DNA from: Perna viridis
Taxonomy: Eukaryota
Assembly: GCA_037379345.1 (NCBI GenBank)
Contig: CM074511.1
Location: 45,452,862-45,516,861 of the forward strand
DNA: 64,000 bases
Direction: 5' to 3'
In this document: positions 1-64,000 of the stretch, one piece after another
Layout of the letters: every line of letters begins with the position of its first letter
Position numbering within the stretch: position 1 is the first letter of the stretch
Notes under the pieces: model-generated
Database searches by the model: none
The model's input: only the letters and a program-made list of their open reading frames with translations
Told to the model about the DNA's origin: nothing
Position numbers and translations under genes: made by a program

Positions 1-444
1 GGTGACCGCCAGCAACAGCTTTGGATGACAAAAGATAAAGGTAAATATGAAAGTAGAGGATGATTGTGAAGTAAGAGTAAAAGAAATTCTGTGTGGTGTG
101 CTTTCAAACAAATGTCGACCTGATGATCATACATGATATTTAATACTTACTTGAAAGGTGTCATAACATGAGTAAGGACAATTACAAACTACACATCAAA
201 ATTAAAAGAGGCAAAAGGTTTTAGGTAAAGTAGTGTGTGTTCATCGTGACACTATTTCGATACTTGCTTTTTATTTGAAGTTCGAATACATGATTACTCA
301 AAATAAATGGCAAAACAATCTTGCAACTTGAGATATCTGTGGCTTAAATAAAGTCTTGGAAAAACCATGTAACTTGCCTGTATGTAAATGAACAATAATT
401 CCTATGAAATGCATTATATAGTGCTAAGAAAGGGAAATTATTAA

Positions 445-1235
445 GAGATAAGAACATTAATCAAAGGGAACTCAACACAGGGACAACGGCCAGGAGAAGA
501 AAATAGTCACACACAACAAAGAATGTAAAATAGCCAATGTAACACGTACATAGAAACTAAAGTAAATTTACTTCACAAAAAATTGGGAGCATGCAACGGT
601 TGGGTAAGCGTCCTCTGCTTAACAGAAATTGCCCATCAAATGTCGGATCCGGGGTAGACGATAGAGGAAAGGAAAACTATGACACAGTGAACAAATCGGT
701 TTTCATAGTGAGGTGGATACACAATCGGGGTCAACGAGTTCATGGCGGGGACCATAAAACTTTTCCATGTATTAATTTGTAACTTTAATAGTGAAGCAAC
801 TTAATCCTGTTCCAGACTCCCAATTACAAAAAGCCTCTGGCAGAACGTACGAGTTGTACTTGAGGTGCTAAAGGATGAAATATGAAAGAAAAATTGACGA
901 TACGAAATCGCGTTTGTCGTATAGTTTTGTAATAAAGTTTCACTAAGCGTGGGTCAAGATATGAGGTTGACGTCATAGTGTCTGTAGTATCCTTTATCTC
1001 GGTTTCTTTAGGGGTTGATGCGATGTAAACAAATCCACGAATCTAGGATTATTTAAAGACAAAACGTCATCAATATAGCGGAAACTGAGACCAGAGGATA
1101 TAGTTAAACGATTTGCATATACAGCTATGATGCGTTTTTTGTAAAGAAGTTTTCCTGAATGCTATTGTTGACAAAAGAACGCACTTACAGGCGTTTCACA
1201 GAAATCAGTAGAACAAAAAAAAAAACAGGCTAAAG
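445..1235 (-). mobile_element. Penelope-like (Naiad-type) retroelement 3' fragment
   Basis: Diverged match to the RT C-terminus (FRYIDDVLSLNNP, EIKDTTDT, YDKRD) and terminal repeat of the element at 42.6-44.1 kb. Confidence 0.85.
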
Positions 1236-3099
1236 CAATAAGGCAATTATCAGTAAGTCCTAAAATTCAATTTACTTTGGAAAATCATTCATTTCTTCTT
1301 GTGATACAATTTTATCACGATTTGTCAGCATAAAAGAATGGCACACGCTAAGCATTACTTAATTCTGGCAATGAGTGGGAAATTCATATTTACTTCGCTC
1401 AGCTATTCTTTAAGTCATATCCTGGATCCACTCATGGAACAATTGTCATGAATTAAACCTAAGTATAAACGTTCCGGTAAGTTTTCTTAATTACTGTTTT
1501 AAATATGATATACTCCGTGATTGTATGTTGCATTATGTGGAATATTGTTATCATTTAAATGGCCTAACCATGATCCGACTTGCTATAACTGATATGTCCA
1601 TAAAAGGGGGTTCAACCTACATATCTCCATATATAGACAAGACAAATTATGTTTCAGGCGGATAAACTCTAAAGTTTAAATTGTATAATTATGTCAATGA
1701 CACATTTTATCCTTGATGGCATAAAATTTAACAGTATAAGTTCACCTTTTCACTCCTCGAGATTTTACCTTGATGTCGTTTTTCTTAGACAAAAAATCCT
1801 GTCTAGTCATGGCGAAAACAAATAGCCTCTATTTATATGAAAAACAAGAATAATAAGAGTAATAAACATGATTCACTCAGACTAGTCTTTTTGAGTCGTT
1901 TGTTAAGTTTAGTGTCTAAATTCTTCATTTTTGCGCACATCTTGTATGCATTCTACGTAATATGTCATTAAGTATCTGTCCATTCTTTGAATGTCTGAAG
2001 ACAATATATATTTCACATTTTGTATGAATTAGAACTATAAATGTAATATGGGCATTGATATAGAGATACGAAGTCGAAATACCGGTCCTATAATACAAAC
2101 TCACTGTGTACAAACCATAAACGAACAAAATGCTTTCGCCTATGTTGGCTTGAGGGTGCAATATACAGTTACATTAAGGCGTGCTGTTTCGCACACCAAG
2201 TTACCCCTGTCAAATTTTGTAAAAAATTAAAGGTTGAAATTTGGTGGAAATATTGTTTAAATGTAGCCGAGCATGTATACATAAACAAATGTAATATATG
2301 TAATGGTAAACAGGTATAATTTAAATGAAGAATGGTATTCAGAACTTTTCAGTCCCCTGCCGTATTAAGTTCTCTCCTCAGCATCAGATGACTGATTTTC
2401 AATATATCTTATTCCACAAGAACTTTTGGAACTAAAATTGCGAGAGAATGAATCGAAAAGTGTCCTATTATTTTTACCCTTTTCCACCTACTCCATGCAT
2501 GCTCTCATCCTGTGGTTGTGTCTAAGAGCCTGATATTTTATAAAACATAGCATTTGGCTGTTAGTTTTGGAAAGGCTTCCCTGATTTGTACTAAAACGCA
2601 GTAAAATAATTTTCAGTACGTTACCATGGCTACTGAATTTCATAAAAATAATCACTAAATTACTCATAAATGACTTTAACCTCCACACACCAAGGATTTC
2701 AAAAATATGCACTTTTTATGATAATCACTTAAACTTTCTATGCGGACTGCCCCACACAGCTTTATTTCAACAAAATAAGACCAAATTTTCAGATATGACC
2801 TAACTGTACTGTACCACCTGAATTACAAGTAAGCGCCAGTCTTTGCGAATCGTTACGGTACGTTATATACGTGTTGTTATTGTTACAATTTTACTGTGCT
2901 CAATAGTGCACCCTCGGCGCTTCCGAAGAAAATATTAATCAGTTATATTCTTACTCAGTAATCAAAAGATACCAAAATAATCTTAAATTTCGTCAATATT
3001 GTATATTGACCGATGCTGCTCTCTTTTATGTTTCGTTAGTTCGTTAGTTCAGTGCACTCAACGTTTATGTACCGATGTCCTTTATAACGTACTGAAATG

Positions 3100-3131
3100 G
3101 GGTTAACGTACAGTACAGGTTGGGAGAATTT
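3100..3131 (+). promoter_or_regulatory. Conserved upstream bipartite element GGTT-N16-TGGGAGAATTT of GADD45-1
   Basis: Same element with identical spacing at 8165-8196 (gene 2) and 22696-22728 (gene 3), amid otherwise unalignable flanks. Confidence 0.6.
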
Positions 3132-3311
3132 GGTTAAAAACCGTAGTATAAAGCAGAGAATATATGTGTTTTATTCTGCAATTGACACAAATATTTCTTT
3201 CATTATGACATGCAAGTTAAATTCAACAACTTGAAGTTAAAATTCTCCACAGAATTATTTAATAAGCGACAATTTTATTGTTACCATTTTTTGACAATTG
3301 ATATCGACAAG

Positions 3312-3356
3312 CCAATGACATTCCGTAGCTCCGCCCTTTCTTAACTTAGTATATAA
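3312..3356 (+). promoter_or_regulatory. GADD45-1 core promoter (CCAAT, GC box AGCTCCGCCC, TATA)
   Basis: CCAAT 3312, AGCTCCGCCC 3327-3336, TATATAA 3350-3356; GC box plus TATA arrangement shared with genes 2 and 3. Confidence 0.65.
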
Positions 3357-3485
3357 CTACCGATTGTAACATGTTGTGCCATATCCTTCACACTACGTCG
3401 ACGAGAACACGTGGAAATACTTATTAAACTTTATTAGTTGCAAATTTGGATTAAGTGTGATTTAAGTATCCAGTTGTCGTAAAAT

Positions 3486-4469
3486 ATGACTTTCACGGAA
3501 GATATTGCTGTTCTGCTTGATGCTCAACGGTAAGTCTTTTTTATTATTCTTTTTATTAATTTATACTATTTCGAATATATTTCTTTTCAAATCTCATTGA
3601 CGACCTTTGGTCTTTGTTGTAGAGTATAAAACAAAGAAACTGAACAGCTATAGTTCATCGATCAAAATGAATTTGTACAGTTGGCATTACTTTTTATAAC
3701 ATTTTTGTAAAAATTCCTGTGAAATATAGAACTTATGTTTATATAATGCAAGCTGTTCGATTACAGCATATGGAAATTTGTAAAATAAATGATTGGTATT
3801 TTTGTATTGTATATATAGTATGGACATTTGTCTATTTTTCAGAAGCGTCAATAACGTTGGTTTTGCTCTGAAGGAGCTGCTTCAGAGAGCTGACAAGTCA
3901 GACAAGGTGGTTGTTGGTGTCATGGAATGTGTACAAATACTTCAAAGCAACCCAGATGAAGTCAATCTTTGTATCCTTACAGAAACTGGTGACGTCACAG
4001 CACAGATACACCACAAACTGGTGGAAGCTTTCTGTTGGGAGAACGATATCGAGGTCATTAAGGTAATTTGTTATTGTCTGCACATCTATGTACTGAATGA
4101 CTTAAGACTCTTATAACTAAGTTATTCAGTGCATTTAATTTAAATATCACACTTGTTTTTATGAACATGCAAAAAGTAGCTTACTTTTGAGACAAACTTT
4201 TGACTTGACTGCCTTTTATAGTGGGTTTCTTTGTATGTATGTTTGGTGTTGATTTTTTTAGTTCTATAATGTAATTATTTACTTTTCAATTTCAGGTCGA
4301 AAAGAATGCAAAACTGGAGAAGGTCTTGTCTGGGAATGAAAATGTTGGTGACATTGGATGTGTGTTGATACAGAATGCTGAGACAGACAACTTTACAAAC
4401 GAGTTCATGGAAAACTATTATTCCATGATAGCAGGCGTACAGTCTCCTATTATTGACCTTCCAGAGTGA
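3486..4469 (+). CDS. GADD45: GADD45-family protein, paralogue 1 (145 aa, 3 coding exons)
   Basis: Exons 3486-3529, 3843-4062, 4296-4469, all GT-AG with consistent phases. Protein MTFTEDIAVLLDAQR-SVNNVGFALKELLQRA...GVMECVQILQSNPDEVNLCIL...DVTAQIHHKLVEAFCWENDIEVIKV...DIGCVLIQ...PIIDLPE* carries the GADD45 hallmarks (MT(L/F)xE start, D-VxxQIHxxLxxAFCxENDI, CVL, PxIxLPE end; 44-nt first coding exon as in vertebrate GADD45). Predicted 3'UTR intron 4504-4709; AATAAA 5188-5193. Confidence 0.95.
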
Positions 4470-7400
4470 CATAATATCACTAGAAAACTATTGATCTTTC
4501 CAGGTAATTGCAAGATACATTAATATTTTAATGCAAGTTATCTATTAAGATAGGTGCACTAAAATGGTATTTAAATAATTAAATAAACAGTAAATTTGAA
4601 TATTAATAGCTCTTGAACTATCTTGCTACTGTTATACACATAAAGTAGTCATGATTTAACCATAGAGGTTTTTGCACAATATTTACCATATGCATATTTC
4701 TGTTTACAGGGTACCCAAACCTGGAACAAAAGCTCATGATGAAATGATGGCTTGATCATTTTAAAAAAGACAACATTGGATTGTCACCCTGCCAATGGAA
4801 GCTATGGATATCAAAGACTAAAAAAGCCTTCCGTTGGCTTCAGTCAAATTCGACAAAGACACAAAGACATTTACACAGTATCAAAACCCCAAAGGATACA
4901 GCATACAAAGTATCTTGTGTGAACATTTTAGGAGACATTAAGTGATAGTGTGGGATCATAAAATTATTGGATGAGTGGTACCATATTATATAATCTGTTG
5001 TGCAAGCAGTAATCATCATTTGACATTAAGATATAAGCGTAGTTGCAGTGTTTTCCCGTATTTTATTATTGACATCATCTTGTAGGATGTAACTGATTAC
5101 CATGAGACAAAATGATTTCAATTTGTGTGTGCCTACAGACATGTTTCAACTCTCAGTATATGTTCATATCATGTTTTGATAGAGTGCAATAAAGGTATCA
5201 ACATTTATGGAGTTGTGACTTTAATACATCATAGCATATAATTTACTTATCATAGCACATTATAAACTACATCACAGTACACTATGTGTAGAGTGATTCA
5301 ATGTTGGTAAATCGGTTTAAACTTTTTTTTTCAATTCACTCTCCTGATAGAATATTAGATTGGTTTTAAATAATTAGTTATGGCAAGGTAAATTAGGTCA
5401 GAATCCATAAAGTTCTCTTTTTTCTGTTTGTTTACTGTCACTCCGAAACAATATCCGATATCCGGGAAATCTGCATCCGTCATGGGACAGTTAACGGTAA
5501 ACAAGAAAACAAATAACTTAAAGACAAAAACTATTGTCTCTATAAGGAAAATGTTGCTGCATGTTTCTATCGTTCTATAAACAATGCTAATATGGAAGCA
5601 CACTTTTACTGAAAATCTGAATTTTACCATAAAGAGTGGAGAAATAGTTTAAATCAAGAATAGGCTGAAGGAGAATCAGTTTCTCCCTCGGAATCTGCAA
5701 ATGCAAACTGGCAGGAATTTTCTCACTGACCGATGGTTATAGAAGTCGTGTATTTTTAATCGCTGGTTTAAAATGACAGAAAACAATATCTTAAACCGAA
5801 ACGCAATGTGCATGCACGCACGTTGATATTAAGGGCATTTAATTCCTTGAAATGCGAACATTCTTAACATATTTATAAAAGATTTGCGATCTATATTGGG
5901 TAATACTTCGATAACGCTTTCCAGATAGCAGCAACCATAACCAGAAATCATTTGACATTGACATTAACGGAAATATCATTGCCCCTAATCAAAGTTACAA
6001 CGCATTAGTTTATCTGTATGTAATAGCTTGTTCATATACGATGTGAAAAAGAAAACTTTACCAGCTATATGCGACATTTCTGACGTCGTTCTGTTGCAAT
6101 TAAACAACAGTTTATGTTTATGACCTATTGTACATTAACAGCAATGTTTCAAAAGTATAAAAAGTATACTGAATTAACTAATAGAGCATGCGGTAAACGA
6201 AAACCCCTCCAGGACTGGTGTAAATTGTAGTGATCCATGCATCAAACATCTATACACACCTCGTTTGGCAAAGACATGCATGTGGTATATTGAACAGAAC
6301 ATAAAAATCAAAACCGAAAACTGCTAAGTTGCCAAATTTTATATTAACGAGTCATTCAAAAATACATAAGACTAGATTTTCCCAGAAATACTATTCGACG
6401 TATTTTATTTGGGACAGGAAAAAATACTCGTCTAACAAAAAGTTAAGACGAATTAGAAACGAATTACGTAATTTAGAATGGGGAAACGGAAAACTCTGCT
6501 TCTTGGAACTTGCTGCTATATATAGCACGTTAACAGTTAAATGATAATTATAAATTTTGATAACATTGTTCATTTATGCAATGTGAATATTCACTACTTT
6601 ATACTGTTCCGCCCAGGAACAAATTCGGTGCAGATGTTCGGGCTAATATGACACTCATTTAATGGGTGTTGTGTTATGCATCAACAACGCTTATTTGTCT
6701 GCAAAATTTCAAGAAGTTTTAAACACTGGGCATTTATGAACGTTATAAACGGTTTATGTCATTGAAGCCACTGGTTTATACGTCATAAAAATGATGCCGC
6801 ATTAAATGATCGAATAGTTCGCGTAACCCAATAACAGAAAACTTCAGTTTATATATACATTTTGTACCTGCTGTCAGCGGATAGATTCTAATTTAGTTCG
6901 ACTGCAATATTGCAGTCACGTACCCATATTTGCCCAAGACATTAGTTGTAATACCTTAATTTGAATGATTGCTCAGACTGAATTATATTTATGTAAATGA
7001 CACATTTCATGATCACGGTTGTATACTCCTGATTGTACATACTGTATATTTACCTTTATGTCATGTGATTTTACCTTTAATCGTGTCTTTATTTGGAAAA
7101 AGGTTTAAACTAGGACGTATAGATCCGTTGTACATGCCATTCAGAAAAATGCTACGTATTTTTATCTAAAGGTCAACAACAAATGTTTTATGTTTGCAGT
7201 TTAATACATTGACAGTAGAAATAGGTATTTTAACAGTTTACATGTACACTAGCTTGTTTAAAATTTGTACAAGATAAATCTGAACTAAAAATAATACATA
7301 GTATCAGTATGGTTGAAACCCTTGGATTCTAAATTCGGAATCAAAATTCAAGAAATCTTATATACACACCAATTCAGTTATTATCATATAAAAAGCTTCA

Positions 7401-8164
7401 TTTCTGTGACAAAACATTAAAAATTAACAAAGTTACAAGTGCTAACTCTTCATATATATGTAAATATTTATAAGTCCACAGCTTATTTTCTTACGTAAAT
7501 GAATATAACAATTCGTTTTATCCTGAATTGACATTACCTTAAATTCTTCGTTTTCCTTATATTATTCAATTTAAAAATAAGGTTCTAATATTTGAGTTCT
7601 GCTGATTGCTAACAATGATTTATCTTAGTCGGTAGCTTACCCAATGTATATCGGTCTTGAATTATTTTAACTTCACCGAAACTGCACTGATGAACAGTGT
7701 TAAACTCATTCAACCTGTAACAAAAATGCATAAAAGTTTTTAAAAATCTTTTGATGACTTTAACATTTGTCCCAATGCTGCAAGGAGCGTCTGAATAATT
7801 GCCCATTCTATAGCAAAAGGGAAATACGTTCAGCTCGTTTATTTGTAGAATCATAGCTGGGACTGTAAAACTCTTTGGGAAGTACCTTTAGCAACGATTT
7901 CTTAAATGCATTTAAATAATTTAACTCATTCTAAGGATGCTGATCATCCACTTGTACACCAATGATTTTCTTTTTAACGAATTTACATGTTTCAAGTGTC
8001 TTTACTCTTAAATTCTTTATAAATGTTTGATAGTTTATTGATTCACCCTTACAGATTAATGTCTTTCGATTCGTTTAACGAAAGTGGTCCGGTAGATCAG
8101 TACACCTTATGGTTCACCGTACCATTTATTAAAGTGCTAGTACTTTAAATTATGTACCGACGAA

Positions 8165-8196
8165 GGGTTAACGTATCGAGCGGGTTGGGAGAATTT
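8165..8196 (+). promoter_or_regulatory. Conserved upstream bipartite element of GADD45-2
   Basis: GGGTTAACGTA...GGTTGGGAGAATTT, matching 3100-3131. Confidence 0.6.
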
Positions 8197-8378
8197 TGCA
8201 AAATGAAACAAAGAAAAACAAAGAACTTAATGAGAAAAAATGACTGACAATAAATCAAGAATCATTTTCAATACCGCAAATCTGTTTTAATTGTTTTTAC
8301 AGTTTTCTCAAGATGGCATTCAAAAGTAAATTCAGTAATACTCGCCTTTTGTCGATGCTACAATTGTAATATGCATTA

Positions 8379-8408
8379 AGCTCCGCCCATACTCTGCCTT
8401 GGTATATA
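8379..8408 (+). promoter_or_regulatory. GADD45-2 core promoter (GC box + TATA)
   Basis: AGCTCCGCCC 8379-8388, TATATA 8403-8408; downstream ACACGTGGA shared with gene 1. Confidence 0.65.
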
Positions 8409-8569
8409 GTGAACGATCACTCGACGTTTAATAATACCATATTTTAAACGTCGAGTGAAACACGTGGATATACACTTGTGACTTAAACTTAATCTAAAAC
8501 ACGTTGATATATACTTTTGACATAAAATTAATCTAATAGTCTGATTAGTTGTAATTTAGAGAAGGAATA

Positions 8570-9539
8570 ATGACTTTCATGGAGGATATAACTGTTTTTC
8601 TGCCAACTAAAAGGTAAGAACAATGACCATCACACACTTGCCCTCGTAACACTAGTTGATTACATGTTGTAAACCCTTATACTTGCTAAAGTTCAGTCTG
8701 AGCTGTTAAAGAATTCTTAAGAATTTTCTCAATTAGCCTTTGATTTTTTTTTTTCACGTTTTCTTTTTTTAACAGAGCACATATTACTTCATTTTACCTT
8801 TTTATTATACAAAACTGCAACTGCTTCGTTTCAAATAGAAAGAAAGCTTTGTTTCTAATGATACATTTTTTTTTTTGCTTCAGAAACGTCAATAACGTTG
8901 GTTTTGCTCTGAAGGAGCTGCTTCAGAGAGCTGACAAGACGGACAGAGTGGTTGTGGGTGTCATGGAATGTGTACAAATTCTTCATAACAGGCCTGATGA
9001 GGTTAATCTCTGTATCCTGACAGAAACTGATGATGTCACAGCACAGATACACCACAAACTGGTAGAAGCCTTCTGTTGGGAGAACGACATCGTAGTTATA
9101 AAGGTAAATATTTGTACTATTCAATTCACTCTTTTTTTTTGTTTTTTATTTCCTTTTTTGTGAACATGCCAAGACCTTAATACAATCTTGTAAATAGGCT
9201 ACAGTCGAAACATCATAGAAATAGATAATGGCTACCAAGAGTTTCCTCAGATAAATGCAAAATGAAGAGAATTGACCTAGCCTTTAGTCTAGACTAACAA
9301 AATATGTTCTGCTAAGGGGTATATATTCACTGATTATTCTGTTATTCTTTGTTCAGGTCGAGAACAGCAAGAAAATGGACCAAATATTGTCTGGAAAGGG
9401 AACTCATCAAAATATAGGCGAAATTGGATGCATGTTGATACAGACTGCCGAGACAGACAATTGCACTGACGAGTTCATGGAAAATTATAATTCCATGTTA
9501 GCAGGCGTACAATGTCCTATTATTGACCTTCCAGAGTGA
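8570..9539 (+). CDS. GADD45: GADD45-family protein, paralogue 2 (148 aa, 3 coding exons)
   Basis: Exons 8570-8613, 8884-9103, 9357-9539; same structure as and close similarity to paralogue 1 (…DDVTAQIHHKLVEAFCWENDIVVIKV…CPIIDLPE*). Predicted 3'UTR intron 9573-9839; AATAAA 10290-10295. Confidence 0.95.
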
Positions 9540-10349
9540 CAGAATATCCTGGAATACTATTGATCTTTCCAGGTAATTGAGATGCAGTAACTTCCTTTAT
9601 CTAATATATAATCATTGCTTAAAAATGTTTGATAAAACTTGAAAGTACATGTAGATTTAAGTCTTAATGATGAATGTTTCATAATGTAAGATTTATAGGA
9701 GGAAGATTATGCTGCATAATGAACAGGCTTACTTCATTCATTAATCATGTATGTATCCATTAACCGAAAAAAAAACAATATATTGATTTGTGCTTTAAAG
9801 AAAATGTTACAAAGTATAATTATGCAATTCTTAATTCAGGAAACCCAGACCTGGAAATATACTTCACATCTAACTGAGAGAACATAATAGGGAGTTCTTC
9901 TTTTCACCATGGATGCCCTGGTTCAACGAGGGCTTTCATTATGGAACAAAAGTTTGAAGACTGCTGATGGCTTTGGTACCAATTACAAAGAAAAGTTCTT
10001 TCTGGAGTTAAATGGTGATTAACCATAGTTATGAGACATAATGACTAATTATATATGTAGAAGTATCTACATGCACTTTGCTTCAACATGTTTACAGTAT
10101 TAGGAAAGAGCTGAATTGTAGAAATACTGATTATTAAGAACATTATGAATGCAAGATGCACTTCGCCTGTGTTTTTTGCTGAATTATAAGTGTAACATGT
10201 TATCAATGTCAATCATTTAATTCGCATTTTATTTGACAATGTGTAAAATTTGGCTTAGGTCAGATATTGATATTTGAAGGTTATTTGTTAATAAATGATT
10301 TTAGAATTGAAGTATGACTACATTATTATTATTATATTAGTGAATTACA

Positions 10350-10520
10350 TCCCATGCAACATAGTTGCACAGGGTTTAATGTTTTGATGTGTCCGTCGTT
10401 CAGTCCATCTGCCCGTCTGTCTGTCCTCTTTTGTCATTTCAGCTCGAGTCAGACTACTGAACAAAATTTCACGAAACTTAGTTTGTAATTATGCACGTTT
10501 CCTTATTTTTTGACTGTGTT
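10350..10520 (+). mobile_element. Probable non-autonomous Helentron/HINE-like fragment
   Basis: Short hairpin TGCAAC-ATA-GTTGCA followed by a GTCC/GTCT microsatellite-like tract and AAATTTCACGAAACTT, the layout typical of DINE/HINE-like elements. Confidence 0.5.
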
Positions 10521-10759
10521 CTCCCTAGTCGAAGTATGTATATGAAACTATTAAACATGTCAATTCATATGGTTCTACAAAGAGTATGTCTTTTCGTTTT
10601 TGTGTTTGTTTTCATAATATAAACTTTTTATGATAGAATGCTTTGGGAAAAAAGATTTTCTTCCGCAAACACAAAATATACATCACAATGCATTGCCAAG
10701 AAACTCTATATTCTGAAACAGCACAAATATAATGTAAGTTATTTTACTTTAATATATGG

Positions 10760-10915
10760 TATATATAGTGAATATTACATGTCAAAATCAATATCACATG
10801 CCGTATCAACCCGAGACTCCTATATCACACCAAAGGCAACCGGCCCGCGAGTGATGTAGGTCGAGGGTTGATACCACATGTAATACAGATTTTGACAAGT
10901 CAAGTTCATTTATCA
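10760..10915. mobile_element. Palindromic MITE / fold-back element
   Basis: Arms TGTCAAAATC..ACATG..GTATCAACCC..CCTATATCAC and GTGATGTAGG..GGGTTGATAC..CATGT..GATTTTGACA around a ~22-nt spacer. Confidence 0.65.
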
Positions 10916-13900
10916 TATATTTTAACTATACGTAAAGTATTTTTGGCGAAGGGGTACGATGTAGGGTATGCGATATAGGTCTAGAGGTGTGATATAGGGT
11001 TTAAACAATCGCTTATAATACAAATATAAGAAGGTATATATTTAAGCTAAATATAAGATACATGTATTAGGCTGATGTGACTGCTTTCAGACGAATGATG
11101 CATGTATCAGTCCCCAAGGTACAAACGTTGGGTGTCACACTGAAACAACCTAAAGGTACCAGACGACGCACAATTACAGGTAGCACATTAATATACGTAC
11201 GGGACAATTAAAACAAATGGTCTATATAATAAACATTCACATTAATGTCGTCGACGTAAAAAAAAGTACAAAAAAATCCTGACTGTATGCATAAACAAGC
11301 TCTTATTAAGATAAAAAGCCAAATTACATTTTGCAGCCTCCTTTTATCTCGAGGTGATATTTTAAACTTTGTCCCTGACATGAACCGACTAGTGGTTTCG
11401 GAGAAAACTAACAAGTACACCTACATAAGGAAAGGAATAGACGATCAGTTGTAAGTAATAGGAAAATCACTGATGGGCGAAAGATACCGGAAACACACGA
11501 AGTGTTATGATATATCCTTCTACATAATAATATTCTCAAGGACTAAACTTGACACGAAATATGATTAAGAGTGACAAAGGAAACCCCAAAGCACAAAATT
11601 ACAATGAACATGTAAATGGTAACAAAACTGTATAGTTGAATCTCTTGCAACAAATACAGATATTATTGACGTTATTGAAAAATAAGATATAATAGCGCCA
11701 TAATGATATCATTAACTGTTTAAACTTTCCAAGAATGAATCCATTACTACCATGAAACATGTATACGCACAATACATGTATAGAAAGGCAACCAAATATG
11801 ACTTTTTGCAGCGTTGGTAATATATACAACCTGGATTTACATGGGATTAACGAAGACCAAAGAAAATTTAAGAGGAAAAAAATTTCATGCAGATCTCAGA
11901 TCATGCTTATGTGAAGCTATGGTCTTTTAAACCATACCTAGCTTTCATATGTAAAACGTCTTCATATACACGTCCCACGTGACATGTCAAGTACACGATT
12001 TTATGTTGTAGGTAGTGGAGAGAAAAAGTCGCCTGTGTGATTTCAAGTTCTGAAATTGAAAGCTTTTTAATGTTTCTATTACATTTAATGGAACTAATAA
12101 AACCAAAATGAAATATACATCATAACGAAATGATGATTTTCTTTTCATTCAAAAGAAATATGCTCAAGCGGAACCGCCAAATCACGCTTCTTTTTTTTTG
12201 CAAACACAGACCCAGTTAGGAAATTGATCGGTTGTATAACTGCGGGTTTTATTTTATTTTATTTTATTTTTTGTTTTGTTTGTTAATGTACACCTTTTTC
12301 TTCAAGAAAAAGTTTCTCCGTGTTAAAACTTATGCAATACAAATACATGCAGTAACAGTAGTTTTATAACTTTTGTTTATTGTTCTGTTTTCTCGTGTCT
12401 CCATTAGATATGATTTTGATTTATCTGTGTCATATGATCAGTACATGTGGTTTACAAAAAGTTCATTCATAAAAAAGAACAATCACGGAAAACGAGACGT
12501 ACCGGAAACACGCGATTTGTTAGATACTAAATGTACATATTATCATAATCTTTGTTTAAATAGACTACGACAAGTGACATGAAAACTAAACATAGGAAGT
12601 GGTGTCACACGAAAAAGATCACAAACAAGAAATACGGACAAAAGTCTACCAACTCTTTCAGAACTTTAAACCACAGAGACGTCAGATATCTCAAGACAAA
12701 AGTCCGAAGTCTGTTAAAAGCGTCAAGTTTATTAAATTGGTTTCGATGAAGTCATATTCTAAATTGAACTGAGTCTTTTTTATGTAGACATCTTAGACCT
12801 ATGTAAAGTGTAGAAAAGCTATAGAGTTGTAATTTGTATGTGCATTCATCGCGTGAACCAACCTAGCTCTTTATGAACTGAACTTTATTAAGTGCAGTCG
12901 GAGATTGTTAATAACACTTGTGTCATTCTAACAAATATTCTTTAGAAAGCATCAAACGTGCACCGAAGAACTATAAAAAAATATATTTGCTATCGAACTG
13001 AAAGACCGAGTAAATATTCCTTTTGATGACAACAGCAGTTGTCCATTTAATGGTGCGGAAATAAAATGCAGTTGAAAAAGCCAACAGTAGTCGATCCTTC
13101 GTGAAGAAGGTGAATGCGTTTAAAACTGAATCATGAGAAGAGATCGACCTACCAAATATAACTTAATTAGCATTTTGGTCGGTTAATATTATTCAAAACT
13201 TTTTCCTACATGTTTTTCCAGGATAATGTTTCGGGGTAGAACGGTCGGAACTGCAATTTGCACTAAGGGTTATAGTTCTGACAAGTTGGGAGAATCTGAA
13301 CATGTGCATATCAATTGATGGTGATAGCATCAACTATTATTTTTCTTTTCCGATAATTCATACATATGAAAGAACCCATAAAATATTAAAATTTTATGTA
13401 TTACAAAAACCCTTATTCAAATACAAACAAGAAATACAGCCTTGGTATCTTCGTACCATGGTACAACGTGAATGATCAAATCAATTAAATTGCTTAACTG
13501 TGCAGTGTCTAAGTCAACGCATGTTATTATTTTCTCTGCACCTGATGTGGCTTTTGGAGAATAACGGTACACTGATGTATTGTTTTGTATTATTGATGTT
13601 TTGTGTAATTTAGTAATTAAAACTAAAACTATACAGATTGGTCTATGGTTTTATTAGACAGAAACAACCAATAATACGAGTACCTGGGAGGTTTGTTGTT
13701 GACCGCTGGCGGTAATCCAGCATCGTAGGAGAAAAAAAAACTCCAAGGCCGTGGTATTGATATATGTATTTCTTACTATCTACAATGACTTAGGTTAGTG
13801 AACTTAATGAGGCTATAACTGTACAATTGCATATTCAACCTGAAATCAATAGGACATGGTAACTGTTTAGATAACATCGTTTACTAACTGTGTCAGATGT

Positions 13901-15423
13901 GAACAAACCAAAATCTGCAATATGTTTTATCATTGCAAAACTTGACACGAAAAAAAAGCACTTTCAAAATTTTGAAAATTCAATATTATTTATCAACATT
14001 TCTTACGCATTTCCAGTTTTTATTATTGAAGAGTTCAGTAGTAGTTAAACTCTTCCCTTTGACATGTAACTTTGATTGTACTTATGGGTTATTGCTCTTT
14101 TTGGGATGTTTTAGAAATTTGACAAATAACGCAGCTTAATCTTGATAGATATTTACGTAAAAACTGGAAGCAATAACAACTAAAATCCTCATTTCTTGTT
14201 CACAAGAAAATTGCAGAATTCAGAAACTAGTACAGTACATGTAGAACGATTATACCCATCAGGGGTATTGTTGCCCGGTTATTAATGGGAAGTGGAAACC
14301 GTATTTTTTCGGTAATTTTTTTTTATATTTGAGTCAATGACATATTAATTGTCAGTCCCTGTAAGAATCAGGCAGTGGGTGAAACATGGTATGAAAAGAA
14401 CCATCATTTTGATTGTGTAATTTGACTATTTGCACCATCAGAATCAAGGAAAACAGACAAGATTTTCCATATCATGCTGGATAATTGAGTTACAATTTCA
14501 TTGAAATGCACTGTAAATGAACATTTCAATGGCAGGTAACTGTCAAAAACCTCATTTTTTCTAGGATATGCTAGTAGATATTATTACAAAGTATTTCTCA
14601 TTTGCAGGCATCGTATCATTCCGAAAAAGGTGATAATCGAGGCTTAATTCTGGCCCATAAGTGACATGGATTTGATACGGAAATAATTAGATGAATACCG
14701 TGACATAAGACATCATTTACATATGTCAGCTATCAGCACTTTACTGACATTGTAAAACAGAAGATATATAATGCAAGATTAAAAATCATTCCGACGACTT
14801 CGAATATAAAAAAGATGTTATGTCACTATCCAGTTTCTGTTTACGAAAGCAAGTCATCAGAGTGGAAAACATGATTAATCTCTGCATGCGTTTAAAGACT
14901 TGTAAGTGACAATTCGTGAAAACTTGGAACTTTTTTCTGGTATAGAAAATTCCCAGTAGTGTGTATAAGTCCGTCATGTTATAAAATGAATTCAAGTTTG
15001 TTTGCTATTATGATTATAATTTCAACTCCTCATGCTCCCCTATTAGACGTCAGAACTTTAAGCCCGTTTGTGCCGTGTGTGTGACATCCGTTATTGTCAT
15101 GCACCAACTTCCTGTTTATCCAAAGCGAATCTGTTTGAATGCTAAAGGATGTGACATCTATGTATTATGGAAACGGTTCATCTGTATTGGAACGGCTAAG
15201 AATGAATTGATATGCCCATCCAAAATTTCTCTTCACCCTTAATGCTTACTAACCCATAATTAGGCTCCATATTAGGCCATAATGAGCTTTGTTTTTAATA
15301 TTTCTTGGAGATTATGTGTTTATGAGATTTACACATAATGCAAATCGTACTTTACTGTAAAAACCAATGTTCTCCAAAAATTCTATCATCAGAATAGAAT
15401 TAATAATTTCTTTGCGAGTTAAT

Positions 15424-15525
15424 AAAACACTCTCATGCAAAGATACCGGAAGAGTTAGTAAAAACACTCTCATGCAAAGATACCGGAAGAGTTAGTAAAA
15501 ACACTCTCATGCAAAGATACCGGAA
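15424..15525. repeat. 37-bp tandem repeat, ~2.7 copies
   Basis: AAAACACTCTCATGCAAAGATACCGGAAGAGTTAGTA repeated with period 37. Confidence 0.9.
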
Positions 15526-18500
15526 TTCCTTGGTCATTTTACATAAACATGTAAAATTACAATTAAATAAATAACAAATGCCATCATTTAATGTCATAAT
15601 TGGTTAATATTTTGCTCCTTTAAACAATAATGACGCATGTTTTTCAACCTAGGATATGATTTGTTGATTCACACAGAGAATTTTCTATCCCATTTTAACA
15701 AAACATCTGGAACGATGAATCCATTGACGTATAAATTCACCTTTCAAGTTGAATTTTGCCAGTGTCTTCTTATTCAGTCCTACCTTTTCATTTCAAATTT
15801 CATCGTAGGGCATCCCACAAGTTTCACCGAGTTTGCGCCCAGATTACTTTTTTTTCGTGGCATAGAGAATTATCATTAAACGCGTTTCAAATAAGCCTTG
15901 AAATCGTAGCTTTGAAAAATATGTGGTATGCAATTCAAAAATTCAAATTTGTATTTGTTGTAAGTGTATAATCATCTTTGCGTAATGTATGTAACGTGTA
16001 ATTTTTGCAAAAATTGTAGCGTGGGATGGAGTTAGCCATATCGGATTCAAAAAGATTTTATTACCTGGTAAACAGAAAATGTACATATAGTAAACACAAA
16101 AGAATTACGGAATATAAGAACATGTATCCCAACGTGCTTTAGTTTCTAATGAAAGTGTCTATTTACAAAGCCGATTTGTAAAACGTAATGATTATACAGT
16201 GTTGTTCATGTGGAAAGCAACACGTACTTAGGAACGGAACTAAGTTCTGAAATTGAATCTACATGTATATGTTTTCGAAACATTCAGTATCACGCGATGA
16301 ATAGATGACTTTGGGTGCGATGCTCCAGAATATAAGCACCATGCATTTATTCAATAACTTATCGTTATTTGAGAAGTGTTTTGATTTGATCTTTAAATAA
16401 TTTGAAAGCAACAATTTTGAAAATGCAATCAAATTACTTGTATAGTACTTCTGGTATATTCTAGTATCTGGATAAATTAGGCGATAACCTTTTTTTTTAA
16501 GTAAACATCTCACAGATATATCAACGACACTCAATTTGACTTTTTAATTAAGAAATAGGGGCAACGAGTTGCACAGGAACAGGATTCAGATTTCTAGAAC
16601 AGCATTTGTTTGAAGCCTAGGGTATTTATCCTCATGACGGCTAAGACAAGGAAGCTTCAATTGAACACTCGGGAAACATAAAATTAACACAAATATGTTA
16701 TTTAGATTTACAGGGATTTGGTTCTATACATGCGTCAGTCTTAATTCTAAAAACGCAATAAACATGATATTTAACACATAAGATTTCATATACATTTCCA
16801 TTGCAGAAAAGATGATCGAACACCATTTTAAATATAGTTTATACTAGTCCCCAGAGTAAACCTGGTTAGGCTCCGATGTCATTGGTTATACGTAGGCAAG
16901 TATGTCTATAGCAGTACGACTACCCGCGTTTCATTACTGAAAGGTGTAAAGATGTGAAACCTTGTAAAACAACTATTCTAATCGCCGATTTTACAAGTCT
17001 GTATCTAAGTTAAACTCTTATTTTACCAACTTTGCTCTTTTGTTTTGTACTGCCTGTTTAAATTGCAATATACCGGAAACATTTATCATAAATGGAAATG
17101 GGTAGTTTGGTGCGTTATAAAACCTGGTTTTACCTATACAATTTCCATCGGATATGCCTATACCAAGCCCAGAACATTGCGGCATTTACACGGACTTTTC
17201 TCTTTCGACTATTCCTTTTTCCTATCATTTCAGTAATTTTGTTATTACCCTTTATTAAAAAAATATGGAATATAAGTGTTAGATTTCAGAAGTAATTCGG
17301 ATTTGCACTAAATTTAGATTTTGTTATATATGTATAAATAATCATAAATATTTCTATAAAACTAAGTATTGGACAAATCCAAATGGTTCAATAGATTGAT
17401 ACATGTAGGTTCTACTTAACATGTATTTCTAGTAAGTGAAGTATTCGACATGTTACATGTATGTAAATTATTTTTGGCTCGATTTCTTATTAGACTTATG
17501 TAATGTAAATGGATCAAGTGTTTTGCTGTAACAAATACGTGCATTCCCACGGAGAGGATACAACTAACGGCGCAGTTACTCCACGTGGTTGATCATGAGT
17601 ATTGATTGTGTTTATAGTACTGAAAGACCGAAATTTTTTACTTCAATATATGTGTTAGTATGCCAATTATGAACAGCTTGTCTCTACGTGTAGGTCAGAA
17701 GAAATATGAAAATAGAAACAAGTTGGCTCTAGCATTATAGAGTACAACCGATGTTAAAGATACAAAATAAAAAATGTTTATAAATACGGTTTGTGGTGCC
17801 CTGTTAGTTTTGTTTTTTCTAAAGTGTTAAGCATAGAAAAAATAAAAATGAAAAATAAACAAAAAAAGACAAAATAAGCCACGTAACTGTCTTAAAATCA
17901 ATTTTCGGGTACTCTAATCCTAGCTCGATCCGAACCTTTAATTTGCAACTTGGATTAACTGTTTTGTAAAATTGAATTTTGAAAAGAAATCAACTATCAT
18001 TGCAATGACACGAAAGATAAAATATCTTAATTTGAAAGGCCCATACGAAAATAATACTATGAAATATACCAAGTAGTTCTTTGGCACTCATCTTATTTTT
18101 ATTTTCATAATAAATTGAAAGTATGGATGTTCAGCTAACTTGCCTTGTGTAGATAGTAATTTTTGATATTTGAAATATTGTATTAAATTCATAAACAGCC
18201 GACAGTCGACAGTCATCTTGCAACAGAGCATTGTTTTTTCTGTCTACAGAATAGGCTTTTAACTTGAAAAAATTTTGAATCAGAATTCAAACAGAAATAA
18301 AAACAAATAGAAATAGAACTCACTTGGTGATATTCCCGCCTTCCTCCCTAGAAAGCATATTTGAAATAAAAAAAAACAATCAGTCGGATGAAAAACTAAA
18401 TAAGAGATGCACAATGGCATAATGTGAAAAAAAAACTGTGTGAAAGTTTCAACAAACCCCAGTCAGTCTTTTTAGAGGAGTTGCGAACAAGAACTAGGAT

Positions 18501-21500
18501 AGGCTAGAAACCACTAATTCCACTTCCCATAGGCCTTTATGCTAATTTCACAATATTCAATGGCTTCTCTGGACTTTACCTTAACTTTAAACTACAGAGG
18601 ACTATATATCAGCATGATTCTATTCTACATATGTCAGCTCACAATCCTCAGAATGGCATATGGGGTTAGCAGACTTGCAGTGCAGTACTGGTCACCGGAA
18701 GTGAAGGGTCTATAGATAAATAGCATGGAAAATCTCAGTGTTTTCACAAGATAGGGGTATATTTAGAAATCATTATGGAGATTAGGCTTCACATCACAAG
18801 AAACAAAATGCACCTATAGAATGTACAGAAATGTTTTTCCTTTCAGAAACTGTTTATTTTTTTTAAATAAGATGATAACTTTTTTCACAGCACTATGAGG
18901 AACAGGGGTAATTTCTGTGTAAGACTATTTTTGCGTACGTTCAAAATGCTCATTGGTTGAATTGGTGGTCTGTAACCTATGTACCTCCTCAAGTAGGGGG
19001 TACAACAAAACACACAATTGGTAAATTGAATACGTTTCTATCCTTTTAAATAGCGTTAATGCATATATTAACACTATCAGTTGACCAGTAACTAATTCCT
19101 TTTACATAATAATTGAGGGTGATAACTATCTGAAGTAAAAAAGACCTTGGCGTTATCTCTATATTACGACAATCAAAATGCTTCCCCAAATGGCAAAGAC
19201 ATTATGAAAATACCGAAACAAAATAACTAGATGTGACAACTTTAAAACTGTCATATTGAAAGTTCACATCATTTTCAGATAGAGATAGAATTAAATTTTT
19301 ACAGTATTCAAACACTTACAATGGAAATTGAAAAAAAATATATGTTTTCCCAACAATTTCCCCATTCGTTGTCATAATCATTCTCATTTAAGGAAATGGG
19401 TCGCATCGACCGTACTTTCATTGTATGATAGAACAAAAATAGTATGGTACTTTCTATGTGTATTGAGGTTATTGAAAGAACTAGACGTCACAATGAGAAA
19501 TTTCAGTTAAAAGTTGTTGTGAACAAATCTTTATGTTGTCCATAAACATCTAAAAACAGGTTCAACCTAGCTTTATCGAAACAGTTTTCGATACTACAGA
19601 CAGCAACCGACGTATAGTTTCATGCAGGAATTATGTCAGCAACAATTTTTTATCAGGTCTGTTTACAGAAATTAACATCGTTTCCATTTAACTCACTTGA
19701 TATATTACATGTACATGTAGGTGCATTAGTACCTTTCTATCTGTTTCAAGTAGTTTCTATATCTGTTACTTTCATATTTTCTTATTTGTGTTTTATCAAG
19801 ATATACAAACACAAAAAAAGTTAAAAAAGAAAAAACCTTGAAAAAGCAACTCGGATGTTTTTAAAGAAAAGGGAAAGGATGCTATAAAAGTCTTAGTGGA
19901 GGATCTGGGAAGAGAATTCCCTGGGGTTGTCCCCTCTTTTGTTGGAAATCTATGTTTACTTTGTGCAAAATATTTGCAAAAATTAGCAAATGAACGCATT
20001 AAATTGCTCCTTTTTAAAAAATCTCTGGATCTTCCCCTACACTGTATTTTGTTTTAGCGTGTTTTTTTTTCATGATATCTTTGTTTACGCGAATAATTTC
20101 CAGAAATATTTTTTTTGTAGTTGGACCTATCAACTGTCCTTTTGTAATGTTAGAATTTGTTCTACATGGTGTTTTTACAAATAAAAGGCTCAACAAAAAA
20201 ATTAATTATCTTTACACACAATCTCAGACTAAAGAGGATCTTTTCCTGAAAACGCCTCAACAAAAATATGTGATAAAAGAACATATATGTAATCTGATGA
20301 AACAATATGTTGCCTTTTATACTAACATAGCATTGAATAGTCATTAAGATTTAATAACAAAGGTGGCATAAAACATAACATGATATATCTGACAACAATG
20401 TCATCAACAAAGACCAATTGCCAACATATTACCAGCGAAAGGACTGTTTAAACTACTCTGTCAGGCTACAGGCCTCAACACCCTAACCATTTTCCCCTAG
20501 AGAAGCATCTTGGAAATACTTTGTCATAGTAGTGGTGCTACTTTCCCGATAAAATAAAAATCGGTAACATTTTCTATTTTTATGATTGACCTTTGGCGAT
20601 CGTCGAGAACAAATATTATCTATTTACCAACTCTGACATTCTCTGTTTTAAATATTGTGTTCAGTTTTTGAAAGCTGTAGCAAATAGCAAATAAATAAAT
20701 TAGTAATCTTGTGCAATGTCAAATACCAAAAACAAAATTACAGATACGAAAGACCTTTCATAAATGGTTACTCAAGAACGCTCAATTTATCAAGACGCGG
20801 ATATGCAGATGCAGGTGTTTTAAGTGTTGCAGTGATACCCTCGCTACCCAATACGATAAAGGGTGTGTCTACACTTACACATGACGGGTAAATCAAACGT
20901 GAACGTTGGTTAAGTAGACCACTGTTAGCTGAAGAGACAGTTTTACAAAATACAAACGATCTTTGAAAAGATAATACGATCCTTATAAAAAGGATCTTAT
21001 CGAGAAAACGCCTTAACAATACATGCCATTTAATAAGAGTTTTTTAATCTGGTAAAATTTGTATTAAGCCAGTCATTCTCAGTGATACTATTTAAGGTAA
21101 AAGGTGAAAATATGCATATATGTTATCCGATATTATTAACAATTAGCATCAATGTGAGTGGAATAACAGTGGCATTGTAACAGAAACAATGTCCATTATA
21201 CGACACACCAATGAAAACGTTCGATAACAAAGAAACTCGCAAAGTAAACCTAGAGCAAGGAAGATCCGTTGGATTGACAATCTTTGTACATTAATTATAA
21301 GGTCGCTGACCGTCAGCACAGGACAGGTATATTTAAAACATTTGTTTTGGTTTTTACTAGAGCGATAAGGAAGCAGTTGACAGGTTGAACTGAAGTCAAC
21401 CATGATCCTTAATTACTGTTATCGGTGACCACTGGAATACAATCCTTGATCATATGGCCTATTTATTGTTCGTTTCTTTAATGTCAAACAAAATCGCGCT

Positions 21501-21519
21501 TTCGGGTTAAACTGAGCGA

Positions 21520-21668
21520 TAGGCTGATCCAGACATAAATTGGGGGTTTCAATCCAGAAAAAAATAAAAAGGGGGTTCAGGCCTGAGGTATTTTTGCACT
21601 GAATTAACAATTTTCAACAAAAGGGCGCTCCTACCATTCGAACAAACCCTTTCCCTGGATCCGCCACT
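21520..21668. mobile_element. Short MITE-like element (GGCGGATCCAG-type termini)
   Basis: AGGCTGATCCAG ... CTGGATCCGCCACT termini with a G-rich interior; related copies near 31490, 32025 and 37790. Confidence 0.5.
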
Positions 21669-22016
21669 TAACTCTCTTGGAAACTTGTTTGCAATCCTGT
21701 AAGTTTTGATTTTTACACTCTTTAAGAAAATATCTGGCGTACAGTTACGGACATAAGGAAAATCTTGCAGATTAAAATTATGTAATGCATTGTTAAAATT
21801 AAAAGTTAAAAGTTAACGTTCTATTTCTACCGTTGTTTCCTGTATACAACTGTAATGACATATTATATCCATGAACAGAGTCTTTGCGCTGACAATTACT
21901 TTCATCATTATCGCTAAGGGAGGTACCAGGAATTGTCTGACGAAAACAAGGACACTTTGAAGATATCAGAATTTGGAAGGTTGTTATAGCATTACAGTGG
22001 TCTCCCGGAGTGTAAA

Positions 22017-22299
22017 CAGGGGCGTAGCTAGGCCTATTTTAGTTGTACGAAAATTATGGCGAGGTGTCTTGGGGGGGGGGGCGCTCAAGGCCCCCGGTGA
22101 GTCCGGCAAGGCAAAGCCCTGAGGGAAACTCCTGAATTTTAACGATTTTGGAGCCAGTTTTTCAGAGCCTATACTACGTTCATGGTATGCATATGTGATA
22201 AATAACCTTTATTTCATCTTTAAAATGTGTGTTTTTATTTTTGTTACTTTTTCCGAAAGTACGCAAATGCGTATTTGCGTATAGGCAGCTACGCCCCGG
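22017..22299. mobile_element. MITE with terminal inverted repeats
   Basis: CAGGGGCGTAGCT ... AGCTACGCCCCGG; flanked by an apparent target duplication GTAAA (22012-22016 and 22300-22304). Confidence 0.75.
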
Positions 22300-22695
22300 G
22301 TAAACAAAAAAAGGTTAATCTCATATTGCGGCTATCCCCCGTTTAAAGTAAAGTTCACGAAAATACAGATCTGTGAAGAAACCCCTCTACATTTTTAATG
22401 GATATATAGGAGCTTAAGACACCACAACATCCTAAAATGGGTTATTTGCAGAAAAATAATTTGCAAATTCGGGAAAACTCGTTTTCAGTAATGAAAGTGA
22501 AATCGAGAGAATTACGTCTTACGATTCATTCATTCCTGCATGTTGATATGGTGTTTCTAGTCAGATAAAGATACATTTCCTTCTTTGAGTATATGCCATA
22601 CTATACGGACAATAACCTCAATTTCCAATAATACGAATGTTCAATGCTCTAATTATGTTATAAATGAGGTTAAGGTTATTGGTTCAATGTCCAAT

Positions 22696-22728
22696 GGTTC
22701 GGTTCCTACACAGTTTGGGAGAATTTGG
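22696..22728 (+). promoter_or_regulatory. Conserved upstream bipartite element of GADD45-3
   Basis: GGTT at 22696 and TGGGAGAATTTGG at 22716, the same 20-nt offset as in genes 1 and 2. Confidence 0.5.
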
Positions 22729-22820
22729 TACTTATAGTAAAAGAGGAAAGATTATCAATAGATGGTTTGGAAAAATGAAATTTTAACAAGTTTCTATTAT
22801 TTTATAATATAAAGAAGGAT

Positions 22821-22822
<2 letters not shown>

Positions 22823-22856
<34 letters not shown>
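22823..22856. repeat. (TA)n microsatellite
   Basis: About 17 TA units in the GADD45-3 promoter region. Confidence 0.95.
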
Positions 22857-22859
<3 letters not shown>

Positions 22860-23109
22860 CATAAAATGTTCTAAACGGATGATATCGAATGGCTTCTGTT
22901 TTGTACGAATTAATCATTTGGCAGTGGGAGGAGTCTACCTAGAGAATTAATCAGTTTAATTGAATTGATCGAATTGAATATAAAACAGTAAATGCTTAAA
23001 ATCGCTATAGACAACATAAGGGATACAAAAATCATCCTCAAGGCAAGCTGAACACGCTTTCAACTGTCCATATTCCCCTGGAAAAATCCAAAGAAGATTA
23101 GTCGGCGTA

Positions 23110-23140
23110 AGCTCCGCCTACTATACATATACGTATAAAG
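23110..23140 (+). promoter_or_regulatory. GADD45-3 core promoter (GC box + TATA)
   Basis: AGCTCCGCC 23110-23118, TATAAAG 23134-23140. Confidence 0.65.
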
Positions 23141-23243
23141 ACTTCGTTCCTCTTTGTTCATATTAACGTTATATCGCCCAGCAGAAGCACGTTGGATAAA
23201 TTGAGGAATAATATTATTGTGTTTTAGTATTAGCATTTGAAGG

Positions 23244-24667
23244 ATGACTTTTCTTGAAAACTTTGGAATTATTGTGGATGCACAAAGGTAAGCAGTGTGC
23301 ATGTTTTTTCATATTGTATTACAATGAGGTTACCCGAAACTATCAATGATGCAAGTACATGCATTATTTAAAGAGCTTCATTAAATGCTTAGTTTAAAAA
23401 AAAACTTAACTTCTTTATATTTGCATTTTAATATGCAGCTTGAATACAGCATTTGTACAGTGGTGGAAACAATACAAAGAAATCGATATTACTTAACAAT
23501 GGACTGAAAGTGTATAACAAAGCCAAAGTTTATACTATTTCATTAGCAGTCCATAGATTAGTAGTAATGCATCATATTACGTTCAACGTCATCAAACAAC
23601 TTCTGTAGGACGTGTAGTTTTGTATGTTGGCAGAGATACTCTGTAACGTAGGCGTCGTACTGCCACTCCTGGTATTAACCTCATCATGTATATGGCAATG
23701 GTTTTTTTTTCTAGGAACATCAACAATATTGGTATGGCTTTGAAAACATTGATACAGAAGGCTAAAGATGAAGGGAGACTTGTATTTGGAATATACGAAT
23801 GTGCTCTTAAACTTCAAAAGTAAGTTTTTTTTCTAGAGTATTATATAACCCCCATAAAATAAATAGACAACTTGTTCTACATGTTTATCCCCAGAAAGAT
23901 TGAAATTTCTAGTATGCATGCTTAGATTCGACTTACATTAGTATATATGCTGCAGTTTCATTGTAACATATCAAATGTTGTTATCCAATGTTGCATCAGC
24001 TAATTTTTGTATGTTATATTTACAGTATTCCAGAAGACGTGGCTCTTTGTTTGTTACCTGATGTGGTTGATTGTGATGATGTTACAGCTAACATACAGCA
24101 TAAACTGGTCGAAGCATTCTGTTGGGAAAATGACATTGAAGTCATTAAGGTAATTACATATAAATGATAAATAGTATGGGGGTAAGGGGAATAGGAAGGA
24201 ATGTTAGCGTGTAAAATCCGCTTCTTGTGTAGTTTAAGTAGTTGCAAAAATCATTCAACTTTGTTTGCACAAAATATTTAATATGTCTTCCTTATTAGAT
24301 CAATCTACAAGAAACATCCTCATAAGGGGATTTTTAAAACTTTCCTGAAAGACTTAACAAATGGGGAAATATATGCCAAAATTCTATCGTTATGGTAGTA
24401 TCTGAACTTGTTAAAGATTTAACTTTGTATAATATTTAATTTTAATAGTACAATGCACAAATTAAATTATCATAATATCTTTTTCAGGTCAATAATATCC
24501 AAAAGATGTGGAAATTATTCTCCATGGATAAATGTGATACCAATATTACCGACATTGGCTGTGTCTTGATTCAGAATGAGAAAACAAACAATAATGAAAC
24601 AGAGTTCATAAACAACTACTATTCTGTGTTAGCAAACCAAACACCTGCTGTCTCCTTACCTGATTGA
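23244..24667 (+). CDS. GADD45: GADD45-family protein, paralogue 3 (150 aa, 4 coding exons)
   Basis: Exons 23244-23287, 23715-23819, 24026-24149, 24488-24667. Protein MTFLENFGIIVDAQRNINNIGMALKTLIQKA...GIYECALKLQNIPEDVALCLL...DDVTANIQHKLVEAFCWENDIEVIKV...DIGCVLIQ...PAVSLPD*. Predicted 3'UTR intron 24699-25097; AATAAA at 25361 and 25448. Confidence 0.95.
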
Positions 24668-27289
24668 TAATTGAGCATTACCACCTTTACATTACCAGGT
24701 AAGATCAGTGACAATTTTAACATCACCTGGTGAAAAATATAGGTCATCAAATGTCTACTGAAAATGTATTGCCAATTAGGTGTTTCATTTCATAAATAAA
24801 GAAATATTGCTAGACATGTTAAACAACCAAATATATAAAAACCATAGGAAGTCAAATCTTATTTAGTCATAAAACAATATAGCATTTGATATTGAAACAT
24901 TGCCTTCAGCCATCAATCTACATGTTGTAGAATGGTTATAGAAAAGTATGATTCAACATTAATAAGCCAAATGCATGTTGTTGCATTTATTTTATACCTG
25001 GTTTAGCTTTGATATATTTCAAATGTCAGCAAAATGCTTTCATTATCATCTTTTTATCTCCATTCACAAGTATTTAAATGTATTAACTTCATTTCAGGTA
25101 TCAAAAGCCTGGAAACCAATTTTGGTTACATTCTAGTAAGTAAGCTGCATGAGGACAATGTATCCAGTTATTTGGTCCATGGTTGGCCAAATATCGTCAG
25201 TTGGAGTGCTCCACACTCCACTAAAAGTCAGCTCAGCTCAGGGGTATCCTGTTGAATAAGACCTTAGGAGGTTATTTTTATCCTTAGATGGTATTCCTAA
25301 GGAAGGTTACTGGAGAAAATGTGTCAATACAGGTGTGAAAATGAGGTCTACATGGTTATAAATAAAAGAAGCTGGATGGACAATTGAATGGCAAATACAT
25401 AGACCACTCGATATTTATTACTGTACCTTTTCATTATTTCATGTTTAAATAAAATGATTTAAACGTCTATTTGTGTTCTTTTTCACATTTTTGATAATAG
25501 TAAATTTATTGTTTGTATTGTTATTATAAGAAAGTGAGAAGAAAACAAACACTTGCACCCACACAAATCATCGTGTGAACATTGGAAAAAAAATCCGAAG
25601 TATTTTGTCTCGCATTATTAAGTATAGAACAGGAGCAGCAAAACATGTACATAGTGGGCGTTGTTGCAGGTGTCCTTGCATAAGCTGATTCAAAAGGTGG
25701 TGGGAGCCCGGACACCATTTATGCTCGAAAATTGATTTTATAGAAATCCATTAACAGTCCATCTTCAGGAAACCAATGGCCCTTTCGTTTCTTTATTCGT
25801 TAAAGCCTTTATGATCAATGTAGAATGCCACGACTGATATCCAGTTAAAAAGAAGGTTCGAATCTCGTAAATTGCCGCTGATGTAAAGTTGTGTGTCTAT
25901 GGCTGTGATTTGTCTTGAGTGTAGTCATTGACTTCAGCGGTCAGTCACACTAAATAGCTGAAAACCTGCAGATAAACAGACAGATCCTTCAAGGATCGAT
26001 AACCCAGATTTCTACAGATGTAGTTGACCTGCTTTAAGTTGTTGTAAATGCAATTGGTGACAACAACATCCTGTTTGAAGTGAACTCGCATGGACAGTCC
26101 ATCATACTTATACTTTTGCTACTTATCAAAAAAAATTGAAGTTTTCTTTGTTAATTGAATATCGAATGAATGGTGGCGTTTTGATGTACATCAATCATTT
26201 CGCTGGATTGTGGTACGAAGATTGGTATATATGCAAGACGGTTTATTCCGACAAATTTAAAAGTTCTGCCAATTAGATTCTCAATACCCACACTAACTGT
26301 TATTAATTGTCGTCGCATGGCTGTCTCCTACGCCACTAGTCAGACGTGGGTGCTAGGACCACGCATTTGTGTACTTCTTTAAATGTTAAACGTTTTTTGT
26401 CTTTTTTCAACCTACCACAAAAATACTTTTTAAAGCACTGAAAAGTTCATGTGCATCCATGGGCTATTTTTTGTGTGTGCAGGTTTTGAATTCTCAGTTA
26501 GAAAGTATACGACTAAACAAAGAAGCCACCATGCAATGCTGGATATCCGGTGAGTTGTCCTTGAAAAAGCAGTATACTGATCGCCAGTGAGCTAATGTAC
26601 ATATATACTTAGTGTATGATATCCAGTCAGTGTATTTTTTTTTTCATTGCGAAAGACCAAAAAAGTTATTATATCTTCATTTCGATAGTATTTGATGAGA
26701 CTTTAAGAAGACATTTTTTTTTTCGTGAAGTTGACTTTCATAAGCATATTAATTATGTAAAATCGACACAAAACAAAGCCTCGTTCTCTTGAATTTAATT
26801 AATATTTCTGTCATTATTATGATATATCCTATGTCCCTGATCATGCTTTGTAAAAAAGGATTGTAATATATAAACATTGATTTTGATGGCATTAATTATT
26901 ATCATCATTAATAATTAATCAAACGACAGTAGTTTTAAAAACGACAAAATGTTGACAAATGACATACGATACTTCATATAACAAAGTTGACATCGGTCTA
27001 TATACTATACCATATTTGCATGCTATTGTGTCATCATCGGTGAATTAGCGGTCCCATCAGCACAAAGAACAATTTACCAAAAAAAAAAAACAACCATTAT
27101 TCATTATTTTAAAAGAAAATGAGTATTTTTCAACCAATGACTGATATCTAAAAAATATTTTGTAATAGACCTTTTGAGACGCATTTCCCCAAAGCCCTGA
27201 TTCAGGAGTCTGTTATACATATAATTATGGCGTTCAAGGAAAACAGAGTAGTTAGTACTTGCTATAGCGTAGCGAATCAATTGTGAAAT

Positions 27290-27635
27290 ATAAACACCGT
27301 ATGCAAGAGATGAAGGTATATTGCTGTACAGGTAAGGAAAATTTATGATACTGAAATTAAGGTCGTCTCTTTTATCTTAAATCTAAGTGCTGAGATGCCT
27401 ACTGTTGTCAAATTCGAGATGCAGAACAAACTGTTTCTGTAACCTCCTTTATCTCGAGCTCTGATGGATATATACTGAAGGTAACCATTTACCAAAAGAT
27501 GATTCAGTCTTGTATGAATATAAAAACAAATCGTCTAGGAGAGGAGCACAGTTAGTGCCCATCGGAATGCCAACTTGTTGAAAAAAATAGCTCCTCCAAA
27601 TGTGACAAATATGTTATCAATGAGGAAATCAAATT
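27290..27635 (-). mobile_element. Penelope-like RT fragment
   Basis: Minus-strand remnant reading DFLIDNIFVTFGG..FQQVGIPMGTNCAPLL.DLFLYSY with frameshifts. Confidence 0.85.
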
Positions 27636-29925
27636 TATCACAAACCTGCTTTTCTGTGTGGCACACTTTGCCCCTTTGCGATGTTTTGGAAAAATATGTG
27701 AATATGTAACCAAGAACAACATATTTTGTTTTTTCGAAATAGCAAAAGATTTACGATTAAGTCCTTTCAAACGATATTTCAATTTTTCATGTGGCAACAC
27801 AAAGTAGAAATTCAAGGATTCCAAAAAGGCATATATTGTCTCAGTGCATAATTACTGTCAAATTTTTAGCTAGGATTATCGGGTTAAAGGTTTCCGATTT
27901 CGAGGTAACCAAGCATGCTTCATATAAATACATCCAAATTTATCTCTTATTTGTTATATTAAGAATTTAATGCTAATTATGACAGTTCCGGGGTTTTAAA
28001 ATCGATGGTTAACCATTTTTATTCTAACATAATGATATAGAGTGAAAATACTGCATGACAATGTATCGGGTCGATGGGTATCTGACGTCACACGTATATC
28101 CTGTTGAAATATTTGGAAGTCTTTTGTATAAATATGACAGTCTTTCTGTGATTAAATTTGGTACTCATGACGTATGAACCTTCTTTGTTATGACAATACA
28201 GTTGTCAACAAGAATTTAATGTTGATATTCATCTAAAATGTTGGTAATATAACATGCTTGATTTGAACTTGTTGGATAAGATCGGTGCTAGATTCTGAAC
28301 AAAGGAATGTTTCCTATTAAGATAAATCTTAGCTCAAGGTGGTGCATAAGACTTGAACCTCGGTCGTCACCAGATTATACTCTGGACTATAAAGATTTGA
28401 GTACACGGAACTTATGAACTTAATTGGACGGAGAAAATAACTAAAAATTCTACCATTGCTGAAAACATTTCCAATGAAGATAATATTGTCCTCAGTCAAT
28501 CTTAATGTCGATGAAATTATAATATGATACACAAATATCTAGCGTGTTCATAATTAATCGATCGCTGAATCGTACAGGTATTATATTGTAAACATATGCA
28601 AGGTAAAGCAGCACCTATGTCATGTCGGGTAAACATGTGTAAGAATTATTAGTGTAAGCATTGCTCACAAAAAGCTACTTACGCGCCCTATAACATACGT
28701 GTACATGTATACTCTACTGAATATCCATTGTGCCCTTTGGTTTAATGAAAGCTAAAAACTTCGATAAATCAGATACACGAAGGTATTATAAATGCTCGAT
28801 ACAGAATATGTACAACAGACGAGCCAATGGCAACATGGAAGTATAACTACAAAAAAAAACACATTCATTCAAATTTGGGAGTAGTTGTAGGTACAAAATA
28901 GGTACCCTTACTATCCATTTAAGTTAAAGGCCAAGTCCATATTATACTAATTTGACATTATCAAAACTCAAAATACATTTTGTTGAAGGTGCACAAAAGC
29001 ATTGCTAATAATCATTCTTGAAAGTTTCTTGTCCATTCAGATGTTTAGGGGAAGTTGCAGAAACGGTGAAGGTACTCCTGCTATCCATATGAGTTATGGC
29101 AAAGTATATGATGCTAGTGGATTTTCTGGGAATGAGACATCACGCATGCATGTTAGGAGGTGAAATGATATAGTCTCATCGGAAGTTAAACGATGTTAAA
29201 ATTTGAATATCAAAGGGAAACACATAATGAAAACGAAGACAGAAACGCACAGAAAACTAAAATTAGATTATTAACTCATGTCGACATCAAATATCAGATA
29301 CACCGACTGGGTTAGCGTTCATGATCATCTATCAACATTTACACGCTTAATATCTGGTCATTTGGAACCCAGGACAGCTTAATGTATTTGACTTTTTGTA
29401 CGACACGTACATTTTATGATTAGTTATGACATTTTATAGATAAACATTTACATTACCAATATAGCCAGTCCCCTGTGCAAAGCATCATGTAGCTTCTGAA
29501 ATTGTCTGTATTGGCTTTTAGTGCTAATACTCATTAATTCACTTGCCAACTTCTACTTATGTGTGGGTTAATAACCAAGACGGCCTCGTTTTTCTCTATG
29601 TACTATACTGCTAATAACTTCTCCATATATAGTAACGTAGTTCTATTTATGGATTTACTTCTATAAAAGGGTTGACGTAGGTTTAAAATAGCTTCCTTTT
29701 TTCTTTTTCCTTATCTCATAAAGGTTTGAAAGGCGTCAATATGAATGTGAAACAAGCATTAAAAACTATCACCTATTAAACCACTTTTTGACAAGAAAAT
29801 ATAAAAAAACTGATGAAATGCTTTTAAAATTTCCCAAATGACATGTTATTATATACTTTGGCTAAACATATTTTAAAACTGTAGGAGTCAAGTTTGTTCG
29901 GGGAAAATTTTAGCAATTAAAATAT

Positions 29926-30880
29926 TTAGTACAATGCACATAATATTGCGTCGATCATAACTTTTGCCATTAGTTTTCGTACGTAAGTTCTATCAGAACG
30001 ATATTTACACATGTATGATTCTATATTGGTGCAAATATTCTTATAATATATGTTTAATAGGTCACCTTCAAAATAAAATACATGATCATGTGATCGTACA
30101 TGTTTCAGTGCCTGAAATTGTGCCATGCTCGAAAGTGCATGGACATCAAAATAAAAAAAAAATGCATGAAGCTCTTCAAATACTAGTATTAAATACAGAC
30201 CCGGTGGTGGGGATCAACATTTGACCTTGTAACAACAAACTTTAAAGCCAATAAAACCTTATTGATAACGCATTGGTGTAAGGATTTTCTTATGGAACCA
30301 AAAATCAAAAAATGTGCCAGACTGGATGGAACTTCACAAAACTGTTTACTCCGGTTGAAAATGAAATTCACCTAAACTTAAATGTGCTTCTAAGGATTCA
30401 TGTACGAGATATAAGAGTATCTCAGACAAATGTAGTCGTGTTCCAATGGCAATACATCCACATTTATATTCAAAGAGATACTTAACCTTAAAGATTGACC
30501 ATTGAAAGTGAAATATATGAAGTCTCTTGAGGTGGGTCGCAGGCGAATACAAATTTTATATAAATTGCACACGGGGCTTTGATTTTTTACATGTATACGG
30601 CTGTATTTTTTGCCCCGAATTTCGTTAATGATACATGTATGTACAACATGTACCTTTAATTCACTATCAAGTCTCTTGAACTCTCTCTGCAAATAAGAAT
30701 ACAGCACATTGGTAACGTCGTCCGATTTACCAAAACAAAACAGATGTAATATGTGATTAAAGTAGTGCTTTCTAATTTTCAGAGGCTCATTGCAGAATGT
30801 GATCACGTTTGCCCGAAAATCTTTCACATAATAGACATACATAAACGATACCATACAAGGTGTAACAAGAGAACCACGTT
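29926..30880 (-). pseudogene. Degraded intronless ORF, possibly Mab-21/cGAS-like nucleotidyltransferase
   Basis: Chain of broken minus-strand ORFs with motif-like pieces in the expected order: GSLV, SPATHL, INVDVLP, LLALKFV, YLKSFMHF, ALKH..HVFYFEGDLL. Recognised by eye only. Confidence 0.3.
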
Positions 30881-31036
30881 AACAAATAGAAATACATTAA
30901 AAGAATAATTAATAACTAAATTATGATCAACGCCCAAATTTAACGAGTGTGCGAAAAAAGTTAAATCTTCAAGCGTTTTTGGCAAGAGCAATTATAATTT
31001 GACTATTCACGATAAACAATTAATAATCATACTTAT

Positions 31037-31230
31037 CATATAGATTTTCTCAATGATTTACTGTTATTTTCAACATGACTTCTTTTAACTTTGTGATCGG
31101 GCGATTGATATTCGTATTGTAACGTTTCTATCGGGAGAAAGTCCGAGAACGAAATTACAGAACTTATTTCACGTGTGAATTATCGAAATTAAAATTCGAT
31201 AAATCATTGCTATCTGTATGATAAATAAGT
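31037..31230. mobile_element. Degenerate TIR element (MITE)
   Basis: ACTTATCATATAGAT..CAATGATTTA versus TAAATCATTG..ATCTGTATGATAAAT as inverted ends. Confidence 0.45.
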
Positions 31231-31374
31231 TCAATTCATCTTTCATGAGAAGCCAATAAAATCAATCGAATACTTTTTAAAAAATCATGTATATGTAGTG
31301 AATAAATATTTCAACTTTTTTCCTGTATATCACTTGTCTACTGTTGGTTTGTATTAGTTCTGAAAACTAGACTA

Positions 31375-32470
31375 CATTTGCGTATGTCTGTATCTGGTCT
31401 GTTGCCCATGCCTACTTCTGGTCAGTACATACTCCTGTCAACTTCTTGCCTACATTTACCCATGTTTTCTACAGACCTACATGGAGCTCAAGGCAGGGTC
31501 CAAGATTTTAGGTTGGAGGCGTTATTAGAATTAAATGAATTAAATACCGAGCAAAGTGAGGCAAGCAAAAAATTAGATTAAGGATTTGTGAAAAATCAAG
31601 ATTTCATGCAAAAAAAAGGTTTTCATTTTTCCCTATCTCGGGGGGGGGGGGGGGGGCGTACGCCCAGCACGTCTGTCCTTGGATCCGCGCCTGACTCCGG
31701 TGAAATACGTGCCTACATTTGCTCATGCCTACTACAGGCATGAGCATAGTCCAGTAATGACCTATGGTACTACGGTACATTCGCCCATGCCTACTACAGG
31801 TTTGTATATATTCCAGTCAACTGCTGGTCTATATCAAATTCCATTCAACAACCAGCTTACATGTACATTTGCCCATGTGTACCACAGGCCTGTACATACT
31901 TCAGTCAATTACTTGCCATCATTCGTCCATGTCTACTACATGCTTTTACATACCCCAGGCATCGTCTTGCATTCAACTTCTTGTCTACATTTGCAAGTCT
32001 TCTACATACCTTACATGGAGTTCGGGGCCGGGTCCAGGAATTCAGGTTGTGGGCGTAATTAGAATTAAATACCGAGCAAAGTGAGGCAAACGAAAAATTG
32101 GATGAAGGATTTGTGAAAAATCAAGATTTCATGCAAAAAAAAAATGATTTAGACTTTTCCAAATTTTAGGGGCGTACGCCTTGGATCCGCGCCTGACTCC
32201 GGTGAAATACGTGCCTATATTTGCTCATGACTACTACAGGCATGAACATACTCTAGTACCTACGGTACTACGGTACATTCGCCCATGCCTACTACAGACC
32301 TGTATTTATTCCAGTCAACTGTTGGCCTACATCATACTCCATCCAACTACATTTTACCCATGTATATTACAGGCCTGTAACTACTTCAGTCAATTACTTG
32401 CCATTATTCGTCCATGCCTACATGCTTTTACATACCCCAGGCATCGTCTTGTATGCAATTTACTTACTGT
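31375..32470. repeat. Nested tandem duplication: degenerate minisatellite plus two MITE copies
   Basis: Repeated CATGCCTACTACAGG-type subunits with two MITE copies (~31490-31693 and ~32025-32195), each followed by identical ACTCCGGTGAAATACGTGCC. Confidence 0.8.
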
Positions 32471-33482
32471 TGTCTGTATTTATTCTGGCCACACTTTCTA
32501 ATCACAGTGGAGTACTTTGTGATATTTATTGTTTAGCTAGACAGAAAAATATTGTTTCCTGAAAAGCAAAATCATGGGAGTTTTTGTTAATGTCTGATGT
32601 AAAATCCAAATGATTCTTTTATCAGTTACAGCATATTCAAAATGAAAATCTAAATATGGTTATTTAAAACAATCCAAAACTGGAGTTTTATCTCCTATCG
32701 TGATAAAGCAATAGGTCTACTTTGGGAGAATTAGCAGAGGATTAAGTTGTAACTTTTCAAAATTCTATACTGGATTCTGAAAACCCAATTATGGAAATAT
32801 CTTATTTCAATTTGTTTCTATTTTCAATGAAAGCATATCTTCGTATATATTTCAGATTTAGACGAACCATTATAACAGAATTTATTCTAGTTACTATGAA
32901 CCCATTACACGTATGGTGTAGTTAACTTTCATTGTCACATTCATTACATGTCATCATCTATTACGCAGTGGGTTAAACTTCTGTACCTATAAAATATATT
33001 TGTGAACAGGTTGTGGGATTATTTATTTCATCATATGACCTATCAGATGACAAAACGAAGTAAACAATTCTGCTATTTTTGGACTATACAAATACTTGCC
33101 TTAATGCCAAAGATAATATCATGATAAACTGGGTGCAAATCTGGTTAGAAAGGACATTCAGCCTAAAAGAGTTCCAGTGCAGGTGCGTCTATTCGTAAAC
33201 ACTTGCTCTGATATTTCTGATGCAATTTACATAAACTTAGCTTCCATTCGTTCTTCTTTTCTAAAATAATCCACATAAAAAAACAAAAAACATCAAGGTA
33301 TACACGGAGTATATAAGGGGGATCCAAGTAGTCAGGGTGGGGTGGATGAGAAAAAAATCGGCGAGTGGTGCGAGCTTTAAAAAAGCATGGGTATGATATG
33401 AAAATAAATTATTACAAAGAAGGTCCTATTACATGTATTACCTTTTACATGTGTAGTGCAATCCTGTATGCAACAACGGACT

Positions 33483-33503
33483 GAGAGAGAGAGAGAGAGA
33501 GAG
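33483..33503. repeat. (GA)n microsatellite
   Basis: About 10 GA units. Confidence 0.9.
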
Positions 33504-35249
33504 GTATAGGTTACCCCAACTGTTACTCCCGACCTTTAATTTGGGTATGACGTCAATCATGCTTACAGGTATGATCTCTACCGTATCTTAATCATGTCTA
33601 CTATACCTGAGTGTTGGTCGATCGCCACAGTTTTATATATACGTTTATTTTTAGACATCATTTGACTAAGTCACGATTATACCTGACAGAGGGAATACCC
33701 TGAATTAGTCATGGAGCTACACGTTACTATATCCAACGCAGTATATTTAATAATACAAGTTCAGGTCTATTTGGTTCTTTAATAAACATTGTTACTTGAT
33801 TATAGCGTCACATGGGCTCATGGTTCAGGGTACTACTGTATTTAATAAAATCCACTGCATTGTTGTGGCACAACGCAAAGTTCTATATAGCTATCATAAA
33901 GGGAAGGGCGACAGGGTAAAAGGGAGAGAGCCGTCGAAAGAGTGATGAGAAAAGATACCAAATGTAAGAGAGTGGAAGAAAGGATAAAGGTATCTCAGTC
34001 CATCCTTTCAAAAAGGCTATATGTTGATATTTTTCATGTGCCTTGAGTTGGCCTATTCCCAGTCAAACTGTGTAAGATTGGAACTTCATAGTACCTTAAA
34101 TTATGTATAATACTTAAATATACTTAGATATATCATGCCTCGTTTTATACGCGGACGTTGAAAAAGCGCTGGCCCTATAATAAGACTTTGTACTTTCAAC
34201 AGTTCATTGTCTCTATCTATTGTTCATAAAAAAGAAATAAAATACGCTCTCTGAAGATGGTTTTCTAAGAATCTCTTATATTGGTTGTTACCTGGCGTTT
34301 TTGTTGCAAATATGCAAATAGAAACTTGAGTTCCCATAATAAGTTTATATAACTATATCTTAAAGTTTTTAAGACATCTACATCGTGCACTTTGTACTAG
34401 TTCACTTTTCTTTGTTCTGAAGCAGTTTTTAATCAAAAGATAACAGATTTTTCTGTGGTTTTCTTTGTGTATTGTGTTGCTTTATACTAGGTACCGTTTT
34501 CTTTGTCCTGGTTTACTTACAAAATTGTCAAATCATGTAAACATTTAACCACAAATCGATGAAAAATTTTAAACCGTTATATATCAACTTTTTATTTAAA
34601 TAATTACCAATAAGACCCAAGCTGTCGCGAGAACCAGCTGTTTCTCAGGTAATTGGTCACATTGAAAATGCTGACAATGAACTATTGGTTTATATTTCAT
34701 TATCTATCTACGGATAGCCTTGTCAGCTTAAGTCTTTTCATGTAATCATCTTTGTTCGGTTTTTAAAGTTGATGGCAGTGTTGAGCACATATTTGTACCG
34801 TGCCGATTATATTGGGAAAGGTATAAATTGACAGATGGCGCGTGCCATTGTGTATTCCGTTGTCTCACCTGTCGTATGAAACTTATTGTTTAGCGGTTAT
34901 GTTCTGAAAGAAACAGCTGCCACATAACAAGGATGCCATGGTAACGGTCGACCACGGAGCCAATACACAGAACAAAGAACTCCCAAAGATCTAGAGCATT
35001 GATGCCAAGTAGAACTGTTCTAAGTTTTTTTATGCATTACTCCGAAAAGATATACTTTCGAAGAACCAAATCACTTTTTAAAATGTTCTCGGACATGAAA
35101 GTTGATTGTCGATTTGATCTTTAATGTGTGATTTTTTCATTTTTTAAATTTTGAAACAAATTTTGGAACGTGACCTCCACTACCTGATTCTACCATTGAT
35201 ACCCTCTTCAGAAAAAAATGGAAGGGTGAATATATTGTGGTTATACTAC

Positions 35250-35356
35250 GGTAAGTTACAGTGACTCTGAAGTGACTACCCATGGTAAGTCACAGTGACT
35301 CTGAAGTGACTACCCATGGTAAGCCACAGTGACTGTGAAGTGACCATCCATGGTAA
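35250..35356. repeat. 34-bp tandem repeat, ~3 copies
   Basis: GGTAAGTCACAGTGACTCTGAAGTGACTACCCAT at 35250, 35284, 35318. Confidence 0.9.
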
Positions 35357-36884
35357 AACAGCGCCGGATTGATTAACCTTCCCAAAAATTATTTCAATTC
35401 TAAGTTCATTTGTTCACTCTGAAAATCTCAAATTATATTTTTCCTGGAAACTTTTCTCAACTCAAAATTTGACCATTCAGATCGCTATGCCTAAACAAAA
35501 AATTATTTGTGATGAAAAAAATATGATTTAATACTCCACGGATGTGGTGAATCTTCGTTAACCGCATCTGTGCTTGAATTGTACCGTTGTTTTATCAACG
35601 GTGCGCTAGCGTTATTTTGCAGCTAACGAGTGTGCTGTAAGGGTTATTTCAGCGTCACTGACTGATATTTAGGGTCTCGTACTGACAGTCGTCATACACC
35701 AGTTCTGTTAAATTATCAGTCATGTACACAATGAATTTCTAATTATTTACTAGCTATACGCGTTTCGGAGTTCCCTTACTAGCTTCCTACTCATGATTTA
35801 TCGTTTCATTGTCTGTGCAATCGGAGATAATTTCCTTTCCTGTTTTGTTTTAATTCTTATGAAAAGCGGTATTTCCATTATTGACTTCAATATTGTTTAT
35901 AACCACCTCCATATCAAATCAACTTGTTGATGGTTAACAGATTAACACTTGCCAGTCGGTTAAAGAGCTTATAAGAGCTCGTGTTGATTTGTTAAAATGT
36001 ATATATGTGCCAACTCTAAATAAAGTTTACTTACTTACATACCTACAGTCCTAAGTTAGTTGTTTTGTTGTAAGAGTAATTAAAGGAACCAGGATTCGAG
36101 TGGTAATCAAAAGCAAATTGGCGATATTTTTTGTGGTTGTTTTTAGCAACCATCAGAAAAGTGCAGAGGGCTTGGTTCATTCATTTTCATTTCTTAATCA
36201 CTAAACAATGAACATACTAATAGAAATGACAACATCGTAAAACATATATTCAACATGTCACTTTTTCTACAGCATTTTTTTTTCTTCTTTTAATCAAGGA
36301 CACCTCCTAGCTTCTCCATGTCATGGGTCAGATCCCCCATATGTACACGACTAGACCCCTGGGACTGCACATGGACCTTGGTAAGACAGCTCCAACAGTA
36401 AACTATATTGTTGAGACAGTCCAACAGTAAGGTGGATAACCAACATAATGTTGGGAATAGCACCAGCTGCTATTCTTTTTTTTAGTTTATTTACTGCTAG
36501 TTGCAGGTAAATTCTGAAAAAAAAGGAAAGAAAGCATTCGTGAATGTCAATGCATATAAATGCATTTTTATTAAGTAAACTTTTATTTTTGGAAGAACAC
36601 TCTGATTAATACTGACATATTTACTGACACTAGATTCTATTTAAGCGACTGTTAAATGACCTTTGACCCATTCCAATTTCTGACACTGACTTCTAAAGCA
36701 ATATATAGTGTGGTCGGACGTAAGTCAAATGCAACAAATTATACTAGAATGTTTTAATGTTTTACTTTTAAATATCCATGGCCATGCACTATTAGAAAGT
36801 TTTAGCTTTGAGTAGTCTGACAATATGCCTGCTAGAGATACTTACTCAGATGAGGAATATACAGATGAATGATTCACTTCAACA

Positions 36885-38618
36885 TCAAACTGGAAATTCA
36901 ATCAAATGCCATCCCCATACTTTATGGAGCTTATCAAACTTTAACAAAGTGTCAATCCTGGTCTTGTTGTCTTTCTTAGGGTTCTGTAAAAGTAAAATTG
37001 TAAATAAAATCAATATAAACAACCACTAGTATTTTGTTTTTATATTTTCACACCTTTCCATAATTCATTTTGGACACATTTCATTTATGAGGTGTATCCA
37101 ATATTTGCACTATTGTAAACACATGTTTGACTTCTATTTTCATTATTTAAAAAGTTGTATAAATAAGGAGCAGTTCATATAACTGTGATTTACCTTTAGA
37201 AACTTACCTTTATCAGGATACAGGTGTAGTCACTTGATCTATCTGGGTATTTGTTTTTATTTTTCTGTATTGAGCCCAGAAATTTCTTGATCTTTTTTGA
37301 ACTGTCAATCTGAAGAATTAAAAAATCATGGATCAGATACAAAACAAAATTTAAAAGATTTGCATAATTACTAGTACTTCAGTTTACAAAAAATATTCTG
37401 CAAAATTAATTTGATATATCTGCTTAAAATATCATGATAGTCATACAGACGAAAGTAGCCTAAAACATATGATGACATGTAGAATAATTTTATTTTAAAG
37501 TTATATTTACCTTCAAAACTTTGATGTCATTTTCCATACAATAGGCCTCGAGCAATGTATGTTCAATATTAATGGTAACATCATGCACAGGTCCATAGTC
37601 GGCTAAAATGCATGCCATTACATTGTCAGCACAACTGAAATAAAAACAATCATGATTAAAATGAATGGAAAATACATGACACCATACATGTTCAAATAAA
37701 GGTATTATCACTGTTTTTAAGTAGAACAGAAATGTAATGGTATTTATTTCTTTATTTGATCTCAGTGAGGTACAAAGTTCATTGTGATAGGCAGATCCAA
37801 ATGGAGGGGCAGAGGGCCACCTACCACCCTTCTGCTAAAAAAGTTAAAATGAAAAAAAAAACTGGAAATCACTTGAGCGACTCGCCCCCTCCTTTTTAGA
37901 AATTTAGAAATTTCGAGACCCGTCCGCCACTGATTGTGCAACATATTTATACTAGCTTGCTTACTTTTGTAAATGCAAAGCACAGTTCTGGATTCCATTT
38001 ACAACTCTGCCATCTTTTTCTGCATCGGAAATCACTTCCATCAATGTAATCCCTGCTTCAACTGCAGGCCTGAAATATTTAGAAAAAAATGCTTATTAAG
38101 CATAATGAAATGGGATTCCGCGAAAAAAAATCTAAAAATAGACATTGCAAGGGGTTATGCAATCACCAAATATATCTAATGAAGTATCTCACATGCAACT
38201 GGTATTATTTCAAATTTACAATACATTTTCGTTTTGTCTTGTTTTCTTTTTTGTTTTGGCAGAATTTTTGAGAAGACTGTTTAGGTCATGTTAATATGGA
38301 ACTCTGCTAAAAATAGCACTGACGTTACAACTACTGCTGCAACGACTTCCAAGAATGTTTAAAGGCGAAGAGAAAACAAGTCATTATTTACTAAACACAT
38401 ACAAGGCATCAGGAGCTAATTAGTATCTGAAATTGACAGCATTAGCAAAACTTTTCAATAAGAACATCATTAATATGATGCAACTTAACTTTAACGTAAA
38501 GGTCACAACTGAATATGTTGCAAATATATTACGAATGTAACTCAATGTAAAGTTTAAAAAAAACTTACTGATCAATACTTTTGCTCTCCATGTTTTCATT
38601 ATAATCCGTTAGTGTCAT
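36885..38618 (-). CDS. GADD45: GADD45-family protein, divergent paralogue 4 (159 aa, 5 coding exons)
   Basis: Minus-strand exons 38618-38569, 38069-37965, 37634-37511, 37309-37208, 36983-36885, GT-AG with frame intact. Protein MTLTDYNENMESKSIDQPAVEAGITLMEVISDAEKDGRVVNGIQNCALHLQNCADNVMACIL...DVTINIEHTLLEAYCMENDIKVLKID...DYTCILIKNP...HLIEFPV*. Predicted 3'UTR intron 36845-36514. Confidence 0.92.
37788..37932. mobile_element. MITE-like insertion in GADD45-4 intron 2
   Basis: AGGCAGATCCA ... CCGTCCGCCACTG termini with a GC-rich interior in an AT-rich intron. Confidence 0.45.
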
Positions 38619-38998
38619 ATTGAATACTATTTCCCCTTTTTCGGAAACAAAATCTTCCTTGCAAATTGATGTCTTCTATTTTCTTGGGTAGCTTGATCGG
38701 GAATGTCAGTAATACGATTAGTCACGAGGTATGTCATATGTTTGTTGTGGCAATTAGTATACTTCTAGCGCTCTGATTGGCTGTTTAGTCGGACGAGGGA
38801 ATCCTCAAAAATTAGTTAAGTATTCCTTGTTGGCTGGTTTTTGAGCAAATGCTGCAATATTGTATTTGAATGAAAAAGAAAATCCGGAACTCGAATCATT
38901 GCAATGAATTGATACTGGTTTTTAAGGATCAAAACTTTTCAATTGTAGTTTTAATCAATTTTATGACTCCGAGGTCATAACTATTTTTAGACTACCCT

Positions 38999-39008
38999 GG
39001 GAAATCCC
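38999..39008. promoter_or_regulatory. Candidate NF-kB site upstream of GADD45-4
   Basis: GGGAAATCCC is a perfect GGGRNWYYCC match about 380 bp upstream of the minus-strand ATG; a CCAAT box (GATTGG) lies at ~38775. Confidence 0.4.
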
Positions 39009-39189
39009 TTTAAACGTCAATTTATTTTGTAAGTCCGGACACGCGTTTCGTAAGACGAGCAACTATATAGTCTTATATAAATAGTTTTATGCAAGAGCCG
39101 GGCGAGACTGATTGATGTTCCGATTGGTCAAGGATGTTCAGTCAATATTTTACAAGATTTAGCATTTTTTAGAATATATCACATGGTTC

Positions 39190-39860
39190 ACAAACGACAA
39201 ACGCGGTGACTTCATTCCGAATTTTCAACTTTCTTTTCATATGTGGCAACATCCCTTCCGCCCCTGCACATGGAGTTTTCATATCACAACTCGCTCCTTA
39301 TTCCAGAGCTTACTGTAACTACCAAGACTTGAATCGCGCTAGACTTCTTACAATTAGGCTTTTTGAACAGGGTTATGTTGCTACAAGATTGAAGTAATCA
39401 CTACAGAAGTTTTATTGTCGTCATTATGAACTCGTGTATGGTTACGTTGTATCTATCTGCACCATGAAAACTGATTTGTTCAACGTGTCATAGTTTTCCT
39501 TTCCTACCTTGGACTCAACTCGGCGGATGTTTCTAGAAAAGCTTAGGACGCCCACCTTACCGGTGCATTTGGTCCATGCTCCCAGTTTTAGTGGATTACG
39601 AGTTGCTCATTGACTTTGTCACTGTATTATTTTGGTTATTTTATGTTTCTTTGTTGTGTGTATCCTTTTTCCATGTCTGGTCTTTGTCCCTGGTTTACAT
39701 TCTTCTGATTTCCGCAAGAATCTTGGTTCTCTTGATTACTTTCTTCATTTTTGTTCCCATTGAGAAACCGACCGTTTTTTTTAAAAACAGGTCCACCACA
39801 ATGGACAAATATGTGGTCAATAAAAAATTCCAGCATTTTGACAATATCTTCTTCGGTTCG
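39190..39860 (+). mobile_element. Penelope-like 3' fragment with terminal repeat, joined to an inverted RT piece
   Basis: SFRIFNF.FICGNIPSAPAHGVFISQL...EQGYVATRLK on +, terminal repeat to ~39742, then minus-strand MLEFFIDHIFVHCGG. Confidence 0.85.
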
Positions 39861-40036
39861 CTTAAAATATGATTTGCAATTTTTAGTTTACAAAGCATCG
39901 ACAATATCTACCACGTACTACGTATTTGCATGTAGGTGTTCCGTCTTTTTTGAAGTGACAATGATGTATAATGCTATGGAGTTGGTATTTCAACTAAGTA
40001 TGGGAAATAGTAGTATGAATGGTTGAAAAATCACAG

Positions 40037-40440
40037 GTCTACCCCGGACTTGACTTTTTATGAGCAACTCGGCGGGTGTTTCTAGAAAAGCAGAGGACGC
40101 TTACCCTACCGGTGCACCTGGTCCATGCTCCCAGTTTTTAGTGGAGTCCGAGTTGCTCATTTACTTTTGTTACTTTGTATGTATGATTTTAGTTACTTTA
40201 TGTTCTTTGTTGTGTGTGTCTGTTTTCCATTTCTGGTCTTTGTCCCTGGATTACATTCTTTTGATTACCGCTATAACCTTGGTTCCCTTGATTACTCTTG
40301 ATTCCATAATATTCCAGTAATAATCTAGCATTGGACGTTTCCAGAAGATCTCTTGAATTTTTCAGGAACAACATCGAATGGATACCACAACGAGATTAAC
40401 AAGTGTTGTGGTAAGACCGAAGACCCTCTAAATTCAGAAT
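40037..40440 (+). mobile_element. Solo Penelope-like terminal repeat plus inverted RT piece
   Basis: 40037-40299 is the reverse complement of the 42.65-43.41 kb units; 40300-40435 resembles 44320-44445 in the opposite orientation to the repeat. Confidence 0.85.
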
Positions 40441-42648
40441 TCACATTGGCAAACAAGTAGTTGTATAAGGCACCAGCCATATTACCTCCCTTCCCGGTCG
40501 GTGTTTTACAGAATTACGAATTGTTAATTTGATTTTAAGTATATTTATGTCATTTATTATAACCGGTATATGTATACATATATGTTGGATTTTTCAACGT
40601 CATAAATTGAGGAGGCTGGGAATATAAGTTGTTCATTTAACAAAAGAAATCACTTTGTGCGGGCATTTTGTATATGGGGCTTATACCAAGCATGTAATTA
40701 TATATGTAGATGTAAATAGTTCCTATTACATGATTTGGAGCGAATGCTTATTAAGTAACATATGATATATAATCATTGTAATTGACGAAGGCATTTTATT
40801 TTTCTTTCTATCACTTTCTTAAATATAATCTATGTTGAAAGTATATGAATTCTTTTTGACACATCCACTTGAACAATTTATAAAACTTATTCTGAAAATT
40901 TTATGGCCCTTGGTGTTTACGTGTCATATTTTGTCATTCTGTTAATGTCATATATTCGTAAATGGAGAGAAAGACAGATTTGTCTTATCCGTTTGTCATG
41001 CTTCTTTGACAATAAGATAAGTTTAAAGTTAAGTATTTCGTTAACGGCATTAGTTGTTTTCGTTAGGTCAGACATTGTCACATACAATTGTACAATTTAC
41101 TTTATTTATACAAGATGTAATAATGTAAGAATGACTCTAAACATGCGTACCATAATGAAAGGAAAAAACCTTTTTTTTTAATTATTTCTTGATCTCCGAT
41201 TATAGAGATACAATTAGGCTATAGCTTTACATCGCTTTCAAATTAACCAATCTATAAAACGAAAAATACTATATGAAGATGTTATCTAGTTTTTCGTTCA
41301 TCTTAGAAGGTTAAGTTAATAACTTACTGTGGCAAGCAGGTAATTTGACATCATTAATGCTATTTTGTATGACTTAGATAGTATATTTCCAGTCTGGTGA
41401 ACAACTGAAAAATATTTTTTGGTCTATATTTCTTTGCTTAATATTCGTACAGAAAAACGCAAATTTAAGTTATTGCCATATTGATTAACTCTTTATAATT
41501 CACTTGATTAACTAGCAATATATATACTTGGGTTATATCAATTTATTTCTCTACATACAATTTTCTCAATAGCTACTATTGCGAAATTAGAGATTTTCTA
41601 AACAGGGATGTCTTATCTATTTTTTCTTAAAATATGAAAACACATACATTTTATGAAGTGCTAAACAACGAATTCTCTTTATTTACTTATCTAATTAACT
41701 TAATTGCTTTCTTATTATTCTATAATGTTTGATCTCAATTAAATATAACCTTTTCACATTCACAATGGCCAGGGCCTCCATGGGCCCTTCTTTGGATAGG
41801 CAGTGTTTTATCACCCATATCGACAACTAGTTCATTATCAAAATGTAGAGCAAGGTTTTTTCCGAATTCGTTTTAATTTATATCATAATGAAATTGATTA
41901 CCCGTTAAATTTGGATTTTTAAACATTTAACTTTATAAGGCATTGTTTATTCAAGATTCAAATAGCACTCGAACAAAGATTGTCCGATTCATGCGTCAGA
42001 CAACAGTTTAAAAACATATTAAATCTAGCAGGTAAAGAGCGATAATTCTTGATTTTTTTCGCTTCCTCGTTTTCCTTTGGTTCAATTTACGCTAATTTAA
42101 AAGTTTGGACGGAGCATATAAATTCTAATACAGCCAAACTTTTCCTTTACTCTAAAATGTTTGAATAATAACTTTTCCTACCGGCGCATTGAATAAATTC
42201 TTTTTCGGTTTACATTATGATATCAAGGTCTTTTGGTAATAATTTTTAAATGTTGATTTTTATCAGACGTATAAGACAAGTAAAAGAGACTGGTTCGTTC
42301 AAAAATTTCCATGCACCATTAATGACTGAATCGCTTTTATAAAAACATTTGTTAAATTCACAATGATTTAATTTTGAAGATATCTCTTACAGATTAAAAA
42401 TATTTACAAATAATGCGACCGTAGTACTAATAAATATGACAAGCCAATCAATTTACTCGGAATAATATGAAAAAAATATTTTTCAACTGCTTACTAGTAT
42501 TTAATTTTAAATAACTATGCTATGTTATGACCCTTGAAGTTTAGGTTATTATTTCGTCATTCAGTTAACATGGTATTTATAATCAGAGAAATACACTATG
42601 TTAGTCGGGTTCTTTTGTCTTATCCTTTTGTTTTGATGTCATTTAAAA

Positions 42649-43412
42649 GATTAATCAAGGGAACCAAAATTCTAGCGGGAATCAAAGGAATGCAACCAGA
42701 GACAAAGACCTGGCATGGAAAACAGACACACACAACAAAGAACATTAATAACCAAAATAATACATGCAAAGTAACAAAAGTAAATGGGCAACTCGGACTC
42801 AACTAAAAACTGGGAGCATGGACCAGGTGCACCGGTAGGGTAAGCGTTCTCTGCTTTTCTAGAAACACCCACCGAATTGCTCATAAAAAGTCAAGTCAAG
42901 GAGTAATCAAGGGAACCAAAGTTATAGCGGTAATCAAAAGAATGTAATCCAGGGACAAAGACCAGACATGGAAAACAGACACACACAACAAAGAACATAA
43001 AGTAACTAAAATCATACATACAAGGTAACAAAAGCAAATGAGCAACTCGGACTCAACTAAAAACTTGGAGCATGGACCAGGTGCACCGGTAGGGTGAGCG
43101 TCCTCTGCTTTTCTAGAAATACCCACCGAATTGCTCATAAAAAGTCAAGTCAAGGAGTAATCAAGGGAACCAAGGTTATAGCGGTAATCAAAAGAATGCA
43201 ACCCAGAGACAAAGACTTGACATGGAAAACAGACCCACACAACAAAGAACATTAATAACCAAAATAATACATACAAAGTAACAAAAGTAAATGGGCAACT
43301 CGGACTCCACTCAAAACCGGGAGCATGGACCAGGTGCACCGGTAGGGTAAGCGTCTTCTGCTTTTCTAGAAACACCCGCCGAGTTGCTCATAAAAAATCA
43401 AGTCCGGGGTAG
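42649..43412 (-). repeat. Three tandem ~252-254-bp PLE terminal repeats
   Basis: Unit marker GA(G/T)TAATCAAGGGAACC at 42649, 42901 and 43155. Confidence 0.92.
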
Positions 43413-43472
43413 ACAAACGAGGAAAGGAAAACTATGACCCGTTGAACAAATCAGTTTTTTTTTTCATGTTTT

Positions 43473-46130
43473 TCATACACCGTAACTATCCACGAGTTCA
43501 TGATGACGACCATAAAACTTCTGTAGTAATGACTTTAATCTTGTAGCAACATAACCCTGTTCCAGAAGCCTATTTGTTAGAGTTCTAGTGCAATACAAAA
43601 AGTCTGCGTAGTTTCGGCAAGCTCTGACATAACGTATGAGTTGTGATATGAACACTCCATACGCAGGTGCTGAAGGGATGTTGCCACAGATGAAAGAAAA
43701 GTTGACAATTCTGAATGAAAAGTCATCACGTTTGTCGTAAAGTTTGGTCAATAATTTTCCTTTACCATCGATTTCTAAGTGTAGGTCAAGATACGAGGCC
43801 GACTTCACAGTGTCTGTAGTATCCTTTATCTCAAATTCTTTGGGGTAGATGCGTTGTATCAAATCCCCGAAATTAGGATTGTTTAAAGATAATACGTCAT
43901 CTATATAGCGGAAACAGAGATCAAAGGATCTAGCCAAGCGATATTCTTTCTTTCGGATCAGATCAGCTATGAATTCAGCCTCATAAGAGTGAAGGAATAG
44001 GTCAGCAAGTAAAGGAGCACAATTTGTTCCCATTGGAATGCCGACCGTTTGTTGAAAAACACGTCCACCACACCTGGCAATTATGTTGTCGATTAAAAAT
44101 TCCAGCATTTTGTAAACATCTTCCTCTGTATATTTGGATTATGATTTTGGAATTAGTTCTTACAAAGTATGAGGAATCTCTACCAAGAACTATATATTTG
44201 TATCTAGGTGTACCATCTTCTTTGGAAAAACAACGATACATAATGTTTTTAAGTCGAGATTTTAACTGAATATGGAGAATAGAAGTCTACAATGTTGAAA
44301 AAGCATAGGTTTTAATGCTATTATATTCAGATAATATTCTTGAACTGATTGTCTCCAAAAGATCTTTCGAATTTTTCATGATCCACATTGAATTAATACC
44401 ACTACATGAGTAACAAGTGTTGTGGTAGGACTGCAGACCCTCTTTGACAGTTGTGAGTACAGAAATTAAAAGTTTTGAAAGAGGTTTGGTGGTACATTTT
44501 GCAGATCCAGCTATGAAACGTTGTTTGTATGGATTCTTGTGGAGTTTAGGAATCCAGTACATAGACGGTAAATCACAATCATCGTCCGTGGTAGAGAGAC
44601 CAAAAGAGGATAGCACAGATTTATGGTTTTCCACAACCTTATCACTGTTATTATTTTCTACGTCTACCTCTGATAACATACATTGGATGTAAACCGTTTT
44701 GCAGACAAAAACAATGTTGTTTTGGGCTTTGTCTGCTGGTACGACAACATATTTGTCATGTATAGTAGACAATGTTTTTGCTACATCGGGGTCTTTGAAA
44801 ACCGGTGTAGCCTTTGCACTCATTGACCTACTTAAAACTTTCATTCGTTTCAAAATTAAAGACCTCACGGCATTTAACCACTCTGACAGAGAATCAATGT
44901 CTTCTTGTTCTCATTTTATCCATTTTCTTGCATAGTCCTCGACGGCATCCATAAGAACTTTAAAGTTATAATTCCAATTTATGGAGCGTGGTTCACGGTA
45001 CTTGGGCCTTTAGAAAGGATTTTACGCAGAGATTCGTTTTCGATGATTGTTAAATCTCCCGTAACGACGTGACCAGAAGAACCATATTTGAATGGAGAGT
45101 TTTTGCAAGAACAGTGAGGTGGTTTAGCCTCGAGGTCCTCAATCTCGAGGTTCTGCAATAGCCTTTTATAATTGAAAATTATTTTGGATGCAATCGGTGA
45201 AGTATAGGAATATGAAATAATTGGTATGGATTTGTCTTTGAAATTTGGGGAAATTTTGTTGGTAACGTTTTTATGATGGAGGATTTTAGCCAAATCAATC
45301 GAATCTATACCTTTGTTGACCGCTTTTCTTCATCTTTAAAGAGTTTGTGGAAAACAATATCCAAAATGATGGCAACAAGTCTGTATAATGATGAGGTGGG
45401 GTCAGAAACAGGAGTGTCAAGACTTGTTTTGTAAAGGGAGTGTAGTAGAGTGAGAGGTATATAATAAAGTTTGGTTCTAATGTGATGAAGTTCAAGAGGT
45501 TTTTGTATGAAAGGAAGGAGACCATCTATGGATACATCATGTAACTTAGGTGACGTATAGTGGCGATGGCCATGACTCGTCTTGGATTTTTGTCAAATAA
45601 ATTCATCACAATTATGCTATTGTTATGTTGGCTTGAAAGGTTTCCTATACTTTTGATGTTGTCATTGCATCCGTAAGGTGTTGCAGTACCTAGTCTGCGT
45701 ATCCAGTACTCCTCTCTTTCCCTACGATAGTTTTTACTTAGAACGGGACTGTTCGGAGGATGGTAATTTTTTTCTAAAATACGAACTTTCATATAGAGGA
45801 TTGAATGATTTTGTTGATTAAAGTGTTGATAAACTGTCGGGAATTTGGTGGTGTTAATTCCCGAACGATGACCGCATATTCTTTTGTTTAATCGTTCTGG
45901 CGTTTCTCCCACATATACTAAACGACATAAGTTGCATTCTAATCCATATATTAAGTTTGTTGATTTGCAACTTAAGTAATCGTGACTTCTTGTATGGATG
46001 GTTTTGTTTGTAGGGGAACCGGAGAAGTAAGAGTCGGTTATAAGAATGTTGCATGTTTTGCATTTTTAATACCACAGTTTGATATGGTACAATGTGGTTC
46101 GTCATCGTTATAGTCAAATATATCATTTAA
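43473..46130 (-). pseudogene. Frameshifted GIY-YIG + reverse transcriptase ORF of the Penelope-like element
   Basis: ORF-track pieces 45526-45912, 44979-45293, 44287-44868 and 43473-44108 are collinear domains of one PLE protein. Confidence 0.9.
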
Positions 46131-48026
46131 AGCTATGGAACATGGTTTGATAAGGGTAGAGGAAAACGTTGAATAAATCAGTTTTCATGGTGCAGATGGA
46201 TACACCGTAACGATACAAAAGGTCATGATGACGACCATAAAACTTCTGTAGTGATGACTTTAGTCTTGTAGCAACATATCCCTGTTCCAGAAGCCTAACT
46301 GTAAGAATATCTAGCGCGATACGAAAAGTCAGCATAGTTACAGCAAGGTCTGGTAAAAGTTTTGAAAGAGGTTAGGTGGTACATTTTGCAAATCCAGCTA
46401 TGTAGCGTTGTTAGTATGGATTCTTGTGGAGTTTAGGAATCCAATACATAGATGGTAGATCCCAATCATCGTCTTTGGTAGAGAGACTAAAGAAGATAGC
46501 ACAGATTTAAGGTTTTCCACTATCTCTTCTTTGGAGAGTGTAGTAGCAGAATAGGTCTTATAATTGCCATTTTTTCTACATCTACCTCTGATAATAAACA
46601 TTGAATGTAATAAGTTTTGCAGACAAAAAACAGTGTTAAAATTTACTATTTTGTTTTACTGTTATCGTAATGTTCTTTAGATCAGACATTGTCACAACTG
46701 TACATAACTGCTACATGATATTGTCTATTCTTGAATAATGTAACATATATAAAAATGCCCCTAGATTGAGTATTATAGTATTAGGAAAAAGTAATCAAGG
46801 TCATCAAGATTCTAGCGGAAATTTAAAAAAAAAGTAATCCTGGGACAAAGACCAGACATGGAAAACGGACACATATAACAAAGAACATAAAATAACCAAA
46901 AGAATACGTACATATAAATAATGAACTAAAATTCATTATAAGAATGTAGATATGTGAATTTTTCGACATTCGTTTAAATTTATTGCATGATAAATGGAAT
47001 ATCACATTAAATTAGGAATATAAACATTTTTATTTATAAGGTATTGTTTATTCAAGATTTAAGTACAAGAACACAAATCACACTTCAAAACAAAATTTAA
47101 CAGCCAAAGATCGATAACTCTTGAATTTTTTCACGTTTCTTCATTTTCCTTTGATTCAAATAAGGTAATAAATTCTGACCTAGACAAACTTTTCCTTTTG
47201 ATGACTTACTCTACCAGTACATTGAATTCAATCTTTTCGGTTCACGGTTATTGTAATATCAAGGTCTAGTAGTAATTTTCAATTGACCAGAAGAAAGAAA
47301 TGTCTTGATTTCATACATGTATGAGAAGTAAATGGTAAGTATGTTCAACTGTAGTTAATCCAAAACTTTTCCATGTACCTTAAATAGTTAAATCTTCTAT
47401 ACAAAAGACCTGTTAACAATGATTTATCTTAGTAGATTTCTCTTGCAGATTATAGATATTAAATCATTCAATCACAGTATGCTAAATATGACAAGCCAAT
47501 CAATTCACTCGGAATAGTGCAGAAATTTTATTTTACAAACTTATACTGTAACGTAATAGTAGATAATGTTACGCTTACTCAGGTAGTGTTACAGTACTTA
47601 AAGTGTATTATACAAAAAAAAAAAAAAAACAAAAAACTCCTGTATAATATTGTCTATGCTTGAATTTCGTTACAATAATAAAAATGCATCTAAAATGTAC
47701 AATATTATTGGAATGTTACAGTATTCTTTGTTTTCTTCTGTGATCTATGATTACAGCAGTACCAAAGGCTATTATACTTTTTACACCTTTTTCACTGAAT
47801 GCGCCAATATGTCCCAAAATAATTTTTTAAAGTTTTTTTTTAAAATAGTTTTGCTTTGTTTATAAATTATTAAGTTAAAATTTACCCAGACAAACATACA
47901 GTACCCTACATAATAACATCTAAATGTACTGTCCCGTACTACCATACATCGTGTACTAAGTTACAGCCCTAGATTAACCCTACCAGGAGGAATGACCCGG
48001 CCAGCGAAAACTATATTTTTATATAG

Positions 48027-48078
48027 CCTAGGTGGCCGAGTGGTCTAGGGCGCTGGACTTGGCGCAGGCGGTGTTGCC
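48027..48078 (+). mobile_element. tRNA-derived SINE head, truncated
   Basis: GCCTAGGTGGCCGAGTGGTCTAGGGCGCTGGACT has an A-box (TGGCCGAGTGG) and tRNA-like 5' half, but no B-box or acceptor stem. Confidence 0.5.
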
Positions 48079-50095
48079 ATTTTTGTAATTTCAAAATATT
48101 TCAGATATTTGTTTAAGATAATTATAATTAGTTAAAATCCGGGAATATCACGTTGAAATGGTATTATATTTTTTTTTACTTTTTTTAAGTCTGAAGCAAG
48201 CATAATTCTAGCCCTCCCAAACGTTTCCTTTAATCTAAGCATACCCACCCTATCGGTGCATATAATGCTTATTTCAGGGTTCAAGTAGTTGTTATACCAT
48301 GGTCTGTTAAAAGTGTTGAAATCAGCCAGAACTGACTCGATGCATAATTTTATGGTCTTTATCCCGTTTATGCCAAATAATTGATTATCTTGGCATTCTT
48401 CCATTCAACTGTAGTAAATTCGAAAGTTTCCATACCCTTTTGGAGATAAAATCGCCTTTATAAAGAACCAGTTCACAATGGTAGTTTTATAGACTATAAA
48501 TATTTACAATATTTATTTAGTCCTAATACTGCTAAATATGGCAAGCAAATCGATTCACTCGATATAAAACATAACTTTTACAAATGATTACGGTAACTAC
48601 ATAAATGCAAGATTTTATTTTAGACAAGGTCATGCGACATAGCAAACTTGAGAGCAGTTTACGGTTTATGAACCGCGAAGCGGTTAAAAATTGAAAACAA
48701 TCCTAATAATTCAATTTCCGATTGATTAAAGTCAAAGCTAAGACTTGTTCCTTCATCAAAGCCTTATTTAGTTTGGAATTATTTTAATTATGGACTGCGG
48801 ACCGATCGACGTTAATGACGACACAGTTTTAAATTATTTTATTGGAAATAACTTGCCCAGATAAGAAATAAACAATCAAATAAAATCATTTCAAAATAAA
48901 TTACGTATAGTTCATTGTTAGATCGGTCGACGTTGGCGAGTTCCATAAATAATTCAATAATTATCTCCCTTAACTTTGTCAATAGCGAATTAGTGAGGAC
49001 CCTCATTCAAAACGTAATTCTATACGGACAGCTTGAATCGTGAATAAGACCACATCAAGTGTTTGCTTACAGCGACGGAGCGTTAGCGACGTCGTATATA
49101 TTCAGATGCTCTGAAACATAAAACGCACAGCATGTGTTATAGGAAGTCATACATGTTCCCGTTGGTCGAGACATCAGCAATAAAATGGCATAGCACTACA
49201 TAATCAACAAAGTCGACTATTACATCTTTATAAATGGCTCCGTCCATCATAGGCACAGCATAAAATGATGTTAATAAAACGTTAGACATATTTGCGAAAA
49301 GAGCATTTAATTAAAAAAAAAATCTTAAATTTCTTTTTGTACTTATTTTTTTGTAGGCCATGTTTCTTTGATTGGCTTTACTCTCTATATATATTTTTAT
49401 AAAACAAATGCTTAGAATTTAAATATAGTTAAGCAGTGCCTACCTAAACACATGTTAAAAAGACTTACCATGACGTCAGGAGAGTCATAGAATAATTAGG
49501 TTTGATAATATTTTTATAATACTAGTAATGAATGTAAGTGTTTCATATGGGAGATTTAAACCATAATATAAACCCTTAAAACACTTAGGTTACACACGGA
49601 AGAACTTCATGGTTCTAGATTCATTTTTGCTTTCCTGTTTTGATCATTTTTGGTTTTGAGCACTTCTTGTATACAATTTATTATTTCATCGTGTACTTCC
49701 AAAGTATTTGTTTTTTATCTTTTGATTCTGCTAATGAAAGAATAGTCGTTGAAACACGTAAAACAGCATACCGAAGTGTTTGTTTTCTGTAACAAGCAGT
49801 TTCTTTGAACATGATATATTCTTATCTTGTCGTGTCCTCGTTTTTGGACCATGCTTATCTCTGATATTCGGTGTATCTTAGTGCTGTCTAGTTGTTGGTG
49901 GTAATGGGCAGCTTTTCGTTCCTTGTTGGTTTTGGTATGTTTAAATATTGTGAATTTGGTGTATCATTTTCCAATGCAAGATTTAACGGTTGAAAAGTTG
50001 TTTTTTTTTTACAATTTGTAAATTAAAAAAAAAACGATGTATTTTACATGCCGATAAACAAATCGAACAAACCTTTCTTGTTTTTTTATACACAG

Positions 50096-53000
50096 TGGTT
50101 GTCCTTGAGATCGGGTATTGTGTCGATGTGCCAACTACAAAAGTTCTTCCCAAGACCACTAAAGTTGTCAAAACTACAACACTCATCGATACCAATGGCA
50201 CAACAATAAGGATGAATCTAACCAGAACAAAGTGTTTCCCATTCGTTGGTTGTTTCGATAACTTACCACCATTTGACAATGCTGCCCTAGACTTACCCAG
50301 GTCGCCTAAAGAAGTTGGTACTCAAATGCAACTGTTCACAAGAAAAAATCCAAAGACTGGGTTACAACACGGTTATTTCTTGGACTTCATGGATCTGGAC
50401 ACAATAAATAATTCTCCATTTAATCACACACGAAAGACCAAGTTTATCATACATGGTTTTACCAACTCCATAAAGACTCCATGGATCTATGAAATGAAAG
50501 ATGAATTGTTGAAGTTAGTAAGTATAGGTGTTTTTTTTTTCTATTTGTTTATTGTATTCGATTTGCACTTTTTCCACTGTTAGCGTATAGCCTTAAGAGT
50601 ATTCAAGGGAACCAATATACTAGCGGAAATCAAAAGACTGTAATCCAGTGACAAAGACCAGACATGGAAAACAGACACAAAACAAAGAACATAAAATAAC
50701 AAAAATAATACATACAAAGCAACAAAAATTAATGGACAACTCGGACTCCACTAAAAACTGGGAGCATGGTCCAGGTGCACCGATTGGGTAAGAGTCCTCT
50801 GCGTTTCTAGAAACACCTGCATCTGCACATCTAACTTTTTCATGGATCAATAAATTCATAGAAACAGCAAATACAGGAAATCATTATGGACAAAATCCAA
50901 GAAGAAGCAAAACATAAACAAGGACAGATACTGCCAAACCACTGTAAGAGACAATACATAAACAAGGGCTGATACTGGCAAACGACTGTAAGGGACCATA
51001 CATAAACAAGGGCAGATACTGCCAAACCACTGTAAGGGACGATACATAAACAAGGACAGATACTGCCAAACTACTGTAAGGGACAATACATAAACAAGGG
51101 CAGATATTGGCAAACCACTGTAAGAGATAATACATAAACAAGGGCAAATACTGGCAAACCACTGTAAAGGACCATACATAAACAAGGGCAGATACTGGCA
51201 AACGACTGTAAGAGACAATATATAAACAAGGGCAGATACTGGCAAACCACTGGAAAGGACAATACATAAACAAGGGCAGACACTGACAAACCACTGTAAG
51301 AGACAATACATAAACAAAGGCAGATACTGGCAAACCACTATAAGAGACAATACATAAACAAGGGCAGATACTGCCAAACCACTGTAAGGGACAATGTGCG
51401 TTAGTTTTGGTTACTTTCTGTATAATCAAGTCATTTACACAACCAATCAAAAAAGATGTCAATGGCTATTTATTATCTGAAATAAATGTATTGATAATGA
51501 ACTAATATAGTATGTAAAATTATAGGATGACTTTAATGTTATAATTGTGACTTGGGGCCCTGGCGCCACATTCCCTGACTATGACCAGGCAGTAGCTAAC
51601 ACCAGAATGGTGGGTACCCAGATGAGATTAATTATAGATATGATGGTAGACCATGCAAGAGCCAGACTGTCAGACATCCATCTTATTGGTCATAGCCTGG
51701 GGGCACATACAGCTGGTTTCACTGGCTGGTTACTCCATGGACAATTAGGTCGTATAACCGGTAGGTACTGGTAAACACTTCACAACTTAATATTCAAAGT
51801 GAGCTATCTTTTTTTCTGGGTTTGGGAATTCTATATTGCATAACCGGATGATTTTTTGTTGCTGCAGACATTAACAAACTACCTTTCTGCAGGAATGGAT
51901 GCAGCCGAGCCTGATTTTGAGCACCATCCAATTGAAATTCGACTAGATTCGACAGATGCTAAGTTTGTGGATGTCATACATACCAATGGAGCGTCTATCA
52001 GTTCAGGTGGTGCTGGACTAATGGAAGCATCAGGTCATGTAGACTTTTATGTAAACGGTGGAGAAGTTCAACCTGATTGTCCTAACCAGTTGTCAGGAGC
52101 ACTCAGTGGTCTGTTTGGTGGAGGAGTAAAAGGTGAGGTTATTAAACTGAAAAGAAAATAAACAACTTTTTTTTTGAAACTTCGAATTTTAATGATTACC
52201 GCTATAACCTTGGTTCCCTTGATCACTCTTTCATATACTTTTAAGCGGTGACAACCTAAACCGCTAAGGATAACTATACTAAACGATTAACTTTACAAAT
52301 AATGTAAGATATAAGTATTTAAATGTTCAAAATTAGTTAGTTGAGCTGATATTGACCAAATGAACTTTTCTGTTTTAAGGTGCTGCTGAAGCTGTTGCAT
52401 GCAGTCACTCTCGTTCTCATGAAGTGTTTGCAGAATCTATTAACACGGCATGTCCATTTACAGCATACCCATGTAAATCATTCGTGAGTGCTAGTCTATT
52501 AATACAAATCTTATGTAAATAGTAATTGTATTTAAAACATAAAAGACAAGAAAAGGAGTTGCTTTAATCAGTTAATCTCCATGATCGCGCCAAGAATGTT
52601 TGACGTTTTATCATACTAAAAAATGGGAATATTAAAAATATATATGTAGTACATCGAACGAATGAGACTTAATGGGTTCGACTAGGGATTCATTGAGATA
52701 TGTTGATTATTCGCTATCCGTTTGGACGAAGTCCAAGTCGGCTACAGGATTCTAGTTTATTTATCTGTTTGTTGCATATTTGTCACCCATATAATGGGTC
52801 GGTCTATACTATAGGGTTATTAAATGGTTATTTTCATATTAATCCTGTATTATGTCCAAGTACAGTCGTATTGAGTTGAGATCACAAGTTTAACTTTTAT
52901 ACAGGGCCAGAATTAATACAGGGCATGTGCCCTGTATTAAATTAATACAGGGCAATTGCCCTGTATAAATTATGGTTGCTAAAACCTCCTGTTGTATTAA

Positions 53001-55303
53001 AGGGGCAATTTACATTGTATTTTAAGTCATCAGTTAATAATGTGCAATATTAAATGGTGCTGACCTCATAATTTACTCTTAAGTCAAATTTACTATGTTA
53101 GAAGCCGAAACAAATTATTTTTATCAGATTTGTGTTATCCTTGTCTTTTGGTTTACAAATGGTCTTGGGGTATTCATTGATTTTACGGTAGCATTACCAC
53201 CGGTTAATATTAGACGATACAGACAGCTTTTTTTCAATCATTATCGTCACGTGATAATGAAATTACGTGATTTGGGGGATAAAATATATCTTTCATAAAA
53301 TGCTATAGTGTGTTATAAATCTTTACACGGTAAAACAAATTAATTTGCTTTAAATTTGATTGTTTTTCAGGATGAGTTTAACAAGGGAAACTGTTTAAGT
53401 TGTGAACCGAATGGGTGTTCTCAATTAGGTTACTTTGCAGATATGTATCATGCTCGGGGAAAACTTTACCTTAATACCAGACTGAAAAAGCCTTTCTGTG
53501 GTAATTATAGTACCCATACGCTTACATTCGCATATTTAAGTATCAATCGATACAAAATTCAAGCACTGCCTATGGTAGTTGTGATTCATAGTAGAGAAAA
53601 CCCCACTGAACTGGGTCTACCGTTGCTATATTTTACATTACGATAGTCCTTTCGGTGTTCAGATCTGTATTTTTGAGAAAACCATACAATCATCTCCCAC
53701 AACAATCTACCATCCAAATCAAGAATGATAACTCTCGGCAAAATGCCAATTTCATACAAAATCATTGTATTTTTTTTTATCTCGAAAGTGCAATAACCGA
53801 AAGACAAACTAAGATCGGTCATGTGATCTGTAACAGAATCTTCCTCAAAAATATCATTAAGTCATTTTGTTTCCTTATTCGAGTTATTATGCGTGTTCTC
53901 TGACATGTCTGCTTGCTATCTATTGATGTTTATACCATGCTTAGTTTTCATTTTTATACTTTTCTATAGATGAAAACTAGGCATAGTATAAACAGCAATA
54001 AATAGCAAGCAGACATGTCAGAGAACACGCATAACTCAAATATGGAAACAAAATGATTTAATGATATTTTTGAGGAAAATTTTTAAAAAAATCCTGGTCC
54101 CAAGTGCCTGTGGAATAAAAGTCAATTTATTTTTGACATGCAAATTTAACTCAATGTCGTTTAATGAAAATCCAGTCTGCTAAGTATTGTGAATATTTGG
54201 TAAATTATTATTATAATGTCTTAATTGCAGGATTTCACTATGTAATAAAATTGGTGTCAGGGGCAACTACAAGCTACGGATCTATAAAAGTTAGATTACA
54301 TGGAAATTTTGGTACTACTGACTGGATCACATATATAGAGTAATTATGGCGGTAACTTATTCCTAGCGTAAATAGAAAGGTTCTCATCACATTTCTATGG
54401 TAGACTTGCACATACTGACAATATAAGTATAAGATAAGACAATATTTTATATATGATTTGTCATTGTGCGTGTAAATAATTCAGATGGAAATATGTCGGG
54501 GGGGGAACAACAGATTTCCTATTCATTTCGATAGTATAGTCTCTTATAAAATATTTCATTCTAGATTAAAATGTAAGTTTACCTTCTTTACTGCTGGTTG
54601 TTCCGTTGACCATTTTCAACATCGTTAATTTACTATTTTGTATTTAGGTTATGCGCAGGTGCAAATGTTGTATTTCACCATATTCATTCTTTTTTTTCAT
54701 ATCGTTATTATAATACATACATTGGCAGCAATGATGAACTGACGAAACTGAAGTCATACAGTAAAATGATTATCTCCCCAATTGAGGTGGGAGAAATACA
54801 GAGTGTAGAACTGCAATACGTTAAAAGACCAACAAGCTTTTTGCATTGGTTTGGCGGAGAAGATAATTATAATGTAGTATCTTTCGAAGTTACTTCAGGG
54901 GAGATTGGTGGCACGTAAGATGTCTTTTTTCTATTATTTTTATTTATTTTATAATTTTTTTTTCTGATAGATAAAAGAAAAAAACATTAAAAGTGTGCCA
55001 ATATACATTATTGCAAATAAACGTCATATACTTGTATATTTATTATCAATTTTTTTGCATTTTAAAACTAGAATTATCATTGTGATAAAATTAAAAAGAA
55101 TGATAAAAAAAACCTTAAACGTGAAACACTAACAACTTGAAAACAATTTTTTAATACATGAATCGACCTGTCTGTAGAAATGAAATAATCATATACTTAA
55201 AAGAAGTTTTTTTTTGTATAGATATCACTACTGTCTTCGTGGGAATCCCTTGGTGGACAAACGAGTCGTTACAGCCACAAAATCACAGGCGGGGTCTTGT
55301 TAA
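50096..55303 (+). CDS. Pancreatic lipase-related protein (lipase domain + PLAT domain); first exon not identified
   Basis: Exons 50096-50517, 51526-51760, 51893-52132, 52380-52483, 53371-53500, 54231-54339, 54729-54914, 55222-55303, all GT-AG with matching phases. Motifs CFxxVGCF, LPRSP, TKFIIHGF, HLIGHSLGAH (Ser), RITGMDAAEP (Asp), DAKFVDVIHT, GHVDFYVNGG..QPDC, ACSH (His). AATAAA 55318. Confidence 0.93.
50596..50820 (-). mobile_element. Penelope-like terminal repeat in lipase intron
   Basis: Matches the 42.65-43.41 kb unit; a further 3'-end scrap at ~52190-52230 (+). Confidence 0.85.
50913..51395. repeat. 44-bp minisatellite, ~11 copies
   Basis: ACATAAACAAGGGCAGATACTGGCAAACCACTGTAAGAGACAAT repeated; it explains the repetitive minus-strand ORFs at 50840-51462. 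Confidence 0.95.
53841..54077. repeat. Long inverted repeat (~110-bp arms, ~18-nt spacer) in lipase intron
   Basis: 53841-53951 is the reverse complement of 53970-54077 with few mismatches. Confidence 0.9.
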
Positions 55304-58300
55304 ACATCAGAAAAGACAATAAATAAGTTCAATTTACACATTCCAATATGTTGAAAATCAAAGTGCTGAGGCACTGAGTCAAGGAAGACCTAATAAATAT
55401 TCATGTAACCAAATTGCAAGCTAAAAAAAACGATAAAAAAATTAGTCATTTTAAAGAGAACCATCTGTTTCAATGAAATGCATATCAATACTGCTTGTTT
55501 ATTAATGCATTTATGGATCTTCTTTTCTTTTGTTGTTTTTGTTATTTCTGACTGTGTACGTTTATGTCCTAAAATTTCTTGACACTTTACACCTAAACCA
55601 GCATTTCTTCAAAAATATGATCTCCACTGTGAATCACTGACTATCAATATTATATGGATTTTCAAAGTAAGAAAAAATCCACACTTTGAAATACCGGGTT
55701 CGAGATGCATGAAGTAGAAATAAATCCTGTGGACTAGGAGAGCTAGGTTGACCAAAGACCTAATCTAAAGGGAGAAATGAGAAAAAAAAAGTTCTCCTTG
55801 TTCGTGCTCTCTTTGATAGTGATTTGTAATAGATTAAATGAACAAATGTGTCAATATTGTTAGTTTTCAAACAGAATTTACTAAAGCCTGTCCTTGTCAT
55901 TGTTGTCTAGATTAGGCCATGAGTTGAAAATGTCAAAACTATACACTTTTTTTACAATAAATAATTACTTTTCTCTAAGAATGTTTCAATTCAAACAAGG
56001 ATACAAACTCTTGTTATCAAAACTACTATGCAGTTTAAAAATCTTTAAACTAAACATATATTTTAGCAATTCAAGGTTCCAATCAAGATGGAAAGTCAAG
56101 GATAAATAGATGTAGTGAATACAGGAAATATTTTGTCTTTCTTTATAACAAATGCACTTTGAATATAAATCCATCTTTTCTACTTTCCAAAACAAAAAGG
56201 TTACTATTGAACCCATGAGTACCACTATTTATGATGAATCATTATTGCGCTTAAGCAGAGTGTTTTATAACTGTCTGCCTTCAATAATGTATGTGCATTT
56301 CTTTCATTTTTTTTCTGCATGATGATTTCACCGATGTGTATTATAATAAAATACAAATAACTCTTATGTTTTGCCAACAAATAAGTGCTACGAAATCAGA
56401 CTTCATATTTGTAGTTTTTATTAAGAGATGTTGACATGTACCAGCACTTGAGAATCATGAACTTTGTTTCATGCCTAAATAGTGTCACAGCACAAAAATA
56501 GTTCATTTTGCTTTTGCTTTCTTCTCGCTACATCTAGTGAAACTTTAAAAGGGATTACCACTGAAAACAAATCAAGGAAAAGATGATATCAGTGCCTATG
56601 ATAATTGCAAAATGTTACAATATGTAAATGCATGAAAATATACATGTATTTTAGCCACATCATATCGAAGTACAAAAACCTCCTCTGGATGAGAAATATT
56701 CTTACATGTACATATAATTGTGTGGAAAATCAGGCAAAAGTAGAGGTTGGGTGGTTATCATTGTCCCAGGTTTTTACTGGTTTTAAGCCACCTTGTCAGT
56801 ACTGGTTGGTTGAAATTTTGCAAACAGTATTTCTGTAGCATTATAATTTCTGTCCTACATTATAAAAAGTTAATACAATAAATATATATTATATTTTAGT
56901 GTTCTGAAATGTTATTCTTAAAATACCTCTACCAGCTCTCTTAATTAAGAAAAAATAGACACTTCTTTCTCTAAAATATCTCAAATTTATCTCAAATAAA
57001 ACCTAACAAAGATGCCAACTCCCCCCCCTACCCCCGCGCTCTCACTGTAATCATAAACATTAAAACTATACTTACGTTTTTGGTACATCACAAAAAACGT
57101 ACATTGCAGCTCCGAAAATCCGTTATTACAAGCAATAGATCTTTACAGTCATGATAGTAGTCTACATTTAACTCCTTGGTAAGATTGACAAACAATTAAC
57201 ACTTTCAAACCTACAGGACCCATCTTGTAATGGTAGACATTAACAATATACTAACAACTCAAAGAGTGTACATTGCAGGTAAAAACAATCCGTCATTAAA
57301 AACTTCCGACATCTTTTTGTGAATGTTTGAACGGGTTGGTCGAATAACAAAAGACCTCGGTATTAACCGAAAACCAGATTGAAAATCCGAAAACCTCAAT
57401 CAAAACACGTTTTTGGGTGGTATAATTGCTCACTGTGTTATTTAAATACGCTTGCAAATAAGTTTTTTATTAATATTCCAGCACTTTCTAGATACCTAAA
57501 GAAAGTCTGTAATAATCAATAGAGCGTCAGTACTTTGAAATTAGTAACTTGTCCTTCCAACGCCACATTGTTTTCGGTTATTGGAGGTACCGTTTTGACC
57601 TGCGTCAGGTCAATTAGAAAAAATAGTCCTGCTTGGTAAGACAAAATTCAAATAGTTCAAGATAAGCACATAATCATAGAAATATTGCAATTCAACAAAT
57701 ATTACAAAAGCTTTGATGTCATACTACTTCAATCTCTTACGAGAAATAAAGCATCACATATTGATGGGCGACGGAGCGATATACTAACATAACTTTGCAA
57801 GGTGGAGAGGGGGGGTAAAGAGAACAGACCGCGGAATATTTAGGCAGTTCCGTGTGGCTATATACACTTCCGGTTGAATCCCACTTGCCGACGATCTACA
57901 AGTCAAGTTCAGGTTATAAATAGCCTTCCTCGACAAAAGCTACATATATGATGTTTCAAACTTTTGTTAGTCAAAATTTGCCTTGTGGTGATAAGACGAT
58001 CGTGATCTATATTACTTTGTTTGAATATCAAGTTTGAAATACTTGACAATACAGATTAAACCAGTAATTTAAGTGTTCTCCAACATCAAATGTATGTCAT
58101 AATAAGGTCTATGACTTTGGTAAATACCCTAAACCGTTAAACAACAGGTAAACAGTTTTCTTAAGAACATTTTTACCTTTAGTCACATGATGTATACCGA
58201 CTAGAAGGAAGTTAAAATGTTTTGATGGACGAAACTGTAAAACTTTAGAAAAGTTAAAAGGTTAAGACCGGTAGATGAAGTGTACTTGCTGTAACGTGCG

Positions 58301-58508
58301 AGTGATGTTTAATGTATATAAAATGAAACTTAATAACCCACTTGAAAAACTCATCCGGAAAGGACTATAATTTTAAGTGAAGTCAGTTTGGACGTAAACT
58401 GAACATGATATATACATGTACACGGTAACATTGATATTGAAATGTGTTTGAATAAATTGCGATTTATATGTGGGAATTGCTTGGTTTGGTGATAGAATTA
58501 CCATAATA

Positions 58509-61500
58509 ATGGAGGAGGTAAGGAAATATTAATTCAGGTATTAAATGACTGAATGTTTAAAACAAGGAAGTCATATCTATATAGGACAAAGGTATCTGAT
58601 GTGTTGAATAAATGATAAATGTAAGAAACGTATAAATGATGTGTAGATCTTTTTTACGTGTTGACTACACCCCTTATATGACTATTTTATAAAATGTCAT
58701 GTTTTTAAAATCGTTTGAAAAATTTGTGGCTGTTAGTGGTCTAGCTAAGTAGAACATGCGTATCATATGATTCAAGTCTTACCCCTTCAGTTTTAATATA
58801 GTATTACAAAACGTGTAGTTAATAGTGTTCTATAGGGTTTCAAAAATTGGCACACTGAGTTCAGTATGTTTCCTTATTTGTGTACCATTGAGTTTTTCTG
58901 TGCGTAATCTGGGTGATATGTGTTATCGCGATCGGTGTCCTATCATTTAAAGGAGGAACGGAACATTACCTTTTCCTATCTTCTAAAATTACTTGACTTA
59001 TGCCTGTGTGCAATAAAAAGGATGTGTCCTATCTAATATATTTGAAATTGAAATTATTTAAAGCATATAGACACAATACAATATTGTTATTTGTAAAACA
59101 AATAAGTTGGATTTTGAATAAAAGCCTAGCAGGCCGAGTGACCAAAAATTTGCATCGCTGGGAATTTTTCAGACCCTTCTATTTATATATTTGATGCATT
59201 TGTAATGAAAAAAAATTGGAGTCCTATCAGAATACAGGGGGAAAGAAGGGTATGTCCTATTGCATTTTGCACATGTCCAACTCGCCAATAAATATTGACC
59301 GGTCCCTTGATTATTTGAAATAAACGCTATTAAAATCCTATAGTGTTACGGAATTAATGAAAGTTTGAATAGTACGAAATTTGCCCCTCGGTGCATTGAC
59401 AGAACTTATAAATCGTAACTATAAGTTTACCATAAAACAGTGATAAGACTAGAAATTCTGAAAAAAAAGGGAGTGGCAATTTCAGTGATTTTCAGCTCTT
59501 TTCTATACAATCCGCCAAACATTTCAGTCAAAAGACCATCCCCTTCCTTGGATCAGCCTATCAAAAGGTAAGTGGTACACTACCGAAGTGGTGTTTTTAT
59601 CACATTGCTTGTGGTACACTGTCAGAATGGTGTTTTTATTGCAATGTATTGTGGTGCACTGTAAATTTGGTGTTTATTTTATAACAATGTCTCGTATTAC
59701 ACTATCAAAATGGTGTTTATTTTATTACAATGTCTTGTGGTACAATGTCGAAGTGGGGATTTTTATAAAAATGTCTATCCCACTACCTGTTTGTAAACAT
59801 TTATATGTATGACAAATGGAAAGATATTTCTGTACCCGTCCCGCTACAGGGCATTGTCGTTATATAATAAATCAGTATTGAATGTTGGAAAAACATCTTA
59901 TACATATTTATTTTTCCATGCATCTGGTTTGGAAAATTTTGTTTCATTTATATGTAAATATAAATTTCAAATTTGCGTTGATTTTATTTGTTCAGGATTT
60001 CCTGTATAAGTAAGTTATAAAAAGGTACTCATAATAAACTTAATTCAAAGATGTTGACTTGATAATGTTCAGCTTTTAGATATGTATGTCAAATTCGTTA
60101 CAAAAAATGAAAAGTTTTGCATGTCCATTGGTATCCCCAAAAGCGATGTACACTATAATTCTAACAAGATGTTACTGTGACTTGTTGACTTTGTTAATGG
60201 CAAATGTGTTAGTTGAGATAGCAGTACTGGTATAAACACTGTAATGCCAAGAATTTTTGAGATATTTTAAAATATTTTTTAAGAGTAATTAGGTGTTATG
60301 ATCATCTTAACATGCACAATCGTATATATGGCTGTTGTTAAAGAGGAAATTCGCTTCCGGAACTATCCGCCTGCCCTTGAAACATTACTTTGCCTGTAAT
60401 CTAAATGTCACGAATTGACATTTTAGTTCAAATTTTATATATACATGTATATTATATATATATGATATATTTCAAACGGCTTTGTCACTGTTTGATAGAT
60501 GCAGGTTAATGTAAGCGACTTTTTTGCCTTAGAATTAGCCTCGACTCCTTTTTTTTAATCTTATTTTTCCTATCCTTTTGATTTTACTTACTACCAAAAG
60601 AGGAAGATCTAGGCGTCATGGTCCAGCACACTAAATACTCTATAAACCTCCAGATTTGGGAATATCCATGAGGAGTTACATTTCCGTATTTATAATTTGT
60701 ATATCTTACATGTTCTGGACGAATGATTCACTATACTTTATACAAGGAAGTATTTACCGTCCACCAAGTGATGTGTGGATTTATTCTTGATTTTTATTTC
60801 ACTTTGATGGAATGATGCTGTTATACCACTGTAAGTATAACTTTTGCCAGTCTTGATATCTCTGAAATGTGTCTAATCGCAAGCCTAATATGACGAAATC
60901 ATGATGCTACACGTACTTTTACTTTCAATTATGGCAATACAAGAACAAAAATGGCCCTTAAATCTGTTATGCTGGGGTCATAAAAAATTATTTTTCGGTG
61001 CTTAGACCGCCAGGAACTTAACAAATATGCTTTAATATCATAACAAAAGACTTGCTTTGTACCAATTATATCCTAGAAAAACAACGATTTCCCTAGATAC
61101 CTGAAAATTTGCCTCAAACTATATTGTGAACATTAGACATGTAAATATTATGTAAATATTTACAAATAAACCACACACAAATCTGTCAAACTTGTCGAAA
61201 TAAATGTGTAAAGAGGACAGTCATTTGAAAACGGCGTGAAGAAATACATACATACACACATACATACATAAATACATATATATAAGTGCCATGTCATTTT
61301 GTCATGTTTATATGCATTCATACACTCATTGTGATCATTTTAAATGTTAGCGTACAGCTGTACAAAATAGATTTGAGGAAATTATTTATAATAATAACAC
61401 TCCAGAATCTCTCCAGAAACAGTGAACATTTTGTCGAGGTGGGCGTTGATGAGTTTATTACGAAGCTCATAATCAAATTGAATCAACTGTAATTGCGTCA

Positions 61501-63821
61501 TATGAAGTTGAATACTCCAGTACTTCTGGTGTAATGGTCCACGAAAATAGGAGAAAGTAGATCTGAAATGTTCCTATGACAGTCATACCAAACTTCATAT
61601 AAACGAAAACTCTAGAGCTTTGATACTTTTTGATGGAATGGTCCACGAAAATAAGAGAAAGTAGATTTGAATTGTTCGAATGTCAGTCATACTAAAACTC
61701 CATACAATTGAAACTTGGTTACAGAAACATTACATTTAGTACTTATAGAGTTGATATTCAAGTTGGCTTCACTCTCAGTTTGATAAAACTTATAATAATT
61801 TAAATTGCGTACGTTTGTCATTGTTATGTTGTCTTCCTGGTTGTGTGGTCTTTTCAAATACTTTAAGTTATAACAATTTCCCTAGAATATACAATTGTAT
61901 GTCAACATTTACTATTGTTGTACTTGTATTAACCAGTATCATTGTTATGTAATGTGGCCATCATTTGTTTTTGAAAGTTAAAATCTGTCTTTTTGTGTAA
62001 AGTGGTTTATACGATACATTTGAACTTAGGAAAGTATTCGAACGCGTACAAATTCCAAGAATGAATCAATTATACAAAATTTAAGTAAAAAATTATTGTG
62101 TCGGCATATTTTTCGCATTTGTACACATTTTGATAAGCGATTCTTTAAATCTAGTTTCTTGCTCTTAGTTAAAGAAACATCAGGTTAGGATTTTTCTTGC
62201 TCTTAGTTAAAGAAACATCAGGTTAGGATTACAACGTTAACACTTTTAGATTCATATCTTTATAATCAACATGTGGATACACCAGGAAATGTTACAAGTT
62301 TGATTTATCACGTATTCTTCGATGGTTTGAAATGCAATGTACGCGTTAAGGGAGCAATCATTGTATTTTTATTGGGAGGGGAATTAGGATCAAACTTTCT
62401 TTCTTGCCTTTTTATTTTGAAAAAAAAAATAGATCCTGCCTTTTTTTCGGTGCCAAGAGGTTAAAAAGCAAGTACTAGTAACGCCACGAGTGTAGTAAAA
62501 ATACAATATATTATTGATGCAAATGAGTGCCCGGTCGACACAATATATATCACTTGAAAATGTACTAGAACTACTGAAACTCCTTTATTATAACATTGTA
62601 CTTCTGCAATGAATAAATATCTTGCTTTATAGGATGACGACCAAGATATTTACGACGACGGTACCAGTATTACCAATAATACCTCGGTAGGACGAATTAA
62701 GTCAATGTTCGAACCGGCTTTGCAGGGCCCAAAGCCCAACCTCCCAACAAAACCATCATCAAAGCCCGCTCCTCCGAAACGATCTGATAACACAAAACTA
62801 CAAAATGGAGGAGGTGACAAACAGTCGTCACTAAAACGTTCTGAAGATTCAAAACTAAATGGAGATGTGCAATTGACGCCTATAAACAAATTTCTTCCGA
62901 ATAAGACTGGAACAATGACAAGCGATAAAAACAAGGATGAAAATTCTAATGTTAAACAAAATAGTGGTAATGTAAGTTTGAACTCCAATATTGTTTCGAA
63001 ATTCAATAGTATACGGAATAAACTTGAAGGTCCGGAAATACCATTTACGAAACCTCCATGGCAAAAACCGACGAACACCTGTCCAAAACCGACGGATACA
63101 AGTCCAAAACCGGCGGATACAAGTCCAAAACTGACGGAAACATTTCCAAAACCGTCAGATCTTAAAAGACCAGTCGGTAAATTACCTCTGGAAGGGACTT
63201 TAACTAGTCGAGTTATATCATTCGAAAATACCAAAAAAGATGATACATCAGACAATAGGCAAGCTCCAACAAAGCCAATTCTTTCTAACAAAGTTTCAGG
63301 CATTGCTGACAAGATAGCCACGATCTCTGAAAAACCAAAGTTTCCTCCTAAAATTGACAATAAACCGCCAGTGACTGCGAAATCGGAGAGTAAACCTCCA
63401 GGCACCCCAACAAAACCAGTTCAGTCTAACAAACCAAAAACATTTTCCACTGTGTCTCCAACATTGCCTGTTAGTGAAGACAATGAATTTTTGATGAAAA
63501 TTAAAAAGCGAAAAGAGAGTATAGATCAGATGACCACTAGTGAACCAAAGCAACAAAATAACGATACAAAAGGGGGCAGTGTAACGTCGAATAAGACGGA
63601 GGACTGTGAAGTTCAACTACGTGGTAAACAAAGACAGGTTTCCGTGAAGCACCGTAAATCCATAACTAGAGTAGTGGACAAAAAGAAATTTTTTCTTGTT
63701 GAGTTTTCTAATTCGGATACTTCAACTGCAGACAAACCTCCTCAAAAACCACAGAAACTTCCTCATGTTGACTTAGACAGTATTGTTTCTGAGTATAAAA
63801 AGAAGTTTATGTCCACAGACG
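58509..63821 (+). CDS. Proline-rich adaptor, FYN-binding protein (FYB/ADAP)-like, 5' part (continues beyond the window)
   Basis: Large exon 62633-63821 (AG acceptor, GTAAGC donor): acidic DIYDD tyrosine motif, many PxxPxK motifs and KPPQKPQKLPHVDL resembling the FYB PPPKPxRPPxVDL segment. Tentative first exon ATGGAGGAG|GTAAGG at 58509-58517 is in phase. Family assignment by motif resemblance only. Confidence 0.6.
59572..59776. repeat. Degenerate ~40-43-bp tandem repeat, ~5 copies
   Basis: GTGGTACACT....(A/G)TGGTGTTT..TTAT..CAATGTCT repeated. Confidence 0.8.
61500..61710. repeat. Direct duplication, ~105-bp period
   Basis: ATGGTCCACGAAAATA(G/A)GAGAAAGTAGAT...CAGTCATAC occurs twice. Confidence 0.8.
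62155..62230. repeat. 38-bp perfect tandem duplication
   Basis: TTTCTTGCTCTTAGTTAAAGAAACATCAGGTTAGGATT x2. Confidence 0.9.
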
Positions 63822-64000
63822 GTAAGCTTGTATATGAATCTCAGATGTTTTTCCTTAAAATTTGAAATTTCAACTTGCAAACGCAAAATGATCGTGCTCA
63901 TTTCGTAAAACATGGTCGATGCCAGGATAATAAGACGCAAACATTTTACACAGCAAACGTGATTGTTCCGCGAGTATCTGACTTGCATAGGTCTGCAATA

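What the first reader, a model, noticed from the sequence alone, without database searches (positions are those of the whole stretch)
4497..25114. Splice-assembled RNA hairpin at the 3'UTR exon junction of three GADD45 paralogues
Seen: after the predicted splicing, gene 1 reads TTCCAG|G-GTACCCAAA-CCTGGAA (4498-4503 | 4710-4726), gene 2 TTTCCAG|G-AAACCCAGA-CCTGGAAA (9566-9572 | 9840-9857) and gene 3 TTACCAG|G-TATCAAAAG-CCTGGAAA (24692-24698 | 25098-25115). The stem core and the exactly 9-nt loop are kept while the loop sequence and the rest of the UTRs diverge, even in the distant gene 3. The 5' arm is in the upstream exon, so this stem exists only in spliced mRNA. In pre-mRNA the 3' arm can instead pair with the acceptor (YYCAG|G) and occlude it. 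Established: GADD45 has the L7Ae/L30e RNA-binding fold, yeast L30 autoregulates splicing via a structure in its own transcript, and Gadd45 mRNA is a key NMD substrate in Drosophila and mammals. Inference: a candidate undescribed splicing-coupled post-transcriptional switch, possibly autoregulatory, controlling GADD45 mRNA fate. No kink-turn was evident.
Basis: partly seen in the sequence, partly recalled or inferred. Interest (0 to 1): 0.85.

Follow-up and report, generated by a model that had tools for sequence, protein, structure and literature searches.

The report
Conserved intron-split hairpin in GADD45 3'UTRs
Mussel-type GADD45 stress genes carry a small conserved RNA hairpin about 30 bases after the stop codon; in most copies an intron splits it, the splice junctions are real, and one scallop gene keeps the hairpin without the intron, so it probably regulates the mature mRNA and is not a splicing switch.

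Summary
RNA reads and contigs from three studies confirm junctions 4503|4710 (gene 1) and 9572|9840 (gene 2).

The pairing CCAGG / 8-10-nt loop / CCTGG recurs at the same place, 27-42 nt after a TGA stop, in:
- four further paralogues of this genome
- two Mytilus californianus genes
- Tegillarca granosa
- spliced arcid and mytilid-like mRNA contigs
- one scallop gene that has no intron there, contiguous in both genome and mRNA

The only stem pair free of splice-site constraint (p5) changed C-G to U-A twice independently. Two other arm changes give G.U. The rest of the last exons cannot be aligned. A junction hairpin of 5 bp or more arises in only 1-6% of shuffles per gene.

So a conserved hairpin is likely real, and it matches no Rfam family.

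The "splicing-coupled, possibly autoregulatory switch" is not supported:
- The intron's first G lets the same helix form in pre-mRNA.
- The loop is 8-10 nt and semi-conserved (AANCCAAAA).
- There is no kink-turn.
- The intron lies under 50 nt from the stop.
- The intronless scallop gene keeps the element.

What the hairpin does is inferred, not shown.

The parts
3486..5200 (+). GADD45-like gene 1. ATG at 3486, coding exons 3486-3530, 3842-4063 and 4297-4469 (stop TGA 4467-4469), last exon 4710 to about 5200 (AATAAA at 5189).
   Evidence: sequence, translation, tblastn; RNA contigs cover 4400-4503 joined to 4710-5203/5315
4498..4503 (+). Gene 1, 5' arm TTCCAG. It is the end of the upstream exon, 34 nt after the stop.
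4504..4709 (+). Gene 1, stop-proximal 3'UTR intron (206 nt, GT..AG), verified by RNA.
   Evidence: 26 reads from 21 starts in X21, plus contigs in X1, X2 and X12
4710..4726 (+). Gene 1: closing G (4710), 9-nt loop GTACCCAAA (4711-4719), 3' arm CCTGGAA (4720-4726). A 7-bp stem forms in spliced mRNA.
   Evidence: pair probability 0.94 in a 105-nt context; -10.4 kcal/mol, z = -3.3
8570..10400 (+). GADD45-like gene 2. ATG at 8570, stop TGA at 9537-9539. The coding introns are confirmed by RNA.
9547..9554 (+). Gene 2 only: an upstream copy of the 3' arm (TCCTGGAA). In silico it competes for the 5' arm.
   Evidence: the MFE structure uses it; junction-hairpin probability 0.04; P_shuffle 0.002, but not general across genes
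9566..9572 (+). Gene 2, 5' arm TTTCCAG.
9573..9839 (+). Gene 2, 3'UTR intron (267 nt, GT..AG), verified by RNA.
   Evidence: 5 reads plus contigs in X1, X2 and X12
9840..9857 (+). Gene 2: closing G, loop AAACCCAGA, 3' arm CCTGGAAA (8-bp stem).
   Evidence: -10.0 kcal/mol, z = -3.7
23244..25650 (+). GADD45-like gene 3, which has an extra coding intron. Stop TGA at 24665-24667.
24692..24698 (+). Gene 3, 5' arm TTACCAG (core CCAG 24695-24698).
24699..25097 (+). Gene 3, predicted 3'UTR intron (399 nt, gtaaga..ttcag). Not tested with reads.
   Evidence: homology with the verified junctions
25098..25115 (+). Gene 3: closing G, loop TATCAAAAG, 3' arm CCTGGAAA.
   Evidence: P = 0.99; z = -4.5
36480..38616 (-). 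GADD45-like gene 4, divergent and on the minus strand. Stop TGA at 36887-36885. Predicted donor CATCTGA|gtaagt with the exon ending at 36846 (39 nt after the stop). It has no CCAGG/CCTGG, and the acceptor is unverified (candidates 36693|36692 and 36514|36513).

Best explanation
The element is a conserved cis-acting RNA stem-loop in the proximal 3'UTR of a pteriomorph-bivalve GADD45 subfamily. It has a 5-8-bp stem with core CCAGG/CCUGG and a 6-10-nt A/C-rich loop with consensus AANCCAAAA, and it starts about 24-38 nt after a TGA stop. An old stop-proximal 3'UTR intron lies exactly between stem pairs p2 and p1, at CCAG|G. In most genes the contiguous hairpin therefore exists only after splicing. 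One scallop paralogue lost the intron and kept the hairpin.

Shown: the junctions are used. Both arms and part of the loop are kept while the surrounding UTR has decayed. Arm changes are mostly compatible with pairing, and two of them are independent compensatory double changes.

Inferred: the hairpin acts in the mature mRNA as a binding site for a trans-acting protein that sets turnover or translation of these stress-inducible transcripts. The partner and the direction of the effect are unknown.
For: Junctions.

The same architecture occurs in paralogues A, B and C of this genome, M. californianus beta-like and gamma-like genes, Tegillarca granosa, spliced arcid mRNA contigs L032-L034 and mRNA contig L031, and intronless scallop gene 1 in Pecten and Argopecten, where genome and mRNA are colinear.

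Pair table: p1-p5 are paired in 14-16 of 16 genes. p5 is C-G in 11 and U-A in 3, from two independent events (own paralogue C and scallop gene 1). Permutation gives P about 0.005 on 13 collapsed lineages. L031 has G-C to G.U at p2. Argopecten gene 1 has A-U to G.U at p3, in a gene where no splice site constrains the 5' arm.

Paralogue C was a prospective test. Its exon ends TTCAG rather than CCAG, and the matching CCTGA was then found 10 nt behind a strong acceptor that carries the family loop.

The hairpin is predicted with probability 0.83-1.0 in 12 of 14 genes in a 105-nt context. Tool folds of the five contiguous examples give z = -1.8 to -3.7.

Shuffle null: 1-6% per gene. There is no other colinear similarity between last exons.
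Against: Pairs p1-p4 never co-vary. Their 5' side is the splice consensus CAG|G, so for them conservation cannot be separated from a splicing constraint.

The covariation evidence rests on one position and on an alignment put into register by the structure itself.

Scallop gene 2 and paralogue D carry a mismatch or only 4-5 bp. Paralogue B needs a one-base register shift.

The semi-conserved loop also fits a linear motif. The core stem is weak (about -6 to -10 kcal/mol). In gene 2 an upstream competitor wins in silico.

Several junctions are predicted only: gene 3, paralogues A-D, Mytilus and Tegillarca. No structure probing or functional data exist. The element was not found in Pinctada, and Mercenaria and Solemya lack the CCAGG/CCTGG pairing although they appear to keep the intron position; their acceptors are unverified.
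Confidence: 0.6

Rival explanations
1. The conserved block CCAG|GAANCCAAAACCTGG is a linear, single-stranded binding site for an RNA-binding protein, a miRNA or an exonic splicing enhancer. Its self-complementarity is incidental and partly imposed by the CAG|G splice consensus.
For: The loop letters are semi-conserved (consensus). Pairs p1-p4 are invariant. Scallop gene 2 and paralogue D tolerate mismatches. The stem is short.
Against: There are two independent C-G to U-A double changes at p5, and two changes to G.U. C at position -4 of the donor exon is kept in 11 of 16 genes, where splicing does not require it. The intronless scallop gene keeps both arms, and its 5' arm changes A to G in a way that preserves pairing only. 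Loop length varies from 8 to 10 nt, which a linear site would tolerate poorly.
Confidence: 0.17
2. The element acts in pre-mRNA. The 3' arm pairs with the 5' splice site (CCAG|GU) across the intron, or with the acceptor. This either bridges the splice sites to help removal of the 3'UTR intron or masks a site to delay it.
For: In silico pre-mRNA folds pair the 5' splice site with the 3' arm at P = 0.97 (gene 1) and 0.69 (gene 2), and pair the acceptor with the 3' arm at P = 0.99 (gene 3). An A that could pair with intron +2 U precedes CCTGG in 6 of 9 intron-bearing genes.
Against: Scallop gene 1 has no intron there yet keeps the hairpin with a compensatory pair. The three window genes disagree on which pre-mRNA pairing wins. 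Gene 1's intron is removed efficiently, and gene 2's apparent retention rests on about 3 reads. Long-range in silico pairs are unreliable.
Confidence: 0.12
3. One reading: a splicing-coupled, possibly autoregulatory switch in which GADD45 protein (L7Ae fold) binds its own transcript and/or the intron routes the mRNA to NMD.
For: From the literature only. Gadd45 mRNA is a conserved NMD target (PMC4848089). Some stop-proximal 3'UTR introns are NMD-sensitive, most clearly at 36 nt or more from the stop (PMC7310861). The hairpin does straddle the junction.
Against: There is no kink-turn, asymmetric internal loop or tandem G.A. The intron lies 27-42 nt from the stop, under the 50-55-nt rule. An intronless orthologue keeps the hairpin. 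The 5' arm is already complete in pre-mRNA. No data connect GADD45 protein to the element.
Confidence: 0.06
4. Chance or plain shared ancestry without function.
For: Genes 1 and 2 are close paralogues. CAG|G is present at most junctions.
Against: The chance of a junction hairpin is 1-6% per gene, against 13-14 of 16 observed. The flanking UTR is unalignable even between genes 1 and 2. The element is kept across Mytilida, Arcida and Pectinida. A contiguous form of the motif occurs elsewhere in the genome only at chance level (3 hits against 1 control).
Confidence: 0.04

Closest known systems
[quoted passage not shown] 2020, PMC7310861)
   Same: An intron under 50 nt after the stop whose position is kept across distant species, in a stress or growth-control gene. 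In that paper a subset of such genes is sensitive to EJC/UPF1.
   Different: That class is defined by position only. Here a conserved hairpin straddles the junction. The taxon is bivalves, and vertebrate GADD45 genes are not reported to have this intron (my own knowledge, not tested here).
3'UTR decay or translation stem-loops bound by proteins (Roquin CDE/ADE, Smaug SRE, histone stem-loop, IRE)
   Same: A short conserved hairpin in a 3'UTR with a partly conserved loop, in a tightly regulated mRNA. The likely mode of action is a protein-binding site.
   Different: The loop is 6-10 nt and A/C-rich. It is not a Py-Pu-Py triloop, a CNGG loop, a 4-nt histone loop or CAGUGN. There is no Rfam match. 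The element is split by an intron.
Yeast RPL30 autoregulation (L30 protein binds a kink-turn in its own pre-mRNA and blocks splicing)
   Same: A structure at a splice site of a gene that encodes an L7Ae/L30-fold protein.
   Different: There is no kink-turn. The intron is in the 3'UTR. The hairpin persists without the intron. Binding has not been shown.
Intron-bridging helices that pair sequences near the 5' and 3' splice sites (yeast and Drosophila examples; my own knowledge)
   Same: The 3' arm is complementary to the donor exon end plus the intron's G, and it lies 10 nt inside the next exon.
   Different: Known cases lie within introns and promote or select splicing. Here the pairing survives splicing, and survives intron loss.
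NMD control of Gadd45 mRNA (Nelson et al. 2016, PMC4848089)
   Same: The same gene family, with post-transcriptional control through the 3'UTR.
   Different: That work was done in Drosophila and mammals and mapped no hairpin or junction element. No NMD data exist for bivalves.

Membership tests
Kink-turn / L7Ae-family binding site (RPL30-type autoregulatory element) | An asymmetric 3-nt internal loop flanked by a canonical stem and a stem that opens with tandem sheared G.A/A.G pairs | tested here: not met
   Every fold gives an uninterrupted Watson-Crick/G.U helix closed by a hairpin loop. No internal loop or conserved GA/AG pair appears.
Roquin constitutive decay element | A 5-8-bp stem closed by a pyrimidine-purine-pyrimidine triloop | tested here: not met
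   Loops are 6-10 nt.
Smaug/Vts1 recognition element | Hairpin loop CNGG(N) | tested here: not met
   The loops, such as GUACCCAAA, AAACCCAGA, AAGCCAAAA and AAUCCAAAA, contain no CNGG.
Any curated Rfam family | A covariance-model score above the family's gathering threshold | tested here: not met
   cmscan of four mRNA contigs that carry the element found only a sub-threshold hit on the opposite strand (RAGATH-11, 24.5 against 79.4 bits).
Stop-proximal 3'UTR intron class | A spliced intron that begins under 50 nt downstream of the stop codon | tested here: met
   The distance is 34 and 33 nt for the RNA-verified genes 1 and 2, and 27-42 nt across relatives.
Stop-proximal 3'UTR intron class | Position conserved across species | tested here: met
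   Confirmed by mRNA in arcids, contig L031 and Argopecten gene 2. Predicted in Mytilus, Tegillarca, Mercenaria and Solemya. Lost in scallop gene 1.
Canonical EJC-dependent NMD target through a 3'UTR intron | An exon junction 50-55 nt or more downstream of the stop | tested here: not met
   The distance is 27-42 nt.
Structured RNA element supported by covariation | Compensatory double substitutions that keep pairs | tested here: inconclusive
   One pair (p5) shows C-G to U-A in two independent lineages, and there are two changes to G.U. Pairs p1-p4 are invariant. The alignment register was set by the structure. R-scape was not run.
GADD45 (L7Ae-fold) protein family, for the host genes | PF01248 domain and GADD45 homology | tested here: met
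   Hits are named GADD45-like by NCBI at 65-67% identity and carry PF01248.

The most novel reading that the evidence does not exclude
The hairpin works as a licence for spliced mRNA. Only correctly spliced GADD45 mRNA presents the contiguous stem-loop next to the stop codon. A bound factor, conceivably GADD45 itself or an NMD-modulating protein, would then decide whether this conserved NMD-target mRNA is shielded or destroyed. That would make the junction hairpin together with the stop-proximal intron the long-sought cis-determinant of GADD45 mRNA surveillance in molluscs.
Probability: 0.1. Interest if true: 0.8.

Novelty: new variant of a known kind. Interest (0 to 1): 0.5.

Why it matters
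GADD45 genes are classic stress and DNA-damage effectors and are used as biomarkers in mussels. In flies and mammals their mRNA is the NMD target whose degradation is needed for viability, yet no discrete cis-element has been defined.

This finding gives a short, sharply bounded and conserved 3'UTR structure that can be tested directly with arm and compensatory mutants, pull-downs and structure probing. It shows a functional RNA helix whose two halves lie in different exons and co-evolve across an intron of 145 to about 2,300 nt. It also offers a natural control, an orthologue that lost the intron but kept the helix.

It remains a lineage-restricted element of unknown function, so its reach is moderate.

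Tried and rejected
1. A general three-part switch, with an upstream competitor for the 5' arm. The competitor is significant only in gene 2 and Pecten gene 2, not across the 16 genes.
2. A motif shared with other genes, or retrocopies. A genome pattern search gave 3 hits against 1 control, and none lies near a GADD45-like sequence.
3. Stop-codon readthrough or a coding explanation for the block. The frames after TGA close after 7-24 codons without conservation, and the loop length varies (sequence inspection).
4. A DNA-level element. This is rejected because the co-varying positions lie 145 to about 2,300 bp apart in DNA.
5. MAFFT/RNAalifold on ungapped junction windows gave no useful consensus, because the loop-length differences put the arms out of register. 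I therefore counted pairs on a register set by the structure and say so.
6. A metagenome scan for more bivalve GADD45 loci found nothing.
7. Literature searches found no description of a GADD45 3'UTR hairpin or of bivalve GADD45 UTR features.
8. Pinctada shows no such hairpin. Mercenaria and Solemya appear to keep the intron position but lack the CCAGG/CCTGG pairing, and their acceptors are unverified.


Full report
**What is in the window**

The window is AT-rich (about 33% GC). It carries four GADD45-like genes: three on the + strand (ATG at 3486, 8570 and 23244) and a divergent one on the - strand (38616 down to about 36480). The closest named proteins are Mytilus 'GADD45 beta/gamma-like' at 65-67% identity, with PF01248.

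The whole genome (723 Mb) holds at least four more copies within about 85 kb upstream on the same chromosome. I call them A, B, C and D.

Protein searches used a single-exon ORF by reference with a region restriction, or database proteins.

**Check of the observation**

All quoted letters sit at the quoted coordinates.

- Junction 4503|4710 (GT..AG, 206 nt skipped) has 26 stranded raw RNA reads from 21 start points, plus one contig in each of three further runs.
- Junction 9572|9840 (267 nt skipped) has 5 reads plus three contigs.
- The runs come from three studies. Both coding introns of gene 2 were confirmed as well.
- Gene 1's intron is removed efficiently. Gene 2's intronic depth (2.3 against about 6) rests on about three reads and does not exceed that of its first coding intron by a meaningful margin.

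Gene 3's junction (24698|25098) could not be tested. It is inferred from gtaaga...ttcag and from homology.

**Relatives**

Using database proteins found with the exon-2 ORF and a profile search, I fetched genomic loci and Logan mRNA contigs. The same arrangement appears in the following genes.

| Gene | 5' arm \| closing G - loop - 3' arm |
|---|---|
| M. californianus beta-like | TTTCCAG\|G-AAGCCAAAA-CCTGG |
| M. californianus gamma-like | CACCAG\|G-AAGCCAAA-CCTGG |
| Tegillarca granosa | ATCCAG\|G-AATCCAAAA-CCTGG |
| Arcid mRNA contigs (three, already spliced) | GCCAGG-AATCCAAAA-CCTGGTA |
| mRNA contig L031 | TTCCAGG-AAACCTAAT-CTTGGAA |
| Own paralogue A | ATCCAG\|G-TAACTCACC-CCTGG |
| Own paralogue B (one-base register shift) | see call |

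The distance from the stop codon, TGA in every gene, to the junction is 27-42 nt.

**Two informative cases**

1. Scallop gene 1 has no intron at this place. The Argopecten mRNA contig is colinear with the genome through the stop and the 3'UTR. Thirty nucleotides after the stop it reads CTCAGG-AAGCCCAT-CCTGAG in Pecten and CTCGGG-...-CCTGAG in Argopecten. The hairpin is therefore kept without the intron. Pair p5 changed from C-G to U-A, and in Argopecten p3 changed from A-U to G.U.

2. Own paralogue C ends its exon with TTCAG instead of CCAG. I treated this as a test. About 2.3 kb downstream there is a strong acceptor, ttttacag|GAAACCAAACCTGATAC, which carries the family loop followed by CCTGA. 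This is exactly the complement of TCAGG, and it is a second, independent C-G to U-A change at p5.

**Weaker cases**

Scallop gene 2 keeps the intron; the Argopecten mRNA confirms the junction against the genome. Each species has one mismatch in the core, and alternative 5-bp CAGGA/UCCUG pairings remain possible.

Paralogue D has only CAGG/CCUG, or 5 bp if a neighbouring U-A pair is counted, and is no better than shuffles. Gene 4 lacks the motif and its acceptor is unverified.

Pinctada shows no such hairpin. Mercenaria and Solemya appear to keep the intron position but lack the CCAGG/CCTGG pairing.

**Statistics**

- On a register set by the structure, p1-p5 are paired in 14-16 of 16 genes and p6-p8 in about half.
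- p1-p4 are invariant. Their 5' side is the CAG|G splice consensus, so they cannot inform on structure.
- p5 is free of that constraint: C pairs with G in 11 of 11 genes, and T pairs with A in 3 of 4. Permutation gives P about 0.005 on 13 collapsed lineages. This is not fully corrected for phylogeny.
- Shuffling the downstream exon gives a junction hairpin of 5 bp or more in 1-6% of trials per gene.
- The hairpin has pair probability 0.83-1.0 in 12 of 14 genes in a 105-nt context.
- Local folds give z between about -2 and -4.5 for most genes.
- The 500-nt last exons share no other colinear similarity, even between genes 1 and 2. Only positions 1-17 match.
- The junction-anchored consensus is cCAG|GaA.CC.A..Cc.gG. 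The loop is therefore partly conserved, and its length is 8-10 nt rather than exactly 9.

**Pre-mRNA**

The intron begins with G, so the 5' arm CCAGG already exists before splicing. In silico, the same arms pair across the intron in gene 1 (P = 0.97) and gene 2 (0.69), while in gene 3 the acceptor pairs with the 3' arm (0.99).

The statement that the stem exists only in spliced mRNA is therefore too strong, and the three genes do not agree on an acceptor-occlusion model. In gene 2 an upstream TCCTGGAA (9547-9554) out-competes the junction hairpin in silico, but such competitors are not general.

**Comparison with known elements**

- There is no Rfam match.
- There is no kink-turn, triloop, CNGG loop or histone-type loop.
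- The intron belongs to the recognised class of conserved stop-proximal 3'UTR introns, some of which are sensitive to EJC/UPF1, most clearly at 36 nt or more from the stop (PMC7310861).
- Gadd45 mRNA is an essential NMD target in flies and mammals (PMC4848089). No hairpin or junction element is described there or in the bivalve literature I could search.
- The contiguous motif is not found elsewhere in this genome above chance.

**Conclusion**

It is most likely a functional, previously undescribed 3'UTR stem-loop of a bivalve GADD45 subfamily, bisected by an old stop-proximal intron.

Because the element survives intron loss with a compensatory change, its function most likely lies in the mature mRNA, as a protein-binding site that controls stability or translation. 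That function is inferred. A linear-motif reading and a pre-mRNA splice-site-pairing reading remain possible.

**Limits**

- Many junctions are predicted only.
- Covariation rests on one pair.
- Look-ups for contigs and reads were exhausted before oysters, chitons, gastropods and the Mytilus alpha-like genes could be examined.

Noticed in passing
G000:C1:45372723-45490515 (window 1-38616 plus loci L005, L008, L009/L040, L013/L039): At least eight GADD45-like genes lie in one cluster of about 120 kb: six on the + strand and two divergent 'alpha-like' copies on the - strand. All eight examined end in TGA. So do all the relatives examined, 16 of 16 in total, in an AT-rich genome.
   Followed up: partly
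window 5622-5686: A piece of about 45-65 nt has very high depth in RNA contigs (up to 2927 in X2 and 1223 in X12), with several different loose ends on both sides. It looks like a short repeat or a shared exon-like piece present in many transcripts.
   Followed up: no
window 9547-9554: Gene 2 carries an extra upstream copy of the 3' arm (TCCTGGAA). It pairs with the 5' arm in the predicted MFE structure. In gene 1 the homologous letters are degenerate (TCACTAGAA).
   Followed up: partly
L015:11265-11283 (Pecten maximus); same place in Argopecten L022: In scallop gene 1 a second predicted hairpin, CUGACC-N7-GGUCAG, encloses the TGA stop codon itself. It is conserved between the two scallops.
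   Followed up: no
L040:61-2374 (own paralogue C): The 3'UTR intron of paralogue C has expanded to about 2.3 kb, apparently through inserted repeat-like sequence. The splice-site-flanking hairpin halves are still kept and co-varied.
   Followed up: partly
window 36846 / 36692 / 36513 (minus strand, gene 4): Gene 4 has a consensus donor (CATCTGA|gtaagt) 39 nt after its stop. One candidate acceptor (36693|36692) would create TCTGA-N9-TCAGA, a different 5-bp junction hairpin with a 9-nt loop. I found it with a complementarity-seeking pattern, and it is unverified.
   Followed up: partly
L018:15165-15680 (Mercenaria mercenaria): A predicted intron lies 40 nt after the stop. The next exon starts with its own local hairpin, TGGAC-AGCACAC-GTCCA, instead of the CCAGG/CCTGG pairing.
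   Followed up: no
proteins P0006 and P0011: Logan gene calls for two mollusc contigs read the terminal TGA as W and run on into the 3'UTR. This is a gene-calling artefact, but it happened to expose the junction sequence.
   Followed up: yes
window 40060-40160: Another first-stage note (s1-780823) flags a structured RNA in a PLE terminal repeat here. I did not examine it.
   Followed up: no
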